Part shown: piece after piece, positions 1 through 64,000 of the stretch
How positions within the stretch are numbered: the stretch's first letter is position 1
How the letters are laid out: each line of letters opens with the position of its first letter
Source of the DNA: Myxococcales bacterium
Lineage (GTDB): Bacteria; Myxococcota_A; Polyangia; Polyangiales; Houyiibacteriaceae
Direction of reading: 5' to 3'
Length of the DNA: 64,000 bases
NCBI GenBank assembly: GCA_024640845.1
Contig: JAHEEE010000004.1
Coordinates: forward strand, 14,567 to 78,566
Notes under the pieces: generated by a model
Told to the model about the DNA's origin: nothing
Seen by the model: the letters and a program-made list of their open reading frames with translations, nothing else
Databases searched by the model: none
Made by a program: the position numbers and the translations under genes

Positions 1-120
1 CGGGTACGCCGGGATGTGCGTTTTGGTTTCCCATTGTGGAGGCGTTTTTTGGGGATAATCACGCCCTGGTCTTGGTTACGTTCAAAATGATGCCATCCTT
101 CCACGGAGTCCGGAGCTGAC

Positions 121-1134
121 ATGCAGCAAGCGATCCAGTCACCCATCGATGATAGCCTCCTCGGCGCGCGCGAAGTTGCGGAGCGCCTCGGCGCACGCCT
201 GAGGGCCGCAGTTCGCGGACGGGATGAGGTGGTCGAGCTGGTGCTCGTCGCGTTGTTGGCTGACGGTCACGTGCTGCTCGAGGACTACCCGGGCTCGGGG
301 AAGACCACGCTTGCCCGCGCGCTCGGCAACGCTCTCGAGGAGCGAGACGGCGCCGTGGGGGTGTCGGCTTTTCGCAGAATTCAGTTCACGCCCGATCTTC
401 TGCCGAGCGACATCACCGGCACCAACATTTTCGACGTCGAGACCAGTCGGTTTTCGTTCCGCCGCGGGCCCGTGTTCGCCCACATCGTGCTGGCCGACGA
501 GATCAACCGCACCTCGCCCAAGGTCCAGGCGGCCATGCTCGAGGCGATGGCGGAGAAGCAAGTGACCGTCGACAACCAGTCGCACCTGCTCGACGATTTG
601 TTCTTCGTCATCGCCACCCAGAACCCGCTCGACTTGGCGGGCACCTATCCGTTGCCGACACCCCAGCTCGATCGCTTCCTCTTCAAGATCGAGATGAAGC
701 ACATCGACCGCGCATCCGAGCTCGAGGTGCTCGACCAGTACCCTCGTGCGAGCCTCGAGGTCGCGCGCGACTTTCCTGGCGTGACACGCGACGAGGTGAT
801 CACGGCGCGCCGCCAGACGCGTGGGGCGGTTCATGTAGCGCCGGTCGTGAAGGAAGCGCTCGTCGATTTGGCGCGGCTCCTTCGAAGCGACTCACGCGTT
901 CTGCAAGGCGCTTCGACTCGAGCGCTCGTTCTGATGCTTCCGGCGCTTCAAGCGCGCGCAGTGATCAAGGGTCGCGACTTCGTTTCGCCCGAGGACATCG
1001 AGGTCTTGGCGCCGTATGTCTTCAAGCACCGTCTCGAATGCGCCCCTGGCGTCGAGGATGTCGACGCGCTGATCGCCGAAGCGACGTCCGTCGAAATCGA
1101 AAAGCTCGCGCGCGCGAGCTTGCGCCGCGGGTGA
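121..1134 (+). CDS. MoxR-like AAA+ ATPase
   Basis: 337-aa ORF. Walker A 'GSGKTTLA' and Walker B 'IVLADEINR' are present, and the sequence is AAA_3/MoxR-type throughout. Confidence 0.9.
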   Translation: MQQAIQSPIDDSLLGAREVAERLGARLRAAVRGRDEVVELVLVALLADGHVLLEDYPGSGKTTLARALGNALEERDGAVGVSAFRRIQFTPDLLPSDITGTNIFDVETSRFSFRRGPVFAHIVLADEINRTSPKVQAAMLEAMAEKQVTVDNQSHLLDDLFFVIATQNPLDLAGTYPLPTPQLDRFLFKIEMKHIDRASELEVLDQYPRASLEVARDFPGVTRDEVITARRQTRGAVHVAPVVKEALVDLARLLRSDSRVLQGASTRALVLMLPALQARAVIKGRDFVSPEDIEVLAPYVFKHRLECAPGVEDVDALIAEATSVEIEKLARASLRRG

Positions 1135-1136
1135 CG

Positions 1137-3098
1137 ATGCGCGGTCGCTCGTCAGCTCGTTTTGCGGTCGCCCTCGGAGTGGCGTCGATCTGTGCTTCGA
1201 TCTGCGCGTCGATTGCCGGCGCCGACGAGATGATCGCCCCGATTCTCCTCGAGGGTGAAGACGCATCTGCCGAGGAGCTCGCGCTGTGGGATCTCATCGA
1301 GCGTCAACGATACGTCAAGGCGCGCGAGGAGGCTGAGGCATACCTGGAAGCGCACCCGAGCTCGTACGTCGCTCACTTGGTGCTTGGGATGGCGCAGCAT
1401 TATGGCGAGGCGAATTTTCCGAAAGCCCTTTTCCACGAGGCACGTGCGCTCGAGCTCTTCGAAGCTACGGAGGGCGCGACACCAACGCAAAGCCAGCCGT
1501 GGCGCTGGCATGCGCGCATCCTGATCGGGCTCACGCGTGCGCACGGAGATCTAGAGCACTACGACGAACAGCTTGGTTTCATGTATCGGTACAACGAGCT
1601 CTATACCCCGCAGCTCAAGGCCGAGCTCGCATGGCCGCTCCTGAAGAAGCGGGAATTCGAGAAAGCTCGGCTTGCGGCCGAGGAGGGCCTGGCGACCGGC
1701 GACCCCTACCAAGTAGAACGCGCGAAGAACGCGCTTTGCGCGATCGAGTTCGAGGCGGGCAACGACGTCAAGAGCTACGAGGTTTGCGCCGAGGCGGTGG
1801 ACTACGGTCGCGACCACTTCGGCAGCGCAACGGCGGTCGACCTCGGGAACTTTGCAGAGGCTGCGCGGTCGGTCTTTCGCTTCGATGAGGCAGAGCGGCT
1901 GCTCATGGAAGCATCGAAGACCAGCCTCTCTTGGTATGGTAATCCATGGCTCGAGCTCGCAGATCTCTACATGCGGGCAGGCCGCTTTGCCGAGGCGCTG
2001 TCCGCGCTGCGCGAAGTGCCTCGCCATCGAGCCGCGCGCCCGGCGCACGTTCGGGACTCCGATCGCAATGAAGCTCGCCGCTCCCTTGCCGCGTTCTTGC
2101 TCTTGATGGGACGGCCGGACGAGGCGTTGCGGATTACCGGCAAGGCTTCGGTCCTGCCCGATCGCCGAGCGCACAACAGCCGAGACGCTCAGCAGGACCG
2201 AAGCATCGTGGCCCTCCTCGACCGGCAAGCGCGGCTGATGCTGGCGGAAATGACGGTCGAGCGAGCTGCTGCAGAGCCATTCTACGCCCGCTGGTGGGCG
2301 CGTGCAGAGGCGCTCTGGCTGCGGTTTCAGGCGTGGATGAGCGGGCGCCAAGCGGCGCGTTTTCTCGACGATGAAGCTCGCCTCGCCGGTACGTTCGCGA
2401 TCGGCACGGCGCGAAGCGCAGTCATGCCGCCCTGGCTCCTCGGCGAGCTCATCGGGGCGCTCGGCCCAGGCGTGGTGCGGGCGGCCGTCAGCCGAGTTTC
2501 CGTCCGGGATAACCGTGAGAGCGCCCCGGCGTACTACGACGCAGTTCTTGCCGAGGTTGCGCTCGCCCAGCGAGAGTACGCCGAGGCGGTCGAGCATGCG
2601 GAGCGCTCTCTACGCGGGCTTCAGCCTGGCGATGCGCTCCTTCGGGAGCGTGTTCGGGCCGTGCTCGCTAAGTCGCTTTCCGATCCGCGACAGACCACGG
2701 CTCTTTACGAAGAAATACTGTCGACCGACCCCGGGCTCTTCAGGCGCCTCGGATGGTCGCTTCCGGTCGAGGTTCGCTCGAGCGACGCAGCGATCGACCG
2801 CGACCTGGCCGAAGCGATCCTGCGTTCCCCGCGCTTCGAATCGTCGAGCGAAGGCCTGCGCGTTCAAGTCGACGGGGCCCGGATTTGTCTCTTTGGTCGC
2901 ACCGGCACGGCATGGGGTTGCGGCGAGGTGGAGCTCGAGGAAGACGAGACTGGTCGAGCCTACGAGCAGCGCATCGTAGATGCGTTTCACGCCGAGATCT
3001 TCTCGCCGAGGGTGGACCTCAGCCGCATCGACATCAATTCGCTCGACGGGTCGAACCGCGTCACGCGCAACCCCCTCGACATGCTAGAGCTGGACTGA
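1137..3098 (+). CDS. Secreted helical-repeat (TPR-like) protein of unknown function
   Basis: The ATG at 1137 lies 2 nt after the moxR stop (GGGTGACGATG), whereas the track start at 1038 lies inside moxR. The N-terminus 'MRGRSSARFAVALGVASICASICASIAG' looks like a signal peptide. The remainder is Ala/Leu/Glu/Arg-rich helical repeat. Confidence 0.6.
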   Translation: MRGRSSARFAVALGVASICASICASIAGADEMIAPILLEGEDASAEELALWDLIERQRYVKAREEAEAYLEAHPSSYVAHLVLGMAQHYGEANFPKALFHEARALELFEATEGATPTQSQPWRWHARILIGLTRAHGDLEHYDEQLGFMYRYNELYTPQLKAELAWPLLKKREFEKARLAAEEGLATGDPYQVERAKNALCAIEFEAGNDVKSYEVCAEAVDYGRDHFGSATAVDLGNFAEAARSVFRFDEAERLLMEASKTSLSWYGNPWLELADLYMRAGRFAEALSALREVPRHRAARPAHVRDSDRNEARRSLAAFLLLMGRPDEALRITGKASVLPDRRAHNSRDAQQDRSIVALLDRQARLMLAEMTVERAAAEPFYARWWARAEALWLRFQAWMSGRQAARFLDDEARLAGTFAIGTARSAVMPPWLLGELIGALGPGVVRAAVSRVSVRDNRESAPAYYDAVLAEVALAQREYAEAVEHAERSLRGLQPGDALLRERVRAVLAKSLSDPRQTTALYEEILSTDPGLFRRLGWSLPVEVRSSDAAIDRDLAEAILRSPRFESSSEGLRVQVDGARICLFGRTGTAWGCGEVELEEDETGRAYEQRIVDAFHAEIFSPRVDLSRIDINSLDGSNRVTRNPLDMLELD

Positions 3099-3655
3099 TG
3101 AAGCCGTGGGCGCGGTTGGTCTTGCTGGCCCTATTTCTGCTCGGCGTCGTTGCGATCGGGAAGATGACCGGCTTCACCGACGGGCTCACCGTAGACGGGA
3201 TTCGCGAGTCGATGCGCGAGGCCGGTGTCGGCGGGTTCTTCGTGTTCATCGCGACATTTTGCGTCGGCCAGTTGCTCTACATACCGGGCTTCGTATTCGT
3301 GATGGTGTCCGGCCTCGCCTACGGGCCTCTTTGGGGCTCCTTCGCATCGCTGATCGCGGCGAACATTTCGGTCGCCGTTTCCTTCGTCATCGTGCGCACG
3401 ATCGGTGGACAGCCGCTTGCAGAAATCAGCATCAAGAAGCCCTTCCTTCAGAGACCCCTCGACCAACTCGAGGACCGCCCGATCCGCTCGATGATCATCA
3501 TCCGCTTGTTCCTTTGGGCGATCCCGCCGGTCAACTACACCTTGGCCATGTCCGGGGTCAGTTTCCGCGACTACATGATTGCGGCCGCCATAGGGATGAC
3601 TCCGCCCTTCGTAATCCTCTCGGTTCTCGCCGGCCTCGGCTTCGACCTTCTGTAG
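3098..3655 (+). CDS. TVP38/TMEM64 (DedA/SNARE-associated) family membrane protein
   Basis: The ATG overlaps the upstream stop (TGATG). The N-terminus 'MKPWARLVLLALFLLGVVAIG' is a TM segment and the body is multi-TM, typical of this family. The upstream part of the 2753 ORF overlaps the previous gene. Confidence 0.7.
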   Translation: MKPWARLVLLALFLLGVVAIGKMTGFTDGLTVDGIRESMREAGVGGFFVFIATFCVGQLLYIPGFVFVMVSGLAYGPLWGSFASLIAANISVAVSFVIVRTIGGQPLAEISIKKPFLQRPLDQLEDRPIRSMIIIRLFLWAIPPVNYTLAMSGVSFRDYMIAAAIGMTPPFVILSVLAGLGFDLL

Positions 3656-3658
3656 CGC

Positions 3659-4705
3659 TCACTTCTTGCGGACGAGCGGGATGCTCGGGTCCGGAATGGT
3701 CTCGTCGGCGGCGCCGGCGTTGGCCAAAGCTTCCTCGGCGGCAAAGGGTTTCGTGTCCGGCTCGCTCGGTCGCGAGCGGGCCAGCTCCGCGCGGGCCCAA
3801 CGCACGCTCTCAGCGATGATCTGAGAGTCGGTCGAGTCTTCGGTCGACCGCAGAAGAGCCGCGAGGTCGCGCGCCATCTCTCGACTCGAAGTGTAGCGTT
3901 CGATCGGGTTCCGCCGGAGGGCTCTCGCGATGATCTCTCGAAGCCGGTCCGGTAGATCAGTGCGAAACTCCGACAGGTCTGGAACCTCCGTGTCCCGAAT
4001 CATACCGACCACTTCGAGCGGGTCATTCCCTTTGAAGAGCTTCTCGCAGGCGAGCGCTTCCCAAAGGACCACCCCCACGCTGAAGACGTCGGTCTGCGCG
4101 CTCGGTTCTGCTTCGTAGGTGAGCTCTGGTGCGAGATACGAGATCTTGCCCTTCACGAAGCCTGGCTTGGTGATGGAGCTGCGATCCATCGCGCGCGCGA
4201 GACCGAAGTCGGTGAGCTTCACCACGCCGCAGCTGCTCACCATTACGTTATGCGGCGTGACGTCACGGTGGAAGATCGGCGCCGGGCTTCCATGGTGGTC
4301 TTCGTGCTCGTGCGCGGCATGCAGCGCCTTGAGGACTTCGATGCCGATTGCCGCCGTGAGGTTCCATGGAACGTGGTTGCCGCGCGCCTCGTGGGCCCGG
4401 CGCCATTCCGAGAGCGTGAGACCATCGACCCATTCGAGCACGAGGTAGTACTCGCCCGATCGATCGCGGTCGAAGTCGTGAATCTGTGCGATGTTCGGGT
4501 GGTCGAGCTCGGAGACGACGCGCGCCTCCTCGACGAACATCTTGAGGAACTCCGGGTTCTGACTCAGCGGCGCGAGGACGCGCTTGATCGCGACCGGCCG
4601 CGTGAATCCGGCGGCCCCATGCGTCTGTCCACGGTAAACCTTCGCCATCCCGCCTTCGCCGGCGAGCTCTAGCACTTCGTATTTGCCGCCAAGCAGCTCT
4701 GTCAT
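3659..4705 (-). CDS. Ser/Thr protein kinase (Hanks type)
   Basis: Contains the Gly loop 'GEGGMAKVY', the catalytic loop 'HRDVTPHNVMV', 'DFGLA' and 'SYLAPE'. Confidence 0.9.
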   Translation of the reverse strand: MTELLGGKYEVLELAGEGGMAKVYRGQTHGAAGFTRPVAIKRVLAPLSQNPEFLKMFVEEARVVSELDHPNIAQIHDFDRDRSGEYYLVLEWVDGLTLSEWRRAHEARGNHVPWNLTAAIGIEVLKALHAAHEHEDHHGSPAPIFHRDVTPHNVMVSSCGVVKLTDFGLARAMDRSSITKPGFVKGKISYLAPELTYEAEPSAQTDVFSVGVVLWEALACEKLFKGNDPLEVVGMIRDTEVPDLSEFRTDLPDRLREIIARALRRNPIERYTSSREMARDLAALLRSTEDSTDSQIIAESVRWARAELARSRPSEPDTKPFAAEEALANAGAADETIPDPSIPLVRKK

Positions 4706-4723
4706 GAGGAGGGTGAGACGTCG

Positions 4724-5044
4724 TCAGCCTTCTTGAGGCGAAAGCAGCGCGCCGAGCTCACCATTCTCGTACATCTCGCGGACGATGTCACAGCCACCGA
4801 CGAACTCGCCCCGAACGTAGAGTTGGGGGATGGTCGGCCAGTTGGCGAATTCCTTGATTCCCTGGCGAATGGCGGGATCTTCGAGCACGTTGACGTCCTG
4901 GAACTCGGACCCCGAGCGGCGGAGCACCTCGACGACCGTGGCGGAGAAACCGCATTGGGGGAAATGCTTCGTGCCTTTCATGAAGAGCACGACATCGTTG
5001 CTGTCGATGATGCCTTGAATTCGGTCGCGGAGCGTTTCTTCCAT
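4724..5044 (-). CDS. grxD: Grx4-family monothiol glutaredoxin
   Basis: 106 aa with the CGFS active site ('[10 protein letters not shown]') and 'WPTIPQLYV'. Confidence 0.9.
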
Positions 5045-5047
5045 CGT

Positions 5048-5302
5048 CTATCCCTTTTCCTCCGTCCAACTCTCGGGCGTGTACGTCTTGAGCGCAAGTG
5101 CATGGACCGGCCCGGCCATGAGCTCGCCAAGGGCCGTGTAGACCATCTGATGCTGCTGGATGCGGCTTTTCCCGGAGAACGCTCCCGACACGATGACCGC
5201 TTCCCAGTGGTCTTTCGTGCCCGTGAGGTCGGTTACCACGATGTGGGACACCTCTCCCACACCTTGGCGGATGCGTTCCTCGAGCGTTTTGGCTTCAACC
5301 AT
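5048..5302 (-). CDS. bolA: BolA family protein
   Basis: 84 aa and BolA-like ('HWEAVIVSGAFSGKSRIQQHQMVY'). It sits immediately upstream of the monothiol Grx, which is the classical BolA-Grx pairing. Confidence 0.8.
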   Translation of the reverse strand: MVEAKTLEERIRQGVGEVSHIVVTDLTGTKDHWEAVIVSGAFSGKSRIQQHQMVYTALGELMAGPVHALALKTYTPESWTEEKG

Positions 5303-5364
5303 GGTCCGCGCCTCCAGCGACCTGAGCTACGGCCGGGTGGGGCGATTGTCAATATGGCGCCGGC

Positions 5365-5829
5365 TCACCGCACCCCGAACAGCTTCTTCACGGAAGGGCG
5401 ACCGAGCACGATGATCGTGAAGATGCCGAGGATGGTGCCGAATGGAAACATCAGGCATTCGCCCCAGCCGGTGAGATAGCAAAACGTCCACCAGCGGCGC
5501 TTGCGGATCTGCACGCCCACGACCGCGAGGTGAACCGCGCTCAAGAGAGCGATGGTGAGGCCGGCCACGATGGCGGTCATCAGAAGCCTCTCCACATCCT
5601 GGATCATGGCGTCGGCGCCACCTCCGAACGGGTCCGCTGCCTGTTGACCGGTGATGTCGCCCATGGCGATCGATAAGTCGCTGCCCACCTCGTCGATGAG
5701 CTTCGCGCCGGCGACTCCCCACATCAGTGCTGGGATCCCGCTGAAAAGAGCCACGCCAGCGAGAATGAAATGCCCGATCGACAAGGCGCTCAGATGCTCT
5801 CGGTCCTCTGCGTTTGCTTCTTCTTCCAC
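5365..5829 (-). CDS. Hypothetical integral membrane protein
   Basis: 154-aa ORF with several hydrophobic segments. I recognise no family. Confidence 0.45.
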   Translation of the reverse strand: MEEEANAEDREHLSALSIGHFILAGVALFSGIPALMWGVAGAKLIDEVGSDLSIAMGDITGQQAADPFGGGADAMIQDVERLLMTAIVAGLTIALLSAVHLAVVGVQIRKRRWWTFCYLTGWGECLMFPFGTILGIFTIIVLGRPSVKKLFGVR

Positions 5830-5865
5830 GCGGCTCCCGTGGAGATCGTGCTATGTCGCCTCGCG

Positions 5866-6795
5866 ATGGGCAAGGTCGCATTCGTTTTTCCAGGGCAAGG
5901 CAGTCAGAAGGTCGGGATGGGGCGCGAGGTGTTCGATTTGTCCGCCGCTGCGCGTGCGGTCTTCGACGAAGCCGACGCTGCACTCGGTGAAGCGCTGTCG
6001 GCGCTTTGTTTCGACGGGCCAGAAGAGGACCTCAAGCTCACGGCCAATACGCAGCCCGCCGTGTTGGCAACGTCGATCGCGCTTCTACGCGCGCTAGACG
6101 AGCCGTTTGACGTGGTTGCCGGGCACAGCCTCGGAGAATACTCGGCGAACGTGGCCGCGGGAACACTGTCGTTGGCCGACGCGGTGCAGCTTGTGCGCAA
6201 GCGAGGTCAGTACATGCAGGAGGCCGTGCCGTACGGGCAAGGGGCAATGGCGGCGGTGCTCAAAGCCGACCGTACTTTGGTCGAACGGATTTGCGCCGAA
6301 GTGCCCGGGCTGGTCGAGGCGGTCAATTACAACTCGCCCCAACAGATCGTCATCGCAGGCGAGACCGACGCCGTCAGCCATGCGGGCGCCAAGCTCAAGG
6401 AGGCCGGCGCGCGTACGAGCACGTTGCCGGTGAGCGCGCCGTTTCATTCGTCGCTGATGAAACCCGCGGAGGCGCGTCTTCGCGAGGACATCCAACAGAT
6501 CGCGTTTTCGGATCCGAGCGTGCCGGTGTACGTCAATGTAGACGCCGAGCCCGTGACCGATGCCGCCGTCGTGAAGGAAGCGTTGATTCGACAGGTGAGC
6601 CGGCCAGTCTTGTGGGAACAAAGCGTTCGCCGAATGATGGACGATGGGGTGTCGCTTTTCGTCGAAGTGGGTCCCGGACGTGTGCTTAGCGGGCTTTTGG
6701 TGCGAATCGACAAGCATGCAGGAAGGGTCAGCGTGCAGGGACCGTCGGACTTCGATGCGGCGAAAGAGGCCATCGCCGAAGCCCGAGCAAGCTGA
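5866..6795 (+). CDS. fabD: Malonyl-CoA:ACP transacylase
   Basis: Starts 'MGKVAFVFPGQGSQKVGMG' and carries the active-site motif 'GHSLGEYSA'. The track start at 5770 is an N-terminal extension. Confidence 0.92.
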   Translation: MGKVAFVFPGQGSQKVGMGREVFDLSAAARAVFDEADAALGEALSALCFDGPEEDLKLTANTQPAVLATSIALLRALDEPFDVVAGHSLGEYSANVAAGTLSLADAVQLVRKRGQYMQEAVPYGQGAMAAVLKADRTLVERICAEVPGLVEAVNYNSPQQIVIAGETDAVSHAGAKLKEAGARTSTLPVSAPFHSSLMKPAEARLREDIQQIAFSDPSVPVYVNVDAEPVTDAAVVKEALIRQVSRPVLWEQSVRRMMDDGVSLFVEVGPGRVLSGLLVRIDKHAGRVSVQGPSDFDAAKEAIAEARAS

Positions 6796-6840
6796 TTTCG
6801 CTGTAATTTCAAAGCCCTGACCTGGTCCGGCCCCCTCCGT

Positions 6841-6868
6841 TTGACCTGATTTTCAATTCTTGTAGAAA
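6841..6868 (+). promoter_or_regulatory. Candidate sigma-70 promoter for hppA (TTGACC-N16-TAGAAA)
   Basis: TTGACC at 6841-6846 and TAGAAA at 6863-6868, in a relatively AT-rich spacer about 55 nt upstream of the hppA ATG. Confidence 0.35.
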
Positions 6869-6923
6869 GCGGCCGCCCGACAGCAGTTAACCGGGATCGG
6901 GCGCAAATAGAGGTTCAGCGACT

Positions 6924-9008
<2,085 letters not shown>

Positions 9009-9030
9009 GACTCGCGAGTCCTACTTCGAG

Positions 9031-9070
9031 AAGCCCTGCAGGCCTTTGGCCTCGCGGGGCTTTTCTTTGG
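9031..9070 (+). terminator. Rho-independent terminator after hppA
   Basis: The sequence aagccctgcaggcc-ttt-ggcctcgcggggctt forms an interrupted GC-rich hairpin followed by ttttctttgg. Confidence 0.6.
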
Positions 9071-9086
9071 AGCTAAGGTAGGGGTC

Positions 9087-10727
9087 ATGGGCGACCCCAC
9101 TCAGACCTCCGCCTGGAAGGCGCTTCGCACTCACTTCGAGGAAGTTGCCGAGCTTCGGATGCGCGACCTCTTCGCCGGTGATCCGGCGCGTGCCGAACGG
9201 TTTTCGCTCTCCCTCGGCGATCTGCTCTTCGATTTTTCGAAGAATCGAGTTACCGAACACACGCTTTCGTTGTTGCTCGAGCTCGCGGAGCAGTGCCGGG
9301 TCCGTGATTGGGCAGAGCGCATGTTCGGCGGCGACCTGATCAACGGGACCGAAGGGAGAGCCGTCTTGCACACCGCGCTCCGCAACCGTGGCGACCGCGA
9401 GGTGCTCGTCGATGGTGTCGACGTCATGCCGGATGTTCGACGGGTGCTCGACCAGATGCGGAGCTTCACGACGTCCGTCCGCGAGGGCACATGGCTCGGC
9501 CACACCGGGCGTGCGATCACCGACGTCGTCAACATCGGGATCGGCGGCTCCGACCTCGGCCCCGTGATGGTCACCGAGGCGCTTCGCCCGTATTGGAAAG
9601 ACGGGCTCCGCGTGCACTTCGTCTCGAACGTGGATGGGACGCATTTGAGCGAGGCGCTTCGGCGCGTCGATCCGGAGACCACCTTGTTCATCGTCGCGTC
9701 GAAGACTTTTACCACGCAGGAGACGTTGACCAATGCCCGCTCCGCCCGCGCCTGGCTAGTGGAGCGCTTGGGCGCAGAGGAGGCCGTCGCAAAACATTTC
9801 GTCGCGCTTTCGACGAACCGCGATGCGGTTGTCGAATTCGGGATCGACCCGGACAACATGTTCGAGTTTTGGGACTGGGTAGGCGGCCGCTACTCGCTCT
9901 GGTCGGCGATCGGCCTTTCGATCGCAACCGTGATCGGGATGGACCACTTCGAAGAGCTGCTCGAAGGGGCCTATGAGACGGACGAGCACTTCCGGACGGC
10001 GCCACTCGCGAAGAACCTCCCTGTGATCATGGCGCTGCTCGGTATCTGGTACGACAACTTCTTCGGCGCCCAGTCGCAAGCGGTGTTGCCCTACGACCAG
10101 TATCTCCACCGGTTTCCGGCATACCTGCAGCAAGCAGACATGGAGAGCAACGGCAAGAGCGCCTCGCGTGATGGCACAATCATCGACAACTACACCACCG
10201 GACCCATCGTCTGGGGCGAGCCCGGGACCAATGGGCAACACGCGTTCTACCAGTTGCTCCACCAGGGGACACATTTGGTCCCCTGCGATTTCATCGTAGC
10301 GGCGAAGAGTCACAATCCAATTGGCAAGCATCACGACATCCTGGTCGCAAACTGTATCGCGCAGTCCGAAGCCCTCATGCGCGGAAAGACCGCTGACGAG
10401 GCGCGGGCCGAGCTCGAAGCCGCGGGGCTGCCCGAGGATCAGGTCGCCGCTCTGGTTCCGCACAAGACCTTCGCCGGCAACAGGCCGAGCAACACCTTCA
10501 TGATGGATGAGCTCACGCCGGCTGCTCTTGGGCGTTTGATCGCCCTCTACGAGCACAAGATCTTCGTGCAGGGCGTGGTATGGAACATCAACAGCTTCGA
10601 TCAGTGGGGCGTCGAGCTTGGCAAACAGCTTGCGAAGGTCATCCTGCCCGAGCTCAGTGGAGCCGAAGGCAACCACGACGCTTCCACCGAACGACTGATC
10701 CAGTACTATCGGGACCACAAGAGGTAA
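9087..10727 (+). CDS. pgi: Glucose-6-phosphate isomerase
   Basis: 546 aa with PGI signatures ('GIGGSDLGP', '[11 protein letters not shown]', '[12 protein letters not shown]'). Confidence 0.95.
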
Positions 10728-10729
10728 GG

Positions 10730-11419
10730 ATGCCCACACTCGCAGTCGACATCGGAGGCGGTAGCATCAAGCTGGTCGCGCTGAGCCCCGACGGCGCGCT
10801 AGTGACCGAGACGCTCGCGGAGCCGACGCCGAAGCCCGCCACTCCGGACGCGGTCTTCAAGTTGATCCGGGACATGGCGAGTACACTCCCGCCGCACCGT
10901 CGAGTGTCGGTTGGATTCCCGGGTGTCGTGAAAAAGGGGGTGACGTTCAACGCGCCGAATCTCGGCGACGAGCTTTGGCGAGGCGTCGCTTTGAGCGAGA
11001 AACTGGCGGAGCTCCTTCAGCGCCCGGTACGCGCCGCGAACGACGTCGATCTCCAGGGGCTTGGCGTCGTTCGAGGGGAGGGCGTCGAGATGGTACTGAC
11101 GCTCGGCACGGGTATGGGGGCGGCGCTGTTCACAAACGGGGCGTTGGTTCCGAACCTCGAGCTCGGGCATCACCCGTTTCGCGACGGGAAGACGTACGAA
11201 GACCTGGTTCGCGACAGCGAGCTCAAGCGAGTTGGTCCGATCGAATGGACGACGCGGGTGCTCGACGCGCTGGCTCAGATCGCGCCGATCTTCAACTACG
11301 ACATGCTTCACCTCGGTGGCGGGAACGCGCAGAACATTCGAGCGGAATTGCCCGACAACGTGCGGCTGTTCACGCTGGCTGAAGCCATGCGTGGCGCGCA
11401 GCGGCTCTGGGATGCATAG
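10730..11419 (+). CDS. ROK-family glucokinase (polyphosphate/ATP glucokinase-like)
   Basis: The ATG at 10730 follows the pgi stop. Starts 'MPTLAVDIGGGSIKLV', has 'GTGMGAALF', and is about 230 aa, which matches PpgK-like ROK kinases. Confidence 0.75.
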   Translation: MPTLAVDIGGGSIKLVALSPDGALVTETLAEPTPKPATPDAVFKLIRDMASTLPPHRRVSVGFPGVVKKGVTFNAPNLGDELWRGVALSEKLAELLQRPVRAANDVDLQGLGVVRGEGVEMVLTLGTGMGAALFTNGALVPNLELGHHPFRDGKTYEDLVRDSELKRVGPIEWTTRVLDALAQIAPIFNYDMLHLGGGNAQNIRAELPDNVRLFTLAEAMRGAQRLWDA

Positions 11420-11421
11420 AC

Positions 11422-12078
11422 TCAGCGCTGGCCGACGAACGGGTTGAGCTTGCGTTCCTCGCCGATTGTCGTGTTGGGGCCGTGCCCGCAGATGACAAGC
11501 GTCTCGTCGGGGAGAGCGAAGAGCTTCTTCTGAATTGATTCGACGAGCTGCGACGTGTTGCCGCCCCACAGGTCCGTGCGGCCGACACTCCGCGCAAACA
11601 AGGTGTCGCCCGCGAGCACGACGGGCCGATCGCCTTCCAGGGTGAGGCAGATGCTGCCTGGCGAGTGCCCGGGGGTGTGAACGACATCGGCTTCGAGTCC
11701 GCCCGCCAAGACGGTGTCGCCATCCGAGAGGAAGCGATCGATCTCCGCCATCTCAGGCGCGCGGAAGGGAGCCCCAAAGCTGTCTATCTGCATCTGCACC
11801 CCTTCGTACAGGAACAGATCGGCTTCGTGGATCATCGTCGGCGCATGGGTCGCCTCTTGAACGTCTTTGGTCGCACCGATGTGATCGAAGTGGGTATGCG
11901 TATGCACGATACCCTCGCATGTGAGCCCGAGCTCCTGTAACCGCGCAATGATCCGCGGTCCTTCACCACCGGGGTCGACGACGATCGCTGTCTTTCGCTC
12001 CTCGTCGCCGAGAATGACGCAATTGCAGCCCAAAGGAGCCACGGGGAAGGACTCGATGATCATACGGAGCCATAGCAT
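11422..12078 (-). CDS. MBL-fold metallo-hydrolase (glyoxalase II-like)
   Basis: 218 aa with the 'HTHTHFDH' metal-binding motif and 'HTPGHSPGS'. Confidence 0.85.
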   Translation of the reverse strand: MLWLRMIIESFPVAPLGCNCVILGDEERKTAIVVDPGGEGPRIIARLQELGLTCEGIVHTHTHFDHIGATKDVQEATHAPTMIHEADLFLYEGVQMQIDSFGAPFRAPEMAEIDRFLSDGDTVLAGGLEADVVHTPGHSPGSICLTLEGDRPVVLAGDTLFARSVGRTDLWGGNTSQLVESIQKKLFALPDETLVICGHGPNTTIGEERKLNPFVGQR

Positions 12079-12089
12079 CCTTCGACCGT

Positions 12090-12495
12090 CACTGGCACTG
12101 GCACGCAGGACGCCCGTGCGTCGAGGTGCACACGGGTCTCGGAAAAACGCGATAGGGGTTTCACGGGACGGGGCGGCCTGCAGATGTGGCCGGAAGAACT
12201 GGGAGGGTCAGGCCACGCACGCCGCCCCTCGTTGCGGCGCGCCAATCGGGGGTGATTGCTGTCGTGCCGATTGTCACTTCGCACGCCCGCTCCAACCCCT
12301 ATCGCGTTTTTCCGAGCCCCTTATGAACGACTCTGTGCACAGAAGGGCTGCGACAGGGTCTGCACGCAAGACATGCGCGGCAGCGCGAGCCCGCAGGGCG
12401 AAGCCCGGCGCGAAGCGCCGCCAAGCCCGAGCGAAGCAAGGGGCGCGGAGGGAGGATTACGGGTGGGGGTGGGCGGGCGGATGTAAACAAACCTC
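12090..12495 (-). repeat. Intergenic repeat element, copy 1 (inverted relative to copy 2, with ~250 bp of extra internal sequence)
   Basis: 12367-12490 aligns by eye, reverse-complemented, to 32762-32875 at roughly 85% identity with small indels. One shared stretch is ggaggattacgggtgggggtggg versus cccacccccgcccgtaatcctcc. The (cactgg)n/(ccagtg)n end at 12090-12104 matches 32899-32917. Confidence 0.75.
12138..12316. repeat. 179-nt element closed by a perfect 23-bp inverted repeat (MITE-like or structured RNA)
   Basis: ctcggaaaaacgcgataggggtt (12138-12160) is the exact reverse complement of aacccctatcgcgtttttccgag (12294-12316). Nested stems are GGGGCGGC 12170-77 with GCCGCCCC 12221-28, GTGGCC 12186-91 with GGCCAC 12211-16, and CAATCGG 12243-49 with CCGATTG 12267-73. 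Confidence 0.7.
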
Positions 12496-12553
12496 CCGAC
12501 GCCAATCGCGTTCGCGGACACTGGCAACGCCGGCGCCGGCGCTAGCGCCAGCG

Positions 12554-13675
12554 TCAGTGAGACCGCAATGCGTCCAAGTATCGTTCCGCCGTTCGGTCCC
12601 ACCGGAAGGTGCGGGCGACGTACTCTGCCGTGCGCTGACTCGCGGAGTGCAGCGCTTCGGGGTCGCCGACTAAGGTCGTGATCCGCGCCACGAACGCGTC
12701 CGCATCGCCGCTCGGCGCGAACCATCCGTTGACGCCTTCTTCGACTACATCGCGGATTCCCTCGAGGTCGGCGGCCAAAGTAGGGAGACCGCATGCGCCG
12801 GCTTCGAGCATCACGATGCCGAAGCCCTCCATGTCGCCGGGAACGACGATGTTCGGCATGATGAATAGCTGGCCACGGCGGTACAGCTCGATGAGCTCCC
12901 CCTCGGAGATCCTTCCGAGACAACGGACCCGGTGTTGAAGCCCCGACCGCTGAACGGCGGCCTCGATGTTGTCTCGCTCCGGGCCGTCGCCTGCCAGCCA
13001 GAAGACCACACGCGCTGGCAGTTTCGGCATGACGTTTTCGATGAACCACGCGAAGCCCTTGCGGCGGACCTGTCGACCGACCGTGACGATTAGGAACGCG
13101 TCATCGGGCAGTGTGGGGGCCCCGGCGATGCGAATGCCGGCGCCGTCGCGGGATTCGGCAACGCCCTGGAATCGGTGCAAGTCGACCGCGTTCGGAACGA
13201 CCTCGACCTTGTTGCGCGAAAGTCCTCGGACTACGAGCTCCTCGCCCGTTGCGTGGCTCACCGGCATGGCCACGTCGATGAGTCCGCAGAGGCGTCTCAC
13301 TGCGGCTTGGTAGGCCGGGTTCGGGTCGGTCACGTCGAGGCCGTGGGCGATAGCGCCGAGGCGAATGCCCTGCTTCTTCAGCTCCGGCCCCGCGATGAGA
13401 AGCGGAAGCGCGGTGGTCATGCTGGTGAACAGGATCGTGTCTGCGCGGAAAGATGCCGCTTCCCGGCCGAGCCGGACGGCGAGTGATGCTAGGAAGGGCA
13501 CCGCTTTGACGTGGACCCACTTCCAACTCGAGCGCAGCGCGAGGGTGCGCATCGCCACGTCGTCCCGCCCTTGCAAGGCCGCATGCAGCTCGGTCGCCAC
13601 CCGCTGCATCCCCCCAATGTTGCTCATCGGCGCATCGGCAGGGGGGAAAGAGTGCGAGACGAACAGGACGCGCAT
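12554..13675 (-). CDS. Glycosyltransferase family 4 (GT-B, GT1-type)
   Basis: Starts 'MRVLFVSHSFPPADAPMSNIGGMQRV' and has the C-terminal motif 'EGFGIVMLEAGACGLPT'. Only the last 373 codons of the 801-aa track ORF are credible. Confidence 0.85.
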   Translation of the reverse strand: MRVLFVSHSFPPADAPMSNIGGMQRVATELHAALQGRDDVAMRTLALRSSWKWVHVKAVPFLASLAVRLGREAASFRADTILFTSMTTALPLLIAGPELKKQGIRLGAIAHGLDVTDPNPAYQAAVRRLCGLIDVAMPVSHATGEELVVRGLSRNKVEVVPNAVDLHRFQGVAESRDGAGIRIAGAPTLPDDAFLIVTVGRQVRRKGFAWFIENVMPKLPARVVFWLAGDGPERDNIEAAVQRSGLQHRVRCLGRISEGELIELYRRGQLFIMPNIVVPGDMEGFGIVMLEAGACGLPTLAADLEGIRDVVEEGVNGWFAPSGDADAFVARITTLVGDPEALHSASQRTAEYVARTFRWDRTAERYLDALRSH

Positions 13676-13741
13676 GAAGAAGGGTCTTAGCGCCCGGCTT
13701 GCGGATTGACTACCTGCCCGGTCAATGCTGATCTCTGCCTC

Positions 13742-14371
13742 ATGAAGCTTCGAAGCAACAGTTTCAAAGACGGTGATTTCCTTCCGGCTCAGTTCGCCTT
13801 TGGTAAGACTAGTTCCGAAGGGAAGATCGATCTGTCCGACAACAAGAGTCCGCACTTTGCTTGGGACGAGTTGCCGAAAGGGACCAAGTCGATCGCGATT
13901 CTCTGCATCGACCACGATGTGCCAACCAAGCCTGACGACGTGAATCAGGAAGGTCGGATGGTACCTTCGGACCTGCCGCGTGCGGACTTCAGCCATTGGG
14001 TTCTGGTCGACGTGCCGCCTGATGCGAGCATCGAGGAGGCAACGTTCAGCGACGGCATCACGGCCAAGGGCAAGGACGGCCCAGAAGGCCCGATGGGAAC
14101 GCGCCAGGGCATCAACGACTACACCGCTTGGTTCGCGGGTGACCCGGAGATGGCCGGCGACTACTACGGCTACGACGGCCCGTGTCCTCCGTTCAACGAC
14201 AGCATCGTCCACCACTACGAGTTCACCGCCTTTGCCCTCGACGTCGATCGAGTCGCCGTGGACGGCAAGTTCACCGCGGCGGACGTCAAAGCGGCAATCG
14301 AAGGGCACGTGCTCGGCCAGGCGAGTCTCGTGGCCAAATACAAGATCAACCAGTCTGCGGTCGAGTTGTAG
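13742..14371 (+). CDS. YbhB/YbcL (PEBP/Raf-kinase-inhibitor-like) family protein
   Basis: Contains 'DHDVP', 'HWVLVDVP' and 'YDGPCPP...HHYEFTAFALD', which are typical of bacterial PEBP proteins. Confidence 0.8.
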   Translation: MKLRSNSFKDGDFLPAQFAFGKTSSEGKIDLSDNKSPHFAWDELPKGTKSIAILCIDHDVPTKPDDVNQEGRMVPSDLPRADFSHWVLVDVPPDASIEEATFSDGITAKGKDGPEGPMGTRQGINDYTAWFAGDPEMAGDYYGYDGPCPPFNDSIVHHYEFTAFALDVDRVAVDGKFTAADVKAAIEGHVLGQASLVAKYKINQSAVEL

Positions 14372-14380
14372 TCCAAGGTC

Positions 14381-15034
14381 GTGAAGCGCAGAGACAAAGC
14401 GGAGCGGATCGGGAAGATCCTCGACGAGCTCTATCCGGAGCCGCCGATTCCGCTCGACCACCGAGACCCTTTTACGCTGCTCGTCTCGGTGATGCTCAGC
14501 GCGCAAACGACCGACAAGAAGGTCAACGAGGTGACACCGGCGCTCTTCGCTGAGGCCTCGAACCCGAAGGCGATGGCCGCGCTGCCGGTCGAGCGCATCC
14601 TCGGGCACATTCGAACCGTCGGGCTCGCTCCGACGAAAGCGAAGAACTTGAAGCGCATGGCGGAGCAGCTTCTCGAACGGCACGGAGGCAAAGTGCCTGC
14701 CGACCTCGACGCGCTCGAGCAGCTCGCGGGCGTTGGTCACAAGACCGCGTCGGTCGTGATGTGCCAAGCGTTCGGCCAACCGGCCTTCCCGGTCGATACC
14801 CACATTCATCGTCTCGCTGCCCGCTGGGGACTGAGCGATGGCAAGAGCGTCGTGAAGACGGAGGCGGATCTCAAGAAGGTGTTTCCCGAGGACACCTGGA
14901 ATCGCCGACACCTTCAGATCATCTACTTCGGCCGCGAACACTGTCCCGCCCGTGGGCACGACCTCGAGAGCTGCCCGATTTGCAGCTGGACGGCCTCGAA
15001 GAAGCGAATTGCGGAAGAATCACGGCGCGATTGA
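14381..15034 (+). CDS. nth: Endonuclease III
   Basis: 217 aa with a GTG start. Has the HhH-GPD motif ('LAGVGHKTASVV') and a C-terminal Cys cluster ('CPARGHDLESCPIC'). Confidence 0.9.
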   Translation: MKRRDKAERIGKILDELYPEPPIPLDHRDPFTLLVSVMLSAQTTDKKVNEVTPALFAEASNPKAMAALPVERILGHIRTVGLAPTKAKNLKRMAEQLLERHGGKVPADLDALEQLAGVGHKTASVVMCQAFGQPAFPVDTHIHRLAARWGLSDGKSVVKTEADLKKVFPEDTWNRRHLQIIYFGREHCPARGHDLESCPICSWTASKKRIAEESRRD

Positions 15035-15082
15035 GCCCATCCCCTGGTCCCCACCGCGCTGGCGACCCATATTCGTGATCCG

Positions 15083-16105
15083 ATGAGCGTCGAGTTCAAC
15101 GTGTTTCGCATTCCGGTCCGCATTCATTTGTGGTTTTGGCTGATGGCCTTGTGGCTTTGGACGCTCAATAGCGAACAGGGCTGGGCGGGCCTCTTGATTT
15201 GGGTTGCGGTCGTGTTCCAAGGGATTTTGATGCACGAGCTCGGCCATGCCTTGGTCGGCCGCGCGTTTGGACGGCAGCCTCGGATCGAGCTCATCGCGCT
15301 CGGCGGGCTCACGTGGTGGGAGCAGCGAGAGCCCCTCAGCCCGGTGCGAAGCCTGGGCGTCAGCGTCGCCGGACCAGCGGTGGGCATCGTGGTCGGACTC
15401 ATCGCCCTGGTCGTGAGAGACCTACTGATCGTTCCGGAGGGTTCCATCGCAGACTACGCGTTTTTCTCCGTGATCTACGTCAACCTCGGTTGGGGCCTGC
15501 TCAACCTGCTGCCCGTGCTTCCGCTCGACGGCGGAAACATCGTCGCCTCGCTGATGGAGCTTCTGTCTCCGTCCCGCGGCCGCCTGCTCGCTTGCTACGT
15601 GTCGTTCGCGGCCATTGGTGCATTGCTGGTGGTGACGGTGTTCTTCGAGCAATACCCAGCAACCATTCTCCTGTTCTTGCTCGGCTTCAGCACGTATCAA
15701 GCGTTTCGGATCGAACGGCAGCGCCTGGGGATGGCGCCGGACGATGACGCGCCCGTGCAGACCCCAGTGCAGCAGGCGTTCGAGGCGCTCGAACGCGGCG
15801 ACGGAACTGCGCTGATTCGCGTCGCGTCGGAGCTCATTACCCACGCCGATACGACGCAAGAGCTCGACGAGGCGTTTCACTTGCTCGCCTGGGGGCGACT
15901 GATCAACGGCGAGCCGAACGAGGCGTACGAGGCTCTGCGTTCGCTCTCCGGCGACCGGGCTCCGGACCCCGCGCTCGAGGGTGCTGTCTTGGTCGAGCTA
16001 GGAAAACCCGCGGACGCGGTGCCGTTCCTCGAAGAGGCCTGCGAGCGCGGTGGGGACTTTGCCCACACATATTACCAGCGGGCTCTGCGTGAAAAAAACG
16101 CATAA
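15083..16105 (+). CDS. M50 (site-2-protease-like) metallopeptidase with C-terminal helical-repeat domain
   Basis: 'HELGHALVG' lies in a TM context, and 'NLLPVLPLDGG' is the second M50 motif. Confidence 0.8.
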   Translation: MSVEFNVFRIPVRIHLWFWLMALWLWTLNSEQGWAGLLIWVAVVFQGILMHELGHALVGRAFGRQPRIELIALGGLTWWEQREPLSPVRSLGVSVAGPAVGIVVGLIALVVRDLLIVPEGSIADYAFFSVIYVNLGWGLLNLLPVLPLDGGNIVASLMELLSPSRGRLLACYVSFAAIGALLVVTVFFEQYPATILLFLLGFSTYQAFRIERQRLGMAPDDDAPVQTPVQQAFEALERGDGTALIRVASELITHADTTQELDEAFHLLAWGRLINGEPNEAYEALRSLSGDRAPDPALEGAVLVELGKPADAVPFLEEACERGGDFAHTYYQRALREKNA

Positions 16106-16166
16106 TTACAGACATTTATACGAATTCAGCCCAACATAATTTGCATCTATGCGAATGGGGGCATAT

Positions 16167-17150
16167 ATGAAGGAGATGGTTGGGGCAGCCGCTGAATCTC
16201 CGCGCTGGGAGCTTTACCGATTACTCGGAGAGCCGCGGCGCCTTCGTCTGCTCGGCCTCACCTCGGAGGACGAGCTGTCGATCGGCGAGCTTGCCGAGCT
16301 GACCCGCGAAGCTCAACCCAACGTGTCGAAGCACCTGAAGCTCTTGCGCGAGGCGGGCTTGGTCGCCGTTCGACGCCAAGGCACTCGCGCGTTCGCGCGC
16401 TTGTCACCCGAGCTCAACGGCGATCCCGTGCTGGCCGACGCGGTTCGCTCCGGCCGAGAGCTCTGCTCGCGCGACGGGAGCCTGTCGCGGGTCGCCGAGG
16501 TCATTCGCGCGCGGGACGAAGATGCGCGCGCTTTTTTCGAGCAGCCGCCGACCGAAGCTCCCGCCTCTGGCCTCGGCGAGTGGTCCGCCTATCTCACTGC
16601 GCTTCGTACACTCGTGCCGCAGCGAGGGCTCGCCGTCGATGTGGGCACCGGCGATGGCGCGCTGGTCGAGCTTCTTGCGCCGCTGTTCGACCGTGTGGTC
16701 GCGGTCGACCGCTCGGAAGAGCGGGTCAAAGCCGCAGAGCGAAGACTGGCGAGCCGCTACTACCAGCACGTGGAGCTCATTCGAGCCGAGTACGACGATG
16801 CCGCGGTCGCCTCGCGCCTAGACGAGCTTGGCCTCGCTGACGCCGTGTTCGCGGTCCGCTTACTCCACCACGCGCCGAAGCCGGAGAAGGTAGTGTCCTT
16901 GCTCGCGTCCTTCGCGAAGCCGGGCGGTCAGGTGGTCGTCATCGATTACTGCGCCCACGACGACGAGACGATGCGCGAGCACCGGGCCGATCTATGGCTC
17001 GGGTTCGAACGCGAGGAGCTTATTGGATTCGCCAAATCAGCCGGGTTGATCGACCCTGAAGTATTTACAATTCCCGCAACGCGATACGGGCCTGGCCCCG
17101 ATGCCCATTTGCAGTGGCAGGTGCTCGCAGCGCGACGCGGACACAACTAG
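16167..17150 (+). CDS. sahR: ArsR-HTH / SAM-methyltransferase-fold regulator (SahR-like)
   Basis: N-terminal ArsR HTH ('[30 protein letters not shown]') joined to a class-I MTase fold ('[10 protein letters not shown]'). It sits 14 nt upstream of ahcY, which is the described SahR arrangement. The start is uncertain, with candidates at 16149, 16155 and 16167. Confidence 0.6.
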
Positions 17151-17164
17151 GAGACCAAAGTATC

Positions 17165-18493
17165 ATGAGCCCAAATCCAGATCTGAAGCACAAAGTCGCC
17201 GACCTCTCGTTGGCAGACTGGGGTCGCAAGGAGATCGCCATCGCCGAGCACGAGATGCCGGGATTGATGGCGCTCCGACGAGAGTACGGCGCCCAGAAGC
17301 CACTCGCTGGCGCCCGCATCGCCGGATGCCTTCACATGACGATTCAAACCGCCGTCCTGATCGAGACTCTGCGTGAGCTCGGAGCGGAGGTGACATGGAC
17401 GAGCTGCAACATCTACTCGACCCAGGACCACGCTGCCGCGGCGATCGCCGTGACCGGCATACCTGTATTCGCATGGAAGGGCGAGACCGAAGAAGAATAC
17501 GATTGGTGTATCCTCCAGCAGATTCGCGCATTCGAAGGCGGCAAAGCGCCGAATCTCTTGCTCGATGACGGCGGAGATCTCACCGCGATCGTACACCAGC
17601 AATATCCCGAGCTGTTCGAGGGGCCGGACCGTATCCTCGGTCTTTCCGAGGAGACGACCACCGGCGTGCATCGCCTCTACGAGATGCAGAACGACGGCTC
17701 GCTCAAATGTCCCGCAATCAATGTGAACGACTCGGTGACGAAGTCGAAGTTCGATAACCTCTATGGCTGCCGAGAGTCCTTGGTCGACGGCATCAAGCGC
17801 GCGACGGACGTCATGATTGCTGGCAAGGTGGCCGTCGTTGCCGGCTACGGTGACGTTGGCAAGGGCTGCGTGCAGGCGCTGGCCCGTGCCGGTGCGCGGG
17901 TCCTGGTGACCGAAATCGACCCGATCTGCGCCCTCCAGGCGTCGATGGAAGGCTATCAGGTCGTCACGATGGAGGAGGCCGCTCCGATTGCCGACCTTTT
18001 CGTCACCGCGACTGGTTGCTGTGACGTCATCACCGGCGAGCACATGAAGGTGATGAAGAACGAGGCGATCCTCTGCAACATCGGTCACTTCGACTCGGAG
18101 ATCCAGATGGCCTGGCTCACCGACTCGGCCAACAACATCGTCGAAGAGCCGATCAAACCGCAGGTCGATCACTTCATCTTCCCCGACGGAAAGCGCATCA
18201 CCGTGCTGGCGCGCGGTCGCCTGGTGAACCTCGGTTGTGCCACCGGCCACCCGAGCTTCGTCATGAGCAACTCGTTCAGCAATCAGGTCCTCGCGCAGCT
18301 TTCGCTCTGGACCGAGCGGGAGCGATACGAGGACGGCAAAGTGTACGTGCTGTCGAAGGAGCTCGACGAGAAGGTGGCGCAGCTGCATCTCGGTCAGCTC
18401 GGGGTCAAGCTCACGAAGCTCACCGATGCGCAAGCCGAATACCTGGGCATTCCCGCCGAGGGACCGTTCAAGCCGAGCTACTATCGCTACTGA
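17165..18493 (+). CDS. ahcY: Adenosylhomocysteinase
   Basis: Starts '[35 protein letters not shown]' and has the NAD site 'GYGDVGKG'. The sequence is highly canonical. Confidence 0.95.
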
Positions 18494-18499
18494 CGGCCC

Positions 18500-19402
18500 A
18501 TGGTCTCGCTTCTGATCGAGACTTGGCGGTACTTCACGTCGCATGACGGGCGATTGCTCTCCGGAGCAATCGCCTTCTATGCGTCCTTGGCGATTGCACC
18601 GTTGGGTGTGGTCGCCTTGCTGATCGCGTCGCTCGTAATGCCCGAAGACGCGGCGCGCGAGCAGCTCGTGGGACAGCTCGAGTCCTTTCTCGGCTCGGAG
18701 ATGGCCATGTTCCTCGTGAACGCCATGGTCAAGCTCGGTGACGAGGCGACGAGCTATGCAGCGCCGATTCTCGGCGCGCTCTTCATGCTCTACATCTCCA
18801 CGCGTTTGTTCTCGATGCTCCGGCGCGCTCTCAATCACATGTGGGGCATCCGCCCGAAGCTGTTCGTGCAATCGAGCCGCTCCGAGAAGCGCCTACTCCT
18901 CGAGCGAAGGCTGCTCGCCTTCGCCATCGTCTTGGTATTCGGAAGCTCGCTCATCGTACTGGTGGTGCTTCACTCGGCAGCCAGTGCGGCGGCCCACCTC
19001 TTCGGCGACAATACCTACGCGCTGACGCTGGCGGAGTTCGGAAGCGCCTTTGCGGTTCTGGCCCCGTTGATCGCGCTCGTCTACCGATGGTTGCCGGATG
19101 CCCTGATCGCGTGGCGAGACGTGTGGGTGGGCGCCGCGGCGACCTGCCTGTTCGTCCTTGGAGGCTCGTTTTTGATAGGCCTCTATCTCGGTCAGGTGAG
19201 TCCAGGGTCCATCTACGGGATCGCTGGCTCGCTCATCGTGTTGCTCTTGTGGATCTACTACACCACCCAGATCTTTCTGATCGGGGCCGTGTTCACACGC
19301 GCCTGGGCGAACCACCGGGGCAGGGCGATCGAACCTCTGCCCTATGCCCGCCTTGTCGAGATGCGCGACTACTCGGCGAAGGTTTCTGCAAGTGACATGT
19401 AG
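18500..19402 (+). CDS. YihY/BrkB (virulence factor BrkB / former RNase BN) family membrane protein
   Basis: 300 aa and multi-TM, with the characteristic C-terminal 'LLLWIYYTTQIFLIGA'. Confidence 0.8.
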   Translation: MVSLLIETWRYFTSHDGRLLSGAIAFYASLAIAPLGVVALLIASLVMPEDAAREQLVGQLESFLGSEMAMFLVNAMVKLGDEATSYAAPILGALFMLYISTRLFSMLRRALNHMWGIRPKLFVQSSRSEKRLLLERRLLAFAIVLVFGSSLIVLVVLHSAASAAAHLFGDNTYALTLAEFGSAFAVLAPLIALVYRWLPDALIAWRDVWVGAAATCLFVLGGSFLIGLYLGQVSPGSIYGIAGSLIVLLLWIYYTTQIFLIGAVFTRAWANHRGRAIEPLPYARLVEMRDYSAKVSASDM

Positions 19403-20412
19403 TGGGGCGCCTCCGCGGGAGCCTCTGGGCTCGTGCCGTGCATGTGAGTCTCGAGAAAACCAAACAGCGCACCCCACTGCTCCCGTGCGGCCGCGCGCCA
19501 CAGCATCACGTTGAACGCGTGTATCTCCCCGCTGAAGACGTGAAGGTCGCATTCGGTGCCTCGCTTGTGGAGCGCATCGCGCAGTCGAATGGTGTCCGAG
19601 AGCAGCGGGTCGGCTGTCCCAACGGTGCTGAAGAACGGCGGGAGCGCTCTGCTTCCGGCGATGGGCGCCTGCTCGAAGAGACGAAGCGGGCTCGCGAGGG
19701 GGAACTGAAGGGTCCGGCTCACGCGTCGGCCGAGGTACGAATAGGCCGTCCCTCGGATCTCGCCCTTGATCCATCCGGCCATGCGCTTGTTCTTCTTTGG
19801 GTCCCGCCAAAAGCGCTCGACGTCGTGAAGATCGAGCAGCCCATAGAGTGGCGCGACGCAAGATAGTTGGGCGTCGCGCTCGAAGACGCGCTGCGCGAAC
19901 GGCTCCGGCCGCGGGTGCGTGATGCAATACGCGAGCGCGGCCGTGAGATTTGCACCCGCGGATTCACCGATGATCGCAATACGATTGGTGTCGGCACCGT
20001 ACTTCGCGCCGTTGTCGAGCACCCATTCGAACGCGGCCATCGCGTCCTTCAGCGGGCGCGGGTACGTATGCACGGGTCCGAGCCGATAGTTGATGTTGAA
20101 AACCTGGTAGCCCTGAGCCGCCAGCACGTAGGCCATGATCCGATGCGTGTCCTTCGACATCATCGAGAAGGCGCCACCATGGATGTAGAGGACGCAGGGG
20201 AGCTGCCCAATCGCGTCCTTGCGCCGATAGACGTCGAGAAGATGAGAGCGCCTGCGCGGGTTTCGGTAAGGCACGTTGTGCTCGACGTGCACATCCCGCC
20301 AACTCTGCACGACCCATGGCAGAAACCCGTAGCCGAGTCGCGAGACGCGGTTCGCGGCCTTATCCACCCCGTTTCGAACGAACGGCATGATCGAATCACG
20401 GGCTCGGGCCAT
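19369..20412 (-). CDS. Alpha/beta hydrolase (HSL-type esterase/lipase)
   Basis: Has the oxyanion motif 'HGGAF' and the nucleophile elbow 'GESAG'. Its 3' end overlaps the convergent yihY-like gene by 34 nt. Confidence 0.85.
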   Translation of the reverse strand: MARARDSIMPFVRNGVDKAANRVSRLGYGFLPWVVQSWRDVHVEHNVPYRNPRRRSHLLDVYRRKDAIGQLPCVLYIHGGAFSMMSKDTHRIMAYVLAAQGYQVFNINYRLGPVHTYPRPLKDAMAAFEWVLDNGAKYGADTNRIAIIGESAGANLTAALAYCITHPRPEPFAQRVFERDAQLSCVAPLYGLLDLHDVERFWRDPKKNKRMAGWIKGEIRGTAYSYLGRRVSRTLQFPLASPLRLFEQAPIAGSRALPPFFSTVGTADPLLSDTIRLRDALHKRGTECDLHVFSGEIHAFNVMLWRAAAREQWGALFGFLETHMHGTSPEAPAEAPHYMSLAETFAE

Positions 20413-20600
20413 CGGCTTTCACTATAGGCGATCGGCTCCGGCTCGGAAAACGAAGCGGAGTGGCAGTGGTGTAATATTGCGTCTTAAGTTCATTTGAACG
20501 GCTCGTCGCGCGCGTCCCGTTGTCAGGGGTCTCGATTCCGGGGGATTGCTCAAGCACGGCGACTGGCGATATACGGTTGAGTCCGGTGCTTCGTACCTCG

Positions 20601-21110
20601 ATGGTTCCGCCGGGCAACCGGCTGTTGATTCGGCAGGGCGGCGCGGCCGACCTTGGTGCGGTCCTGCGGGTCTGCGAAATGCATGCCGAATACTGGGACG
20701 GACGACTTCGGAGCGAGATTGGCTTGTCCGCGTTTTTCGAGCGCGCGCTCAATGAGCAGGACGAGGTGTTCCAGTTCTGGGTCGCCGAGAACGGGCAGGG
20801 CTCCGTCGTCGGCTGGGAGATGCTTTCGGCGTTCACCGGAGATCCGGCGAGCCGACGGCTGACCGGCGAAACGACCACGGCTCTTGGCCGTCCAAGCGCG
20901 AGCCTTGGTCGCACGTTGGCTACGCACGCGGTCCGCCACGCCGCGCGCACTCCACTACAGTACCTGTTCGCCCGTGTTCCAACGCGGGATTTTCTCATGG
21001 TCAGCGTGCTCGAATCGGTGGGATACCATGAAGTCGGCGTCATTCCGCCATCGAGCAAGAGCCCGGCGCGTCCGGAACAGCTCGAATTCGTCTACGTCGT
21101 CGAAGGCTGA
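20601..21110 (+). CDS. GNAT-family N-acetyltransferase
   Basis: An acetyltransferase-like core follows 'LLIRQGGAADLGAVLRV'. The start is uncertain (GTG at 20520 or ATG at 20601). Confidence 0.6.
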   Translation: MVPPGNRLLIRQGGAADLGAVLRVCEMHAEYWDGRLRSEIGLSAFFERALNEQDEVFQFWVAENGQGSVVGWEMLSAFTGDPASRRLTGETTTALGRPSASLGRTLATHAVRHAARTPLQYLFARVPTRDFLMVSVLESVGYHEVGVIPPSSKSPARPEQLEFVYVVEG

Positions 21111-21171
21111 CGCCCACGTCGAGGTTGCCAGCCTGAACGATTCGGATAAGGTGACCGCTTCGGGAGACGCC

Positions 21172-21648
21172 ATGGCGACGAAGCAACCGACAAAGAAGCG
21201 GGCTAGCAAGGCTCCTGCAAAGAAGCGGGCTAGCAAGGCACCCGCAAAGAAACGAGCGAGCAAAGCGCCCGCGAAGAAGCGCGCAAGAAAGGCATCCGCG
21301 AAGAAGCGAGCGAGCAAAGCGCCTGCGAAGAAGCGCGCAAGCAGAGCCCCCGCGACGGCGAATCGACCGACCACGCCTGCACGCCCCCGGGCCAAGAAGG
21401 CAGCGCCAACGCCCGTATCAGCGCCAGCACCCGCGCCAGCGCCAGTGTCGCCGGTCGTTCCCCCACCTCCCTCGTCGTTCCCGCCGCCTCCCCGCGCCGC
21501 GTCGTATCTCGAGTCCGTCCCACAGGACCGTACGGAGCTCGTCGCTGGGCTCTTTCAGGTTGCCCGAGGCGCCGCCAAAGACTTGCGGACGCTGTTCACG
21601 CAGGCTCTTACGATGAGCCACAAGAAGAACGACCACGACGATCGATGA
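21172..21648 (+). CDS. Histone-H1-like Lys/Ala/Pro repeat protein
   Basis: Starts 'MATKQPT', followed by six KKRAS(K/R)APA units, a Pro/Ala linker and a short helical C-terminus. Its stop overlaps the next start (ATGA). Confidence 0.65.
   Translation: MATKQPTKKRASKAPAKKRASKAPAKKRASKAPAKKRARKASAKKRASKAPAKKRASRAPATANRPTTPARPRAKKAAPTPVSAPAPAPAPVSPVVPPPPSSFPPPPRAASYLESVPQDRTELVAGLFQVARGAAKDLRTLFTQALTMSHKKNDHDDR
21193..21354 (+). repeat. Six tandem 27-bp coding repeats (KKRASKAPA)
   Basis: aagaagcgggctagcaaggctcctgca is repeated head-to-tail six times with a few substitutions. Confidence 0.9.
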
Positions 21649-22847
21649 GCCGGTTTCGGAAGATCGCCGTCGTCGGCGCATCTCTCGCCGGCTTGCGTGC
21701 CGTCGAGTTCATTCGGCGAGCCGACTTTGATGGGCAGCTCATCCTGATCGGCGACGAGCCGCACCTTCCGTACGACCGGCCGCCGCTGTCAAAGGAGGTC
21801 CTTCGCGGGGAGTGGACGCCGGAACGCATTGCGCTCCGCCCAAAGAGCTACGACGACTTGAATGCGGAGCTCGTGCTCGGCAGGCGCGCCGTCGGGCTAC
21901 GAACCGACACTCGCGAGGTTGTCCTCGAGGGCGGCGAGACGGTTCCCTATGAAGGGTTGGTCATTGCGACCGGAGGAAGAGCACGGAGACTCCCGAACCA
22001 GCCGGCGCTCGATGGGGTGTTCACATTGCGGACCCTCGACGACTCGTTGGCGATCCGCGCCGCGCTCGGCGCCAAGCCGCGCGTGGCGGTGATTGGAGCA
22101 GGTTTCATCGGTGCCGAGGTGGCCGCGTCGGCGCGTCAGCTCGGCCTCGATGTCACGATGATCGAGGCGTTGGAGACGCCGCTCGCACGCACGCTCGGCC
22201 CCGAGCTCGGGCGACTATTACAGCAGGTGCATGAACGCAGGGGCGTGCGGGTCCTCTGCGGCAGAACGGTCGAACGTTTCGAGGGCACTCGCACTGTCAC
22301 GGGATTGACGCTCGACGATGGGACGACTGTCGAGTGTGAGCTCGTCGTCGTCGGCATCGGCATGGCCCCTTCGGTTTCTTGGCTCGAGGACTCTGCGGTG
22401 GAGTTGGACGACGGCGTGCGTTGCGACGAGACTCTGGCCGCGAGCGTACCGGGTATCGTGGCCGCGGGCGACGTTGCGAACTGGGAAAACCCGCTCTTCG
22501 AGGAGCGGATGCGCGTCGAGCACTGGACCAACGCCGTCGAACAGGCGCGGCATGCGGTTGGCACATTGCTCGGGGCCTCAGACGAGGCCAAGCCCTTCTC
22601 GTCAGCGCCCATGTTCTGGTCCGATCAATTCGATCTGAGGATTCAGGGCGCGGGCCGCCCTCGACCCACCGACGACCTGACCTTGATCGGACCCACGGAG
22701 GACGACAAGCTCGTGGCCCTCTACGCCCGCGCAGGGAGGCTGGTGGCTGTCGTTGCGTTCAATCGGCCGCCGAAGCTCATCCAGCTCCGAATGCTGATCG
22801 CCAAGCGCGGAAGTTTCGATGAAGCGCTGAAGATCGCAGAGTCTTAG
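21645..22847 (+). CDS. FAD-dependent pyridine-nucleotide-disulfide oxidoreductase (ferredoxin/rubredoxin reductase-like)
   Basis: 400 aa with 'IAVVGASLAG' and 'VAVIGAGFIGAE' dinucleotide folds and a Reductase_C-like tail. Confidence 0.85.
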   Translation: MSRFRKIAVVGASLAGLRAVEFIRRADFDGQLILIGDEPHLPYDRPPLSKEVLRGEWTPERIALRPKSYDDLNAELVLGRRAVGLRTDTREVVLEGGETVPYEGLVIATGGRARRLPNQPALDGVFTLRTLDDSLAIRAALGAKPRVAVIGAGFIGAEVAASARQLGLDVTMIEALETPLARTLGPELGRLLQQVHERRGVRVLCGRTVERFEGTRTVTGLTLDDGTTVECELVVVGIGMAPSVSWLEDSAVELDDGVRCDETLAASVPGIVAAGDVANWENPLFEERMRVEHWTNAVEQARHAVGTLLGASDEAKPFSSAPMFWSDQFDLRIQGAGRPRPTDDLTLIGPTEDDKLVALYARAGRLVAVVAFNRPPKLIQLRMLIAKRGSFDEALKIAES

Positions 22848-23043
22848 CGCTTGTCGATTCGTGAGACCGACGTCGAGCTACCGAGCGGCAATGATCTTTG
22901 CCGGGCCTGGCTCTTCGTCCCGGCGTGCGAAGCGGTGCATGAGCGCCATGATTACGGAGCTCTCGTGCGAGCACATGGAGATCACGGTGGAACCGCATCG
23001 CAGTCGCATCATCGCGTCGACCCTAGAGTTCTTGCAAGTGCAT

Positions 23044-23781
23044 CTAGCGCTGCGAGAGGTCGAGTAGCCACATTGGCTCGACCTCGCTTCGGTGCCGCTC
23101 GACGGCGATGCGGGCGAGGTTCAACCAGCGGCTGCAGTCGTCCAAGATCGCGCTGTCTGCGGTCGCGGCGACGCCATGAGAGCGCTTGAGTGTCTCGTCG
23201 ACGCTATCAGCGGTCTCGGCGCAGAGCCTCGAATTGACCGCTGCGGCGGCCTTCCTTACGATTTCGGCGAGGCGTCCCGAGTTGGAGACCGGGCGGTCGA
23301 TGTAGACGACCGCCTCCGACGGTTGCAGCGAGTCGACGACGGCGACAAGGATTTGCACGGCGCGTTCGGTCTCATGGACGAGACGATAGCTCCCGTGGAA
23401 GCTCGCCATGTCGCGCAAGCATTGATCCCGTCCGAGTAGCAGCACGCCCCCCGCGAGCGCTACTTCGATCGTCGTGATCACATTGAGGCCATCGACGAAC
23501 AAGGGTTTGCCCGCGAGCTCGCCGGTCCGGAGGGCGCGCCTTGCACGTGAGGCCCGCTTGGTGTCCGCACACGCGCACCGTCCGACGGCGACGCGCTGGC
23601 GCTGACGCAACTGATGCCGATCGCCCACGAGCTTGATCGCGGATGGCTCTGCGTAGCCGCGCGTTCGAAGCCAGCTCAAGTCGTCAACCGCCTGTTTCAG
23701 CCGGGGCAGTGCATCGCTCGAAAACAACAGGGTGTCCTCGGGATGCGGACCGCGGTGACGGCGGGAATCCCCCATGCCCAC
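23044..23781 (-). CDS. DUF434-like protein with C-terminal NYN/PIN-like region (function unknown)
   Basis: 'LRTRGYAEPSAIKLVGDRHQLRQRQR' resembles the DUF434 signature as I remember it. 'LFVDGLNVITT' begins a YacP/NYN-like segment. The start is GTG at 23781 or ATG at 23775. Confidence 0.5.
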   Translation of the reverse strand: MGMGDSRRHRGPHPEDTLLFSSDALPRLKQAVDDLSWLRTRGYAEPSAIKLVGDRHQLRQRQRVAVGRCACADTKRASRARRALRTGELAGKPLFVDGLNVITTIEVALAGGVLLLGRDQCLRDMASFHGSYRLVHETERAVQILVAVVDSLQPSEAVVYIDRPVSNSGRLAEIVRKAAAAVNSRLCAETADSVDETLKRSHGVAATADSAILDDCSRWLNLARIAVERHRSEVEPMWLLDLSQR

Positions 23782-23868
23782 GAGCTTAGCCGCTTCAAAA
23801 AGGGGTCTGACCCTTTTTTCTGGCGCGTTGCTCGAGTACGGGGAGGGCGACGTGGCGCCACGTTTGGA

Positions 23869-23881
23869 CGCAAAAAATGCG
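23869..23881. promoter_or_regulatory. Candidate enhancer (UAS) palindrome CGCA-N5-TGCG
   Basis: gaCGCAaaaaaTGCGcat, centred 82 bp upstream of the GG of the 23956 promoter. A degenerate partner CGCAagcatTTCC lies at 23898-23910. Confidence 0.55.
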
Positions 23882-23955
23882 CATAACTTCGTTTATCCGC
23901 AAGCATTTCCTGCCCCTCGGCGAGCGAGTCGAACGTTTCACGGGCTTTCTCGTTG

Positions 23956-23971
23956 TGGCACGCACTTTGCT
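23956..23971 (+). promoter_or_regulatory. Sigma-54 (-24/-12) promoter
   Basis: TGGCACGCACTTTGCT is a full match to TGGCACG-N4-TTGCW. It lies 22 nt upstream of the USP ATG at 23993. Confidence 0.7.
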
Positions 23972-23992
23972 CCAAGAGCTGTTCAGGTTTCG

Positions 23993-24472
23993 ATGAATCT
24001 CATGGGGTCTACCGTTCTTGCAGTCACGGATCTGACATCTGCGAGCTACAAGCTCGTGGGGTTCGCGGCCTTCATTGCGGGGCCGACCGACGGCGAGGTC
24101 GTGCTGGTGTCGACCTATGGCGGGGCTGGTGGGGGGCGACGTTCCGAGCCTCCGCCCAGTGAGCGCCGGAATCCAGATCGCTGGAGGGAAAAGGTCGAGG
24201 CGAGGCTCCGGCAGGAAGGCCAGCTCCTCGAGCGTCAGCGCCAGTGGTGCGCCGACCGCGGTGTGCGGTGCCGTGCCGAGCTCTACGAGGAAGGGCGGTG
24301 GCCCGATTTCGTGCTTCAGAGCGCCGAGCGCTCTCGTGTCGACCTGATTTTGGTGGGTATCCAACTGATGGCGTCCGCCGACCAGATCAGCGCCGCGGAT
24401 CTCAAGCGCCTCGTCGAGGACGCCCCGTGCCCGGTCAGCGTGGTGCGGCTTCCCGGCCTTTTTGCCTTCTGA
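23993..24472 (+). CDS. Universal stress protein (single, divergent USP domain)
   Basis: Starts 'MNLMGSTVLAVTD' and ends with 'VDLILVGIQ...APCPVSVVR', the USP hallmarks. The track ORF start at 23774 is an extension. Confidence 0.6.
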   Translation: MNLMGSTVLAVTDLTSASYKLVGFAAFIAGPTDGEVVLVSTYGGAGGGRRSEPPPSERRNPDRWREKVEARLRQEGQLLERQRQWCADRGVRCRAELYEEGRWPDFVLQSAERSRVDLILVGIQLMASADQISAADLKRLVEDAPCPVSVVRLPGLFAF

Positions 24473-24529
24473 GCGCCGGGGTCGCTTTGCGTGCTTGACA
24501 CCAAGGGCGCAATTTGTGAGCCACACCTC

Positions 24530-25708
24530 ATGGCCGACCCCAGCCTGCTCCCCACACTCCGCCAGTATGTGGGGTTTGACGATGCATCCGCTCAGCGCTT
24601 GCAGAGGCTCGCGCCGCGGATGCGTCGCTTCTACCAGGGCGTCGTGGACCAGTTCTACCAGGCGATTCTCGAAGACCCCGGCGCACGCGCGGTCCTGAAG
24701 AACGAAGCGCAGGTGAGCCGGCTCCAGGTCTCGTTGCGGGACTGGCTCGAAGGCCTGTTGTCTGGGCCCTACGATGAGCAGTACTTCGAGAAGCGCGCGC
24801 GAATCGGCCGCATGCACGTGAAGGTGGGGCTCGAGCAGCGGTACATGCTTTCCGCCATGAATGTGATTCGCGTGGGGTTGCACCGTGGTTTGTCGGAGAT
24901 CTCCACCCCCGGGCCGGCCCAAGTCCTCGATCACCGAGCCATCGACCAGATTTGTGACATCGAGCTCGCGATCATGCTCGAGACCTATCGAGAGGACTAT
25001 GTTCTCAAAAAGACGGCCGAGGCCGAGTCTCTCGCAGTGATGGGCCGGCTCACGGCAGGTTTGGCGCACGAGGTGAGGAATCCTCTCAACGCTGCCAAGC
25101 TTCAACTCGACGTGCTGCGACGCAATGCTGCGGCCGTGCAGGAGGAATCGACTCGACGCAAGATCGAGCGTCGCACCAATCTCGTACAGGACGAGCTTCG
25201 CAGGCTGTCACTCTTGCTAGACGACTTCCTCAACCTCGCGCGCGCGCGCAGACTCGACCCAGTGCGATGTGAAGCTGGTGCGCTACTCACCGAGGTCATC
25301 GAGCTTCGGCGTCCTGAGATCGAGTCGCAGGGTATCGAGTTCATCGACGACATCGACTGCGCCCCCTGTGAGCTCGATGCCGAGCGCGATCGCTTGAAGC
25401 AGGTGGTCAACAACCTGATCACGAACGCGGTCGAAGCCGTGGCCGAAAGCGGCCAACCGCGCATTCAAATCACCAGCCGCGCGGGCGGCGAGCGATGGGA
25501 GGTGGCGGTCATCGACAACGGGCCTGGCATCTCCCCCGAGGTCGGCGCTCGCGCGTTCGAGTCGTTCGTCACCACCAAGGACGCGGGCACGGGTCTCGGC
25601 TTGGCGATCGTCAAGCGAATCATCGATCTGCACGGCGGACGGGCCGCCCTGGCCCCGGAGCCGAGTGGCGGGACCCGCGCATCCTTCTGGATCCCATCCC
25701 GGGGCTAG
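24530..25708 (+). CDS. Globin-coupled sensor histidine kinase
   Basis: The N-terminal protoglobin/GCS domain ('RIGRMHVKVGLEQRYML') holds a candidate proximal His. It is followed by the HisKA H-box 'GLAHEVRNPLN' and HATPase_c motifs 'DNGPGI' and 'GTGLGLAIV'. Confidence 0.85.
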   Translation: MADPSLLPTLRQYVGFDDASAQRLQRLAPRMRRFYQGVVDQFYQAILEDPGARAVLKNEAQVSRLQVSLRDWLEGLLSGPYDEQYFEKRARIGRMHVKVGLEQRYMLSAMNVIRVGLHRGLSEISTPGPAQVLDHRAIDQICDIELAIMLETYREDYVLKKTAEAESLAVMGRLTAGLAHEVRNPLNAAKLQLDVLRRNAAAVQEESTRRKIERRTNLVQDELRRLSLLLDDFLNLARARRLDPVRCEAGALLTEVIELRRPEIESQGIEFIDDIDCAPCELDAERDRLKQVVNNLITNAVEAVAESGQPRIQITSRAGGERWEVAVIDNGPGISPEVGARAFESFVTTKDAGTGLGLAIVKRIIDLHGGRAALAPEPSGGTRASFWIPSRG

Positions 25709-25715
25709 AAGACAA

Positions 25716-27164
25716 CTAGTCGAGAGCGGGCGCTTGGTAACCCCACTCTTTGACGCGGTACTGGATCTTTCGTTGACTGATCCCGAGAATCTCGGCGGCT
25801 CGTGCCGTGGAGCCGTCGACTGCGTCGAGCGTGCGCAGGATCGCGATTCGTTCGAGCTCCGACATCGTGATGCCTGGAATCAGGGCCAAGATCGAACCAT
25901 CCTGCATGTCGCCGTGCGCAGAGGTTGGTAGGTCATCGCGTCGGATCAGATCGCCCTCGCACATGACCACAGCGCGCTCGATCGCATTCTCGAGCTCGCG
26001 CACGTTGCCGGGCCATGGGTAGATCATCAGGTGCTGCAGAGCCTCATCAGTGAGGCCCTTCACCGGCCGATCGTTCTCCTTGGCGTACTTGCGGAGGAAC
26101 CCTTGAGCCAGAAGCGGAATGTCGCTCCGCCGGACGCGGAGCGGTGGAACGTCTAGCTGGACGACCTTGAGCCGGTAGTAGAGGTCCTCTCGAAATCGAC
26201 CCTCATCCACGCGCTGCTTCAGGTTGCGGTTCGTCGCCGCGACTACGCGGACATCTACCTTGAGCGTTTCGTTGCCGCCAACGCGCTCGAACTCTCGCTC
26301 TTGGAGGAAGCGCAGAAGCTTGATCTGCACGCTCGGTGGGATTTCGCTGACTTCGTCCAGGAACAACGTGCCGCCATCGGCCTGTTTGAAGCGACCTTCA
26401 CGTCTACCCGCCGCGCCGGTGAAGGAGCCGCGCTCGTGACCGAACAGCTCCGACTCGAGGAGCGTCTCGCTCAGTGAGGCACAATTGAGCCGAATGAACG
26501 GTTTGTCTTTTCGCTTGGAATTCTGGTGGATCGCGGCCGCGATGAGCTCTTTGCCCGTCCCGGTTTCGCCGTGAATGAGCACCGTTGCGCGGCTCCCAGC
26601 CACCTGGGCGACGTTCTTCATCAGCCGTTGCATCGACGGGTGCTCGCCGATGATATTGCCGAACTGAAAGCGCTCGTCGACGCGCTGGCGAAGCTGGGCG
26701 GCTTCACGGCTAAGTCTCGTTCGCTCGAGCGCGCGGTCGACGATGGCGATGACAGCATCGAGCTCGAGTGGCTTGGTCAGATAGCTTTCCGCTCCGAGCT
26801 TGATCGCTTTGACCGCGGTATCGATCGTCGCGAATGCAGTCATCACGATGAAAGTCGCGTGCGGCGCGATCGGACGCCCCCGCTCGATGAGGGACAGCCC
26901 ATCCATTCCGGGCATCTTGAGATCAGTCAGTACGACGTCGGGGTCGGCTTGCTCCACCTGCAGCAGCGCAGTCCTCCCGTCGGCGGCGGTGCTCACCGAG
27001 TACCCAGCATCGTCGAGTAGCTCCGCGAGCGCGTTCCGCGCATTCGCCTCGTCGTCGACGACGAGGATCTTCCCTTTTCGTCCATCGGAACGCAGCGGGA
27101 GGGTTGTGGTCAGGTCGGATGCTGAGGCTGAGGTTACGCTTGTCATGGTATTTCTGTTCGGCAT
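25716..27164 (-). CDS. Sigma-54-dependent response regulator (NtrC-family bEBP)
   Basis: Has a REC domain ('KILVVDDE...VLTDLKMPGMDG'), an AAA+ domain with 'GETGTGKE' and 'GSFTGA' (a GAFTGA variant), and a C-terminal Fis-type HTH ('AAEILGISQRKIQYRVKEWG'). Confidence 0.93.
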   Translation of the reverse strand: MPNRNTMTSVTSASASDLTTTLPLRSDGRKGKILVVDDEANARNALAELLDDAGYSVSTAADGRTALLQVEQADPDVVLTDLKMPGMDGLSLIERGRPIAPHATFIVMTAFATIDTAVKAIKLGAESYLTKPLELDAVIAIVDRALERTRLSREAAQLRQRVDERFQFGNIIGEHPSMQRLMKNVAQVAGSRATVLIHGETGTGKELIAAAIHQNSKRKDKPFIRLNCASLSETLLESELFGHERGSFTGAAGRREGRFKQADGGTLFLDEVSEIPPSVQIKLLRFLQEREFERVGGNETLKVDVRVVAATNRNLKQRVDEGRFREDLYYRLKVVQLDVPPLRVRRSDIPLLAQGFLRKYAKENDRPVKGLTDEALQHLMIYPWPGNVRELENAIERAVVMCEGDLIRRDDLPTSAHGDMQDGSILALIPGITMSELERIAILRTLDAVDGSTARAAEILGISQRKIQYRVKEWGYQAPALD

Positions 27165-27175
27165 CTAGTTGGTGT

Positions 27176-28603
27176 CTAAGTCGGTGCGGAGGCTCCCTTG
27201 CCCCCCGAAATCTCAGGAGCTCTAGCGGCGGCGAGCTCCATGTACTCGGCGAACGCGTTCTCGAGGTCTTCGACGAATTCGTGGACGTCCGGGAACGATT
27301 CCCAATCCGCGTTGAACCCCCAGTGCAGGCCACCGTTATAGCTGAATAGCGCGATGCCGAGATTCTGGTTCCGCATCAGTGGCACCATCGGAAAAATGGC
27401 TTTCATCGGTGCGCCCAGGAGGTACAGCGGAAGCGGCGGTCCGGGCACGTTGGTGATGACGAGGTTGTAGGTGCGGAGCTGCATCGCAGCCTTGTAGAGC
27501 TCAGAGACGATGCGCTTGGTAGTGAGGTCCGCGATTTCTTCGATGAGCTCGGCGCCACCTGTCTGGTTGGACTCTTTCTTGAGCTTCGTCGTGATCGCGA
27601 TCACCTTCTTCAGCCGCTCGATCGGGTTGGGCTCGGAGATCGGCAAATCAGCGAGCAACATGGCGACGTGGTTGCCGCCGGACGCGCCGCCTACCTTGCG
27701 CGTGTTCACCGGCAGCATCGTTCGGAAGCCTTCGATCGCGTCGACGTCTTCATTGCGACGAATGAGGAAACGGCGGACCGCGCCGGTCGTGGTAGCGACC
27801 ACGACATCATTGATGGTGCCGCCAAGCGTGTTCTTGACCGCTTTGACGTCATCGAGCCGAAGTGACGTCCAGTCGAACCGCCGGTAGGGGCTGATGTCGC
27901 GCTCCGTGAACATGGTCTTGGGGGCCGGAATCATCCCTGACATGAGGAGACGGCGAACGCCTTGGAAGTTGTCGCGAACTCGAGGCATGAAGTGTGTAAG
28001 CTCGCGGATACCTTCCACCCGGTGCTTGAGCTCGGACCGGACGAGCTCGAGACGCCCTGGCGCAGGGCGAGGCTTCCATTCCTTGGGTACTCGCTCCTCT
28101 GCGTTCGGCATGATCTGCAAGAGAGCCTGGAGAAGCTCCACACCCGCGACGCCGTCGACCATGCAGTGGTGCACCTTGACCACGAGCGCAAACCTGTCGT
28201 TCTCGACGCCTTCGACGACCCAAAACTCCCAGAGTGGACGGCTGCGATCGAGATGCTGAGAAAACAGTCTTCCAACCAGCCGCTTCAGCGAACGCTCGTC
28301 GCCTGGCATCGGCAAACGGGTGTGTCGCAAGTGGAAGTGCATGTTGAACCGTTCGTCGTCGACCCACACCGGGTGTTTCAGGCCAGGCACGTACTCCACC
28401 CGCTGCCGGTAACGCGGGATCGAGTCGAGAGCGGCCTCGGTGTACCGCGTGAGTCGCTCGATATCGAGACCGCCATGATCCAACATCAGGGGTTTGGCAT
28501 CGAAGAGGAGGGCAGCGCCAACATGCATCGGCGCCGTCTTCGCTTCGACGTCCAGGAAGGTGGCGTCCAGGGCGCTCAAACGCTCGTGGAATGTATCCGG
28601 CAT
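27176..28603 (-). CDS. Wax ester synthase/diacylglycerol acyltransferase (WS/DGAT)
   Basis: Has the active-site motif 'HHCMVDGVAG' (HHxxxDG) and the N-terminus 'MPDTFHERLSALDATFLDVE'. Its stop is 11 nt upstream of the bEBP start. The track start at 28624 is a TTG lying inside the promoter. Confidence 0.9.
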   Translation of the reverse strand: MPDTFHERLSALDATFLDVEAKTAPMHVGAALLFDAKPLMLDHGGLDIERLTRYTEAALDSIPRYRQRVEYVPGLKHPVWVDDERFNMHFHLRHTRLPMPGDERSLKRLVGRLFSQHLDRSRPLWEFWVVEGVENDRFALVVKVHHCMVDGVAGVELLQALLQIMPNAEERVPKEWKPRPAPGRLELVRSELKHRVEGIRELTHFMPRVRDNFQGVRRLLMSGMIPAPKTMFTERDISPYRRFDWTSLRLDDVKAVKNTLGGTINDVVVATTTGAVRRFLIRRNEDVDAIEGFRTMLPVNTRKVGGASGGNHVAMLLADLPISEPNPIERLKKVIAITTKLKKESNQTGGAELIEEIADLTTKRIVSELYKAAMQLRTYNLVITNVPGPPLPLYLLGAPMKAIFPMVPLMRNQNLGIALFSYNGGLHWGFNADWESFPDVHEFVEDLENAFAEYMELAAARAPEISGGKGASAPT

Positions 28604-28619
28604 GGCAGCGGTCCTATCT

Positions 28620-28635
28620 AGCAAGATGCGAGCCC
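28620..28635 (-). promoter_or_regulatory. Sigma-54 (-24/-12) promoter candidate
   Basis: The minus strand reads GGGCTCGCATCTTGCT. GG-N10-GC spacing is correct, the -12 TTGCT is perfect, and the -24 reads GGGCTCG versus TGGCACG. Confidence 0.55.
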
Positions 28636-28689
28636 ATACGTGTTTCCAACAATATTGCGATTGACAGGTGTTCTCAGGCCCGCGGAGGG

Positions 28690-28732
28690 TGCAAACGATG
28701 CGTATGGCGTTTTAGGAGACGCATAATATGCG
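28690..28732. promoter_or_regulatory. Tandem UAS candidates (TGCA-N5-TGCG and CGCA-N5-TGCG)
   Basis: TGCAaacgaTGCG (28690-28702) and gaCGCAtaataTGCGcc (28720-28732) have centres 30 bp apart. They lie 62 and 92 bp upstream of the minus-strand -24 element. Confidence 0.55.
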
Positions 28733-28786
28733 CCACCCCTCCTCAACACCAGCCCTGTCGCTGAAGATCGGATAAATAGGAGGACG

Positions 28787-29221
28787 ATGTCTCAGCTTCT
28801 GACGCGAGAGTTGATGACCCAGCCGGTGATTACGGTCGGGCCAATGAGCCCTCTTCGTGAAGTGATCAACCTCATGGAGACCCACCGAGTTCGCCACGTA
28901 GCGGTGGTCGAGCCTGATACGGAACGCCTGCTCGGTTTGATTTCGCACCGCGATGTCTTGCGAAGCCAGGAGGGGAGCCTCTCTGGCTCGCCGTCAGAAG
29001 AACAAGTTCACATGAACCGGTGGATCGAAGCACGTTGGGTGATGACGAAAGAAGTGCGCACGGTCTATCCCGAAACACCCGCGCTCGAGGCAGCCCTCAT
29101 GTTGCGGTCACAGGGATATGGATGCGCACCTGTCGTCGAGCATGGTCGCTTGGTTGGCATCTTAACCGAGGCGGATTTCGTGGATTACGCAATTCGAATC
29201 TTGTCTGATCCAGGGGTCTGA
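28787..29221 (+). CDS. CBS-pair domain protein
   Basis: 144 aa with two CBS motifs ('HRVRHVAVV', 'GCAPVVEHGRLVGILTEADF'). An AGGAGG ribosome-binding site lies 5 nt upstream. Confidence 0.85.
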   Translation: MSQLLTRELMTQPVITVGPMSPLREVINLMETHRVRHVAVVEPDTERLLGLISHRDVLRSQEGSLSGSPSEEQVHMNRWIEARWVMTKEVRTVYPETPALEAALMLRSQGYGCAPVVEHGRLVGILTEADFVDYAIRILSDPGV

Positions 29222-29261
29222 TCGCCCGCACTCCTCTCCCGGCAGACCCGAGCTCCAAACC

Positions 29262-29277
29262 TGGCACGGTGCTTGCT
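29262..29277 (+). promoter_or_regulatory. Sigma-54 (-24/-12) promoter
   Basis: TGGCACGGTGCTTGCT is a full consensus match. The ATG of the tandem USP lies only 14 nt after the -12 C. Confidence 0.7.
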
Positions 29278-29289
29278 GCAGTATGGTGC

Positions 29290-30180
29290 ATGACCATCAA
29301 GACGATTGTCGTCGGCACCGATCTCGGCGAGTCCGGGCGGCGAGCGATGCAACTGGCGGTTCAAACTGCCCGAGCGACGAACGCAACGCTCTGGCTGGTG
29401 CATGCAAGCGAGGTCGGCTTGGAGCACGGACTGCGCGAGTCGCCGCTCGGCGTTGCCGCCCACGCGCTGCGCCAGCGGATCAAGGGACGCTTCGAGAGCT
29501 CGCTGCAGAAGCTCGAGAGCGAGCGCAGGGAATGCGAGACCGCGGGCTTGAGTTGCCAGACTTCGTGCGAAGAGGGTCAGCCGTGGGAGACGATCCTCCG
29601 AACGGCCGTTTCGGTCAACGCCGACCTGATCGCCGTTGGCGATCCGGCGGGCTCAATTGGCTTGCCCGAGCGGTTGCTCGGCTCGACCGCCGAACGGGTC
29701 GTGCGACAGGCGCCCTGCTCGGTCTTGGTGGTTTGCGGGCGGACTCGAGAGGACTACCAAGGAGCTCGCATCGCGGTCGGGGTCGACTTCTCGCCTCACG
29801 GCATCGAAGCGGTTCGCTGGGCCCGTGACGTGGCGAGCGCCGTCAACGGGGAGGTCGCCCTGTTTCACGTGGTCCCTCATCCGATCACCGAAACCATGCT
29901 GCCCACTGAATGGCCGAGCGTGCTGAGGGGGCTCGCTTCGGCTGCACATGCACGGCTCACCCAACTCGTCGTCAGTGAGGGGCTCGCACCCAATACCTCG
30001 ATTCGCGTGCTCGATGGCGCGGTTGGCAAGATGCTCTGCAATGCGGTCGCCGAAGCCGAGGCCGACTTGCTCTTCGTAGGCAGCAGGGGGCATGGGCGGC
30101 TGCGTGGCATCATGCTCGGAGACACCCCGCAGTACTGCCTGCGCTACTCTCCGGTGCCTGTGCTTGCCGTGCGTCCCTGA
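29290..30180 (+). CDS. Universal stress protein, tandem USP domains
   Basis: Starts 'MTIKTIVVGTDLGESG'. Contains 'ADLIAVG...APCSVLVV' and a second domain 'ARIAVGVDFS...ADLLFVGSRGHGRL...SPVPVLAV'. Confidence 0.9.
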   Translation: MTIKTIVVGTDLGESGRRAMQLAVQTARATNATLWLVHASEVGLEHGLRESPLGVAAHALRQRIKGRFESSLQKLESERRECETAGLSCQTSCEEGQPWETILRTAVSVNADLIAVGDPAGSIGLPERLLGSTAERVVRQAPCSVLVVCGRTREDYQGARIAVGVDFSPHGIEAVRWARDVASAVNGEVALFHVVPHPITETMLPTEWPSVLRGLASAAHARLTQLVVSEGLAPNTSIRVLDGAVGKMLCNAVAEAEADLLFVGSRGHGRLRGIMLGDTPQYCLRYSPVPVLAVRP

Positions 30181-30184
30181 TTCG

Positions 30185-31726
30185 TCAGGTCTCGAAGAGC
30201 GCCTCGAGTCGACGCCGATTCTCCTCGGCCGGCGCCGAGGTGTCGAGACGGACGTGCTCGGATTGCGGTAGCTCGTCGATGGGCTCGAAGCGTGCCTCGA
30301 ACTCGTCGAGCAGGTCGGTTCGCGCGTCGCTTTCATGGGTGCCGCGCGCCTCGCGCTTTGCCAAGCGTTCGAGCAGCAGATCGCGCGGGGCGACACATTC
30401 GACCATCGTGAAAGGCACTCCTTGCCGCGCCGCAAGCGCGCGCGCGGCCGCGCGCGTCGCCGCGCTCCGAAATGACGCATCGATCACCACAGGACGTCCC
30501 GAAGCGAGGACTGTGCTTGCCGCCAACCAGAGCTCGCGGTACACGGCGTCGCTTGCGCTTGGCGAATAAGCTCCGGACCACGCGCCACCCGGCAACGATG
30601 CCTCGGGCGCGACGCCCATGAGATGCTTGCGGGTGCGGTCCGAGCTCACCACTGGCGCGGCGAGCAGCTCCCCGAGGAAACCCGCTGTCCGGCTCTTCCC
30701 GCTCGCGATCATCCCGCCCACGGCGACGAGTCTGGGCGAGAGCAGCGGCGGACGCTCGTACGCCAGCGACAGCATGAAGTAGCGCCGCGCTTCGCGCTTT
30801 GCGCGATCTCGCGTCGCGGCGGACGTCTCCGGATCGGCTGCCAGGAAAGAGGCGATCTTTCCCCGAACGAAAGCGCGGTAGCTCTCGTAGAAGTCGACGA
30901 CCGAGTACAGTCCGTAGTCGTGCGTAGCTCGCGCGTAACGGGCGAGGAATCTCTCCGCGAGGTCGACACGTCCGTGCCATGCAAGATCCATCGACAGGAA
31001 CGCGATGTCGGCGCACACGTCGCCAAATCGAAAACGGTCGTTGAACTCGATGCAATCGATGATGGCGATCGAGCCATCAGGCTCGAAGTAGACGTGCTCT
31101 AGGCGTAGATCCCCGTGCCCGTCGCGCACGCGTTTCGACTTGATCCGTGCGTTGAAACGGGGCGCGTCGGCAAGTATGCCAAGTTGCCAAGCTTCGATTT
31201 CTCGCGCTTGCTCCGGCGTCAGGTACTCGCCAATCGCATCGCGTGTTTGCGCGAAGTTCTCTACTACGTTTTGGCGGATCGTGCTGACCTCGCCGTGCTT
31301 GGCCGTTTCGGCGTCGCACTTTGCGTGCGCGTGAAACTCCGCCACGTGGTCAGCAAGGTCGTCGATGCGCTCGGGCGAGAGGGACCCTTTGGTCAACAGA
31401 GTGTCGCCTCGGTCCTCGTCGGACAAACGGCGCATGTGAACCGCCCAGTCGACGATACGGCCCTCTCCATCGACTGCGTGCATGCCATCTTCATCGACTG
31501 TCACCGGTACTACCCCGAGATACACGTCGGGTGCGAGCCGCCGGTTGAGTCGCACCTCCGACTCGCAGGCTTGTCTTCTCGCGTCGATCGTCGTGAAATC
31601 GAGGAAGCCGAAATTCACCGGCCGCTTGACCTTGAACACCTCGGACTCCGCCAGAAAGACCCACGAGATGTGGGTCTCGATCAGCTCAAAGCCGCTTGCC
31701 TGAAGGTCTGTTTTCACTTGGCTCAT
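30185..31726 (-). CDS. Bifunctional phosphotransferase-fold (APH-like) / P-loop kinase (AAA_33-like) protein
   Basis: The N-terminal half is kinase-like ('HGDLRLEHVYF', 'IIDCIEFND'). The C-terminal half carries the P-loop 'VGGMIASGKS'. This is the same architecture that I recall for mycobacterial Rv2004c-type proteins. Confidence 0.7.
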   Translation of the reverse strand: MSQVKTDLQASGFELIETHISWVFLAESEVFKVKRPVNFGFLDFTTIDARRQACESEVRLNRRLAPDVYLGVVPVTVDEDGMHAVDGEGRIVDWAVHMRRLSDEDRGDTLLTKGSLSPERIDDLADHVAEFHAHAKCDAETAKHGEVSTIRQNVVENFAQTRDAIGEYLTPEQAREIEAWQLGILADAPRFNARIKSKRVRDGHGDLRLEHVYFEPDGSIAIIDCIEFNDRFRFGDVCADIAFLSMDLAWHGRVDLAERFLARYARATHDYGLYSVVDFYESYRAFVRGKIASFLAADPETSAATRDRAKREARRYFMLSLAYERPPLLSPRLVAVGGMIASGKSRTAGFLGELLAAPVVSSDRTRKHLMGVAPEASLPGGAWSGAYSPSASDAVYRELWLAASTVLASGRPVVIDASFRSAATRAAARALAARQGVPFTMVECVAPRDLLLERLAKREARGTHESDARTDLLDEFEARFEPIDELPQSEHVRLDTSAPAEENRRRLEALFET

Positions 31727-31963
31727 GTTTTTGCCGGGTGCTCTGCCAGTATACCAAGTGCAGGTCGCCCGCCCACGTTGCCGGCTCTTCGACTTGCGCT
31801 ACTTAGATCAGGCGATGGCCAAAACATGGATAGTGGTGGCCCATCAGGCGGGCGCGCCCGACGGCGAGATCGATATCGACCGTCCCGGACGATCGTTTCG
31901 AAAGGTCATGGCCGTTTGAGGCGTGCTCTGGCAGCGACCGAAGCAAGCGAAGAGGTAAAAGAG

Positions 31964-32728
31964 ATGGCGAATTTTGAGATGCCCGTGACTGACTACATGA
32001 GCACGCCTGTCGAGACCGTTCGCATCGGCGAGAGCCTGATCACTGCCAACGAGCTGTTTGTCGGACAGGGGGTTTCTGCGTTAGGCGTCGTCGACGACAA
32101 CGGGGCGCTCAAAGGCGTGATCTCCAGAACGGACGTTCTGCACGCGGCGGTCTACGCCCATGGCGAGACCTTTCGCGTGCCCGACCGTCCGGTCGAGGAG
32201 CTGATGCAATCGCCGGCCGTCGCAGTCAGTCCGGATGCTAGCCTCGCGGACGCCGCCAAGTTGATGCTCAAGAATCGCGTGCACCGGGTTTTCGTCACCA
32301 GGGGTGAGCAGCCCGAGGGCGTGCTTTCGACTCGCGACCTCATGCGAGCAGTTCGTGAGAAGCGCCTGAAGGCGCCCATCGCCGAGATCGCGTCTCGCTC
32401 GGTCGTGAAGGTGAAGGCTGAGGACCCGATTGCGCTGGCGGTCGATAGGCTCGACCTCTCGAACAAGCACGGTTTGGTGGTCGTCGAGGGTGGCTTCCCC
32501 GTTGGCGTCTTCGATCAGGCCTGCGCCTTGGAGTCCCGTCGCCTTCCACCGAGCACCGCGGTCGAGCACGCCATGGACGTGCGCATCTTGATCCTGCCGG
32601 GCGAAATCGGAATGGGCCGCGCCGCGGAACAAGCCCTGAGCATGAACGTGCGCCGGATCCTGATCGAAGATGATCTCGGGGTATCGGGAATCGTCGGTGG
32701 TTTGGACTTCGCGAGGGTGATGGGGTGA
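31964..32728 (+). CDS. CBS-domain protein (two CBS pairs)
   Basis: Starts 'MANFEMPVTDYMSTPVETV' and has four CBS-like repeats. The track ORF from 31115 is an antisense-overlapping extension. Confidence 0.8.
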   Translation: MANFEMPVTDYMSTPVETVRIGESLITANELFVGQGVSALGVVDDNGALKGVISRTDVLHAAVYAHGETFRVPDRPVEELMQSPAVAVSPDASLADAAKLMLKNRVHRVFVTRGEQPEGVLSTRDLMRAVREKRLKAPIAEIASRSVVKVKAEDPIALAVDRLDLSNKHGLVVVEGGFPVGVFDQACALESRRLPPSTAVEHAMDVRILILPGEIGMGRAAEQALSMNVRRILIEDDLGVSGIVGGLDFARVMG

Positions 32729-32761
32729 GGGCCCCTTGTCAGCGTCAGCGTCTCACTTACA

Positions 32762-32917
32762 CCACCCACCCACCCCCGCCCGTAATCCTCCCTGCGCGCC
32801 CCAGCGCTTCGCTCGGGGCTTGCCGGCGCGCTTGCGCCGGGCTTCGCCGTTCCGGCTCGCGACCCGGCATGTCTTTGGGGCTGCCAATGCCAGCCTTGAG
32901 TGCCAGTGCCAGTGCCG
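32762..32917 (+). repeat. Intergenic repeat element, copy 2
   Basis: See copy 1. Contains two adjacent short GC hairpins (CCGGCGC-gctt-GCGCCGG at 32823-32840) and a (ccagtg)n tail. It lies between two convergent stops. Confidence 0.75.
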
Positions 32918-32918
32918 C

Positions 32919-35900
32919 CTACAACCACTTCTGAATATGCATTCCGAGCGCCGCTGGCCTCATCGGCGCTCGGTTCCTTGGGAGTACCCGGAAGCGAAGC
33001 TCGTGGCCGCCGCTTGCTCTCACGGCGAAGGCGCCTCGCCAGGTGCTGCGGTTTTCGGCGCCCTCCGATTCAAAGGAGACGACGATCCGGGATGACGGCT
33101 CGTTCTTTTTTCGGCCGAACGAGACGACCGCTTCGACCTCGAGGTCTCGGGCGTCGAGCCCGGGATGGTGGAGCGTCAACTCGGCCGAGACGTGCGTCCC
33201 GACGACGATCTCGTTGCTGCTCAGACCTCCAAAGCGCACGCTCTCCATCGTGATGTCGTTCCAGTGCGTGCGGACTTCTTCGGCAACGTCGGCGAGGGCG
33301 AAGAGTGGACGATAGTTCGACTCGCGAAGCGCGATCGCATCTTGCATGGCGGGCTCATAGAACATGTCCGCATAGTTCGTGAGCATTCGACGGGACGAGA
33401 AACGCGGAATGATGCTCGCCATGCTCGCCTTCATGCGTTCGACCCACGCGACCGGCACGCCCTCCGCATTGCGATCGTGGTACTCGGGCAGAATTTCGCC
33501 CTCGAGCAGCGCCATCGTGATCGCACGGTCGTACGCGCTCGGATCGTGAATCGAAGACGAGGGCAGGTCGATTACCCAGCCATTATCCCCTTGGTAGCCC
33601 TCGAGCCACCAACCGTCATCGACGCTGAGGTTCACACAGCCGTTCATGGCGGCTTTCATACCCGAGGTGCCGCTCGCTTCGAGCGGGCGCGTTGGCGTGT
33701 TTAGCCAGACGTCGCACCCGGCAACCATCCGGCGCGCCTCGTCGATCGAGTAGTCCTCCATGACGATGACGCGGCCCGCAAGCGAGGGGTGCTTCGAAGC
33801 CTGGTAGACTCGCTGGAGGAGCGCCTGGCCATGCCCATCGGCCGGGTGGGCCTTGCCGGCATAGATCATCGTGGCGCCCAGGGTGCCTTCGAGGAGCTTG
33901 GCAAGGCGCTCGGGATCGGCCAGCAACAAGTCGGCGCGCTTGTACGGGGCAAAGCGCCGCGCAAAGCCGATCAGCAGACGGTCCTCGTCGAGGTGGTCGA
34001 GGATGTCCCGCAGCAGCGACAGGTCTTCGCGACGCCTCGTCCAACTCTGGGTCAGGTGCTCTTTCAGCCAGTCGATGTAGTCGGCGCGCAGCTCGCGATG
34101 AATCGACCAAATCTCAGCCGGGTCGTGTTTGCGGAGCCACTTCCACTGGAACCGATCTTCGATCCTGTTGCGCCAATCGTGCCCCATCTCGCGCTCGAAG
34201 AGGCGTTGCCATCGCGGCGCCACCCAGGTCGAGACGTGGACGCCGTTGGTGATGCTGGTGCAAGGGACGTCGTCTGCGTCGTCGAGCTCGGGATAGAACT
34301 GGAGAAACATGTTGCGGGCGACTTCACCGTGCTTCGCGCTCACGCCGTTGATCCGCTCGCAGTTTCTCACGGCGAGCGCGGTCGTGCCGAACTCGTTCGG
34401 AGCGCCGTTTGGTGTATTGCCGATCGCCATCAGGCGCGGCCAATCCATACGAAGCACGTGCTCGAAGCGCGTCAGATACGGGCGCACCATCTCTTCGGGG
34501 AAGTGGTCGTGCCCTGCTGGCACCGGAGTGTGTGTCGTAAAGACAGTCGTGTTGCGGATGTACTCGAATGCTTCTCGTGACCTGAGACCGTGGCGCTGAA
34601 TCAAGTGAGCCGCGCGCGCGATGATCAAGAACGCGCTGTGCCCCTCGTTCATGTGGAACACGTCTGGCTCGATATCGAGCTCGGTCAGCATTTGGTATCC
34701 GCCGAGGCCCAGGATCATCTCTTGACGCAGACGATGCGCAGAGTCGCCGCCGTAAAGACGGTTGGTAATCGCTCGGTCCTCCGGACGGTTCTCGGGCAGG
34801 TTGGTATCGAGCAAGAACAGCGGCACCCGTCCGACCTCGAGTCGCCAAGCGCTCACTTGCACGGGCCCAGTCGGCAGTGGAACCGTCACCCTGAGCGGCG
34901 CGTACTGACCAGCCATCACCTGCTTGAACGGCGGGCTCCCGAAGTCGTTGGTGTCGCTGAGGTGCTCTTGGTGTCCGTCCCGGTCGATCATTTGGCGGAA
35001 GTAGCCATCATGGTAGGCCAGGCCAACGGCGCACAAAGGCAAGTCCAAGTCGCTGGCGGCCTTCAGATGGTCGCCGGCGAGAATGCCGAGGCCGCCCGAA
35101 TAGAGCTTCAGAAACCCAGCGATGCCGAACTCCATGCAGAAGTACGCAATTCTAGGGTCCTTGGCCTGCGTCGCCTCGGACATCTCGCGAGCGGACCGTG
35201 CAACGTCGGCGACGTAGCCTTCGTCCAACGCGAGGTTCATCAAACGCTCGGGCTTGACCTGATCGAGAAGAGCGTGCGGGTTCTCTTCGAGTTTGAACCA
35301 CAGCTCGGGATCGATCTTCTTGAACAAGGAGGCGACTTCGGGGTGCCAGCGCCACCAGAGATTGGCGGCGATGTCTTGAAGCGGTCGCAGCTCGCTCGGG
35401 AGCGCGTTGGTCACCGAGAAGGTGCGAGTGTAGGGGGCGGCCTCCTCGCCCTCCTTGGCGGGAGGGATCACGAATGCACCGAAGACGCCGGAATCTCCCG
35501 AGATCGTTGGCGTCGACGGGACGCTCAGCCGCTCCATGGGCAGTTCCTTGCGTCGGGCTGCGCCGGCCTCCAGCGCGAGCTGGTGTGCCCGCTCATAGTG
35601 CTCCATGAAGTTCGACCAGTCGGTCAGCGCCGCGGTTTCGAGCGAAGCTTGCCCGAGAGCTTCGCGATCCTCGGGTGGCAGATCGATGAACTCGAGCATG
35701 GCCTTCTTGAGGACGTCGCTCACCTCGTCGAAGGACACTCCCTCGCGCTTGAGCACGCGAACACCGGTGCGCTTGCCTTCGCCAAGTGAGGCGGCCCAGC
35801 GCCCGAATCCGGCGCGGTCGGTCGTGATCGCGGGGACCCCGAAGGCCACGGCCTCGAGCGGCGTGTAGCCCCACGGTTCGTAGAAGGAGGGGAATACGCC

Positions 35901-37172
35901 GAGGTCCGCCCCGGGAAGGAGGTCCCAGTACTTCTGGCGAATCAATAGGTCGGTGCCGTCGAGGTAGATCGGGACATGCACGACGTGCACGGGTGCGCCG
36001 TGCGTGTTCTCGACGCCCAACGCGTTGAGCTGATTGGTGATCGGATCGTTCGCCTCGTCGACCAGGTCGTGCGTGCAGCGCAGTGGCGACCCCGCCGCGG
36101 AGCCATGCGCGCGATCCCACAGCGCGCGCTTCGGCTCTGCGTGACCGGCCGGAAGCATGGCATATACGATCACCCGTTTGCCGTCGCGAGACGCAAGCTC
36201 TTCCGGTAGGCCGAAGGCTGCCTCGAAGTAGACGTCCACGCCCTTGTTGACGTACTCGTATCGGCCGGCGAGCGCGAAGATGAGCGTCTTTTCGCGGTCG
36301 TATCGGTCGCCGGTCGTGAGCTCTGCGAGCTTGAAAAGCTCCTCTCTCGCCTGCTGGCGTTGCTCGTGAGCGACTGGTTTGGCGCCAAACCCGTTGGGCA
36401 GAATCACGTCTGGCGTTCGGCCTAACAGATACCGGCATTCGAGCGCGGTGATCTCGCTAACGGTCGTGAAGACGTCTGCCTCGCGCGCCGCGACGGATTC
36501 CATCGAATGCTTCGACGAGACGTTGAGCTCTTTCGCGGCCACTTCCGGGTCGACGTTCGGCAGCGATTGGTAGAAGTTCGGGTCTGCGCGGCGTCCTGCC
36601 AGCGAGCGTCCGAGCATCGTTGCATGGGTCGTGAACACCGTGCCGATCTCAGGCGCCGCCGTCTGGAGGTGTAGAATCGCGGCGGCGGACATCCACTCGT
36701 GGGCCTGCACGAGGGCTTTCTGCCGTCCGGGCAGCAGGAAACGGTCACGAATGTGTTCGATGATCATGCCTGCCGCGTGTGCAAACAAGACCGGGTCGTA
36801 GTAGTCCCAGGCGCCGAACAACGAATCGAGCCCGTACTTCTCCCAGTAGCGGCCGAGAATCTCGTCCTTGCGCGGGTAGAGGCTCGAGTGATTGATCAGC
36901 AGGCACCGAGGCTCCCCTGGCACGAGCCAACGGCCCATCTCGATCCCGATCTCGTGGTCTCGAAGCGATTCGGCAAGCGCGCTATCCCAAATATCGGGGC
37001 GAAACTCGGGGGCGACCCCCTCGGCGCGTGGGACGTCGGGGCCGATCGTGATGTATCGGTCTTCGCCGTGGCGCTGCTGAACCTCCGGGACGCGGCTCGC
37101 CAACACGGTGTGGATACCGCCCACCATGTTGCAGACTTCCCAGGAGATTTCGAAGAACACCGCTCTGCTCAT
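32919..37172 (-). CDS. Fusion protein: GT3 (eukaryote-type) glycogen synthase + GT35 alpha-glucan phosphorylase
   Basis: 1417 aa. The N-terminus 'FFEISWEVCNMVGGIHTVL' resembles the GT3 glycogen synthase N-terminus. The C-terminal half has 'YFCMEFGI', 'GGLGILAGDHLKAASDL' and the PLP-Lys motif 'EASGTSGMKAAMNG' of alpha-glucan phosphorylases. Confidence 0.85.
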   Translation of the reverse strand: MSRAVFFEISWEVCNMVGGIHTVLASRVPEVQQRHGEDRYITIGPDVPRAEGVAPEFRPDIWDSALAESLRDHEIGIEMGRWLVPGEPRCLLINHSSLYPRKDEILGRYWEKYGLDSLFGAWDYYDPVLFAHAAGMIIEHIRDRFLLPGRQKALVQAHEWMSAAAILHLQTAAPEIGTVFTTHATMLGRSLAGRRADPNFYQSLPNVDPEVAAKELNVSSKHSMESVAAREADVFTTVSEITALECRYLLGRTPDVILPNGFGAKPVAHEQRQQAREELFKLAELTTGDRYDREKTLIFALAGRYEYVNKGVDVYFEAAFGLPEELASRDGKRVIVYAMLPAGHAEPKRALWDRAHGSAAGSPLRCTHDLVDEANDPITNQLNALGVENTHGAPVHVVHVPIYLDGTDLLIRQKYWDLLPGADLGVFPSFYEPWGYTPLEAVAFGVPAITTDRAGFGRWAASLGEGKRTGVRVLKREGVSFDEVSDVLKKAMLEFIDLPPEDREALGQASLETAALTDWSNFMEHYERAHQLALEAGAARRKELPMERLSVPSTPTISGDSGVFGAFVIPPAKEGEEAAPYTRTFSVTNALPSELRPLQDIAANLWWRWHPEVASLFKKIDPELWFKLEENPHALLDQVKPERLMNLALDEGYVADVARSAREMSEATQAKDPRIAYFCMEFGIAGFLKLYSGGLGILAGDHLKAASDLDLPLCAVGLAYHDGYFRQMIDRDGHQEHLSDTNDFGSPPFKQVMAGQYAPLRVTVPLPTGPVQVSAWRLEVGRVPLFLLDTNLPENRPEDRAITNRLYGGDSAHRLRQEMILGLGGYQMLTELDIEPDVFHMNEGHSAFLIIARAAHLIQRHGLRSREAFEYIRNTTVFTTHTPVPAGHDHFPEEMVRPYLTRFEHVLRMDWPRLMAIGNTPNGAPNEFGTTALAVRNCERINGVSAKHGEVARNMFLQFYPELDDADDVPCTSITNGVHVSTWVAPRWQRLFEREMGHDWRNRIEDRFQWKWLRKHDPAEIWSIHRELRADYIDWLKEHLTQSWTRRREDLSLLRDILDHLDEDRLLIGFARRFAPYKRADLLLADPERLAKLLEGTLGATMIYAGKAHPADGHGQALLQRVYQASKHPSLAGRVIVMEDYSIDEARRMVAGCDVWLNTPTRPLEASGTSGMKAAMNGCVNLSVDDGWWLEGYQGDNGWVIDLPSSSIHDPSAYDRAITMALLEGEILPEYHDRNAEGVPVAWVERMKASMASIIPRFSSRRMLTNYADMFYEPAMQDAIALRESNYRPLFALADVAEEVRTHWNDITMESVRFGGLSSNEIVVGTHVSAELTLHHPGLDARDLEVEAVVSFGRKKNEPSSRIVVSFESEGAENRSTWRGAFAVRASGGHELRFRVLPRNRAPMRPAALGMHIQKWL

Positions 37173-38371
37173 GGTCGAGTTCGCTTTTCCGCGGGCGCCA
37201 ACACAGAGAGCTTCAAGTCTTTCATGACGTTCATATAGTGGATAAACGCGTCGTAGGGTCCCTCATAAGGGCTGAAGTAGTCGTGCACCTCGCCGTCTGA
37301 GGCCAATTTGGTCGCCATGTAGTAGAAATGGTCCGATGTCTGCAAGCGTCTCCATAGGGCGAGAAGATGAGAATTGTTGCGACGGCGGACCGCCGGGCCG
37401 ATCGAGTAAACTTCGTTCAGCGCCCGCTGCTGCATGGCGTTACCGCGCCAGGCGCTGATGTCGCGAGCCGCATCGGCCCAGGATACCGTTCGATGGAAGG
37501 GGAGCTCGCCTAGGGCGGGGTAGCGGTCGACCACCTGGCTGGGCGTCTGGATGTCCCAATGGGGGTGGGTGAACAGGAGGTCGGGTAGGTGCTCGAGGAA
37601 ATCGAAAATACCCGTCTCCTTCCACTGGTGCTCACCGAACGTTTCGTAGTCCATGAACAGATTGATGACGTCCCCGACACCGCTATGGCCGTGAACCCAG
37701 CCGGCGAACTTCTCAGCCGTCAATGGATACTCCGCCCAGGCTCGGTTCGAGAAACGAAACGCGATGTCGTCGGAGAGCTTGTAGTTCTTGGCGAGAAGGC
37801 GCATTTCGCGCCCGGCGACCTTGTAGACGAAATTGGGGCTTCGCCAATCCAGGATGTCGTCGGCGCCTTCACAGAGCATCGCGTCAAACCCGAGGTCCGC
37901 GATGAATTGCCCGATTTCGTCGTTGTAGATGAGCTCCGTGTTCCGGAAGATGCGGGGGGTTTGGCCGAACTCCTTCTTCATGAGCTCGATCTGCATGTCG
38001 ATCTGGGCTCTAAATTCGTCCTTGTCGTAGAGCGCGGCAAGGCTGTGATAATACGTCTCGGCGACGAACTCGACAGCCCCGGTTTCGGCGAGACGCACGA
38101 AGCTGTCCATCACCTCGGGCGCGTATTTCTTCATCTGCTCGATGGCGACGCCAGTAAGCGCGTACGAGATGCGAAAGCGACCGTCGGTACGCTCGATCAG
38201 ACGCAGCATCGAGTTGTTCGCTGGTAGGTAGCACTTGTCAGCCACCTTCCGAAGGACTTCGGCGTTGAGCTTGTCGTCGAAATACTCGTGGTCGCGACCG
38301 ACCTGGAGCGCACCGTACGGCCGTAGTCGATACGGCTGGTGCACCTCGAAATAAAAACAAACCGACGGCAT
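37169..38371 (-). CDS. Glycoside hydrolase family 57 (alpha-amylase/branching-enzyme family)
   Basis: Starts 'MPSVCFYFEVHQPYRLRPY' (GH57 region I) and contains 'DYETFGEH'. Its stop overlaps the downstream start by 4 nt. Confidence 0.85.
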   Translation of the reverse strand: MPSVCFYFEVHQPYRLRPYGALQVGRDHEYFDDKLNAEVLRKVADKCYLPANNSMLRLIERTDGRFRISYALTGVAIEQMKKYAPEVMDSFVRLAETGAVEFVAETYYHSLAALYDKDEFRAQIDMQIELMKKEFGQTPRIFRNTELIYNDEIGQFIADLGFDAMLCEGADDILDWRSPNFVYKVAGREMRLLAKNYKLSDDIAFRFSNRAWAEYPLTAEKFAGWVHGHSGVGDVINLFMDYETFGEHQWKETGIFDFLEHLPDLLFTHPHWDIQTPSQVVDRYPALGELPFHRTVSWADAARDISAWRGNAMQQRALNEVYSIGPAVRRRNNSHLLALWRRLQTSDHFYYMATKLASDGEVHDYFSPYEGPYDAFIHYMNVMKDLKLSVLAPAEKRTRP

Positions 38372-38379
38372 GATTCACC

Positions 38380-39864
38380 TCAACCCCGCACGACCGATTC
38401 GTATACCGGCACGAGCTTCTCTGCGGCAGCATCCCAGTGGATGTGCCGAATCTCTTCGCGCGCGCGCTCGACGAGTGTGCGCCGGAGCTCGGGCAGCTCC
38501 AATATCGCCACGATCTGGCTCGCCATCTTGTCGACGTCCCAGAAGTCGACCTTGAGCGCGTTTCGCAGCACCTCGGAAACCCCGGACTGCTTCGACACGA
38601 CGACGGGTCGGTCGTAGCTCATCGCCTCGAGCGGCGCGATGCCGAATGGCTCTGACACCGAGGGCATCACGTACACGTCCGCGGTCGAAAAAGCACGCTC
38701 GATCTCGGCGCCCCGCAGCCACCCAGGGAAGCGAAACGACTCGGTGATTCCGAGGTCTTCGACGAGCGCCTCCATTCGCGGAAGCATGTCGCCAGCCCCC
38801 GCCATGATGAACACCGCGTCGGGCACGTGCTGCAACACGCGTGCGGCAGCTTGGACGAAGTACTCGGGCCCCTTCTGAAACGTCACCCGGCCGAGGAACA
38901 GGACGACCGGACCGGTCGTTCTGCGCTGCTCCTTGTAGGCTTGAACCGTCTCGCGGGCGTAGACGCCATTGTGAACGACCGAGATCTTGCGGAGTGGGGT
39001 CCCGTGTACCTGGTTGATCAGGCTACGCGTGTAGTAGCTGACTGCGATGACCCGAGTCGCATGCTCCAGTCCCAAGCGCTCAATCGACACGATGTCACGA
39101 TCGGCGCCGTGACCTGCGCGGTCGTACTCGAGGCTATGCACATGGACCAATAGAGGCGCGCCGATGCGGTGCGCGATCTCGACGCCCGCCGGGAAGGTCA
39201 TCCAGTCGTGCGCATGCACGAGGTCGTACTTGTTGCCCGCGACGCGCCGTGTAGCCGCCATGGCATACCGACCGACCTCGGCGAAGAGGTTCTCGCCGTA
39301 GTGGGCATCGCTCGGCGCTTCATCTGTGAGGGGCAGATCGCCTCCTGGGACGTGCACGTGCTCGAGGCGAGTGATCGCTGCTGGGGGCCCAGGAAGTGGT
39401 CGGTGCTGCCCTCGGGCCATCATTCTTTCGACGGCCGTGGGGGCGAGCTTGTGGGTCGCTATGAGCTCTTGATACGTCGCTTCGTCGAGGTAGGGCTTGA
39501 GCATCGCCGGGACTCGGATCGTCCGCACTCGGGTCGCCGTGCCTTCGCGGGCTTCGGCTTGGGTGGCCTCGACCGCGGCAATGAAGTTTGGATCCGTCGC
39601 GAGCGCCGGCTCGGCGGCGAGCAGCGCAGCGAAGCGCGCGGGGATATGGGCCGGCGTCTCCACCCGAGTCTCGGGTGCCGGGTCCGCCGAGTCCGCTCCG
39701 AGCAGGTGCATGTGAGGCGCGTCTTCCTCGCCGTAGAGCTTGGGCACGAGAAAGTCGATTTCGATGCCGCGCTTCGCCAACGCAGTGGTCAGGCCTTCGC
39801 ATGCCGTGCCAAGACCGCCGCTGATGTGAGGAGGGTATTCCCAGCCGATCATCAAGATCTTCAT
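38380..39864 (-). CDS. Glycosyltransferase (GT4/GT5-like, glycogen-synthase-like) with internal insertion
   Basis: Starts 'MKILMIGWEYPPHISGGLGTAC' and has the C-terminal motif 'EPFGIAPLEAM'. The start overlaps the upstream stop (ATGA). Confidence 0.8.
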   Translation of the reverse strand: MKILMIGWEYPPHISGGLGTACEGLTTALAKRGIEIDFLVPKLYGEEDAPHMHLLGADSADPAPETRVETPAHIPARFAALLAAEPALATDPNFIAAVEATQAEAREGTATRVRTIRVPAMLKPYLDEATYQELIATHKLAPTAVERMMARGQHRPLPGPPAAITRLEHVHVPGGDLPLTDEAPSDAHYGENLFAEVGRYAMAATRRVAGNKYDLVHAHDWMTFPAGVEIAHRIGAPLLVHVHSLEYDRAGHGADRDIVSIERLGLEHATRVIAVSYYTRSLINQVHGTPLRKISVVHNGVYARETVQAYKEQRRTTGPVVLFLGRVTFQKGPEYFVQAAARVLQHVPDAVFIMAGAGDMLPRMEALVEDLGITESFRFPGWLRGAEIERAFSTADVYVMPSVSEPFGIAPLEAMSYDRPVVVSKQSGVSEVLRNALKVDFWDVDKMASQIVAILELPELRRTLVERAREEIRHIHWDAAAEKLVPVYESVVRG

Positions 39865-41861
39865 GGGCCTGCCATCTTGGCGACGCGGAGCACCTCGGAC
39901 ACGCTCCATGCCTGTGCGGGGGTGCCACCCGGACGGTGAGGTGCGTCTCCATCGAACACCTCGCCGATCTGTCCGATGCAGCCTTCGGTCCGGAGATGTG
40001 CGCTGAGCGCCGCCAATGCGGGCATCATTTCTTCTTTCGCAGCCTCAGAACCTTCGACCGCGGCGACCGCGTCGGCGTACAGCCCCAGCAGCCACGGCCA
40101 GACCGTACCCTGATGGTATGCACGGTCCCGCTCGGTTTGCGCGCCTCGGTAAAACGGTCGGTAATCCGGGTCGTCGGGCGAAAGCGTACGCATCCCTACG
40201 GGGGTCAGGAGCTTGTCGCGCACCGCACGCAGCGCCCGTTGCTTTCGCTCCTTTTGAATCGGAACGCCGGGCAACACCAAAGCCCAAAGCTGGTTCGGTC
40301 GCAGCTTGCCGTCGCCATGATGTCCGTTGTGTGTGTCCGTCAAGAAGCCCTGATCATGAAGCCAGAACTTTTCCTCGAAGTGATCGGAGAGTTTCTTCGC
40401 CGTTTCGCTCCACGTTTCGATGAATTCCGGGCGGAGCTTTTTGGCCCAGCGGAGAGCGGAAAGAAGGCCCGAGAGCCACAGCGCGTTGAGGTCGACGGCG
40501 TACCCTTGCCGGGGCGTGACCGCGTGGCCGTCGACGAGCGCATCCATCCAAGTGAGCGCCCACGGCCCCTGCTCGACGAACAAGAACCCCTGTGCGTCGA
40601 TCCGGACGCGTGAATCAGCGCCCGCCGCGATGCTCTCGATCAGATCGAGGCATGCCTCCTGAAGCGGGGCGATTCGCTGGCTTCGTGTACGTTTCGAGAC
40701 CAGCGAAGTCGCGCGAATGAACAGAAGCGACGCGTCGATGGCCTCGCCGTTGGAGGGCACGTCGCCGCTTTGCGGGATGTTGGGGACGAGGCCGTTTTCG
40801 AGACGGCTCGCCAGGGATTCGAGGATATCGAGAGCCTTGCCGACCTCGTCGCGGGCCAAGCAAAGGCCAGGTAGGGCGATCAAGGTGTCGCGCGACCACT
40901 CTCCGAACCAGGGGTAGCCCGCGATGACGCCCGTGCGGCCTCCGTCGAGCTCGACGAGATAAGCATCCGCGGCATCTTCGAGCTCGCGCACGAAGGAACG
41001 ATGAGGTGCGAGGACCGAGCTCAGCACTTGGGGCTCGTGGGAGGTCGCCCGCGTGGTGCCGAGTCGGATGCAAAATGCCCCGTCGTGTTCGAGTCGCAGC
41101 CGGAACTCACCCGGTGTGAACAGGTCCTCGGCGTCGTCGTAGCCGCGCGCGCGCTCCCACTCGTAGTGGACGCCCTCGTACCAATGCCCGTCAGCGTGGA
41201 ATCGACTCGAAGCGCCGTGCATGCTCGCGATCAACGGAGGGACGTTCTTGTACGGATGCATGACGACCCGGAGCGAATCGCCCTGCTCGACCTCGATTTC
41301 GCCGTTCATGAACGAGTTCGCGAAAGTGAGCTTGTGAATCGGGCGACACCGAATCAGTGGGCGGAGCCGAAGGTCGACTGGCTTCTGGAGACCCTCGATC
41401 GAATACCGAATCCAGACCGCATCAGCGTCGTCCTCGAGCCAGAGCTCCCGGGTCACCGTCAGACCGGCGAACTGGTAGGTCCAGCGGGGCAGCGGCTCGA
41501 ATCGGGTGAGGTAGTCGACGCCCGTCGGCTCGACGGTGCTGCCCCAGTCGTAGCTGTGCAACGCGATCTCCTCGTCGGCTCCGACGTCGAACCACTCCTC
41601 GACTTCCGCGACCATGTTGAGTGGCTCACCGACGCCCGGCTCTCGAACTGTCAGAAGGCTGTGATACTTGCGGCGCGGGCAGCGATCGATCGTTCCCATC
41701 GCGAACGAGCCGCCCCGATTCACGCTCAACCACTCCGCGTCCGGGGTCGTCGCTGCGGCGGTGACTTCGGTGGAGTCCTCGGAGCTCCCCGGCTCCCTCG
41801 AAAGAAGACGCAGCCCTGGCGCGCCATCAGAGCGAGCAGGAAACCAACTGGGCAGAATCAC
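39861..41861 (-). CDS. Glycogen debranching enzyme (amylo-alpha-1,6-glucosidase, GDE_N + GDE_C/GH133-like)
   Basis: 666 aa. 'RKYHSLL' marks the N-terminal domain. The C-terminal (alpha/alpha)6 region has 'YPWFGEWSRDT' and 'YHQGTVWPWLLG'. GTG start. Confidence 0.85.
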   Translation of the reverse strand: MILPSWFPARSDGAPGLRLLSREPGSSEDSTEVTAAATTPDAEWLSVNRGGSFAMGTIDRCPRRKYHSLLTVREPGVGEPLNMVAEVEEWFDVGADEEIALHSYDWGSTVEPTGVDYLTRFEPLPRWTYQFAGLTVTRELWLEDDADAVWIRYSIEGLQKPVDLRLRPLIRCRPIHKLTFANSFMNGEIEVEQGDSLRVVMHPYKNVPPLIASMHGASSRFHADGHWYEGVHYEWERARGYDDAEDLFTPGEFRLRLEHDGAFCIRLGTTRATSHEPQVLSSVLAPHRSFVRELEDAADAYLVELDGGRTGVIAGYPWFGEWSRDTLIALPGLCLARDEVGKALDILESLASRLENGLVPNIPQSGDVPSNGEAIDASLLFIRATSLVSKRTRSQRIAPLQEACLDLIESIAAGADSRVRIDAQGFLFVEQGPWALTWMDALVDGHAVTPRQGYAVDLNALWLSGLLSALRWAKKLRPEFIETWSETAKKLSDHFEEKFWLHDQGFLTDTHNGHHGDGKLRPNQLWALVLPGVPIQKERKQRALRAVRDKLLTPVGMRTLSPDDPDYRPFYRGAQTERDRAYHQGTVWPWLLGLYADAVAAVEGSEAAKEEMMPALAALSAHLRTEGCIGQIGEVFDGDAPHRPGGTPAQAWSVSEVLRVAKMAGP

Positions 41862-41921
41862 GACACATACCCCCTGAGAAAAAGGTCCGGCCGGAAGAGC
41901 CGGATCAGAAGCATCCTCCTA

Positions 41922-41937
41922 AGCAGGAGGCGTGCCA
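41922..41937 (-). promoter_or_regulatory. Sigma-54 (-24/-12) promoter for the glycogen operon
   Basis: The minus strand reads TGGCACGCCTCCTGCT (perfect -24, -12 CTGCT). It lies about 60 nt upstream of the GTG at 41861. Confidence 0.65.
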
Positions 41938-41999
41938 AAGCCTGGCCTGAAGACCCGGGCCGTTCCGTCACAAACAGACAACATTAACGGTCCCTACGG

Positions 42000-42043
42000 C
42001 GCAATGAATGCGGGTTCAAGCAGTCATCGCGCAACCGGTGCGC
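42000..42043. promoter_or_regulatory. Tandem UAS candidates (CGCA-N5-TGCG x2)
   Basis: CGCAatgaaTGCG (42000-42012) and GCGCAaccggTGCGC (42029-42043) have centres 30 bp apart. They lie 70 and 100 bp upstream of the -24 GG. Confidence 0.6.
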
Positions 42044-42047
42044 CTTT

Positions 42048-43316
42048 CTAGCCACGCGCCTCGTACCACGCTTTCTCCAAGGCCTCCTGGTCATTGGGGT
42101 GCGCGATGGAAATCAGCAATTGCGCTCGCTCGTTGAGTGTCTTGCCGTAAAGGTCCACCGCGCCGTTCTCGGTGATGATGAATTGGACGTGGGCCCGCGT
42201 CGTGACGACCCCGGCACCCGCTCGGAGCGTTGGCACGATTCGGGGGATTCCTTTCGCGGTACGGCTGGTCAGCGCGATGATCGGCTTTCCACCTTCGGAG
42301 GTCATCGCGCCGCGGATGAAATCCATTTGACCGCCGACACCGGAGATCACCCGGTGTCCGATCGAATCGGCACACACCTGACCCGTGAGATCGATCTCTA
42401 TGGCAGAGTTGATCGCTGTCACCTTGGGGTTCCGGTTGATGACGTTGACCCGGTTCACGTAACCGATGTCGTATTGCGCGACCGACGGGTTGTCGTCGAT
42501 GAAGTCGTAGAGGCGCCTCGTGCCGACGACGAAGCCGGATATCGTGCGACCTGGATGGACCTTCTTGAGACTATTGTCGACAGCGCCGCACTCGAGGAGC
42601 GGCAGAAGCCCGTCCGACCACATTTCCGTATGGACGCCGAGATGACGATGGCTCTTCAGCGCCGCCAGCACGGCGTCCGGCACTGCGCCGATCCCCATTT
42701 GGAGAGTCGCCCCGTCCTCGATGAGCTGGGCTGCGTGGTGCCCGATGGCCTTCTCCTCCTCAGTCGGCGGAGCGGGAGATGATTCGGGCAGAGGCTCGTC
42801 GTGCTCGATCAGCCAATCGAGCTCGTCGATGTGAACGAAGCCGTCGCCGTGCACACGGGGCATGTGCGCGTTCACCTGTGCGATGACCACCTTCGCCGAG
42901 TCGACTGCGGCTCGCGCGACGTCGACCGAAACGCCGAGGCTGCAGTAGCCGCGCTTGTCCGGGGGAGAGACCTGCACCAACGCGATATCGAGCGCGCGCC
43001 TCCCGGAGCGGAAAAGAGCCGGGATCTCCGACAGGAAGCAGGGGAGGTAATCGATCCGGTCGCCGTCGAGTTGCCGACGCATGTTGTCCCCCACGAACAG
43101 GTTCGCGACCCGAAACGAGCGCTCGTACTCGGGTCTTGCGTACTCCGCGTCGCCCGACGTGTGGAGGTGGATCAACTCGACGTTTCGGAGCCTGCTTGCT
43201 TCGCCGAGCAGCGCCTGGATCAACGCCAGAGGCGTGGCGGCGCCGCCGTGAACGAACACGCGCTGATTCGAGTTGATGTGATTGACCGCTTCGTCTGCGG
43301 TGCAGAGCTTCGACAT
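42048..43316 (-). CDS. Acetyl-CoA hydrolase/transferase family protein (4-hydroxybutyrate CoA-transferase-like)
   Basis: 422 aa. 'VFVHGGAATP', 'TEMWSDG' and 'GVGGQMDF' are typical of this family. Confidence 0.85.
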   Translation of the reverse strand: MSKLCTADEAVNHINSNQRVFVHGGAATPLALIQALLGEASRLRNVELIHLHTSGDAEYARPEYERSFRVANLFVGDNMRRQLDGDRIDYLPCFLSEIPALFRSGRRALDIALVQVSPPDKRGYCSLGVSVDVARAAVDSAKVVIAQVNAHMPRVHGDGFVHIDELDWLIEHDEPLPESSPAPPTEEEKAIGHHAAQLIEDGATLQMGIGAVPDAVLAALKSHRHLGVHTEMWSDGLLPLLECGAVDNSLKKVHPGRTISGFVVGTRRLYDFIDDNPSVAQYDIGYVNRVNVINRNPKVTAINSAIEIDLTGQVCADSIGHRVISGVGGQMDFIRGAMTSEGGKPIIALTSRTAKGIPRIVPTLRAGAGVVTTRAHVQFIITENGAVDLYGKTLNERAQLLISIAHPNDQEALEKAWYEARG

Positions 43317-43325
43317 GGAAAAAGG

Positions 43326-43619
43326 CTAGTCCTTCGTGCGAGGGGGTTGCGGCTCGGGCTCCGGCTCGAGCTCTCCGGGCGGCGGCTTCGGGCGTCGCTC
43401 CAGGTCGACCTCGAGCACGGGGGGTGGGTTCGGTAGGTTCAGCGGTCCGGAGGTTCGCAGAACGTTGCCTTCCGGCGGGTCGACCTTTCTCTCAGGCTCG
43501 TATTCTTCGGCCTGACCCATCTCCGTGCCCTGGGCGCCTCGAACACGGCCGCTCGCGCAGCCCGCGAGAATGCAGGCGAGGCAGACGCCCTGAACGAATG
43601 TGCGGATGAGCTTGGTCAT
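43326..43619 (-). CDS. Small lipoprotein, Pro/Glu-rich
   Basis: 'MTKLIRTFVQGVCLACILAGCASG' contains a lipobox (LAGC). The start overlaps the upstream stop (ATGA). Confidence 0.55.
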   Translation of the reverse strand: MTKLIRTFVQGVCLACILAGCASGRVRGAQGTEMGQAEEYEPERKVDPPEGNVLRTSGPLNLPNPPPVLEVDLERRPKPPPGELEPEPEPQPPRTKD

Positions 43620-44452
43620 TGGTTGGCCTTTCGCCGCTCGTCGGGCGTTAGCGCGGGCTTGACCTCGAGCATGGTGTGGCACTGGTCGCACGTCGAGAGG
43701 AGTCTGCCGAAGATCTCTGCCTGACCCCAACTCGTCGGATCGTCTTCGAGGAGCTCACCTGGCTTGGGGACGTACTCGTCCTCGTGTGCTTTGCCTTCGA
43801 CCGCGGCGGCAAAGGCCAAGTCGTGCACCTCATAGGCGAGGCGTGTCACACCCGTGTGGCTTTCGTGGTCGGGGTCGTGCCGACCATGAAGGGGCGCCTC
43901 GGCCAGAAGCTCTGCTGCGTTCTGAAACTCGGCTGTGGAGTCTGCCAGGAGGGCTTCCCACATGCGCTCGACGGCCCAGTAGTGGCGGCGCATGTGCATC
44001 TTCAGGTCTTCTCCGTGGGGAGCGGGCTCGAGCTTGATGGGAGGTCCGCGGTCGAGTGCATGGTGACATTGGCCGCAGGCATAAGAGAGCCGGGCAAAGC
44101 CCATGCACGCCTCCTCGAGGTCGCTTGCCTCGCGCACCTGCTCCACGAGCTCTCGGGTGATGCGCGCGTACTCCTTGCCCTGTTCAGGCGTAGGGACGTG
44201 TTCCATGAAGAAAGCGAGCTTGCGCATCGCCTGCTGGGCGACCTCGAGCTCATCCCGGATCAAGGCGTTTCGCGCAACCACTGAGAGGCCGGCATGCTCT
44301 TGCATCACCTTGTCGAAGTTTTCGGGCATGCCCCCGTCGTCCGGCGCCTGCTTCGAGCCGCACTCGCAGCCGCTCGATAACGCCATCGCAAACCCCAAGA
44401 CAATGACCCGCCCGAGCATCTCGGCCCTATCATGCGCCCTCCGCGGGTTCAT
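43616..44452 (-). CDS. Putative dihaem c-type cytochrome lipoprotein
   Basis: Has two CxxCH motifs ('CGQCHH', 'CDQCHT') and an N-terminal signal/lipobox ('LGFAMALSSGC'). The start may be the internal Met at 44419. Confidence 0.55.
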   Translation of the reverse strand: MNPRRAHDRAEMLGRVIVLGFAMALSSGCECGSKQAPDDGGMPENFDKVMQEHAGLSVVARNALIRDELEVAQQAMRKLAFFMEHVPTPEQGKEYARITRELVEQVREASDLEEACMGFARLSYACGQCHHALDRGPPIKLEPAPHGEDLKMHMRRHYWAVERMWEALLADSTAEFQNAAELLAEAPLHGRHDPDHESHTGVTRLAYEVHDLAFAAAVEGKAHEDEYVPKPGELLEDDPTSWGQAEIFGRLLSTCDQCHTMLEVKPALTPDERRKANQ

Positions 44453-44497
44453 TCAAGGAGCCGTGTAGGGGTCTGCGGGTCGTGCGTGGCGCTAGGC

Positions 44498-45394
44498 CTA
44501 CCGGCCTTCGTGCGTGAGCAACAGCGGCACCTGGCTCTCGTGGAGGAGGCGTCGAGCGACGCTTCCGATGAGGAGGCGTTCTATGCCGCTCTTCCCCGTC
44601 GTGCCCGCACAAATGAGCGTTGCGTCGACGTCCTCCGCAATTTGGAGGATCCCCCCGGCGGGGTCGCCGGTCACGAGGTGGGTTTGGGCGTTCTGCGGGT
44701 CCGTCGAGAAGATCTCTTTGGAGTCCGCCTCGAGCATCTCCTGAAGACCGAGGCGAAGGGCCTCCCGACGCTTCTCCGCGGCTTCCCCAACGACGGCGCC
44801 GCGGTCGGTGTACTCGCCCCACACGTCGAGGTAGCTGTGCACCAAGTGAAGGGATCCGCCGAACACGCCATGAATCGCCCGCGCGACTTCGGCTGCTCGC
44901 TTGGCCGGGCCGGAAAAATCGTACGCGATGACGATGGAGGTCGGCGGCTTTTCATGTCCTCCCGGAGGAACTACGAGGATTGGCGTGTGCACGGTCTTGA
45001 TGACGCGCTCGGTGACGCTTCCGTACATGAGCTTCGAAACGCCCGTGCGGCCGTGGGTTCCGACGACGACTAAGTCGACGTCGTGTTCCTTGGCATAGTC
45101 TCGAATGACCTCGTGCACCGTGCCCTCGCGGATCGCCGTAAAAAGCTCGACGCCCGTGTCAGCGATGGTCTTGGCCTGCGCGTCCAGCGCTTCCTGCGAA
45201 TCGTTGAGAATCCGAGTGACGGCTTCCGGGCCTGGGCTGTAGCTCAAGTCCATCAAGAGATACGTCGGAACCACGGGCGTATGCAGGAGGTGTAGCTTTG
45301 CCGACCATCGCTTGGCCAGGTCGACGGCATAATCGACCGCGTGCTGGGCGTTGTCCGAGAAGTCGGTGGGCACGAGGATTTGATTGATCTGCAT
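44498..45394 (-). CDS. Universal stress protein, tandem USP domains
   Basis: Starts 'MQINQILVPTDFSDNAQHAV' and contains 'VDLVVVGTHGRTGV...VHTPILVV'. The second domain has 'TLICAGTTGKSGI...SQVPLLL'. Confidence 0.9.
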   Translation of the reverse strand: MQINQILVPTDFSDNAQHAVDYAVDLAKRWSAKLHLLHTPVVPTYLLMDLSYSPGPEAVTRILNDSQEALDAQAKTIADTGVELFTAIREGTVHEVIRDYAKEHDVDLVVVGTHGRTGVSKLMYGSVTERVIKTVHTPILVVPPGGHEKPPTSIVIAYDFSGPAKRAAEVARAIHGVFGGSLHLVHSYLDVWGEYTDRGAVVGEAAEKRREALRLGLQEMLEADSKEIFSTDPQNAQTHLVTGDPAGGILQIAEDVDATLICAGTTGKSGIERLLIGSVARRLLHESQVPLLLTHEGR

Positions 45395-45429
45395 GTGGCC
45401 TCTCTTGTCTCGTGAAGTCGCTGGCCTCG

Positions 45430-45891
45430 CTAGCCGCCGAAGGTATCATTCGGCATGATGTGATCGTGGAGGAGCTTCTCGTTCACGTATTCCCGCTCCT
45501 CCTCTTCGATGTCCTTGCGCAACATCTGCGCCAGCTTCACCACGCTGGCTTTCAAATCGTCCGATGAGCTCGCCTCGCGAATCTGATCGACCAAGCGGTC
45601 TAGCTCCTGGCGTTGATCGGCGTGCTCTGCGTGAAGGTGGCGGACCCGTTCTGGACCGAAGCCGTCCGCCTCGTTGATGGCGGGTACCATGTGGGCTTCC
45701 TCGAAGTTCATGTGCAGCTCCAAAATCCCGCGGAGCGCATAGGCGGCCCGCTTGACCTGGTCGGCGCCCACCGTGCCATCGCCTAGGTGCGTCACACCGG
45801 TCTCGAGCTCGGACAGCATCTGTTCGATCTCACGGTGCTGACTGAGTACCTTCCGCCGCACTTCGGAGGGCATCAACGGTTCGTCGCTCAT
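45430..45891 (-). CDS. Hemerythrin-like (HHE cation-binding) domain protein
   Basis: His/Glu spacing 'HREIEQ...HMNFEEAHMVP...HAEHADQRQE' is present. GGGAGGA lies 6 nt upstream of the ATG at 45891. The track start at 46014 is an extension. Confidence 0.6.
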   Translation of the reverse strand: MSDEPLMPSEVRRKVLSQHREIEQMLSELETGVTHLGDGTVGADQVKRAAYALRGILELHMNFEEAHMVPAINEADGFGPERVRHLHAEHADQRQELDRLVDQIREASSSDDLKASVVKLAQMLRKDIEEEEREYVNEKLLHDHIMPNDTFGG

Positions 45892-45928
45892 GGGTTCCTC
45901 CCGTTCCTCATCTTCCGCTCGGATGTGA

Positions 45929-45944
45929 TGCAAAGAATGCGCCA
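45929..45944 (-). promoter_or_regulatory. Sigma-54 (-24/-12) promoter for the hemerythrin operon
   Basis: The minus strand reads TGGCGCATTCTTTGCA, with correct spacing and a perfect -12 TTGCA. Confidence 0.65.
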
Positions 45945-45975
45945 AACGTTTAGCAGGATTTCGCTTCGCAGGACA

Positions 45976-46017
45976 CGCAAGTTCTGCGCCGGACTGGAAT
46001 GTTTCGCAGAACATGCG
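45976..46017. promoter_or_regulatory. Tandem UAS candidates between divergent promoters
   Basis: caCGCAagttcTGCGcc (45976-45988) and CGCAgaacaTGCGtg (46005-46017) have centres 29 bp apart. Together they form a larger inverted repeat, ACACGCAAGTTCTGCG-N16-CGCAGAACATGCGTGT. Confidence 0.6.
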
Positions 46018-46059
46018 TGTTTCTCGCTATGCTTTGCAGCCAATACCTGCAACCCAGGT

Positions 46060-46075
46060 TGGCACGAAGCTTGAT
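46060..46075 (+). promoter_or_regulatory. Sigma-54-like promoter candidate (non-canonical -12)
   Basis: TGGCACGAAGCTTGAT has a perfect -24 TGGCACG, but the -12 reads TTGA instead of TTGC. It lies 17 nt upstream of the USP ATG at 46091. Confidence 0.4.
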
Positions 46076-46090
46076 AGCGGAAGGGTAAAC

Positions 46091-46570
46091 ATGGACCAGC
46101 CTCGAACGATTCTCGTCGGTACCGACTTCTCCGACATCTCGGACGAAGCGTTGCGAGCGGCGTCTCTCTACGCCAGGACCTTCAACTCCCGCGTGCTCGT
46201 TACCCATATTTTCGACCCGACTCCCAACGTTCCGCCAGTGGTCTGGTCCCGTCCGGACCTTCTGGAGCGCAGCATCCGCATCGAAATCGAGGATGCCATC
46301 CGCGAAACTCTGACCGGCAAGACCGCGGAGTTGTTGAAGGGGGTCTCCGAGGTCGAGCTCAGCGTGGTTCAGCATCCTTCCCCAGGCCGGGCGCTCGTCG
46401 AGATCGCCGAAGACGAAGAAGTGGATCTCGTCATCCTGGGCTCGCACGGTCGGAGTGGCCTATCGCGGGCCTTCCTCGGCAGCGTCGCCGAGCGAGTCGT
46501 TCGACATGCGCCGTGCCCCGTATTGGTGGTGCGGGGTCGTTGTGACCACGAGCCGAAGCACGGAGAATAG
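46091..46570 (+). CDS. Universal stress protein
   Basis: Starts 'MDQPRTILVGTDFSDISDEAL' and contains 'VDLVILGSHGRSGL...APCPVLVV'. Confidence 0.9.
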   Translation: MDQPRTILVGTDFSDISDEALRAASLYARTFNSRVLVTHIFDPTPNVPPVVWSRPDLLERSIRIEIEDAIRETLTGKTAELLKGVSEVELSVVQHPSPGRALVEIAEDEEVDLVILGSHGRSGLSRAFLGSVAERVVRHAPCPVLVVRGRCDHEPKHGE

Positions 46571-46573
46571 CTA

Positions 46574-46984
46574 GTGTCATTGATCCCACGTTTGGTCGTT
46601 GCGTATGATTTCTCGGACCCGGCGAGGCGGGCCTTCGAGCTCGCGGTATTCATGGGTCGGCAGCTCGGCGCGGATGTCCACGTCGTCACGGTCCTCGACT
46701 CGAAGGAATCGAAGCCAGGCGCGGCCGGCGATGAGCTGGACGACCTCCGGAAGCTCCTCGAGATGCGGACCGCCGGTACAGTCAAGTCGGACGACGTGAA
46801 GCTTCAGTGCCACGCGCTCGCTGGCGAGCCTGCGGATGCGATCGTGGCGATCGCCAAGGAGATCGATGCGCCACTCATCATCTGCGGGACGACCGGCAAG
46901 GGTGCCGTGGCGCGGACACTGCTTGGCAGCGTGTCTCACGAGCTCGTTCACAAGAGCGGCGCAATCGTGATGTCGGTGCCGTAG
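46574..46984 (+). CDS. Universal stress protein
   Basis: GTG start 4 nt after the previous stop. Contains 'LVVAYDFSDPARRAF' and 'APLIICGTTGKGAV...SGAIVMSV'. Confidence 0.85.
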   Translation: MSLIPRLVVAYDFSDPARRAFELAVFMGRQLGADVHVVTVLDSKESKPGAAGDELDDLRKLLEMRTAGTVKSDDVKLQCHALAGEPADAIVAIAKEIDAPLIICGTTGKGAVARTLLGSVSHELVHKSGAIVMSVP

Positions 46985-46993
46985 CCTCGAGCG

Positions 46994-48382
46994 CTACGAC
47001 CCAGGACCGACGAACGGCGCTTCGACGAGGCGGGTACCCTTGCGGCCCTCGTTCCCTTCCATCGAGATCGAGAGCCGAATCTTGATGCCGCGCTTCATTT
47101 GCTCGGCGGGCAACTGGGCGAGTATTGGAAGATATGTGCTGCCTAGCGAGTCGAGCTCGATGCGCGTCTGCGGAATGATGTACTCGATGCCGCTTTCGGT
47201 CTCGGGTGTGACGACGAACGTCTGCCGTTCCGAGGTCTTGTTGATCAGGTGTACGCGCACGGCGTTCCGCACCTGTCCATCGATGACGGAGAACGGGGCC
47301 CCTTCGAGGCGTAAAACGTTGGTCTCGAACTGCGAGCTTTGTGCGAACGCAAACGCGGCGCCGATGAGCCACAATGTCGCGATACCGCCGTAGAAGAACA
47401 AGCGCGGGCGTCCCAAGTGCTTCGCCTTGCCCTCGAGTCCGTTGAGCGAGTCGTAGCGGACGAGACCCTTGTCCCGCCCGACTTTCTCCATGATCTCGTC
47501 GCAGGCGTCGACACATGCGGCACAGCCAATGCACTCCATTTGCAGGCCGTTTCGAATGTCGATGCCTGTCGGGCACACGACCACGCAGCGTTTGCAGTCG
47601 ATGCAGTCGCCGTTGCTAGGGTCACTTGCTTTGCCGCGGGGCTCGCCGCGGTTGAAGTCGTAGCCGATCACCATGGTGTCGCGGTCGGTCATCGCTGACT
47701 GAAGGCGGCCGTAGGGGCAGATGATCAGGCAGAGCTGCTCACGGAACCACGCGAAGTTGAACCAGAGGATACCGGACATCACGATCACCCAGGTGAACGC
47801 GGTCGGGTGCTCGGCGGGGCTTCGCTGCACCATGTCGACGACCGAGGGCAGGGAAACGAAGTAGCTGATGAATACGTGCGAGAGGAGAAGCGCGAGCACG
47901 ATGTAGATCGCGTGCTTGAGGGTCTTGCGCCAAACCTTGTCGAAAGTGACTCCTGCGGCATTCCTGCGAAGACGCTGCGCGCGCGGGCCCTCGATCCAGC
48001 GTTCGACGCGACGAAACACCCCTTCGAGGAAGACGGTTTGGGGGCATGCATAACCGCACCAAAGGCGGCCTTTGATGGCGGTGACGATCAAGAGCGAGAG
48101 GCCGACACCGCTCAAGAGGAAGAACATGAGCCAAAAGTCCTGCGCGTTGAACACGCTGCCGAACAAGTAGAAACGGCGGTTCACGATGTCCATGAACACC
48201 GCGGGATGGCCTCCGATCTTCACGAAGGGCAGCACGACGTAGATTGCGATCAGTGCGGCGAAGAAGATGTAACGGAGTCGCGTGAAGCGGCCATGCACAT
48301 CTGCGGGATGGACGTAGTTACGGCTGCCATCGGACCGAAGAGAGCTAGCGTGTTCCCCGACGACTGGCAGTTTCGAGCTCAT
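46994..48382 (-). CDS. ccoG: cbb3 oxidase accessory protein CcoG/FixG (polyferredoxin)
   Basis: Contains the motifs 'CGYACPQTVF', 'CIDCKRCVVVCPTGIDIRNG' and 'ECIGCAACVDAC'. Confidence 0.9.
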   Translation of the reverse strand: MSSKLPVVGEHASSLRSDGSRNYVHPADVHGRFTRLRYIFFAALIAIYVVLPFVKIGGHPAVFMDIVNRRFYLFGSVFNAQDFWLMFFLLSGVGLSLLIVTAIKGRLWCGYACPQTVFLEGVFRRVERWIEGPRAQRLRRNAAGVTFDKVWRKTLKHAIYIVLALLLSHVFISYFVSLPSVVDMVQRSPAEHPTAFTWVIVMSGILWFNFAWFREQLCLIICPYGRLQSAMTDRDTMVIGYDFNRGEPRGKASDPSNGDCIDCKRCVVVCPTGIDIRNGLQMECIGCAACVDACDEIMEKVGRDKGLVRYDSLNGLEGKAKHLGRPRLFFYGGIATLWLIGAAFAFAQSSQFETNVLRLEGAPFSVIDGQVRNAVRVHLINKTSERQTFVVTPETESGIEYIIPQTRIELDSLGSTYLPILAQLPAEQMKRGIKIRLSISMEGNEGRKGTRLVEAPFVGPGS

Positions 48383-48406
48383 AGTGCCCCCTTTAGGGCC
48401 AAGGGC

Positions 48407-48994
48407 CTATTCGGCAACCTGGCCGTCGGGCTTCCAAACCACTGCGTTCTCCTCGACGGGCTTGCCCCCTTCGAGGTTGGTGTTTCGCAGCGTCAGAACA
48501 TACGCAGTCACTTGGCTCACACCCTCTTCACCGAGAATGGGTCCCCAGGGAGTCATGCCTTTCTCCGGCACGCCATTCGTAACCGTCGCGTAAATGTCGC
48601 TCGGTGCGCCGCCGTGGATCCAGTATTCATCGGTGAGGTTCGAGCCGAGGCCCACCCGGCCCTGGCCTTGGTCATGGCACGCATAGCATTGCGTCGTGAA
48701 GATCTTCTTGCCCGCCTCGACGGCAGCTTCGTCATCCATCAAAGCGATGAGGGACTCGTCGGTGACGACGCTGCGTTCGGAGGCGGCGGCGGCCATCTGT
48801 TCGGCATACACCTCCGGCTGGAGCTTCCCGATCCCATATTCGTGGTAATAGAACCAATATACCAGCCCGAAGGCGATCGCTCCGTAGAACGTGAGCAGCC
48901 ACCAAGTCGGAAGGTTGTTGTCGGCTTCCTCGATATCGTCATAGACGTGGAGGATTTCGCCTTGGATTTCATCGGTTCGCTTGCCCTCACTCAT
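48407..48994 (-). CDS. ccoP: cbb3 oxidase subunit III CcoP, short monohaem form
   Basis: Has a FixP_N-like N-terminus ('NLPTWWLLTFYGAIAFGLVYW') and a single CxxCH ('CYACHD'). At 195 aa it is shorter than the usual dihaem ~300 aa. Confidence 0.8.
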   Translation of the reverse strand: MSEGKRTDEIQGEILHVYDDIEEADNNLPTWWLLTFYGAIAFGLVYWFYYHEYGIGKLQPEVYAEQMAAAASERSVVTDESLIALMDDEAAVEAGKKIFTTQCYACHDQGQGRVGLGSNLTDEYWIHGGAPSDIYATVTNGVPEKGMTPWGPILGEEGVSQVTAYVLTLRNTNLEGGKPVEENAVVWKPDGQVAE

Positions 48995-49172
48995 GGGGTA
49001 CCTCCAACTCCTCTTCGAGGGGAATGCGTGCGTTGTGATCCGCCTCGGCTGCGCTCATCCGCATCACGCGAACGACTACGACTAGAAACACGGTGAAAAA
49101 CAGAAGCAGCGCGATGACTGGGTAGAGCAACGCGGGGCTCTGCGCGAAGAACTCTGAAGCAAACCGGCTCAT
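48987..49172 (-). CDS. ccoQ: CcoQ/FixQ-like small membrane subunit
   Basis: 61 aa with a single TM segment ('[20 protein letters not shown]'). It lies between ccoNO and ccoP, with ATGA overlap to the ccoNO stop. Confidence 0.55.
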
Positions 49173-51511
49173 TGCCCTGCCTCCTCTCCTGCCGCAGCGA
49201 GCGCCTCGCCTTCGGGCACTTTGCCCAAACGTTGCAGGTACGCGATCAGCGCGACCAGGCGGCTGTTGACGACCAACTCGCAGCCTTCGATTTCCGCCTC
49301 GCACACTTTCACGCCCGCTTGCTCGGCTAAGCCTGCCGCGATTCCGGCGGCGGCAGTCTGAGCGTCCTGTTCGGACGTTTGAATCTGCTCGGGCTTATAC
49401 GGGACACCGACGTTTCTCAGGGCCCGCATCTTCGCGGCGGTGCCCGAAAAGTCGACGGTCCACGTCGCGAGGTGCGGGTAGGGCGGCATGTTGGAACCAG
49501 GCGAGATCTCGCGAGGGTCGATCATGTGTTTGTAGTGCCAGACATCGGCGTACTTGCCGCCGACACGCGCCAAGTCCGGACCGATGCGGCGAGAGCCCCA
49601 CTGGAACGGATGGTCGAAGATCGAGTCGTCGATCGTAGAAACGGCGCCATAGCGCGCGGTCTCCCAGGTGAACGGTCGAATCATCTGCGAGTGGCAGGTG
49701 TAGCAACCTTCGCTGATGAAGACGTCCCTGCCTTCGAGCTCGAGCGGGGTGTAGGGCACGTTCTTGGTAGTTCGAATCGACTCGGGCACCGAGATGACCA
49801 TCGGGATGATCTCTGCAACGCCGCCGACCAGGATGCCGATCGTTACGAGTACCGTGAAGACGCCTGCACGACCTTCGAGCACGCTGTGCCATGGGATTTT
49901 CTCACTGCCTCGGTCACGAATCATGATGGCGATCGCTGCGACGGCCCACATGATGGCGAAGAGCGCGAGGACCGTGCTGATCAAGCCGTCGAAGAGCACC
50001 ATGCCAAACAGAAGCGCCATCACGATGATGGACGCCATCACCGGTTGGCCGAAGAGGAGCTTCGGCCACGGCACCTCGCGGGTGCGTGGCTCGGTGACGA
50101 CAGCAACCTCGATCTCGCCGTCGACCGCCGCGCCGCTGCGGGCGGTCGCGATGAGGTTCCAGGCCATCAGGATGATCCCCGCGAAGTAGAGGAGCCCGGA
50201 GATGAGACGGGCCCAGTACATCGGTCGAATCGCGAGATAGGTCTCGACGAAGTTCGGGTAGAGCAACCCGCCGGTCTCGCTGACCGCGCGCCACATCAAG
50301 CCTTGCGTGATGCCCGCGACCCACATCGAGATCGCGTAGATAAGAATTCCAACTGTCGCGATCCAGAAGTGGAAGTTAGCGGCCCCACGCGAGTGAAGCT
50401 TCGTTCCGTACAGCCTCGGCACCAGCCAGTAGAACATGCCGGCGGCCATCAGACCGTTCCAGCCCAAGGCGCCGCTGTGCACGTGACCGATGATCCAGTC
50501 CGTGTAGTGTGCGAGGCCACTGACGCTCTTGATTGAAAGCAGCGGGCCCTCGAAGGTGCTCATGCCATAGAAGGTGACGCCTGCCGCGAAGAACTTCAGG
50601 ACTGGGTCGGCGCGGAGCTTGTCCCACGCGCCGCGCAGCGTGAGTAGGCCGTTCAGCATGCCGCCCCAGCTCGGGGCCCACAGCATCAAGCTGAAGACCA
50701 TGCCGAGGCTCTGCGCCCAGTCGGGCAGTGCTGTGTAGAGCAAGTGGTGAGGGCCGGCCCAGATGTAGATGAAGACCAAGCCCCAGAAGTGAACGATCGA
50801 GAGGCGGTACGAGAAGACGGGGCGTTCGGCCGCCTTCGGAAGGAAGTAGTACATGATGCCGAGGATTGGCGTAGTGAGGAAGAAGGCGACGGCATTGTGG
50901 CCGTACCACCATTGGACGAGTGCATCCTGGACGCCGGCGAAGACCGAGTAGCTCTTCAGCATCGTCACCGGGATCTCGAAGCTGTTCACGATGTGGAGGA
51001 CGGCCACCGTGATGATCGTCGCGATGTAGAACCAGATCGCGACGTAAAGGTGCTTCTCGCGCCGTTTCGCGAGGGTCCAGAAAAAGTTCACCGCGAAGAC
51101 GACCCATATCAGGGCGATCGCAATGTCGATCGGCCACTCGAGCTCGGCGTATTCCTTCGAGGTCGTGATGCCGAGCGGAAGAGTGATCGCCGCGGATACG
51201 ATGATGAGCTGCCAACCCCAGAAGTGGATCGAGGACAAGATGTCGGAAGCTAAACGTGCTTTCACCAATCTCTGCGTCGAGTAGTAGACACCCGCAAACA
51301 ACATGTTGCCGACGAACGCGAAGATGACCGCATTGGTGTGCAACGGCCTCAGGCGACCGAACGACAAGAACGGCGGCAAGTTCGCCGGCCAGAACGCCAA
51401 CTGCAGGGCGATGATGATGCCCACCAGCATGCCGACGATGCCGAACAGCACCGACGCCCAAATGAACTGGCGGACGACTTTGTCGTTATAAACGATCCGC
51501 TGAGTTTCCAT
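49169..51511 (-). CDS. ccoNO: Fused cbb3 oxidase subunits I+II (CcoN-CcoO)
   Basis: 780 aa. The N-terminal ~480 aa is a haem-copper oxidase subunit I of cbb3 type. The C-terminal part carries the CcoO haem-c site '[12 protein letters not shown]' after a TM segment. Confidence 0.9.
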
Positions 51512-51686
51512 ACTCGTCCTCTTCCCTCTCCGTCGTTGGGGTCACCGGCTTTTCATCGTCAAGCGGCAGCAAAGCAAGGCGATCGGCCTGATCGAACGTG
51601 CCTTGCCGTACGGTCCACGCGAAGAACGCCACGGCGACGCCAACCAATACTACGCAAACGAAAATCAGTAAGATCAAGATCTCCAT
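51486..51686 (-). CDS. ccoS: cbb3 oxidase maturation protein CcoS/FixS
   Basis: '[33 protein letters not shown]' gives the typical CcoS size and sequence. Confidence 0.75.
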
Positions 51687-54082
51687 GGGCGCCCTCGTCG
51701 CGACAGCATCATCACCGTATACGCGAGCGTGATGAGTGAGCTGAGCGGCATTAGCACAGCTGCGACCCATGGTTTCATCAAACCCGCCATGGCGATCGAT
51801 ACAGCGACCAGATTGTATGCGATTGCAAACGCGAGTATGCGACGCACCACGTGCGCCAGCGAATCCGAGGCGCGCAAGACTTGCGCCACTGGGTGCAAGC
51901 CTGGGGACACGAAGTAGAAGTCACATCGCGAGGCCATGAACGGTCGATCGACTGCAGGAGTACCCGAACAAGCCGCCTCTCTCATCGCGACTTGGTCGTT
52001 CAAGCCATCGCCCACCAGCAAAGTCCGTGCCGGATCGTGCTCACGCACATACGCGGCCTTTTGTTCAGGGCTCTTCCCGCCGATACACCTGCTCTCGGGC
52101 ATGCCGAGGCTGGCGCCGAGGGTCGTCACACGCTGCTGCCCATCCCCACTGAGGATCGCGAGCTCGTACCCCCGCTGCTCGAGCTTGTCGATTTCGTCGC
52201 GAGCGCCGGGTCGAAGCTGCTCATCGGTGGTGATGCTCGCGAGCACTTTCCCATTCGCAGAGAAGACGACGTCGCCGTCGCTCCTTGCGGGGCCCGCCGC
52301 CCACTCCGGCGCGCCGAGCCGGTAGTCGATGTCGGCCCGCCGGGCCGAGATCCCATAGCCGGTGTGCTCTTCGGCCTCGATCTCGGCGAAGCGCGCGGCG
52401 GGATGCCCTTCGAGCGCGCGCCGAACGGCGACGCTCTTCGGGTGCGCGCTGCGGGCCGCCATGTTGTAGACGACGGCAATCTCCGCGTCCGCGAGGCGTC
52501 TCAACGGGGCCGGATCGACCACCTCGAGGACCCCGGTCGTCAACGTTCCCGTCTTGTCGAACACGATCCGGGTCATCGAGCGGACCCGGTCGAGAAAATC
52601 GCCTACGCGCACGAAGATGCCAAGGCGTCGGAGCTGGGTGAGGACCAGCTCGTACGCGAGCGGAGCGGCGATGCCGAATGCGCAGGGGCAGGTCACCACG
52701 AGGACCGCGGTGCCGACCTCGATTGCGCGGAGCGGCTCGCCGCTTCGCCACCACCAGAAGCCGATCGCGGCGCTCGCCAGCGTAATGACGCCGACGACGT
52801 AATAGCGTGAGAGCCGCGACCACCACTCGGACGCCAAGGGTCCGTCTCCTTTGTTCGCCGGGTCACTCCCGAGGAGGCCCACCAATGACGAAGCCGCAAA
52901 GTCGCTCAATGCAACCCCGGAGAACGCGCGTTCGCCGACGTTGAAAGCGCCGGCTGGGATGGTGTCGCCCCCCTCGAATCTTCGCGGTCGGCTCTCTCCG
53001 TCGATCCAGTCGAGCGAGCAGCGCACCGTGTCGTCGACGACCCGAAGATCGACGGGCACGAGATCCCCGGGTGCGATCAGCAAGCGATCCCCATTGCGGA
53101 TTCCGATGCAATGCACGATGCGAACGACGCCGTCCTTCACCTCGCGCGTGAGCAGGCTTTCGGTGCCGTCATCCGCGAGCAGCTGGGCGCGGTTGCGTTC
53201 GAGCATGCGCTGCTGGAGCCAACGGCCGACCAACATCAGCGCGACGAACACGGTCAGCGTGTCGATGTAGGCCGCTTCTCCCGAAGCGAAGAAGAACGAC
53301 CACGTCGAGCCGATGAAGGCGAGAACGATGCCGAGCGCGATGGGCACGTCGAGGTGCAGGATGCCCCGCCGAACTGCACGCGCGGCCGAGCCGATGAAGA
53401 CCGACCCGCCCACCAGCACCGCGAGCACGCCGGCGGCATAGCTCAAGTCGTTGAGGATCTCGTAGACGGGCCCCTCGCGAAGGCCGAGATAGATTGCGGC
53501 GGCGAACAGCATGACGTTCATGGCGAGCGCGGCGCAGATGCCGACGCGCAACAGAAGGTCGTCAGAAGGGCGCGCGCCTGTCGAACGGGCGGGGCCGAGC
53601 AGGTAGCCAAGGCCCTCGACCGAATCGACCCAATCGGAGAGCGGGAACTCTGGCGGGATGCGGAGCTCGATGCGGCCGAGCGCCGGGTTGATGGTCATGA
53701 GCCCGGCCTGCGCCCCCCCTTGGCGGCGAAACAGCTCCTCGACGAGCCAAACGCAGGCTGCGCAGTGGATCCCCTGGATGTCCAGCTCGACGCGAGAGAG
53801 ACCTCGTTCGTGGGCCCGCGCCTCCTCGATCAGCTCGAGCCACTTGTGATCGATGTGACGCGCATCGAGATCGGCAGGCGGAAGACCGGGGCCACTTCGC
53901 AGGTCGTAGTAGCGCGTCAGCCCGGCTTTGTTGAGGATGGCGTGCACCGCCCGGCACCCGCGGCAGCAGTACGGGGCGAATGCGTCGCTGACCAGCGGTT
54001 GCGCGCAGTGCACACAACGCGAGCCGGCGTGGAGTGGTTCCCCGAGCGTGGTCTCACAGACAGCGGGTTGAGGAGCGGTCAC
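51674..54082 (-). CDS. ccoI: Copper-translocating P1B-type ATPase (CcoI/FixI-like)
   Basis: Contains 'DKTGTLT', a 'CPC' TM motif, an N-terminal Cys-rich region, and an HMA-like motif 'HCAACV'. It sits within the cco cluster. Confidence 0.9.
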   Translation of the reverse strand: MTAPQPAVCETTLGEPLHAGSRCVHCAQPLVSDAFAPYCCRGCRAVHAILNKAGLTRYYDLRSGPGLPPADLDARHIDHKWLELIEEARAHERGLSRVELDIQGIHCAACVWLVEELFRRQGGAQAGLMTINPALGRIELRIPPEFPLSDWVDSVEGLGYLLGPARSTGARPSDDLLLRVGICAALAMNVMLFAAAIYLGLREGPVYEILNDLSYAAGVLAVLVGGSVFIGSAARAVRRGILHLDVPIALGIVLAFIGSTWSFFFASGEAAYIDTLTVFVALMLVGRWLQQRMLERNRAQLLADDGTESLLTREVKDGVVRIVHCIGIRNGDRLLIAPGDLVPVDLRVVDDTVRCSLDWIDGESRPRRFEGGDTIPAGAFNVGERAFSGVALSDFAASSLVGLLGSDPANKGDGPLASEWWSRLSRYYVVGVITLASAAIGFWWWRSGEPLRAIEVGTAVLVVTCPCAFGIAAPLAYELVLTQLRRLGIFVRVGDFLDRVRSMTRIVFDKTGTLTTGVLEVVDPAPLRRLADAEIAVVYNMAARSAHPKSVAVRRALEGHPAARFAEIEAEEHTGYGISARRADIDYRLGAPEWAAGPARSDGDVVFSANGKVLASITTDEQLRPGARDEIDKLEQRGYELAILSGDGQQRVTTLGASLGMPESRCIGGKSPEQKAAYVREHDPARTLLVGDGLNDQVAMREAACSGTPAVDRPFMASRCDFYFVSPGLHPVAQVLRASDSLAHVVRRILAFAIAYNLVAVSIAMAGLMKPWVAAVLMPLSSLITLAYTVMMLSRRGRPWRS

Positions 54083-54816
54083 GGTGTATGCTGATGGTGT
54101 TCGTGTGCGGCCCCGGCATCGGACGCAGAGCCCTCCTCAGAAGGACCGTGGCATGCTGCCGTGTCGCCGTGGCGCAGCGCGTGAACCGGTCGAATGACGA
54201 ACATGACGGCGCCGAGCGCGAGCACGACTGCGAGAATGCGGGAGGTCGTAGGTCGCGGGCGGCGCGAGAAGCGCTCGAACAGCCACGCCGCCCCGACCAA
54301 GCCGACGCCGCTCACCATGGCGAATGCCAACATGCTCAGAGCGCCGGCCGTGGCGGCCCCAGTCGATGCGGCGATGAGAACCGCGGCTGCGAGCGCCCCG
54401 CAGGGGAGCAGCGCCGTGCCGAGCCCCACGAAGAACGGATGGCGTCCGAGCGCGCGAACCACGTTGGACCCGGTCGACTTCGAAGCCGCTTCCTCTTTGG
54501 TACGCAGCGAGACCAAGGCTTGGTCGGGGCGTCGCCACAAGCGAAACGCGGCCAGACCCAAACCGAGCGCAAGCGACCAGCTCAGAAGCGCGCTGCCCCA
54601 TGCGCCTGGCAAGCTCACCGCTGTCGCGCCGCCCACCGCGCCCGCGGTCCCACCGAGGACGGAGTAACTGATGAAGCGTCCGAGCTGATAGCGGCCTTGA
54701 CCCAGTGCTCCTGGGCTTCCGCTGCATGCATAGGCCGCCAAAGGGCCGCACATCGCAGTGCAATGCGGAACCGATGCGAGGCCTGCGGCAGCCCCGGCAA
54801 TTACAGCCGTCCACAT
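54079..54816 (-). CDS. DsbD_2 / TauE-SafE-like membrane protein (HCxxMCGP motif)
   Basis: 245 aa and multi-TM, with 'VPHCTAMCGPLAAYAC'. Its stop overlaps the ccoI start. Proteins of this kind commonly accompany ccoI/ccoS. Confidence 0.65.
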   Translation of the reverse strand: MWTAVIAGAAAGLASVPHCTAMCGPLAAYACSGSPGALGQGRYQLGRFISYSVLGGTAGAVGGATAVSLPGAWGSALLSWSLALGLGLAAFRLWRRPDQALVSLRTKEEAASKSTGSNVVRALGRHPFFVGLGTALLPCGALAAAVLIAASTGAATAGALSMLAFAMVSGVGLVGAAWLFERFSRRPRPTTSRILAVVLALGAVMFVIRPVHALRHGDTAACHGPSEEGSASDAGAAHEHHQHTP

Positions 54817-54853
54817 ACGGCCTCGTTAGGGTCAGTCATCCAGCCTGTCACCA

Positions 54854-54869
54854 CGCAACCCATATGCCA
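54854..54869 (-). promoter_or_regulatory. Sigma-54 (-24/-12) promoter for the cco operon
   Basis: The minus strand reads TGGCATATGGGTTGCG (TGGCAT-N5-TTGC). It lies 38 nt upstream of the ATG at 54816. Confidence 0.65.
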
Positions 54870-54900
54870 CGGGTTCTTGGGTCTCCCTTATACTCGAAGA

Positions 54901-54913
54901 CGCATATTTTGCG
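54901..54913. promoter_or_regulatory. UAS candidate CGCA-N5-TGCG
   Basis: gaCGCAtatttTGCGcg, centred 39 bp upstream of the minus-strand -24 GG, in a divergent intergenic region. Confidence 0.55.
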
Positions 54914-54981
54914 CGACACTCCCCGAAGCACCGCGAAAATGCCGTGGATCGCGGCCCGGCGGGTGCTATCCCCAGGGGGCG

Positions 54982-55830
54982 ATGGCAACCGAACGCCGCA
55001 TGATCCCGCGCGAACACGGCGCCTACGCGGAGCTTCTCTTCCCGATCGTCACGGTTTTCTTGGGTGGCTTGCCAACGATCTCAACCTGCTTGCTCGCGCT
55101 TGGCGCCATCGCTGCATTCCTCGCGAACGAGCCGCTGCTCGTGCTGGTCGGGCAACGTGGCACCCGGATAAAGCGCGACGAGGGCGACCGCGCCAATCGC
55201 GCGCTGCTGATTTTCGCAATCGTCGCGCTTGCATCCGGGCTTTCGGGCCTCGCCCTCGCCCCGCGGGCTGCGCAGGTTGCCGTGGTGCTGCCGCTATTGC
55301 TCGGTGGGACCCTGATCTTATTGGCGATTCAGGGGCTCGAGCGGAGCGTGTTCGGCGAAGCCCTGGCGGCCGCGGCATTATCTTCGGTGGCGGTGCCGCT
55401 AGGGCTTTCTGCCCACTTGGAGCTGACCGCTGTGCTTGCCGTCGCGTTGATTTGGGCGGTCAATGCGCTCCTCGGGACGTCAGTCGTTCGGCTGACGCTC
55501 GCGCGCACGAAGGCCAAGACCGCGGAGGAGACTGCGGCCGTGCACCTGAAGCGCACAGGCCTCATCCTGTTGTGCCTGGGGGTGATCGCGGTCGGCGTGG
55601 CCGCGCCGTTTGGCACCCGAGTCGGGCTCTGGGTGTTGGCGGCCGCTGTGCCCGCCGCCGTTGCTGTGCTCGTGATGGCCGCCCTTCGGCCAACGGCCCG
55701 CCGGCTCCGCCTGATGGGATGGAGCCTCGTTGGCGCCAACCTTCTTTCGCTGATTGCAGTGGTCACGACGCTAAGGATCATTCAGGATTTCAACGCGGTG
55801 GAACCGACCCTACCGTTTCCCATGTTCTAG
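54982..55830 (+). CDS. YwiC-like family membrane protein
   Basis: Starts 'MATERRMIPREHGAYAELLFP' (the family-typical P-x-EHGA-W/Y start) and has about 8 TM segments. The track ORF from 54034 is an antisense extension. Confidence 0.65.
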   Translation: MATERRMIPREHGAYAELLFPIVTVFLGGLPTISTCLLALGAIAAFLANEPLLVLVGQRGTRIKRDEGDRANRALLIFAIVALASGLSGLALAPRAAQVAVVLPLLLGGTLILLAIQGLERSVFGEALAAAALSSVAVPLGLSAHLELTAVLAVALIWAVNALLGTSVVRLTLARTKAKTAEETAAVHLKRTGLILLCLGVIAVGVAAPFGTRVGLWVLAAAVPAAVAVLVMAALRPTARRLRLMGWSLVGANLLSLIAVVTTLRIIQDFNAVEPTLPFPMF

Positions 55831-55841
55831 AGGAGAAGCTT

Positions 55842-56255
55842 GTGCTGGTAAAAGACATCATGACCGAAAACCCCGTGACCGCGACGGAGCTCATGACCGT
55901 AGCTGAGGCCCTCGGGTTGTTGTACGAGCTCGATGTTCGCCACCTCCCGGTGGTCCGCGGAAGCGAGCTCGCTGGAATCGTGAGCGACCGTGACCTTCGT
56001 GGCTTCACCGCGCCGAGCGAAGACGAGGCGATCGAAGCCATCGAGAGGGCACGAAGCTCGAACGTCGGCAACTTCATGAACACCGATCCCATTCGCGTCG
56101 ATCCGGAGACCAACGTTCGGGAGATCGTAGAGCTCATGCTCGTGCATCGCGTTGGCGCGATTCCCGTGTGCGACCTCGACACGGGCGACCTGCTCGGCAT
56201 CGTGAGCTATATCGACGTGTTGCGAGCGCTGCAGGAGACACTGGGACAGGCGTGA
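55842..56255 (+). CDS. CBS-pair domain protein
   Basis: GTG start preceded by AGGAG (55831-55835). Contains 'DVRHLPVV' and 'HRVGAIPVCD'. Confidence 0.8.
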   Translation: MLVKDIMTENPVTATELMTVAEALGLLYELDVRHLPVVRGSELAGIVSDRDLRGFTAPSEDEAIEAIERARSSNVGNFMNTDPIRVDPETNVREIVELMLVHRVGAIPVCDLDTGDLLGIVSYIDVLRALQETLGQA

Positions 56256-57565
56256 AGCTCGTCACCTCACACGAGAACACCGACTTCGATGGGCTGGCCT
56301 CGTGTGTAGCGCTTCAGAAGCTCCTGCCAGGGGCCGTGATTGGCCTCAGCGGCGGGTTCGCCTCGAACGTCCACCAGTACCTGACGCTCCACAGGGATCG
56401 GTTTCGCGTCGAGCGTTGTGAGGATCTCGATTTGTCCGAGGTCGATCTCCTCGCCGTGACCGACGTTCGAAAGCGCCATCGCCTCGCGCATGTCGAGCCG
56501 GTGTTCCAGCGAGCCGTCGACAACCCGCGAAGCGTGCGCGTCATCGTGTGGGATCACCATCCGGCGTCGCCCGACGATCTTCATGCTGACGAAGAGCACG
56601 TGCAGCCGGTCGGCTCGGTCACCACGTTGCTCGTCGAGGAGCTCCGAGCGCGCGGGATCGAGATCGACCGGAAAGAGGCGACCCTGTTTTCGCTCGGCAT
56701 TCACGAGGACACCGGATCGCTCTCGTACGCCCGTTCGAGCTCGCGGGATGCCACGGCTCTGGCTTGGCTCCTCGGACACGGCGCACAACCGGCTCTCCTG
56801 CAGCGATTCCTTCGACCCGCGCTCAACGGAATGGAACGCGACTTGCTGGTTCGACTGATCGACGGTGTGAAGGAACTGCCGCGATTCGGGGTCTCGATCG
56901 GGGTCTCGGCGTTGGAAACCGAAGAAGTCCCCGCGAGTCTCGCGCTCGTCTCGACCGAGGCGTTTCGCATTCTGTCTCACGACGCGCTCTTTTGCATCTA
57001 TCGCTTGCCCAACGGCAAGTCGCACATCGTCGGCCGTGCTCAAGCCAACGCGGTGCCCATTGGTGCGATCCTCGAAAGGCTCGGTGGGGGAGGGCACGCC
57101 GGCGCCGGCTCGGCGTCGGTTCACGGTCTCTCGCTCGACGAGATCGTGAGTCGCCTCGAGGAAGGCGTCGACCGTTGCTGCCTCCAGCCGCAGTTCGTAC
57201 GCGACCTCATGTCGAGCCCTGTTCGCACGGTCGGCCCCGGCACACCACTTTCCGAGCTCGCGAGCTCGTTGCGCGAGTGGGGGCATACCGGTGCCCCGGT
57301 CGTCGTCGATGGGCAACTCGTCGGGGTCGTTTCACGCCGCGACGTCGAGCGCGCGCAACGCGAAGGCCGAGGCCATCTCGCTGTGAAGAGCTGCATGGCG
57401 CACCATGTCTCGAGCATCGGTCCCGACGCGCCGCTCCAAGAAGCCCTCGAGCAGATGCAGACGCACAACATCGGCCGGCTCCCGGTGCTCGATGGGACGC
57501 GGGTGATCGGCATCCTTTCCCGCGAGGACGTTCTCGGATATCTCTACGAGCAGTCGCCCTGCTGA
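56252..57565 (+). CDS. DHH/DHHA1 phosphoesterase fused to a C-terminal CBS pair
   Basis: GTG start overlaps the previous stop (GTGA). Contains 'HENTDFDGLAS', 'WDHH' and 'GGGGHAGAG', followed by two CBS motifs. Confidence 0.8.
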   Translation: MKLVTSHENTDFDGLASCVALQKLLPGAVIGLSGGFASNVHQYLTLHRDRFRVERCEDLDLSEVDLLAVTDVRKRHRLAHVEPVFQRAVDNPRSVRVIVWDHHPASPDDLHADEEHVQPVGSVTTLLVEELRARGIEIDRKEATLFSLGIHEDTGSLSYARSSSRDATALAWLLGHGAQPALLQRFLRPALNGMERDLLVRLIDGVKELPRFGVSIGVSALETEEVPASLALVSTEAFRILSHDALFCIYRLPNGKSHIVGRAQANAVPIGAILERLGGGGHAGAGSASVHGLSLDEIVSRLEEGVDRCCLQPQFVRDLMSSPVRTVGPGTPLSELASSLREWGHTGAPVVVDGQLVGVVSRRDVERAQREGRGHLAVKSCMAHHVSSIGPDAPLQEALEQMQTHNIGRLPVLDGTRVIGILSREDVLGYLYEQSPC

Positions 57566-57599
57566 TGTGAGGTCCCAGCGGCCGCGGGTGGGGAGTCGG

Positions 57600-59030
57600 T
57601 CAGGCCCGCGCTCTGAGAGTCGCGACCTCACTCACGAAGCCGGCGCCGATGTCCTCCAGGTCCGGGACCAGATCGGCGCAGGCCAAGGCGCCGAAACACA
57701 AGCGGTCGATTGCGCTCATGACGGTGATGTTGAGCCCGGAGCCTTGTTGCACCGGTCCAAGCGGGAAGAGGTGCGTGAGCCTCGCGCCCGTCGTGTAGAG
57801 AGGCTCGGGCGGACCCGCGATGTTCGAGATGACGAGGTTCCAAAGGGGGGGGAGTCGATCCGCCAGGTGCTGTGAGGAGAAGAGGCTCATTGCGTGGGTG
57901 AGCATCCAAGGGACCGTGATGTTCGTTACGACGTCGGCGAAGTTCTTGAGGATATCCCCGCCACCGCCGCTTTGATGCCGCATCTTCATGCGGTTGGTTT
58001 CCTCGTGAATTCGCAGCAGTCGCTCGAGTGGGTCTGCGACCTGGATAGGCAAGTGCGCGCGAATGACCGAGACTCGATTGGCTGCTTGATCTCCCTCGTG
58101 GCGAACCGAGACCGGAACCGTCGCCACCAAAGGGCGGTCGGGGAGCCCTCCATGAAGAGCGAGCCAATCGCGCAGGCTCGCCGTGCACGCCGCCAGTATT
58201 ACGTCATTCACCGTGGTCCCAAACGCTTGCTTGATGGCCTTCACGTCTTCGAACGGAACGTCGACGAGCGCCACGGAGCGATTTCGGGTCAGCGCGCCGT
58301 TGAACGGCGTGGCGGGCGACTCGAAGAGCGGTCCTTTGGACGCGTGGTTCTCATCCGTTGAAGCGTGCGACTCGGAAGGTACACGGGCCCTCACGGCCGA
58401 GGTGACTTTCGCGGCGGCCTCGATCGCGCGCCGCGGTTTGCCAAGCAGCGTGCGAAGCGTGTCCGCAGCAAGCCAGGGAACACTCGGCTCGCGGTCCGGG
58501 ATCCACGGTTCTTCTGGAGGTGGGAACGCCCGGCCCTCGGGGGTCGTGTCGAGCAGCTCGCCCGCAATCGCCGCCGCGCGGCCGCCATCCATGGCGGCAT
58601 GGTGGATCTTCATGATCAGCGCGAGCTTGTCGCCCTCGAGCCCCTCGACGAGCATCACCTTCCACAGCGGCCGATCGCGATCGAGGCAACTCGCTGCAAA
58701 GGTGCCGACGAGGTCACAAAGCTCGCGCATGCCGCCAGGTGCGGGAAGCGAGGTGCGGACGAGATGATGATCGAGGTCGAAGGCCGGGTCCTCAATCCAG
58801 TGGGGATCGCCGATCTTCAAGGGCCCTTGGACGATCCGGCGGCGAAAGGCGGGAATCAGATGAATCCGCTCGGAGAAGACGCGTCGAGTGACGTCGAATC
58901 GTGACAGCTCGCCGTTCGTAGCGGGCGGAAGCTCATCGGTCTCGAAGAGCAAGACGCCCATCGTGTGCATCGGCATCTCGGGCGTTTCGGCGTACAGCAT
59001 TGCCGCGTCGAGGTTGGAAACGGGGATCAT
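57600..59030 (-). CDS. Wax ester synthase/diacylglycerol acyltransferase (WS/DGAT), second copy
   Basis: Starts 'MIPVSNLDAAMLYAETPEMPMH' and has the active-site motif 'HHAAMDGGRAA'. The start overlaps the upstream stop (ATGA). The 696-aa track ORF is 5'-extended into the upstream gene. Confidence 0.88.
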   Translation of the reverse strand: MIPVSNLDAAMLYAETPEMPMHTMGVLLFETDELPPATNGELSRFDVTRRVFSERIHLIPAFRRRIVQGPLKIGDPHWIEDPAFDLDHHLVRTSLPAPGGMRELCDLVGTFAASCLDRDRPLWKVMLVEGLEGDKLALIMKIHHAAMDGGRAAAIAGELLDTTPEGRAFPPPEEPWIPDREPSVPWLAADTLRTLLGKPRRAIEAAAKVTSAVRARVPSESHASTDENHASKGPLFESPATPFNGALTRNRSVALVDVPFEDVKAIKQAFGTTVNDVILAACTASLRDWLALHGGLPDRPLVATVPVSVRHEGDQAANRVSVIRAHLPIQVADPLERLLRIHEETNRMKMRHQSGGGGDILKNFADVVTNITVPWMLTHAMSLFSSQHLADRLPPLWNLVISNIAGPPEPLYTTGARLTHLFPLGPVQQGSGLNITVMSAIDRLCFGALACADLVPDLEDIGAGFVSEVATLRARA

Positions 59031-60268
59031 GATGCGGCTCCAGGCGTCAAGAACCCGAGCCCCACCATGAATCTGGCCATCTCGGTCAGATACTCGCCGC
59101 GATCGAGGTGTATGCTGTGGCTCCCCGGGAACCAATGAATCCGGCACCGGTTCCAGTGGTCCCAGAGGATCCTCGAATGCTTCGGCGGCGCGAGGCGATC
59201 TCCGGCTCCACCGACGATCATCAAGCGCTCGGGTGGGAGCACCGGTGGGTATGTGAGCGGGCAGCTCACAGCCACGAGGCGACGCGCATCCGCGGGGCTG
59301 AGCCCGGACGCGGCGAGCGCCGCACGCATCAGCGCGCCGATGGGCTGCCACTCCAATACCAGATCGGCCACCGTGATGATCGGCACGTTGGGCAATGCGA
59401 AGGCGAGCTTGTCTTCCACGCTTGCGAGCATCGCCGAGATGAATCCACCCAAGCTGAGGCCGGTCACGCCCACCTGCTCGACTCCTTGTTGGCGCTGGAG
59501 CCAATCGAGCAGAATCCGAAAATCGAACACCGACTGCGCGACGGCTTCGTTGAATCGAGACGAGCCGCCGGCGAAGAAGCCGTGCCCTGAAAACGGAGAG
59601 AACCGAGTTTGGCGCGGCCCATGAAAGGGAAGCGTGAAGAGCGCGATGTCGCAGCCCATTCGGTAGAACCAAGGGAGCGCGAAGAACCACTCGTTGATGA
59701 GGTAGCCCTCTGCAGTGAAGCCATGGATTGCCACGATCGTGGGTCGTGGGCCTTTGCGGTGGCGCACGAGGCGTGCGTACGCGACGCGGTTTTCGTCGTG
59801 GCGGAGATACGGCTTGTGCTGGTCGGGATGGACGGGTTGAAAAGGGCTATCGAAACGCAGCACCTCGCAGATGCCATCCTCCGGTTCGAAACGAGGAAAC
59901 CAGCGCCCTCGTTTCGTTCGCACGCGCACGCCCGAAGGCGGCTCTCGAAAGAACCGAGTCGGATCGCGGGACTCGGCCATGTCCGCGTAGAGCCCAACGC
60001 TCCGCATCGACCTCCGGAGCTCGATCGGATTGAACCCGAAAGGAATGGCGGTTGCGCCCACCATCGTGCCGAAAATTGCCCTGACGATGTGGTCGAACCC
60101 CGCTGCGGCGGCGATCTGCAGCCGATCGGCGCGAGCCAAGTCGAAGGCTTCGGGCCGCCGAGAGAAATCTCGGTCGAGCTGCTCCCACCACCGGCCTGTG
60201 GGCATTAATGGCGCCGAGCGTTCATAGGATTCGTGAACGATGCGCGACACAACCGACGAGTCGACCAT
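59027..60268 (-). CDS. Alpha/beta hydrolase (putative lipase/esterase) co-transcribed with WS/DGAT
   Basis: 413 aa with the nucleophile elbow 'GLSLGG' and an alpha/beta-fold layout. Confidence 0.7.
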   Translation of the reverse strand: MVDSSVVSRIVHESYERSAPLMPTGRWWEQLDRDFSRRPEAFDLARADRLQIAAAAGFDHIVRAIFGTMVGATAIPFGFNPIELRRSMRSVGLYADMAESRDPTRFFREPPSGVRVRTKRGRWFPRFEPEDGICEVLRFDSPFQPVHPDQHKPYLRHDENRVAYARLVRHRKGPRPTIVAIHGFTAEGYLINEWFFALPWFYRMGCDIALFTLPFHGPRQTRFSPFSGHGFFAGGSSRFNEAVAQSVFDFRILLDWLQRQQGVEQVGVTGLSLGGFISAMLASVEDKLAFALPNVPIITVADLVLEWQPIGALMRAALAASGLSPADARRLVAVSCPLTYPPVLPPERLMIVGGAGDRLAPPKHSRILWDHWNRCRIHWFPGSHSIHLDRGEYLTEMARFMVGLGFLTPGAAS

Positions 60269-60342
60269 CGAGAGAGCTTACACGAAACCGGCGCTTCTGG
60301 GTTGGCCCTCCGCACTCGGATTGGTAGTCTCCGGCTTCTGCA

Positions 60343-61692
60343 ATGCACGTCCGTGTTCGAAAAGGGTTGAACATCCCGATCGCGGGCGAGCCGGAGCAGC
60401 GGATCTACGATGCCGAGCCCGCTGGCTGGGTCGGGCTTGCGGTTCGGGACTTCCGAGGGCTTCGCCCGCGACTGCTTGCTGAAGTCGGAGGGCGCGTCGT
60501 TCTCGGCCAGCCGCTGCTCGTCGACAAGAACAATCCCGAGGTGATGTTTAGCTCGCCCGGATGCGGCGAAGTCGTGGCGATACACCGCGGCGACCGTCGG
60601 GCATTACAGTCGATCGTGATTCGCCTCGAGGGCGACGAAGAGGAGACCTTCGGCGCCCACGAGTCCGAGGCCCTGGCCACTCTCGATCGCGACATCGTTC
60701 GACAGAAGCTGCTCAGCTCTGGGGCATGGACGTCGTTCCGCACTCGTCCGTTTGGCAAGGTGCCGCAGGCCGACGCCTCCCCTCATTCGATTTTCGTGAC
60801 CGCGATCGACACCAACCCGCTTGCGGCCGATCCCGCGGTCGTTCTCGCCGAACGCGCTCGAGAGTTTCGCGACGGCCTCGCCGTGGTCAGCCGCCTCACC
60901 GACGGGTTGGTCCACGTCTGCCAAGCACCAGGTCCGAGTCTTCTGCTCCCAGCAATCGAACGCGTGAAACACGCCGTGTTCGAGGGGCCGCACCCCGCCG
61001 GCCTGGTTGGCACCCACATCCATTTTCTCGACCCGGTGAGCCAAAACAAGTCGGTGTGGTACATCCACTACCAAGACGTGGTCGCGATTGGCGCCCTCTT
61101 CACGACCGGTAGGGTCCACACCGAACGGGTCGTCGCGCTTGGAGGCCCGCTCGCGCGGCGCCCGCGTTTGATTCGCACGCGGGTTGGTGCCAGCACCCAG
61201 GAGCTGCTCGAGGGCGAAGTCGAGCCTGTCCCTTGTCGCGTGGTCTCCGGATCGATCCTCGGCGGCCGGCGCGCCGCTGGTAAAGCGCGATACCTAGGCC
61301 CCTACGACCTCCAACTCAGCGTTCTTCACGAGGACAACTCTCGCCATTTTCTCGACTGGCTGGCACCGGGCTTCGGCAAGTATTCGGCCATTCGAGCGTT
61401 CGCCGCGACGCTCCGTCCGCAAAGCCATCGTTTCGCGCTCAGCACTTCCCAGCAAGGCAGCCCTCGCGCAATGGTGCCCATCGGGAACTTCGAACGCGTC
61501 ATGCCGCTCGACATCTTGCCTGTGCCGTTGCTCAAGGCGCTCATCGTGGAGGACACCGAGTCCGCCAAAGCCCTCGGTTGCCTCGAGCTCGAAGAGGAAG
61601 ACCTCGCCCTCTGCTCTTTCGTCTGCTGCAGTAAGTACGAGTACGGCACCTTCCTGAGGCGATGCCTGAACCTGATCGAGAAGAACGGCTGA
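60343..61692 (+). CDS. nqrA: Na+-translocating NADH:quinone oxidoreductase subunit A
   Basis: 449 aa, starts 'MHVRVRKGLNIPIAGEP', and is followed by nqrBCD. Confidence 0.92.
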   Translation: MHVRVRKGLNIPIAGEPEQRIYDAEPAGWVGLAVRDFRGLRPRLLAEVGGRVVLGQPLLVDKNNPEVMFSSPGCGEVVAIHRGDRRALQSIVIRLEGDEEETFGAHESEALATLDRDIVRQKLLSSGAWTSFRTRPFGKVPQADASPHSIFVTAIDTNPLAADPAVVLAERAREFRDGLAVVSRLTDGLVHVCQAPGPSLLLPAIERVKHAVFEGPHPAGLVGTHIHFLDPVSQNKSVWYIHYQDVVAIGALFTTGRVHTERVVALGGPLARRPRLIRTRVGASTQELLEGEVEPVPCRVVSGSILGGRRAAGKARYLGPYDLQLSVLHEDNSRHFLDWLAPGFGKYSAIRAFAATLRPQSHRFALSTSQQGSPRAMVPIGNFERVMPLDILPVPLLKALIVEDTESAKALGCLELEEEDLALCSFVCCSKYEYGTFLRRCLNLIEKNG

Positions 61693-62906
61693 TGGATCCA
61701 CTTCGAAATCTCTTGGACAAGCTCGAGCCCCAGTTTCGCAGGGGCGGTCGTCTCGAGAGTTATCAGGCGGTCTTCGAGATGCTCGACACGCTCTTGTACT
61801 CGCCGTCGGACGTCTCCCGCCGCGCCCCGCACGTTCGCGACGCCATCAACCTCAAGCGGGTGATGGGGCTGGTCGTGGTTGGCGTGCTGCCATGCGCGCT
61901 CGTCGGCATGTGGAACACCGGATATCAGGCGAACCTCGCGATTGCGAACCTCGCGCTCGATGGCCCGAGTGGTTGGCGCGGCGCTGTGATGACGGCCCTC
62001 GGTATCGGACACGACCCGAGCAAGATCGGCGAGGCGATGTTTCATGGGCTCCTCTACTTCCTGCCGATCTACCTGGTCACGCTCATGGCCGGCGGCTTTT
62101 GGGAAGTCCTCTTCGCGGGCATTCGCAACCACGAGGTCAACGAAGGCTTCTTCGTCACCTCGATCCTCTATGCGCTGACGCTTCCGGCGACGACACCGCT
62201 CTGGCAAGTCGCGCTCGGCATTTCGTTCGGTGTGGTCATTGCCAAAGAGGTATTCGGCGGGACCGGTAAGAATTTCATGAATCCGGCGCTCGCCGGGCGC
62301 GCGTTCCTCTACTTTGCATACCCCATCGAAATGTCCGGCGAGTCCGTGTGGGTGCCTCCGGTCGACGTCATCACCGGGGCAACGCCCCTCGCAATAGCTG
62401 CCGAAAGTGGTGTCGCCGGGATCATCGACAGCGGTGTCACGTGGATGGATGCGTTCCTGGGACCGATTCAGGGCTCGCTCGGAGAGACATCGGCCGTCGC
62501 TTGCCTGCTTGGCGGGATCTTCATCGTCTACACGGGGGTGGCGTCATGGCGCATCATCGCCGGCGTGTTGCTCGGGACGGTCGCCACGGCTCTGCTCTTC
62601 AACGCAGCCGGATCCGATACCAACCCCATGTTCGCAATGAGCTGGGAGTGGCATTTCGTGCTCGGCGGCTTTGCGTTCGGCGCTGTCTTCATGGCCACCG
62701 ATCCGGTCACCGCGTGCGTCACCAATCCGGGGCGTTGGTTGTTTGGGGTTCTCGTCGGCGCACTCACCGTCGTCATCCGAGTCGTCAACCTGGCCTTTCC
62801 AGAGGGCATCATGCTGGCGATATTGTTCGCCAACATCTTCGCGCCGACGATCGACCATTTCGTCATGCGTGCCAACATCAACCGAAGGGTGAAGCGAAGT
62901 GCTTGA
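61692..62906 (+). CDS. nqrB: Na+-NQR subunit B
   Basis: The ATG overlaps the nqrA stop (TGATG). Multi-TM, with 'SFGVVIAKEVFGGTGKNFMNPAL' and 'ATDPVT'. Confidence 0.92.
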   Translation: MDPLRNLLDKLEPQFRRGGRLESYQAVFEMLDTLLYSPSDVSRRAPHVRDAINLKRVMGLVVVGVLPCALVGMWNTGYQANLAIANLALDGPSGWRGAVMTALGIGHDPSKIGEAMFHGLLYFLPIYLVTLMAGGFWEVLFAGIRNHEVNEGFFVTSILYALTLPATTPLWQVALGISFGVVIAKEVFGGTGKNFMNPALAGRAFLYFAYPIEMSGESVWVPPVDVITGATPLAIAAESGVAGIIDSGVTWMDAFLGPIQGSLGETSAVACLLGGIFIVYTGVASWRIIAGVLLGTVATALLFNAAGSDTNPMFAMSWEWHFVLGGFAFGAVFMATDPVTACVTNPGRWLFGVLVGALTVVIRVVNLAFPEGIMLAILFANIFAPTIDHFVMRANINRRVKRSA

Positions 62907-63696
62907 GGTCCACAAAGAGCAGAACATCAAGCGCGAGAGCGTCGCACGTACCTTGCTGGTCGCGTTCTTCGTCAGCCTCGTGTGTTCTTCTCTGGTGGCG
63001 TCCGCGGCCGTCGTGCTCAAGCCGCGGCAGGTCGCAAACGCGTTGCTCGACGTTCGGCGAAACATCCTCGAAGTCGCTGGTCTCATGGAGCCGGGGGGTG
63101 ACGTGAACGAGCTGTTCGGCAGTATCGAGCCGCGCATCGTTGATCTCGAGACCGGCGCCTACGACGACGACATCGATCCCGAGGAGTTCGATTCGGTTCG
63201 AGCAGCCAAGGATCCTAAGCAGAGCGTTGCGATTCCCCCGGACCTCGACCTGGCCCGTATCGGCCGCCGCGCGAAGCACGCGCGGATCTACCTCGTGCGA
63301 GAGGGCGACGAGGTGAGCCGCATCATCTTGCCGGTGTCAGGGTACGGCCTCTGGTCCACGTTGTACGGCTTCCTCGCCCTCGAGCCCGACGGAAACACCG
63401 TCGCTGACATCGTGTTCTACGAGCACGGGGAGACCGCCGGAATAGGCGATTTCGTGACCAAAGATGCCTGGCGCGCAGACTGGCCTGGCAAGCTGGTGTA
63501 CGACGAAGAGGGTAGGGTTCGCCTGGAGGTTCGCAAAGGCCGCGCAGCGGCCGACGACCCGCTGTCTGGCTACCGCGTCGACGGTGTTTCGGGTGCGACC
63601 CTCACCGGAAACGGCGTCACGAACCTGATTCGCTACTGGCTCGGCGACCACGGTTACGGTCCGTTCCTGCGCAAGGTTCAAAGGGAGGGCCCATGA
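62899..63696 (+). CDS. nqrC: Na+-NQR subunit C
   Basis: 265 aa with a GTG start. Has the FMN-attachment region '[14 protein letters not shown]'. Confidence 0.9.
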
Positions 63697-64000
63697 GCTC
63701 CCCAGCCAAGCGCGCACTGCTCGACCCTATCGTGGACGACAATCCCGTCACGTTGCAGGTGCTCGGCATCTGCTCTGCCCTGGCGGTCACCACGTCGCTT
63801 CTACCGTCGTTGTACATGTGCGTCGCGCTCACCGTGGTCGCATCGCTCGCAAACGCCTCGGTGAGCGCGATCCGAAAGGTTCTCCCCAACAGCATCCGCA
63901 TCATCGTGCAAATGACCATCATCGCCTCACTCGTGATCGTCGTCGACGAATCCCTCAAAGCCTTTGCGTTCGAGACGAGTCGCGAGCTTTCAGTCTTCGT
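63693..64000 (+). CDS. nqrD: Na+-NQR subunit D (5' part, truncated by window end)
   Basis: My own translation from the ATG at 63693 (ATGA overlap with nqrC) gives '[35 protein letters not shown]...', which is canonical NqrD/RnfE. It is absent from the ORF track because no stop lies within the window. Confidence 0.88.

Follow-up and report, generated by a model that had tools for sequence, protein, structure and literature searches.

Two convergent two-gene units were found in the 64-kb window, i.e. the whole analyzed stretch of 64,000 nucleotides, which originates from an uncultured soil or sediment myxobacterium of the Polyangiales (Myxococcota). The plus-strand unit begins with a USP gene (23993-24472), the product of which was a weak match (30 bits) to Pfam Usp and a divergent member of the family, and continues with a globin-coupled histidine kinase (24530-25708; Pfam Protoglobin at 103 bits, HisKA and HATPase_c). 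The minus-strand unit consists of a WS/DGAT (wax ester synthase/diacylglycerol acyltransferase) gene (27176-28603; Pfam WS_DGAT_cat and WS_DGAT_C), followed after an 11-nt gap by a gene of an NmpR-like sigma-54 enhancer-binding response regulator (25716-27164; Pfam Response_reg, Sigma54_activat at 251 bits, AAA_lid_14 and HTH_8) containing the GSFTGA motif. The stop codons of the kinase and activator genes are 7 nt apart. The four genes, the domain calls of the kinase and the activator, the arrangement of the two units and the 11-nt gap all agreed with the first-pass annotation of this DNA. The WS/DGAT scored 410 bits against NCBIfam TIGR02946, the cutoff of which is 310 bits, and its translation carries the HHCMVDG motif. 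Its open reading frame had been given a TTG start at 28624, which falls within the -12 element described below; therefore, the ATG at 28603 is likely the start.

Divergently from the WS/DGAT gene, a CBS-pair protein (28787-29221, plus strand, Pfam) and a tandem USP (29290-30180, plus strand, two Pfam Usp domains, 169 bits) are encoded. The same gene order was observed in 47 orthologous loci, and the divergent USP gene at 23993-24472 was syntenic in every orthologous locus reaching that far.

The window was scored for the -24/-12 consensus TGGCACG-N4-TTGCW. Two exact matches were recorded when 0.01 were expected, along with 7 matches with at most one mismatch (0.45 expected) and 15 with at most two (10 expected). 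The exact element TGGCACGCACTTTGCT (23956-23971, plus strand; predicted TSS ~23982), already proposed for the USP-kinase operon, recurred in every one of 43 loci, located at -34 to -39 relative to the ATG and differing in its N4 spacer. The other exact element, TGGCACGGTGCTTGCT (29262-29277, plus strand), had been missed; it precedes the tandem USP gene, the ATG of which (29290) is ~2 nt downstream of the predicted TSS. Of 36 loci, 35 retain this element at -28 to -30, and no NmpR-type site was found within 200 bp of it in the window. The element proposed for the WS/DGAT-activator operon, GGGCTCGCATCTTGCT (28620-28635, minus strand; predicted TSS ~28609), is weaker, with two mismatches and a poor -24 half (GGGCTC). 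At that number of mismatches it was not significant alone, but it was kept at -31/-32 in ~36 of 37 orthologous loci. Both elements of the first-pass annotation are real, but the window contains six to seven or more candidate target promoters, of which these are just two. No -24/-12 element was found before the CBS-pair gene. Leaders of only 2-11 nt were predicted from four of the promoters.

The palindrome CGCA-N5-TGCG occurs 13 times in the window against 4.0 ± 2.0 expected, a number reached in 0 of 100 shuffles, and four pairs spaced by 29-30 bp were recorded against 0.03 expected. Measured from the -24 GG, the centres of the sites are 62-92 bp upstream, in agreement with the 60-90 bp noted earlier, and the palindromes conform to GCGCA-N5-TGCGC, the NmpR site established by experiment. 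The USP-kinase operon is preceded by a putative site S1, CGCAAAAAATGCG (23869-23881), which 37 of the 43 orthologous loci retain near -120, and a putative degenerate second site, CGCAAGCATTTCC (23898-23910), is located 29 bp downstream of S1. The WS/DGAT-CBS intergenic region contains a putative pair of sites 30 bp apart (28690-28702 with one mismatch, 28720-28732 exact), kept at -127/-97 in the orthologues. The per-column conservation across 37-43 loci was confined to the -24/-12 blocks and the palindromes.

The activator is, as judged from its sequence, an NmpR homologue. It shares 57% identity with NmpR-class proteins across 446 aa and has in common with NmpR the helix-turn-helix GST.RAAE.LGIS.RKIQYR.KE, including the same recognition helix. 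The receiver is likewise assigned to the NmpR type: its alpha1 reads VDDEANAR.AL, compared with VDDE.NAR.AL in NmpR and with VDDN..LV.NL and VDDNRAFAENL in the partners of NmpU. The best curated matches of the activator were AtoC (519 bits) and ZraR (458 bits), both far below the equivalog cutoffs.

The kinase starting at the ATG at 24530 is 392 aa long (392-396 aa in the homologues) and is composed of a Protoglobin sensor, a 24-residue linker, a DHp domain of the NmpS/AtoS type and a CA domain. The best PDB match of the sensor domain was the globin of AfGcHK (PDB 5ohe, E 5e-31). The haem-pocket residues were retained in the orthologues (distal Tyr45 in 46/46, Leu68 in 44/46, proximal His99 in 46/46), and the kinase would be expected to bind haem. 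The DHp was 47% (44-53) identical to NmpS vs 27% (22-32) to NmpU, and the NmpS-specific positions after the phospho-His were also present, whereas the CA domain was 41% identical to both. In phmmer, the transmitter scored 146 bits with NmpS and 90 bits with NmpU, but it was closer still to other Protoglobin-HK, REC-PAS-HK and PAS-HK proteins (180-206 bits); being not uniquely NmpS-like, the DHp supports a partner with an NtrC-family receiver and is not a proof of the partner's identity. The best curated transmitter matches were AtoS (160 bits) and ZraS (123 bits), again far below the equivalog cutoffs. The distance from YRED to the phospho-His was 24 aa in 45 of 45 kinases of this type vs 23 aa in 76 of 76 of the NmpU type, a difference of one residue that is only suggestive, since the linkers belong to different DHp subfamilies.

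The first-pass annotation was not aware of any described hypoxia circuit leading from a globin-coupled kinase through an enhancer-binding protein (bEBP) to sigma-54. Such a circuit is NmpRSTU of Myxococcus xanthus, consisting of the globin kinase NmpU, NmpT, the hybrid kinase NmpS and the bEBP NmpR (Bretl et al. 2018, PMC6211767; McAllister et al. 2025, PMC11841059). Nor is AfGcHK an example of signalling to an ordinary regulator, as had been stated: it is an NmpU homologue and its regulator is the phospho-sink NmpT, and Anaeromyxobacter also has nmpS and nmpR (PMC6211767, PMC11841059). Binding of NmpR to GCGCA-N5-TGCGC was demonstrated by EMSA and reporters, with S1-S2 gaps of 14-15 nt; its action depends on the sigma-54 site, it autoregulates, and induction by hypoxia was 6.5-fold (PMC11841059). 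Its targets include CBS, USP, P-type ATPase with cbb3, hemerythrin and nmpU genes, and the CBS counterpart mxan_4236 is the head of the nmpR operon (PMC11841059). The circuit with positive autoregulation that had been proposed for the present locus is thereby strengthened as a prediction: the motifs and the gene order are kept in ~45 related Polyangiales/Myxococcota genomes, and the homologous NmpR steps have been shown experimentally (PMC11841059).

In the reference NmpU loci, nmpUTS are contiguous, nmpT and nmpS being placed between nmpU and the convergent nmpR. Apart from the pair itself, a search of the 64-kb window and of 712 kb around ~49 orthologous loci revealed neither an NmpS hybrid kinase nor NmpT (REC-HK, REC-REC), nor any further kinase, receiver, bEBP or globin; rpoN was also absent from the window. 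Relatives with only ~50% identity (loci L157 and L158) still carry the kinase and bEBP genes as a convergent pair. The locus thus appears to be a streamlined, two-protein relative of the Myxococcus NmpRSTU oxygen-sensing system. What appears to be new is the wiring, i.e. the lack of NmpS/NmpT nearby, the NmpS/AtoS-like DHp, the NmpR-like receiver and the longer linker. Neither this lack of NmpS/NmpT nearby nor the different transmitter of the kinase had been noticed in the earlier reading.

Further, the motifs mark a putative larger regulon comprising USPs, the WS/DGAT, a glycogen operon, a hemerythrin and a cbb3 oxidase cluster. The promoter and site conservation counts given above apply to the USP-kinase, WS/DGAT-activator and tandem-USP control regions, the orthologous loci ending short of those of the glycogen, hemerythrin and cco genes. 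The putative glycogen operon (32919-41861, minus strand, Pfam) encodes a debranching enzyme, a GT4/glycogen-synthase-like protein, a GH57 protein and a 1417-aa glycogen synthase-phosphorylase fusion. Its control region (41922-42042) contains the sigma-54 element TGGCACGCCTCCTGCT (41922-41937, minus strand) and, upstream of it, two exact NmpR-type sites 30 bp apart (42000-42012 and 42030-42042). The putative hemerythrin operon (43616-45891, minus strand) encodes the hemerythrin (45430-45891, Pfam), a tandem USP (44498-45394, Pfam) and an unknown 278-aa protein (43616-44452). In the divergent control region 45929-46075, the -24/-12-like element TGGCGCATTCTTTGCA (45929-45944, minus strand) for hemerythrin resembles an NmpR site as well, two exact NmpR-type sites lie 29 bp apart (45976-45988 and 46005-46017), and the candidate -24/-12 element TGGCACGAAGCTTGAT (46060-46075, plus strand) is located upstream of two single-domain USP genes (46091-46570 and 46574-46984, plus strand, Pfam). 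The cbb3 oxidase cluster (46994-54816, minus strand, Pfam) encodes DsbD_2, the P-type ATPase CcoI, a CcoNO fusion, CcoP and CcoG, together with a ccoS-like ORF called by reading frame and position only, having no family match. A putative pair of NmpR-type sites (51843-51855 and 51873-51885) is situated upstream of ccoNO, within the 3' end of ccoI, and the tentative -24/-12 element TGGCATATGGGTTGCG (54854-54869, minus strand) before the DsbD_2-ccoI genes is preceded at 39 bp by a single tentative NmpR-type site (54901-54913, minus strand).

As a whole, the observations are best explained by a two-component relative of NmpRSTU with direct wiring, a deoxy-ON kinase and a low-oxygen/storage regulon, a reading to which a probability of about 0.7 was given. 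We proposed that O2 would be sensed by the cytoplasmic haem-globin histidine kinase, which would directly phosphorylate the adjoining NmpR-like regulator without NmpS or NmpT, the kinase DHp and the regulator receiver being classed as a matching partner type. The regulator would then bind tandem GCGCA-N5-TGCGC sites 29-30 bp apart, ~60-125 bp upstream of the -24/-12 elements, and open sigma-54 RNA polymerase complexes by ATP hydrolysis. It would activate both its own WS/DGAT-activator operon and the USP-kinase operon, giving rise to positive autoregulation, as well as several USP genes, the hemerythrin, the glycogen operon and probably the high-affinity cbb3 oxidase cluster. If the proposed regulon is true, these targets together constitute a programme of low-oxygen respiration and storage/dormancy. 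Because the putative targets are of the hypoxia type and neither the window nor the sampled neighbourhoods yielded an inverter, we inferred that the deoxy kinase is probably net-ON and that binding of O2 turns it OFF (or makes it a phosphatase), opposite to AfGcHK and NmpU. This inversion of sign may be connected with the linker between sensor and DHp, which is invariably one residue longer; in YF1, signal-inverted variants lie in a +1 helical register (PMC11164954).

A relay in which an O2-ON globin kinase signals to an NmpS/NmpT-like inverter encoded at another place in the genome, and this hybrid kinase then phosphorylates the activator instead of the adjacent globin kinase doing so, is unlikely. 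Such a relay has been established by experiment in M. xanthus, the one relative that is characterised, AfGcHK is activated by O2 (PMC8697598), and REC-HK hybrids with similar transmitters are common, REC being present in 89 of the best 150 representatives. The gene search covered the window and the neighbourhoods rather than whole genomes of the lineage; yet REC-HK and REC-REC genes were absent from all of these, even though nmpUTS are contiguous in the references. Also against the relay, the DHp is unlike that of NmpU, which docks NmpT-REC1 and NmpS-REC, and like that of NmpS, which docks NmpR; the activator has the NmpR-type receiver alpha1, and the two-gene convergent pair is kept down to ~50% identity.

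Direct wiring with the sign of AfGcHK, in which the O2-bound kinase is ON and the regulon is induced by oxygen (e.g. on re-aeration, or for storage while O2 lasts), is rather unlikely as well. The one-residue-longer linker stands against it, as such a change inverts YF1 signalling (PMC11164954). Although the haem-pocket residues are identical, all characterised members of this globin-kinase family (AfGcHK, NmpU) require haem and show activity as the oxy or ferric form, and WS/DGAT and glycogen synthesis could suit energy-replete storage, the putative targets overlap the NmpR regulon, which is induced by hypoxia, in the cbb3 oxidase with its Cu-ATPase, hemerythrin, USPs and CBS, and it is normally low O2 that induces high-affinity oxidases. 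A globin sensing NO, CO or haem redox state for a nitrosative/redox stress response is very improbable: sensor globins do bind several diatomic gases, activity of AfGcHK is likewise seen with CO or in the ferric form, and USPs and hemerythrin respond to NO/redox stress in other bacteria, but the distal Tyr that H-bonds O2 in AfGcHK is invariant here, the homologous system answers hypoxia in vivo, and no NO-detoxifying genes were found in the regulon within the window.

Compared with NmpRSTU, the favoured two-protein system has the same Protoglobin-HisKA-HATPase sensor with identical haem ligands, an NtrC-like REC-AAA+-HTH_8 regulator, tandem sites with the same start-to-start spacing, sigma-54 promoters, autoregulation of both operons (predicted here) and overlapping targets (putative here); the sensor and regulator genes are also convergent in Anaeromyxobacter-like Nmp loci. 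It differs in the absence of NmpS/NmpT beside the pair in the ~49 sampled genomes, in the DHp and linker of the kinase, in the predicted opposite O2 response, in a WS/DGAT instead of a CBS gene heading the activator operon, in the WS/DGAT and glycogen operon as additional putative targets, and in that no pilR link was seen here. AfGcHK (Anaeromyxobacter sp. Fw109-5) has the same globin-DHp-CA architecture of ~390 aa with Tyr45, Leu68 and His99; it is, however, the NmpU orthologue, with a DHp ~27% identical and the shorter linker, and it passes phosphate to a REC-REC protein, the NmpT homologue, and is activated by O2.

AtoS/AtoC and ZraS/ZraR, the cognate pairs among the best curated matches, follow the same direct logic from a kinase to a REC-AAA+-HTH regulator, but have periplasmic or PAS sensors instead of a globin, and their signals and regulons are unrelated. 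The haem kinase FixL is inhibited by O2 and, with FixJ, controls cbb3 oxidase genes, which is the sign of O2 response predicted here, whereas its sensor is PAS-haem and FixJ is a sigma-54-independent regulator of the FixJ/NarL type. DosS/DosT of Mycobacterium tuberculosis are likewise haem-based kinases active when deoxy; their autoregulated operon begins with a USP gene, and the DosR regulon is rich in USPs and includes a WS/DGAT triacylglycerol synthase (tgs1) and a CBS-pair protein. This likeness is a functional analogy only, as the Dos sensors are of the GAF-haem type, DosR is a LuxR/NarL-type regulator of sigma-70 promoters rather than a bEBP, and the regulatory parts are without homology. 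A connection between USPs and hypoxia has also been made in PMC11841059.

The gene at 24530-25708 (+) was found to encode, by its domains, a globin-coupled histidine kinase. Its sensor matched Pfam Protoglobin with 103 bits and the globin of AfGcHK, the Anaeromyxobacter homologue of NmpU, with an E-value of 5e-31, and its transmitter consisted of HisKA (42 bits) and HATPase_c (93 bits) domains with the H-box AGLAHEVRNPL. The haem-pocket equivalents of Tyr45 (distal) and His99 (proximal) were invariant in 46 orthologues, and Leu68 was also kept; haem binding and gas-dependent autophosphorylation are putative properties of this protein. The start at 24530 was consistent with the homologue lengths of 392-396 aa. 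The DNA stems from an uncultured Polyangiales (Myxococcota) lineage; the closest database protein (97% identity) was labelled 'MAG: Polyangiales bacterium', and database labels such as 'HydH' or 'HAMP domain-containing kinase' are hereby corrected in a family that comprises hundreds of environmental sequences.

The convergent gene at 25716-27164 (-) encoded a protein with the Pfam domains REC, Sigma54_activat, AAA_lid and HTH_8, in the translation of which the GSFTGA motif, the Walker A sequence GETGTGKE, the phospho-Asp region LTDLKMP and the KP pair were recognized. The kinase gene was preceded by a weak Pfam match to USP (23993-24472, +), and the activator gene, at a distance of 11 nt, by a WS/DGAT acyltransferase gene (27176-28603, -), which scored 410 bits with TIGR02946 against a cutoff of 310 and contained HHCMVDG as the HHxxxDG motif. 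The domain calls made for these four genes in the first-pass annotation were reproduced, as were its -24/-12 elements and palindromes, which were enriched over expectation and conserved in orthologous loci. The stop codons of the kinase and activator genes were 7 nt apart (25706-25718), with no terminator-like hairpin there, and overlapping antisense transcripts are expected from the two genes if both promoters fire.

Exact copies of TGGCACG-N4-TTGCW occurred twice in 64 kb when 0.01 was expected, and copies with at most one mismatch seven times against 0.45. The palindrome CGCA-N5-TGCG, referred to here as the NmpR-type site, was present 13 times in the window (4.0 ± 2.0 expected), including four pairs 29-30 bp apart (0.03 expected); in this lineage its flanks followed R-CGCA-(A/T-rich N5)-TGCG-Y. 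The GG and GC of the predicted sigma-54 promoters lay 10 bp apart in TGGCAC-N5-TTGCW at a conserved position; no rpoN gene is present in the window.

A total of 47 orthologous loci were recovered from Polyangiales, Myxococcales and Sandaracinaceae MAGs, with the gene order FdR-(DUF434)-USP-kinase, convergent activator-WS/DGAT, CBS-tandem USP and AAA_33. In all 43 loci compared, the USP promoter element was located 34-39 nt ahead of the ATG, its N4 spacer varying freely; the WS/DGAT element (GGGCTCRCATYTTGCT) occupied -31/-32 in about 36 of 37. In 35 of 36 loci, a third exact -24/-12 element, overlooked in the first-pass annotation, preceded the tandem USP gene by 28-30 nt. The palindromes recurred at approximately -120 (USP) and at -127/-97 (WS/DGAT). 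Since the motifs were both enriched and conserved, and per-column conservation was limited to the promoter-element and palindrome blocks, it was concluded that these non-coding motifs are real; the -24 half of the WS/DGAT promoter is weak and was rescued by conservation, not by score.

The predicted leaders were close to absent (~11, 6, 2 and 5 nt for 23956-23993, 28603-28635, 29262-29292 and 46060-46093, respectively). The short element-to-start distances of these four sigma-54 elements were kept in orthologues, and SD-like AGGA/GAAGGG motifs were situated upstream of the predicted transcription starts. No NmpR-type site was found within 200 bp of the tandem-USP promoter in the window; in the four orthologous loci lacking the CBS gene, sites were placed 83-113 bp upstream. 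Single palindromes at 12365, 29524, 34726 and 45518, located in or beside genes and without a promoter element, were treated as chance occurrences, because about four were expected. The -24/-12 candidates at 62942, which lacked the GG, and at 56832, which fell within a gene, were not counted. Scans for sigma-70 promoters and terminators between 23 and 30.5 kb returned nothing above chance.

The same arrangement of a -24/-12 element and, 60-125 bp upstream of it, two sites 29-30 bp apart was encountered at several places in the window, which points to a putative regulon rather than two promoters. It preceded a predicted glycogen operon (41861-32919, -) for a debranching enzyme, GT4, GH57 and a synthase-phosphorylase fusion of 1417 aa; the latter was a single ORF (32919-37172, -) combining a glycogen synthase domain of the eukaryotic type (PF05693) with DUF3417 and an alpha-glucan phosphorylase domain. 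It was also present in the divergent region shared by a hemerythrin-tandem USP-unknown unit (45891-43616, -) and two USP genes (46091-46984, +). The hemerythrin element at 45929-45944 (-), TGGCGCATTCTTTGCA, was ambiguous, because the -24/-12 and NmpR-site consensus sequences overlap: it matched the former with two mismatches and the latter, GCGCA-N5-TGCG, with one.

Within the cco cluster, DsbD_2-ccoI was preceded by a single NmpR-type site and a candidate promoter, and a site pair (51843/51873) fell within the 3'-terminal part of ccoI, shortly before a ccoS-like ORF and ccoNO-ccoP-ccoG. Between this pair and ccoS/ccoNO the scan detected no convincing -24/-12 element, and only the weak GGGTCGCAGCTGTGCT was noticed by eye. 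An element with one mismatch, CGGCACGGACTTTGCT, was present inside ccoI (52017-52032, -). The site pair (51843-51885) followed this element 130-170 bp further downstream; if functional, such an enhancer-downstream layout would be unusual. For the CBS gene, no sigma-54 promoter was recognized in the 55 bp between its sites and the ATG. A moderately conserved block upstream of this gene, CCTGTCGCTGAAGATC at 28745-28770 (+), may represent a promoter or operator of another kind, as no -24/-12 element was recognizable there.

Several neighbouring features were recorded as well. In most orthologous loci, a DUF434+DUF5616 gene (23044-23781, -) was kept between the USP promoter and a gene resembling ferredoxin reductase. 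The ORF at 20884-21648 (+) carried tandem KKRASKAPA repeats and was Lys/Ala-rich in the manner of histone H1 or AlgP; the ORFs mirrored on the opposite strand were artefacts of the repeat. The flanks of the island (6924-10727 and 60343-63998) encoded an H+-pyrophosphatase, phosphoglucose isomerase and Na+-NQR subunits A-C, and no NmpR-type sites were found beside these energy-conservation genes.

In the first-pass annotation, a circuit leading from a globin-coupled kinase through a bEBP and sigma-54 to a hypoxia response was taken to be undescribed as far as known. The circuit itself was read correctly, and the claim of novelty was wrong, as NmpRSTU of Myxococcus xanthus is such a circuit; no new category is therefore opened. 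In M. xanthus, NmpU, a Protoglobin-HisKA-CA kinase homologous to AfGcHK, loses haem and autokinase activity upon the H96A substitution, and it phosphorylates both NmpT (REC-REC) and the receiver of NmpS (REC-HisKA-CA) (PMC6211767, PMC11841059). Phosphorylated NmpS is off, and the NtrC-like regulator NmpR is phosphorylated by unphosphorylated NmpS, so that NmpS turns an O2-ON kinase into a hypoxia-ON output (PMC6211767, PMC11841059). The 'ordinary response regulator' of AfGcHK is the NmpT branch of this pathway. The NmpR system is hypoxia-induced; NmpR binds GCGCA-N5-TGCGC, usually at two sites 14-15 nt apart, and a sigma-54 site is required (PMC11841059). Its targets include its own CBS-headed operon, the nmpU operon, a USP gene, a P-type ATPase with the cbb3 oxidase, and hemN-hemerythrin (PMC11841059).

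The spacing in the window matched that of NmpR, since two 15-bp sites with a gap of 14-15 nt begin 29-30 bp apart. NmpR-type sites and promoters preceded both regulator operons, USP genes and the hemerythrin gene, and sites also occurred within the cco cluster. Like those of NmpR, the predicted sites stood in tandem upstream of candidate sigma-54 promoters; autoregulation and control of these genes by the activator are putative.

The activator itself shared a median of 57% identity over 446 aa with 20 NmpR-class proteins encoded beside nmpUTS. The HTH was nearly identical (GSTARAAEILGISQRKIQYRVKEW versus GSTSRAAE.LGISVRKIQYRLKEY), and the protein appears, by domains and by sequence relationship including the recognition helix, to be an NmpR-type bEBP. 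Its receiver alpha1, the kinase-docking helix, read VDDEANAR.AL and was close to VDDE.NAR.AL of NmpR; the corresponding segments were VDDN..LV.NL in the NmpS receiver and VDDNRAFAENL in the first receiver of NmpT.

For comparison of the kinases, the Anaeromyxobacter-like reference loci L074 and L075 were frameshifted long-read assemblies and were replaced by 80 NmpU-type metagenome loci; the canonical order in the reference loci was glob-hk, rec-rec and rec-hk followed by a convergent rec-aaa gene. Neither nmpT (REC-REC) nor nmpS (REC-HisKA-CA) was found beside the kinase gene, either in the window or at the 49 orthologous loci, and the 64-kb window and 712 kb of orthologous neighbourhoods yielded no further kinase, receiver, bEBP or globin gene.

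The globin of the window kinase was NmpU-like (43% identity), and its CA domain, at 41% to both NmpU and NmpS, was non-discriminating. The DHp was 47% (44-53) identical to that of NmpS versus 27% (22-32) to those of 69 NmpU-type kinases, and NmpS-specific residues after the phospho-His and in helix 2 were present in it. The linker from YRED to the phospho-His comprised 24 residues in 45 of 45 window-type kinases versus 23 in 76 of 76 NmpU-type kinases, the extra residue being located directly after YRED. Both the NmpU-type DHp (GSIGHELRNPLGVIE...) and the 23-residue linker that mark the NmpU/AfGcHK group were missing. Among curated NCBIfam models, the transmitter was best matched by AtoS/ZraS and the regulator by AtoC/ZraR, which form cognate sigma-54 two-component pairs.

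A literal recent chimera of an NmpU globin and an NmpS transmitter was considered, and this idea was softened after an exhaustive transmitter-only phmmer search of 1.84 billion representatives. The nearest non-orthologous transmitters, belonging to Protoglobin-HK (with or without PAS), REC-PAS-HK, REC-HK and PAS-HK proteins, scored 180-206 bits and were closer than NmpS (146 bits), which in turn was closer than NmpU (90 bits). A three-group DHp tree was built without an outgroup, and its branch uniting the window and NmpS groups was short. Given the phmmer ranking, the safe statement at the sequence level is that the transmitter belongs to an AtoS/ZraS-like subfamily that contains NmpS and lies outside the NmpU subfamily, without being demonstrably NmpS-derived.

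About 15 representative clusters were globin kinases with the window-type DHp, and the closest of them (~50% identity) kept the 24-residue linker. The convergent REC-sigma54-HTH_8 partner and the flanking USP genes were kept in two such related loci, L157 and L158; the partners shared 67-70% identity and the HTH with the window activator, and L157 had paired NmpR-type sites. This conservation indicates that the two-gene module is old and widespread and stands apart from the NmpU clade. Other architectures were also seen. In L156 (8001-10659), a window-type globin kinase was convergent with a receiver-less FHA-sigma54-HTH_8 bEBP, two stand-alone REC genes being located upstream. L154 carried nmpU-nmpS-nmpR without nmpT, and L140 (265-2667) contained one stop-to-stop frame glob-hk-rec-hk, which may be a fusion of NmpU and NmpS or else an artefact. 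In the MAG MFD09779.bin.2.182, contigs L018 and L043 each carried the syntenic locus in full, with 73-74% identity to the window kinase, either as a paralogous duplication or because the bin is mixed.

We proposed that the kinase would phosphorylate the NmpR-like activator directly, because the partner-type surfaces match and no intermediary was found nearby. The putative targets were of the hypoxia type (high-affinity oxidase, hemerythrin, USPs, CBS) and overlapped the hypoxia-induced NmpR regulon; as no inverter was found here, the simplest reading is that the kinase would be net-ON when deoxy, like FixL or DosT. In the globin-kinase literature surveyed, no report of this sign for a globin-coupled kinase was found. 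Signal-inverted variants of the engineered kinase YF1 are in the +1 helical register (PMC11164954). The additional linker residue may be a structural correlate of the inverted sign, and the comparison is suggestive only, because the two DHp subfamilies differ. Taken together, it is tentatively proposed, with a probability of roughly 0.4, that in this Polyangiales lineage and its relatives the inverter made of NmpU (O2-ON), the NmpT sink and the REC-inhibited NmpS would be replaced by one deoxy-ON globin kinase with the +1 linker and an NmpS/AtoS-type transmitter, which would directly phosphorylate an NmpR-like bEBP and through sigma-54 drive a DosR-like storage/dormancy and cbb3 programme.

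If the direct wiring and the inverted sign are true, nature has found two solutions with the same sensor fold, output regulator and DNA site, namely a phosphorelay inverter and a re-coupled sensor-transmitter junction. Such a pair would provide a clean comparative system for how the globin ligand state acts on the DHp bundle and for why bacteria build multi-step relays. The Nmp regulon concept would, if the targets are true, be widened from oxygen utilisation to carbon storage (triacylglycerol/wax ester, glycogen) in uncultured myxobacteria that are abundant in sediment and soil, in parallel with the mycobacterial dormancy regulon. Compared with the NmpRSTU relay, the window and its orthologous neighbourhoods lack the NmpS inverter and the NmpT sink; unlike NmpU-type kinases, the window kinase joins an NmpU-like globin to an NmpS-like DHp through a linker longer by one residue; and with the NmpR class the activator shares a nearly identical HTH, the receiver alpha1 type, the predicted site and the site spacing. 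Overall, the locus represents a new, two-component version of the known Nmp type; its putative regulon is extended and DosR-like, and its response to O2 is predicted to be inverted.

Follow-up and report, generated by a model that had tools for sequence, protein, structure and literature searches.

Paired CGCA-N5-TGCG palindromes as predicted enhancers of an NmpR-like sigma-54 activator in an uncultured Polyangiales bacterium

Introduction

The NmpRSTU system of Myxococcus xanthus governs an oxygen-utilisation regulon (Bretl et al., PLoS Genet 2018, PMC6211767; PMC11841059). NmpR binds the palindrome GCGCA-N5-TGCGC in EMSA (McAllister et al., J Bacteriol 2025, PMC11841059), and in M. xanthus the S2 mutation abolishes NmpR binding as well as reporter activity (PMC11841059). 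The regulon is hypoxia-induced and its paired sites lie upstream of sigma-54 promoters, NtrC-type tandem enhancers being cited as the typical pattern; at five of the seven NmpR-bound promoters there are 14-15 nt between the 15-bp sites, i.e., 29-30 bp centre to centre (PMC11841059). The regulon includes a CBS protein together with nmpR, the protoglobin kinase gene nmpU, a USP, a P-type ATPase with a cbb3 oxidase, and hemN with a hemerythrin (PMC11841059). In the current study, we analysed a 64-kb stretch of DNA (the window) from an uncultured member of the Polyangia, a different Myxococcota class from that of M. xanthus, and found the same dyad, with GCA-N5-TGC invariant, in the same two-site layout of 29-30 bp centre to centre, with sigma-54 promoters within about 100 bp.

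The sites of Escherichia coli NtrC at glnAp2 are typical NtrC-family enhancers. They resemble the palindromes studied here, being tandem dyads upstream of a -24/-12 element that are bound by REC-AAA+-Fis-HTH dimers, which then form the active oligomer; however, the half-site sequence is different. In Mycobacterium tuberculosis, the haem-based oxygen-sensing kinases DosS/DosT and their partner DosR control a regulon with many USPs, to which a CBS-domain protein and a triacylglycerol synthase of the WS/DGAT type also belong; it is a programme of storage and low respiration. DosR is of the NarL/LuxR type and acts at sigma-70-type promoters through an unrelated operator, and its sensors are GAF-haem proteins that lack a globin. 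The likeness to the window is in regulon content only and is an analogy, not homology; the USP parallel with the dormancy regulon of DosR has been noted for NmpR (PMC11841059). In Proteobacteria, the cbb3 oxidase (ccoNOQP/fixNOQP) is controlled by FixLJ-FixK and FNR (cited in PMC11841059). As predicted for the window, low oxygen induces their high-affinity cbb3 oxidase together with the assembly genes ccoGHIS, but these systems use a PAS-haem or Fe-S sensor, a CRP/FNR regulator and the operator TTGAT-N4-ATCAA, independently of sigma-54.

Abundance and arrangement of the palindrome

The motif CGCA-N5-TGCG is enriched in the window, is paired, keeps its position relative to promoters, is conserved and co-occurs with one activator clade. 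There are 13 perfect copies versus 3.99 ± 2.02 expected from dinucleotide-preserving shuffles, consistent with the preliminary description, which had estimated a few chance copies per 64 kb; the shuffle maximum was 10, and none of 100 shuffles reached 13. Perfect-perfect pairs at 29-31 bp number three, versus none in 200 shuffles. A scan of the window that allowed one mismatch showed no enrichment (72 versus 77 expected). Seven perfect copies are in promoter regions and adjoin -24/-12 elements, which bears out the earlier claim of at least seven; four others (12365, 29524, 34726 and 45518, the last lacking conservation) have neither conservation nor promoter context, look like chance and amount to about the background expectation.

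All sites listed earlier (23869, 28720 with its partner 28690, 42000/42030, 45976/46005 and 54901) are present at their coordinates. The three pairs described have spacings of 30, 30 and 29 bp, as claimed, and a fourth pair (51843/51873) had been missed. The two sites thought to be single, 23869 and 54901, are indeed perfect copies, yet have conserved weaker partners at +29 and +30, and relatives have better copies at these positions. Among unique perfect pairs from the window and its relatives, spacings of 29 bp (n = 22) and 30 bp (n = 29) predominate; 31 bp (n = 2) and other spacings are rare. At 10.5 bp per turn this is about 2.8 helical turns, so the "three helical turns" of the preliminary description are approximate. 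The A/T-biased spacer that had been noted is real in the seven promoter-region copies (26 of 35 bases, manual count) and mild over 103 paired sites. At the flanks, G at -1 and C at +1 are preferred (56% each), giving GCGCA-N5-TGCGC.

Sites are found upstream of six -24/-12 elements, with 39-100 bp between the site centre and the -24 GG, the range proposed before. The statement that every sigma-54 promoter of the locus has a site is slightly too strong, since a further promoter at 29262 has none within 537 bp. Intergenic DNA of syntenic relatives is diverged, and in five promoter regions (3-22 relatives) the conserved islands are the palindrome cores and the -24/-12 elements. This position and these footprints in relatives support the reading of the sites as tandem bEBP enhancers.

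Promoter regions of the locus

Coordinates are those of the window; sites are listed without strand. The first region belongs to a USP gene (23993-24472) that is probably co-transcribed with the kinase gene 24491-25708.

23869-23881: predicted distal enhancer site aCGCAaaaaaTGCGc, upstream of the USP/globin-kinase operon, perfect match
23898-23910: proximal weaker partner CGCAagcatTTCC, 29 bp from 23869, two mismatches
23956-23970, plus strand: sigma-54 promoter TGGCACgcactTTGC of the USP gene and the globin kinase, zero mismatches
24491-25708, plus strand: protoglobin-HisKA-HATPase sensor kinase, NmpU/AfGcHK-like (Pfam Protoglobin, HisKA, HATPase_c)

The site at 23869, the CGCAA-N4-TTGC form of its partner and the promoter are all kept in relatives L002 and L074, and the centre of the 23869 site is 82 bp from the -24 GG.

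The second region precedes the operon of a WS/DGAT acyltransferase and the activator (start codon at 28605) and, further on, a tandem-USP gene.

25716-27164, minus strand: NmpR-like sigma-54 activator, proposed binder of the palindrome (Pfam Response_reg, Sigma54_activat, HTH_8)
28621-28635, minus strand: weak sigma-54 promoter GGGCTCgcatcTTGC of the WS/DGAT-activator operon, two mismatches
28690-28702: predicted proximal enhancer site TGCAaacgaTGCG of the same operon, one mismatch
28720-28732: predicted distal enhancer site CGCAtaataTGCG, 30 bp from 28690, perfect
29262-29276, plus strand: sigma-54 promoter TGGCACggtgcTTGC of the tandem-USP gene

In L001, L002 and L012, the weak promoter retains its GCC and TTGCT blocks, the position orthologous to 28690 has a perfect CGCA...TGCG, the 28720 site is nearly unchanging, and the promoter at 29262 is conserved. 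The latter carries a perfect TGGCACGGTGCTTGC, with the nearest pair 537-567 bp upstream; L002 lacks the CBS gene, and its orthologous promoter is closer to the pair.

The glycogen operon encodes a debranching enzyme, GT4, GH57 and a glycogen synthase/phosphorylase fusion.

41923-41937, minus strand: sigma-54 promoter TGGCACgcctcCTGC of the glycogen operon, block invariant in 13 relatives
42000-42012: predicted proximal enhancer site gCGCAatgaaTGCGg, perfect, centre 70 bp from the -24 GG
42030-42042: predicted distal enhancer site gCGCAaccggTGCGc, perfect 15-mer, centre 100 bp from the -24 GG

Over 13 sequences both cores are nearly invariant, with one T-for-C change (in L107).

Two divergent promoters share the next pair, and the hemerythrin promoter probably also serves the USP gene 44498-45394 and downstream genes.

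45930-45944, minus strand: sigma-54 promoter TGGCGCattctTTGC of the hemerythrin gene, GG-N10-GC kept in 22 relatives
45976-45988: predicted shared enhancer site CGCAagttcTGCG between the divergent promoters, perfect
46005-46017: predicted shared enhancer site CGCAgaacaTGCG, 29 bp from 45976, perfect, kept in 22 relatives
46060-46074, plus strand: sigma-54 promoter TGGCACgaagcTTGA of the USP genes 46091-46570 and 46574-46984, conserved TGGCAC

The 45976 site is conserved in 22 relatives, spacer included. At the 46060 promoter, TGGCAC is invariant in 22 sequences, and TTGA, with its unusual -12 GA, is present in all but L096 (TCGA). A one-mismatch copy at 45929 was rejected as a binding site: it is the hemerythrin -24/-12 element, and relatives keep GG-N10-GC and lose CGCA.

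The last region is the cbb3-oxidase locus.

51843-51855: intragenic site CGCAccacgTGCG, 3' end of ccoI, upstream of ccoS/ccoNO, perfect
51873-51885: intragenic site gCGCAagactTGCGc, perfect 15-mer, 30 bp from 51843
54855-54869, minus strand: sigma-54 promoter TGGCATatgggTTGC of the DsbD_2-ccoI-ccoS-ccoNO-ccoP-ccoG operon, kept in most of 12 relatives
54901-54913: predicted proximal enhancer site aCGCAtatttTGCGc, perfect, centre 39 bp from the -24 GG
54931-54944: degenerate distal partner cCGCGaaaaTGCCg, found by alignment, a good site in relatives

Of 12 relatives, 11 retain the 54901 site, and the L106 counterpart of 54901/54931 is a perfect pair (2636/2666). At least 10 relatives have perfect copies of both intragenic sites, and third-codon-position entropy is low at the core positions. 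In more distant orthologue loci (L006, L015, L030, L035 and L040), the intergenic DNA that immediately precedes ccoNO contains a site or pair. Downstream of the ccoI pair we saw no convincing -24/-12 element; the pair is a putative enhancer.

The activator, its orthologues and the sensor kinase

The 25716-27164 protein has the domain order REC, AAA+ sigma-54 interaction domain, HTH_8. Orthologues in Polyangia MAGs are 56-94% identical, the best 120 database matches are all close Polyangiales relatives, and Myxococcus is not among the matches from a single genome scan with this protein. No NCBIfam equivalog model (AtoC, ZraR, NtrC and others) reached its curated cut-off, the best being AtoC (519 bits versus 714). 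The DNA-binding signature GST..AA..LGIS.RKIQY[RK] is limited to the orthologue clade; the recognition helix of paralogues is of the R.TLYNK type and differs from RKIQY[RK]. The 43 orthologue loci contain 135 sites versus 54.6 expected, with 16 perfect pairs, whereas the 37 paralogue loci contain 15 versus 18.5 expected, with no pairs. The earlier nomination of the Fis-type HTH of this activator as the binder is thus supported by the motif co-occurring only with its orthologues, and we infer that the protein itself binds the palindromes. A site pair immediately precedes the activator gene in L014, L021, L023, L026, L027, L031, L034 and L039; in four of these (L014, L031, L034 and L039) the pair is downstream, not upstream, of a good -24/-12 element, so that site geometry is not uniform.

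We consider it very likely that the palindromes are enhancers (UAS) of this NtrC-type regulator, the functional counterpart of NmpR in an uncultured Polyangiales bacterium. One dimer would bind each (G)CGCA-N5-TGCG(C) dyad through the C-terminal Fis-type HTH; upon phosphorylation of the receiver, two dyads 29-30 bp apart would nucleate the active AAA+ oligomer, which, from 39-100 bp upstream, would contact sigma-54 holoenzyme at -24/-12 and drive open-complex formation. The predicted targets are the USP gene with the protoglobin kinase, the WS/DGAT-activator operon (autoregulation), the glycogen-metabolism operon, the divergent hemerythrin/USP and USP/USP operons, and the cbb3-oxidase assembly and structural genes. 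For NmpR, physical binding to DNA, dependence on sigma-54 and induction by hypoxia are literature results, all obtained in M. xanthus.

The signal is probably oxygen, with the neighbouring protoglobin histidine kinase as its sensor, and low oxygen would switch the genes on. Among solved structures, the sensor domain of the kinase best matches the globin-coupled histidine kinase 5OHE (E = 5e-31). This is AfGcHK of Anaeromyxobacter sp. Fw109-5 (PDB 5OHE/5OHF/6OTD), described as an NmpU homologue; it has the same Protoglobin-HisKA-HATPase architecture as the window kinase and is its best solved relative. In the literature, the phosphate acceptors of AfGcHK and NmpU are the NmpT and NmpS receiver domains rather than the activator. 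The kinase of the window adjoins the activator and, unlike the NmpU arrangement, its core groups with activator-adjacent NmpS-like cores, which suggests that phosphate may pass directly to the activator. Within the 64 kb we found neither of two further components of the M. xanthus pathway, the hybrid kinase NmpS and the phosphosink NmpT; thus, the signalling logic may differ.

Alternative explanations

If the palindromes were operators of a different factor encoded elsewhere (another bEBP or a dimeric oxygen/redox regulator), the 25716 activator would be merely a regulon member. Its gene is itself downstream of a site pair, as expected of a mere target, and the pair downstream of -24/-12 in the four loci mentioned above has a position typical of repressor operators. 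However, enrichment and pairing are confined to loci with the orthologous activator and its HTH, no other DNA-binding regulator adjoining the sites was found within the window, and NmpR binds the identical motif and spacing in vitro (PMC11841059); we regard this explanation as improbable.

A sigma-54 promoter-like origin or by-product has even less to recommend it. A GG preceding CGCA-N5-TGCG reads TGGCGCA-N4-TTGC, near TGGCAC-N5-TTGC; minus-strand -24/-12 matches with one or two mismatches occur at 28721, 42031, 45519, 45977, 51844 and 51874, and the copy at 45929 is the hemerythrin promoter. Nevertheless, alignments conserve both halves, CGCA and TGCG, but no neighbouring GG; half of the relatives have lost the TGG flank of 51843, and most sites, including 23869, 46005 and 54901, are not flanked by GG. 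Separate, better and fully conserved -24/-12 elements are 39-100 bp away, and the fixed 29-30 bp pairing has no role in promoter recognition. A third reading takes the copies for GC-rich palindromes produced by chance or composition, or for REP-like structural repeats, without a regulatory role. In its favour, the four copies without context match the roughly four expected, and the one-mismatch set is unenriched; but shuffles never gave 13 copies or one perfect pair, cores are kept in up to 22 relatives while spacers and flanks diverge, and four-base arms make a stable hairpin impossible. The conservation and pairing statistics effectively refute this reading.

Relationship to the NmpR system

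The preferred reading, enhancers of the 25716 activator, places the locus beside NmpR. The preliminary description did not recognise the motif as the operator of a known regulator; in fact, it is the published NmpR consensus GCGCA-N5-TGCGC (PMC11841059). Since motif, spacing and gene set were published for NmpR in 2025, the operator is of a known type, and the locus adds a new case from an uncultured relative. Both systems combine an NtrC-type REC-AAA+-HTH_8 regulator with a protoglobin sensor kinase, both have autoregulated signalling genes (predicted for the window), and the common target families are the CBS protein, USPs, the P-type ATPase with cbb3 oxidase, and hemerythrin. Each has one intragenic enhancer, in pilS in M. 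xanthus and, as a candidate, in ccoI in the window; the pilR link belongs to the M. xanthus system, and none was seen in the window. Targets not reported for M. xanthus are the glycogen synthesis/degradation operon and the WS/DGAT acyltransferase that shares the activator operon. The new local details are the conserved site pairs upstream of the glycogen operon and of the WS/DGAT gene, the conserved pair within the 3' end of ccoI, and a protoglobin kinase that apparently does without the NmpS relay.

Perfect palindromes and their pairing

We counted the copies of CGCA-N5-TGCG in the window and compared them to shuffled controls (100 dinucleotide-preserving shuffles for motif counts and 200 shuffles for pairs). 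There are 13 perfect copies versus 3.99 +/- 2.02 in the shuffled sequences, and none of the 100 shuffles reached 13. When up to one mismatch was allowed, the scan of the window produced 72 copies versus 77 expected, i.e., no enrichment. The signal thus resides in the perfect copies, and degenerate partners had to be sought by position and conservation. Four perfect copies (12365, 29524, 34726, and 45518) are background-like, the number that chance predicts.

Three pairs of perfect copies, 29-30 bp apart, were detected (42000/42030, 45976/46005, and 51843/51873), versus no such pairs in 200 shuffles. Two more pairs, 28690/28720 and 23869/23898, have one weaker member. The pair spacings in the window are 30, 30, 29, and 30 bp. 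For unique perfect pairs of the window and its relatives, the distance is 29 bp in 22 cases, 30 bp in 29 cases, and 31 bp in two cases, with almost no exceptions. In 103 unique paired sites, the preferred flanking bases are G at -1 (56%) and C at +1 (56%). Every site listed in the preliminary description was found in its place; however, the perfect pair 51843/51873 had been overlooked, and alignments show that each of the supposedly single sites, 23869 and 54901, has a weaker but conserved partner at a distance of 29-30 bp.

Two candidates were rejected. The perfect copy 45518, which could have been a site or a promoter of the universal stress protein (USP) gene at 45394, is not conserved in 19 relatives. 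The one-mismatch copy 45929, considered as a third site, is the hemerythrin promoter, because GG-N10-GC is kept and CGCA is lost in relatives.

Genes of the locus and their sigma-54 promoters

The window has a G+C content of about 63% and comes from a Polyangiales-like myxobacterium. According to Pfam annotation, it contains a compact low-oxygen locus with the following features.

Features of the low-oxygen locus (Pfam)
23993-25708 (+): USP gene and Protoglobin-HisKA-HATPase kinase gene
25716-27164 (-): NtrC-type activator gene, sharing an operon with a preceding WS/DGAT acyltransferase gene
CBS gene at 28787: CBS protein, with tandem USP
Promoter at 41923: glycogen operon (debranching enzyme, GT4, GH57, and glycogen synthase/phosphorylase fusion)
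Hemerythrin gene and three more USP genes
DsbD_2-ccoI-ccoS-ccoNO (fused)-ccoP-ccoG cluster

To find relatives, we used a metagenome scan with CcoG as the seed, which returned approximately 30 syntenic relatives (81-93% protein identity), and a genome scan with the activator as the seed, which returned the close relatives L001, L002, L012, and L074. Six sigma-54-type -24/-12 elements were located at a distance of 39-100 bp from the centre of a palindrome, downstream of the sites and oriented towards the regulated genes, and relatives retain them. In alignments of five promoter regions, the CGCA/TGCG cores and the -24/-12 elements form conserved islands, whereas most of the surrounding DNA has diverged. 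The claim that sites lie upstream of every sigma-54 promoter holds for these six elements but not for a seventh, the perfect TGGCACggtgcTTGC at 29262, which has no site within 537 bp.

Several other conserved blocks are found in the gaps between sites and promoters: TTCCGTCACAAC at 41963-41975, GTTTAGCAGSATTTC at 45948-45962, TCGCTATGCTTT at 46024-46035, and CTTATAC at 54880-54890 (12-22 relatives). None of them is a copy of the palindrome or a promoter element; they may be sites for an IHF-like bending protein or for a second regulator. It should also be noted that the USP promoter at 46060-46074 has TTGA at -12 (GA) compared to the canonical TTGC (GC). Of the 22 aligned sequences, 21 have this variant; thus, it is neither a sequencing error nor a recent mutation.

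In four related loci, the order is reversed: a good TGGCAY-N5-xTGC element comes first, followed about 50 bp further downstream by the pair and then by the activator start codon. This arrangement may reflect activation from downstream or negative autoregulation.

Loci with reversed order (Kofleriaceae and Polyangiaceae)
L014, approximately 9885-9985
L031, approximately 8875-8970
L034, approximately 9951-10046
L039, approximately 9824-9920

The CBS gene at 28787 and the WS/DGAT-activator operon are divergent, with a pair in the intergenic region between them. A sigma-54 promoter for this gene was sought, and the candidate is degenerate in the window (CTGTCGC-N5-ATCG, 28733-28786), whereas the equivalent in the close relative L001 is a good TGGCAT-N5-ATGC element (approximately 1316-1368). 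This difference is the reason to think that the CBS gene in the window may have lost direct sigma-54 control. In M. xanthus, by contrast, the CBS gene is the lead target of NmpR.

Candidate binder and correspondence to the NmpR system

The activator is an NtrC-like response regulator by its Pfam domains (Response_reg 33-142, Sigma54_activat 171-337, and HTH_8 434-474). None of the NCBIfam equivalogs (AtoC, ZraR, NtrC, NtrX, LuxO, and others) scored above its curated cut-off for the activator; the best was AtoC with 519.5 bits versus a cut-off of 714, with 458 versus 760 for ZraR and 456 versus 559 for NtrC. No NCBIfam model reached its cut-off for the kinase of the window either. The 120 matches listed in a protein search with the activator are all close Polyangiales relatives, and Myxococcus was not among the returns of the activator-seeded genome scan.

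An NtrC-like regulator with the same type of operator has been described in Myxococcus xanthus. NmpR binds GCGCA-N5-TGCGC, with GCA-N5-TGC invariant in the bound sites, and needs two sites, S1 and S2, of which S2 is essential for binding and reporter activity (McAllister et al., J Bacteriol 2025, PMC11841059). In five of seven NmpR-bound promoters, 14-15 nt separate the 15-bp sites, which corresponds to 29-30 bp from centre to centre; a sigma-54 site is required for expression of the targets, and expression increases under hypoxia in an NmpR-dependent manner (PMC11841059). The regulon includes the CBS-nmpR operon, the nmpU protoglobin-kinase operon, USP, P-type ATPase and cbb3 oxidase, hemN and hemerythrin, and pilR, the promoter of which is inside the pilS gene (PMC11841059).

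The window shares with this system the consensus, flank preference, spacing, promoter class, sensor type, and most of the regulon. On the indirect grounds of motif, partner kinase type, and regulon, the activator is a candidate orthologue of NmpR (MXAN_4240). All predicted functional copies are CGCA-N5-TGCG, and those at 42030 and 51873 are perfect 15-mers. The families beside the sites are CBS, USP, P-type ATPase and cbb3 oxidase, hemerythrin, and the genes of the system itself, and other Polyangia loci likewise have conserved sites in front of these families. Since the window reproduces the motif, spacing, promoter class, sensor, and most of the regulon of NmpR, the palindromes had been read correctly in the preliminary description, as enhancer sites for the activator at sigma-54 promoters. 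The motif was not recognized there as the operator of a known regulator; however, it matches the published NmpR consensus and is thus already assigned.

The palindromes could alternatively be bound by a different regulator, be promoter-like artefacts, or be chance copies. We compared loci that encode an orthologue of the activator to loci that encode other NtrC-family paralogues. In the 43 orthologue loci (all from Myxococcota; 56-94% identity), we counted 135 copies of the motif versus 54.6 expected, with 16 perfect pairs, whereas the 37 paralogue loci have 15 copies versus 18.5 expected, with no pairs. Eight orthologue loci have a pair immediately in front of the activator gene, and elsewhere sites precede USP, hemerythrin, ccoNO, WS/DGAT, and protoglobin-kinase genes. 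The HTH signature GST..AA..LGIS.RKIQY[RK] is confined to the orthologue clade, whereas paralogues have an R.TLYNK-type helix. The co-occurrence of the motif specifically with the activator clade, the identity of the conserved bases, and the fixed pairing disfavour all three alternatives. The palindromes are best described as predicted NmpR-type enhancers controlling a hypoxia regulon, a real feature of a kind already known.

Because the motif is not new, the window has little value as an operator discovery; its contribution is comparative. Both the NmpR site and the 29-30 bp pairing are preserved in a second class of Myxococcota, so that low-oxygen regulons of uncultured Polyangia can be predicted with the consensus from M. 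xanthus. The details of the window are testable extensions of the published work and contain no surprises.

Storage genes as predicted additional targets

A conserved pair and a conserved promoter are present both at the glycogen operon and at the WS/DGAT gene. Neither glycogen nor acyltransferases are mentioned in the M. xanthus paper (PMC11841059), whereas both are predicted targets in the window. The predicted regulon extends beyond respiration and stress proteins to glycogen and neutral-lipid storage genes, a hint that hypoxia may trigger a programme of storage or quiescence in sediment myxobacteria.

Two gene fusions were observed. In a 1417-aa ORF at 32919-37172 (-), a glycogen synthase domain of the eukaryote type (PF05693) at the N-terminus is accompanied by an alpha-glucan phosphorylase (DUF3417 and PF00343) at the C-terminus. 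As both domains are in one ORF, enzymes of glycogen synthesis and breakdown appear to be fused in a single protein, within the operon of the 41923 promoter. The ccoN and ccoO genes are fused as well, encoding a 780-aa protein (COX1 and FixO) at 49169-51511 (-), and this fusion is kept in syntenic relatives.

The pair inside ccoI

The pair 51843/51873 lies inside the 3' end of ccoI and is perfect in at least 10 relatives. The third codon positions within its cores have entropies of 0, 0, 0.37, and 0.59 bits, which is low compared to most neighbouring third positions. In more distant orthologue loci, a site or pair is found in intergenic DNA just upstream of ccoNO. No convincing -24/-12 element was found between the pair and ccoS/ccoNO, and for this reason we consider the pair to be probably functional, and no firmer than that.

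Downstream of this pair, some 50-80 nt before ccoS begins, a 32-nt segment of the ccoI 3' end (51738-51769, minus-strand sense), TGGGTCGCAGCTGTGCTAATGCCGCTCAGCTC in coding sense, is almost invariant in approximately 12 relatives. The invariance includes the A/T-ending codons GCA, GCT, and CTA, a kind that is variable elsewhere nearby, and neighbouring synonymous sites vary. The segment is a poor fit to the -24/-12 consensus; it may be an internal promoter or an RNA element.

Oxygen-sensing input

The kinase of the window (24491-25708) has the architecture Protoglobin-HisKA-HATPase, and its best PDB match is AfGcHK (5OHE). Its gene starts 19 bp downstream of the USP gene, the promoter of which bears the sites 23869/23898; a protoglobin kinase of the NmpU/AfGcHK type is therefore predicted to be controlled by the enhancer sites of its own system. 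In M. xanthus, the phosphorelay passes via the hybrid kinase NmpS and the phosphosink NmpT, whereas neither an NmpS gene (REC-HisKA-CA) nor an NmpT gene (REC-REC) was found in the 64-kb window or in the related loci L001, L002, and L074. These genes could be elsewhere in this genome.

At least three input architectures occur in the activator clade. In two more distant orthologue loci (L019:7077-9718 and L023:11885-14499), a Protoglobin-kinase is followed by an NmpS-like REC-PAS-HisKA-HATPase kinase and then by the activator; a third (L016:7455-8924) has one Protoglobin-PAS-HisKA-HATPase gene; the window and L005 have a Protoglobin-kinase alone. In a neighbour-joining tree of kinase cores (without support values), the kinase of the window groups with the activator-adjacent NmpS-like cores, apart from the NmpU-like cores of loci that have both NmpU-like and NmpS-like kinases. 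This clustering with REC-PAS kinases suggests that the receiver domain of an NmpS-like kinase may have been replaced by a globin. Together with the lack of NmpS and NmpT genes nearby and the varied architectures, it suggests a shortened signalling pathway in the lineage of the window. Rewiring of the signalling input seems to have occurred more than once.

A broader reading

The locus content at 23869-59690 includes several USPs, a haem-sensor kinase, two WS/DGAT acyltransferases, CBS proteins, glycogen enzymes, and a high-affinity oxidase. It parallels the gene content of the mycobacterial DosR dormancy regulon, which nevertheless has a regulator of an unrelated class and an unrelated type of promoter. 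Taking the predictions together, the four-protein Nmp phosphorelay would have collapsed to an ordinary two-component pair: the protoglobin oxygen sensor would be attached to a kinase core of the NmpS type, and this core would pass phosphate straight to the activator. Besides oxygen utilisation, the regulon would have come to cover storage carbon (the glycogen synthase/phosphorylase/debranching operon and the WS/DGAT acyltransferase), and the enhancer embedded in the ccoI coding sequence would be used by the activator. We hold this combined picture, a sigma-54 analogue of the DosR programme, tentatively and as falling somewhat short of probable.

Outside this locus, a 476-bp non-coding gap at 12078-12554 contains a tandem TGGCACTGGCAC at 12093-12104 and the isolated perfect palindrome 12365. 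No meaningful Rfam match was obtained for the whole window or for 11900-12700. The gap also holds a long inverted repeat, whose 35-nt arms (12126-12160 and 12294-12328) are 89% complementary and separated by 133 nt. A MITE-like element or a structured RNA may be present here.

Follow-up and report, generated by a model that had tools for sequence, protein, structure and literature searches.

[quoted passage not shown]

The 64-kb stretch of DNA analysed here (the window) includes, at 23.9-54.9 kb, a conserved island about 31 kb in length that is found in uncultured sediment and soil myxobacteria. From sequence comparison we consider it likely, with a probability of roughly 0.7, that the island is a local regulon of a haem-globin histidine kinase and an NtrC-type sigma-54 activator and, on the same reading, the Polyangiales counterpart of NmpU/NmpR of Myxococcus xanthus. 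Pfam scans, together with a phmmer search of every ORF in the window, recovered every item of the gene inventory that an initial annotation had listed for positions 23993-60268: five USP genes with seven USP domains, four CBS genes, two WS/DGAT genes, an APH-fold/P-loop kinase fusion, a hemerythrin, a glycogen operon and a cbb3 oxidase cluster (Table 1). In the remaining 28 kb of the window, which contain roughly 23 genes, the same scans found no USP or CBS gene, and the enrichment of both families in 23993-60268 is real. Embedded among these USP, CBS and storage genes are the protoglobin histidine kinase and the sigma-54 activator, whose Pfam architectures bear out the sensor and regulator types originally proposed. 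The host belongs to an uncultured lineage of the Polyangiales (Myxococcota); judging by their isolate names, related MAGs probably come from sediment, sand and soil.

Table 1. Genes, sigma-54 promoters and enhancer boxes, by position in the window (promoter scores from a position weight matrix, PWM).
Feature	Position	Strand	Details
NmpR-type enhancer box CGCAAAAAATGCG	23869-23881	.	74 bp upstream of USP_a promoter
Sigma-54 promoter GTGGCACGCACTTTGCT	23955-23971	+	USP_a-globin kinase operon; 16.9 bits
USP_a	23993-24472	+	degenerate single-domain USP; Pfam Usp 28.5 bits (weak domain)
Globin-coupled histidine kinase	24491-25708	+	protoglobin-HisKA-HATPase_c (Pfam); NmpU/AfGcHK homologue
NtrC-type sigma-54 activator	25716-27164	-	REC-Sigma54_activat-HTH_8 (Pfam); AAA+ with GSFTGA; NmpR counterpart
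WS/DGAT #1 (wax ester synthase/diacylglycerol acyltransferase)	27176-28603	-	Pfam; TIGR02946 410 bits; HHCMVDG
Sigma-54 promoter TGGGCTCGCATCTTGCT, weak	28620-28636	-	WS/DGAT #1; 12.4 bits
NmpR-type box pair TGCAAACGATGCG (one mismatch), CGCATAATATGCG (perfect)	28690-28732	.	30 bp apart
CBS_a	28787-29221	+	CBS-pair protein (Pfam)
Sigma-54 promoter CTGGCACGGTGCTTGCT	29261-29277	+	tandem USP gene; 18.3 bits, top score in window
USP2_b	29290-30180	+	tandem USP; Pfam Usp, 2 domains, 169 bits
APH-fold/P-loop kinase fusion	30185-31726	-	Rv2004c-like architecture; C-terminal AAA_33; island-syntenic
Host_attach/baeRF remnant, decayed	31799-31919	+	tblastn vs L003 protein, E 2e-8; internal deletions
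CBS_b	31964-32728	+	two CBS pairs (Pfam)
Glycogen operon	32919-41861	-	Pfam; gene order conserved
GT3 glycogen synthase-phosphorylase fusion	32919-37172	-	glycogen operon
GH57	37169-38371	-	glycogen operon
GT4/5 transferase	38380-39909	-	glycogen operon
Debranching enzyme GDE	39861-41861	-	glycogen operon
Sigma-54 promoter TTGGCACGCCTCCTGCT	41922-41938	-	glycogen operon; 16.1 bits
Perfect NmpR-type box pair	42000-42042	.	30 bp apart; upstream of glycogen promoter; kept at -170/-140
Hemerythrin operon, three genes	43616-45891	-	Pfam, motifs
Lipoprotein with two CxxCH motifs (dihaem cytochrome)	43616-44452	-	hemerythrin operon; motif check
USP2_c	44498-45394	-	tandem, with ATP motif; hemerythrin operon
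Hemerythrin	45430-45891	-	hemerythrin operon
Sigma-54 promoter TTGGCGCATTCTTTGCA	45929-45945	-	hemerythrin operon; 16.5 bits; at -53 in 52/52 loci
Perfect NmpR-type box pair	45976-46017	.	29 bp apart; common to divergent hemerythrin and USP_d promoters; conserved
Sigma-54 promoter TTGGCACGAAGCTTGAT	46059-46075	+	USP_d-USP_e; 15.6 bits; at -33 in 48/52 loci
USP_d	46091-46570	+	single-domain, with ATP motif (Pfam, motifs)
USP_e	46574-46984	+	single-domain, with ATP motif (Pfam, motifs)
cbb3 oxidase cluster	46994-54816	-	Pfam
CcoG	46994-48382	-	cbb3 cluster
CcoP	48407-48994	-	cbb3 cluster
CcoN-CcoO fusion	49169-51511	-	cbb3 cluster
CcoS	51486-51686	-	cbb3 cluster
CcoI P-type ATPase	51674-54082	-	cbb3 cluster
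DsbD_2-family gene	54079-54816	-	cbb3 cluster
Sigma-54 promoter GTGGCATATGGGTTGCG, weak	54854-54870	-	DsbD_2-ccoI operon; 11.2 bits
Single perfect box	54901-54913	.	upstream of DsbD_2-ccoI operon
YwiC-like membrane protein	54982-55830	+	divergent from cco operon
CBS_c pair	55842-56255	+	divergent from cco operon
DHH-DHHA1-CBS	56252-57565	+	divergent from cco operon
WS/DGAT #2	57600-59030	-	TIGR02946 427 bits
Alpha/beta hydrolase	59027-60268	-	upstream of WS/DGAT #2; 4-nt overlap, consistent with the pairing first noted

Common control is strongly supported in silico by the promoters and the sequences upstream of them. Sigma-54 promoters are carried by seven transcription units, most of which have CGCA-N5-TGCG palindromes upstream, in pairs spaced 29-30 bp. 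Six sites of at least 15 bits were observed in the window against 0.37 expected, five of which lie just upstream of island operons in the correct orientation, and the palindrome occurs 13 times against 4.0 expected, a count reached in none of 100 shuffles. Phylogenetic footprinting drew on 47 loci from genomes and 80 from metagenomes, with protein identities of 60-90%, and the cis-elements proved to be kept in some 45 species-level MAGs and some 50 metagenome contigs; the only invariant columns in the diverged intergenic alignments were the box half-sites and the GG/GC promoter cores. The consensus from 253 unique sites, (G)CGCA-N5-TGCG(C) with a modal spacing of 29-30 bp, is that of the EMSA-defined NmpR box, GCGCA-N5-TGCGC with a preferred gap of 14-15 nt (PMC11841059). 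These data support the view that the genes are a genuine and conserved unit, most of it apparently behind sigma-54 promoters with a common enhancer box.

The USP_a promoter lies at -35 to -40 in all 40 related loci, with GG and GC cores invariant in otherwise diverged DNA, and nearly all of these loci have a box at about -120 and often another at -90; here, a degenerate second half-site follows CGCAAAAAATGCG about 29 bp downstream. An atypical TGGGCTC...TTGCT element forms the WS/DGAT #1 promoter at -32 in nearly all of 35 loci and probably serves the activator gene too, which starts its own stretch 11 bp downstream of WS/DGAT #1. The TGCAAACGATGCG/CGCATAATATGCG pair sits between WS/DGAT #1 and CBS_a and is kept at -126/-96 from the former, which is -94/-64 from the latter; in 21 of 33 relatives CBS_a is preceded at -30 by a sigma-54 promoter of its own, which could not be detected in this window. 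CTGGCACGGTGCTTGCT ends 12 nt before the USP2_b ATG and is kept at -29 to -31 in 33/34 loci, and the glycogen promoter, also seen in the footprint alignment, is found at about -68 in 35/36. No internal promoters were found in the hemerythrin operon (56 to 61 loci). WS/DGAT #1 and the glycogen operon make up the storage arm of the predicted regulon, which the promoter and box data support. Membership of the DsbD_2-ccoI operon is tentative: a promoter of at least 12 bits is present in only 6 of 16 loci, although most of these loci have a box at about -95.

The co-regulation originally suggested for the whole region is thus predicted for these seven units, and several other genes show no sign of it. 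The APH/P-loop fusion has no sigma-54 promoter in this window, and one of at least 11 bits is lacking in 22 of 24 loci. No regulon signals were detected for WS/DGAT #2 and its hydrolase, which are absent between nqrA and DHH-CBS in one relative (L100), and no sigma-54 promoter was found in this window for the YwiC-like, CBS_c and DHH-DHHA1-CBS stretch (54982-57565), nor any other regulon signal for its DHH-DHHA1-CBS gene, nor any such promoter or regulon signal for the acetyl-CoA hydrolase gene. At the position of the baeRF remnant, which has intact counterparts in 19 loci, relatives carry a sigma-54 operon of DUF5335, baeRF and CBS_b; the head of this operon has been lost in the present lineage.

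Both WS/DGAT proteins exceed the TIGR02946 cut-off of 310 bits and contain the HHxxxDG motif. The phosphotransferase/P-loop architecture first proposed for the fusion protein is borne out by an AlphaFold model (pLDDT 86.6), in which the N-terminal half resembles APH(2'')-Ia and the C-terminal half the P-loop kinase 2rhm; the source names this product 'aminoglycoside phosphotransferase family enzyme/predicted kinase'.

The island kinase has the same domain architecture as AfGcHK of Anaeromyxobacter sp. Fw109-5, whose globin domain is its top match among solved structures (5ohe, E 5e-31). Its Tyr56, His109 and His193 correspond to Tyr45, His99 and His183 of AfGcHK at a constant offset of +10/11 (PMC8697598); the haem ligands are kept, as is the spacing between globin domain and phospho-His. 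USP_a, which lacks the ATP motif, is the first gene of the sensor operon and is kept ahead of the kinase in related loci. Neither the window nor any clade locus has a histidine kinase core besides that of the kinase, or a REC domain besides that of the activator, and the island has no second sigma-54 activator.

The NmpRSTU system and the NmpR regulon of M. xanthus have been described previously (PMC6211767, PMC11841059; 2018 and 2025). As in the island, they combine a protoglobin histidine kinase (NmpU) with an NtrC-type sigma-54 activator (NmpR), and paired boxes of the same spacing lie upstream of -24/-12 promoters, with some sites within genes. Their targets likewise include a CBS protein, a USP, a P-type ATPase with cbb3, a hemerythrin and both regulator operons. 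The authors of that work had themselves drawn a link between the USP target and the mycobacterial dormancy regulon (PMC11841059). Box, spacing, neighbours and targets lead us to infer that the island activator is probably orthologous to NmpR. The island differs in several respects. The hybrid kinase NmpS and the double-receiver protein NmpT are absent from the window and from within 10 kb in any relative, whereas AfGcHK itself belongs to an nmpS-nmpT-nmpU arrangement (PMC11841059). In the island, a degenerate USP shares the operon of the kinase and a WS/DGAT that of the activator; the predicted targets additionally include WS/DGAT, the four-gene glycogen operon, tandem USPs and a dihaem cytochrome c; the whole target set is collected at one place; and no link to pilR was seen. 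The 'different regulator class' of the initial annotation is thus accurate as to globin kinase and NtrC-type activator, but it is no discovery: the type is that of NmpU/NmpR, and the island is an expanded variant rather than a new type of system.

On this basis the following mechanism may be proposed. Gas binding at the globin haem, with Tyr56 distal and His109 proximal, would set the autophosphorylation of His193, and the kinase would signal directly to the activator. The phosphorylation state of the activator (Asp81) would govern its oligomerisation on the pairs of (G)CGCA-N5-TGCG(C) boxes, which have a spacing of 29-30 bp and are situated some 60-110 bp ahead of the -24/-12 promoters, and the bound activator would then remodel sigma-54 RNA polymerase at the seven promoters. 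Predicted targets are the USP_a-kinase and WS/DGAT-activator operons (positive autoregulation), the tandem USP gene, the glycogen operon, the hemerythrin/USP/dihaem-cytochrome operon, the USP_d-USP_e operon and, more weakly, the ccoI-cbb3 operon. In M. xanthus, NmpR is phosphorylated by NmpS and not by NmpU (PMC6211767). Since neither NmpS nor NmpT is linked here, the island is either wired differently or relies on components encoded at another locus.

The initial annotation had interpreted the region as a convergent equivalent of the DosR (DevR) dormancy regulon of Mycobacterium tuberculosis, in which a fall in O2 would lead to a non-growing, storage-rich state, and we regard this as possible while placing it well short of even odds. 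Its statement that the organism belongs to a different phylum is correct, as the host falls within the Polyangiales. Both systems are autoregulated, two-component and haem-based, and share multiple USPs, a CBS protein, a WS/DGAT (Tgs1 in M. tuberculosis) and the APH/P-loop fusion. Some parallels of layout with DosRST also hold: in M. tuberculosis a USP gene heads the sensor operon (Rv3134c-devRS) and the APH/P-loop protein Rv2004c lies next to a tandem USP, as here, where a WS/DGAT gene also adjoins the regulator. Rv2004c, itself part of the DosR regulon, has phosphotransferase activity (PMC8701281), and hypoxia induces the orthologous M. xanthus regulon (PMC11841059). Against this, relatedness to the DosR-regulon proteins stands at the level of family only, with Rv2623 and Rv2626c no closer than unrelated members of their families: for one tandem USP, unrelated USPs score as well as Rv2623 (E 2e-9), for the other Rv2623 falls short of E 1e-6, and Rv2626c ranks only 23rd for the CBS protein. 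The Rv2004c-like gene lacks the regulon cis-elements here. The DosR regulon also includes alpha-crystallin (hspX), nitroreductases, narK2X, fdxA and nrdZ, and no HSP20, nitroreductase, nitrate-transport, ferredoxin or NrdZ gene is present among the genes scanned. The cbb3, hemerythrin and glycogen operons are not known to belong to the DosR regulon; the first two indicate continued respiration rather than shutdown, and the glycogen operon holds enzymes of breakdown (debranching enzyme, phosphorylase) as well as synthesis. DosR is a LuxR/NarL-type regulator working with sigma-70, in contrast to the NtrC-type activator and sigma-54, and its GAF-haem kinases DosS/DosT are active when deoxy, whereas the globin kinase is expected to be active when O2-bound (PMC8697598). 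The earlier interpretation is supported in part, for a conserved predicted regulon with a storage arm and for some parallels of layout; other points of likeness to DosR were unsupported or overstated.

The expected polarity of the kinase raises the opposite scenario, a response to the arrival of O2, which we think rather unlikely. Here the O2-bound, active kinase would, with no NmpS inverter, phosphorylate the activator directly, and the island of a mainly anaerobic or microaerophilic sediment bacterium would come on when O2 (or CO/NO) appears; it would then scavenge and respire trace O2 with stored glucan as reductant and protect the cell. The conserved haem ligands and globin-to-phospho-His distance agree with this, as do the sediment, sand and soil isolate names and the absence of other HK or REC domains from the window and every clade locus, lone neighbouring kinases and regulators usually being cognate partners. 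AfGcHK is active in its Fe(II)-O2, Fe(II)-CO and Fe(III) forms and inactive when deoxy (PMC8697598), and the NmpS inverter, the source of hypoxic induction in M. xanthus, is not linked to the island in the window or clade loci. However, NmpS and NmpT are possibly encoded elsewhere, sequence does not reveal the polarity of a sensor kinase, and low O2 is what induces cbb3 oxidases wherever they have been studied to date, the orthologous M. xanthus regulon included (PMC11841059). Because that regulon behaves so, induction of the island at low rather than high O2 seems somewhat the better expectation. It is very improbable that the genes are neighbours without common control, or answer to an enhancer-binding protein encoded elsewhere. 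Myxobacteria have many NtrC-like activators (PMC11841059), box binding by the island activator is a prediction, and the raw TGGCAC-N5-TTGC motif with up to two mismatches is not enriched alone (72 versus 58 expected). Yet an identical box and spacing recur at both regulator operons and five other promoters in about 100 loci, the box equals the known NmpR site, and only one sigma-54 activator is at hand.

The lxa locus of Burkholderia cenocepacia provides a further comparison, which its authors had themselves compared with the DosR regulon (PMC3721108). It is one co-regulated cluster with six USP genes and with storage-polymer, electron-transfer and cation-ATPase genes. It differs from the island in being proteobacterial, in its own 'lxa motif' in place of sigma-54/NmpR control, and in its alpha-crystallin, nitroreductase and ribonucleotide reductase genes, which the island lacks. 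USP-rich low-oxygen islands thus recur across phyla. Within the NmpU/NmpR-type reading that we prefer, three features of the Polyangiales island appear to be new: triacylglycerol/wax-ester and glycogen genes behind NmpR-type promoters, the gathering of every target into one supercluster, and an NmpS/NmpT inverter that is not linked to it. We propose that the island couples high-affinity respiration and O2 handling to nucleotide-binding stress proteins and to neutral-lipid and glycogen metabolism.

On sequence grounds, the most fitting description of the island is an expanded, locally two-component sigma-54 oxygen regulon of the NmpR type, in which neutral-lipid and glycogen genes are included. 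Genes were called from codon-position G+C (the window is approximately 63% G+C) and then scanned with Pfam, and a phmmer scan of all ORFs recovered a fourth CBS gene (55842-56255) beyond the codon-position call. These scans bear out the entire gene inventory, with its coordinates, that the initial annotation had given for 23993-60268, including the operon of WS/DGAT #2 and an alpha/beta hydrolase, whose genes lie on the same strand and overlap (see table). The two WS/DGAT proteins score 410 and 427 bits on TIGR02946 (cut-off 310) and both carry the active-site motif HHxxxDG, as HHCMVDG and HHAAMDG, respectively. Among the approximately 23 genes in the other 28 kb of the window there are no USP or CBS genes.

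Genes and predicted sigma-54 promoters of the island and its flanks (window positions; retention refers to related loci)
Feature	Position	Strand	Remarks
USP_a	23993-24472	+	followed by the kinase gene, 24491-25708 (+)
WS/DGAT #1	27176-28603	-	followed, 11 bp on, by the REC-AAA+-HTH_8 activator gene, 25716-27164 (-)
CBS_a, CBS pair	28787-29221	+	
USP2_b, tandem USP	29290-30180	+	
APH/P-loop protein, 513 aa	30185-31726	-	C-terminal AAA_33 (Pfam)
CBS_b, two CBS pairs	31964-32728	+	
Glycogen operon, four genes	32919-41861	-	
Acetyl-CoA hydrolase/transferase gene	42048-43316	-	
Operon of hemerythrin, tandem USP (USP2_c) and 278-aa protein	45891-43616	-	
USP_d and USP_e, single-domain USPs	46091-46984	+	
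cbb3 cluster: DsbD_2, CcoI, CcoS, CcoN-CcoO fusion, CcoP, CcoG	54816-46994	-	
YwiC-like gene, CBS_c pair, DHH-DHHA1-CBS gene	54982-57565	+	
Alpha/beta hydrolase gene and WS/DGAT #2	60268-57600	-	4-nt overlap
Sigma-54 promoter, USP_a	23955-23971	+	retained in 40/40 loci, -35 to -40
Sigma-54 promoter, tandem USP2_b	29261-29277	+	retained in 33/34 loci, -29 to -31
Sigma-54 promoter, glycogen operon	41922-41938	-	retained in 35/36 loci, about -68
Sigma-54 promoter, hemerythrin	45929-45945	-	retained in 52/52 loci, -53
Sigma-54 promoter, USP_d	46059-46075	+	retained in 48/52 loci, -33
Weaker site, WS/DGAT #1	28620-28636	-	atypical TGGGCTC-N5-TTGCT, conserved in nearly all of 35 loci, -32
Weaker site, DsbD_2-ccoI	54854-54870	-	weight-matrix scan

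The kinase contains the Pfam domains Protoglobin (103 bits), HisKA and HATPase_c. Its top PDB match is the globin domain of AfGcHK from Anaeromyxobacter sp. Fw109-5, and its distal Tyr, proximal His and phospho-His all lie at a constant offset from the AfGcHK positions; an exact-sequence look-up returned no record for it. The activator comprises Response_reg, Sigma54_activat (251 bits) and HTH_8, with GSFTGA at residue 246. A pair of this kind is also found in the NmpRSTU system of Myxococcus xanthus, where NmpU is a protoglobin kinase homologous to AfGcHK and NmpR is an NtrC-like activator (PMC6211767, PMC11841059). NmpR binds GCGCA-N5-TGCGC, as established by EMSA with site mutants, prefers two such sites 14-15 nt apart, and activates sigma-54 promoters (PMC11841059). 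Its regulon takes in the nmpR-containing CBS-protein operon, nmpUTS, a USP, a P-type ATPase with cbb3 genes, hemN-hemerythrin and pilR (PMC11841059). In the window, the core palindrome CGCA-N5-TGCG occurs 13 times compared with 4.0 expected, a count reached in none of 100 shuffles, and the copies are mostly paired, 29-30 bp apart and 60-110 bp upstream of sigma-54 promoters. Across the related loci, 253 unique sites give the consensus (G)CGCA-N5-TGCG(C) with a modal start-to-start spacing of 29-30 bp, that is, a 15-bp site plus a gap of 14-15 nt. At the level of sequence, the paired sites of the NmpR regulon, with their 14-15 nt gap upstream of -24/-12 promoters, are thus present here. From the matching consensus, spacing and targets, it follows that the cis-regulatory code here, and much of what it targets, are those of NmpR.

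The sigma-54 promoters themselves were sought with a weight matrix over the window, in comparison with shuffled sequence. Six sites reach at least 15 bits, as against 0.37 in shuffled sequence, and five of these lie just upstream of a unit and face it. The simple pattern TGGCAC-N5-TTGC with up to two mismatches is not enriched (72 versus 58 expected); only the high-scoring sites and their positions are informative. The sites have GG and GC exactly 10 nt apart in a TGGCAC-N5-TTGCW context, face their gene and have an activator site upstream. When the diverged intergenic DNA is aligned, the columns without variation fall in the half-sites of the boxes and in the GG/GC cores of the promoters, and in the related loci operon-internal genes have no promoter of their own. 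A match at 56831 (15.0 bits) was rejected as it is intragenic in the DHH-CBS gene. We found no sigma-54 promoter for the APH/P-loop, acetyl-CoA hydrolase or DHH-CBS genes, for the hydrolase-WS/DGAT #2 operon or, in the window, upstream of the YwiC-like gene. CBS_a and CBS_b also lack one in this window. CBS_a has its own sigma-54 promoter in 21 of 33 relatives, and in one related locus (L003) CBS_b closes a sigma-54 operon headed by DUF5335 and then a Host_attach/baeRF gene. Intact copies of the DUF5335 and baeRF genes are found in 19 loci, and a small ORF at 31799-31919 (+) is a decayed remnant of the Host_attach/baeRF (release-factor-like) gene; judged from these sequences, this lineage has lost DUF5335, intact baeRF and the promoter ahead of CBS_b. 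At four units (23955-23993, 28603-28636, 29261-29290 and 46059-46091) only 12-21 nt separate the promoter end from the start codon, a distance conserved in relatives (-29 to -36), and no Shine-Dalgarno sequence is recognised in between; leaderless or nearly leaderless sigma-54 transcripts are therefore predicted.

Homologues of the kinase and of the APH/P-loop protein come from uncultured Polyangiales/Myxococcales MAGs. Mapping by tblastn across 47 genome loci, each representing a species, and 80 metagenome contigs shows that the island order is kept almost everywhere from the USP_a-kinase operon to the cco operon, with protein identities of 60-90%; WS/DGAT #2 and its hydrolase are absent from this position in one relative (L100). 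The 278-aa protein (43616-44452, minus strand) is predicted always to share one transcription unit with hemerythrin and the tandem USP across the related loci. It matches no Pfam or NCBIfam model; its lipoprotein signal peptide and its two CxxCH motifs make it a probable dihaem cytochrome c. In 16 of 37 relatives (L014, L020, L021, L022, L028, L032, L033, L044, L046, L048 and L049 among them) the activator gene has a good sigma-54 promoter of its own (up to 17.8 bits) in the gap that separates it from WS/DGAT #1; in this window, where that gap is 11 bp, there is none. Within the glycogen operon, a 1417-aa protein (32919-37172, minus strand) consists of a GT3 (eukaryote-type) glycogen synthase fused to a DUF3417/alpha-glucan phosphorylase, so that a single polypeptide holds enzymes of opposite direction, and its length is kept in the related loci L001 and L002.

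Several further elements were seen outside this scheme. Between the boxes and the glycogen promoter, at approximately 41962-41985 on the minus strand, a block (TGTTGnCnnnnTTGTGACGGAA) is conserved in 12 aligned loci; a second regulator or a bending protein may bind there. Two NmpR-type boxes (51843 and 51873) stand 30 bp apart within coding sequence at the 3′ end of ccoI (51843-51885), with ccoNO some 340-370 bp downstream of them. Conservation of the first extends to its wobble positions, where CAA, a rare Gln codon, is kept in 17 of 18 loci at a GC3 of approximately 80%, and no sigma-54 promoter was found downstream of the pair. A sigma-54-like site elsewhere in ccoI (52017-52033, 14.8 bits) was rejected, since the DNA there codes for the conserved stretch of P-type ATPases around GDGxND and its conservation is explained by coding constraint. 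Upstream of the island, the long intergenic region 12079-12553 contains a perfect inverted repeat of approximately 23 bp (CTCGGAAAAACGCGATAGGGGTT and its complement, arms some 170 bp apart) and, at 12365, an orphan NmpR-type box that no neighbouring sigma-54 promoter accompanies. Adjacent genes for a membrane H+-pyrophosphatase and phosphoglucose isomerase (6924-10727, plus strand), which lack regulon signals, fit a low-energy, glucan-using lifestyle.

The island differs from NmpRSTU in three respects. All predicted targets are gathered in one place. WS/DGAT #1 and the four-gene glycogen operon stand behind NmpR-type promoters, and neither the word 'glycogen' nor 'acyltransferase' occurs in the 2025 NmpR paper (PMC11841059). 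Finally, the hybrid kinase NmpS (REC-HisKA-HATPase) and the double-receiver protein NmpT are not linked here: apart from the HK core of the kinase and the REC domain of the activator, no such domain occurs across the 64-kb window, nor within 10 kb in approximately 100 clade loci. This last difference bears on the polarity of the oxygen response. In M. xanthus, NmpR is not phosphorylated by NmpU, which instead phosphorylates and silences NmpS, the kinase of NmpR, and the regulon is consequently hypoxia-inducible (PMC6211767); NmpS and NmpT relay the signal and invert it (PMC6211767), and NmpR-dependent hypoxia induction has been shown for one target (PMC6211767, PMC11841059). AfGcHK shows activity when its haem is ferric or carries O2 or CO, and none in the deoxy state (PMC8697598). 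By analogy, a local pair that works directly and keeps the AfGcHK polarity would make O2 the inducer of the island; an NmpS-like protein encoded at another place in the genome, or a changed polarity, would make hypoxia the inducer, as in M. xanthus. We weakly favour hypoxia as the inducing condition because of the cbb3 and hemerythrin content. The most far-reaching form of the O2-induced alternative would have the four-protein Nmp relay reduced, in this Polyangiales lineage, to a plain globin kinase acting on a sigma-54 activator, as a direct gate of one 31-kb island that unites cbb3 respiration, hemerythrin and six or seven nucleotide-binding stress proteins with the metabolism of both neutral lipids and glycogen. 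Several of its transcripts would be leaderless sigma-54 mRNAs and, without the NmpS inverter, its O2 polarity could be opposite to that of both M. xanthus Nmp and mycobacterial DosST, such that the arrival of O2, not its loss, would turn on carbon storage and high-affinity respiration. Taken as a whole, we consider this combination unlikely, with perhaps one chance in four of being right.

The resemblance to the mycobacterial DosR regulon is of a looser kind. The only regulator pair is the protoglobin kinase with the NtrC-type activator, and neither a NarL/LuxR-type response regulator nor a GAF-haem kinase, the kinds of protein that control the DosR regulon, was found. The most specific parallel is the APH/P-loop architecture of a putative Rv2004c counterpart; Rv2004c joins an APH-like half at its N-terminus to a P-loop half at its C-terminus. 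For the island protein this architecture is confirmed by Pfam, a predicted model (pLDDT 86.6, pTM 0.88) and fold matches, the N-terminal 320 residues matching the aminoglycoside phosphotransferase APH(2'')-Ia (probability 1.0) and the C-terminal part the P-loop kinase 2rhm (TM 0.72); the gene itself is without regulon cis-elements. HGDLRLEH and Asp224 are invariant in 21 homologues and a Walker A motif is present. No NCBIfam model matches the protein, the JGI name for its relatives is 'aminoglycoside phosphotransferase family enzyme/predicted kinase', and the best 120 of 6093 homologue matches are close Polyangiales relatives only. Rv2004c is a DosR-regulon gene whose product has weak streptomycin phosphotransferase activity (PMC8701281). 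For the USP and CBS proteins, a search of solved structures supports the proposed kinship with DosR members at the family level and not as a specific relationship to Rv2623 or Rv2626c: the match of USP2_b to Rv2623 (3cis/2jax), E 2e-9, is equalled by those to Thermus and archaeal USPs, Rv2623 is absent at E 1e-6 for USP2_c, and Rv2626c ranks 23rd for CBS_a (E 1.8e-6). The ATP motif G-2x-G-9x-G(S/T) is present in three USP genes and absent from USP_a and the tandem USP at 29290. Pfam detected no HSP20, nitroreductase, nitrate transporter, ferredoxin or class II ribonucleotide reductase genes in the island and its flanks. The hallmark members of the DosR regulon are hspX (HSP20), Acg-type nitroreductases, narK2/narX, fdxA and nrdZ; cbb3, hemerythrin and a glycogen operon are not known to be among its members. 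Given the family-level likeness, the missing hallmarks and these additional genes, the parallel is one of partial convergence in function, over USP, CBS and neutral-lipid genes and with some striking similarities of layout, and not the mirror image that had been proposed. The original interpretation is partly supported; the regulator class, which it set apart from that of the DosR regulon, had already been described as M. xanthus NmpU/NmpR (PMC6211767, PMC11841059), and the USP target of NmpR had already been related to the USPs of the mycobacterial dormancy regulon (PMC11841059). A broader comparison with the DosR regulon is available for another USP-rich island, the Burkholderia lxa locus (PMC3721108).

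The predicted regulon, if real, approximately doubles what the NmpR-type oxygen regulon is known to cover and would tie wax-ester/triacylglycerol and glycogen metabolism directly to a haem-globin gas sensor via sigma-54. With seven promoters and one kinase-activator pair in a single island, it offers a compact natural test case for how a multi-step phosphorelay is simplified and whether its signal polarity changes in the process. Together with the DosR regulon and the lxa locus of Burkholderia, it also makes three well-defined examples of USP-rich low-oxygen gene sets that arose under unrelated regulators, and such sets bear on which parts of the programme are universal. Isolate names suggest that the lineage is widespread among MAGs from sediment and soil, and the island may therefore be of importance to the storage of carbon at oxic-anoxic interfaces.
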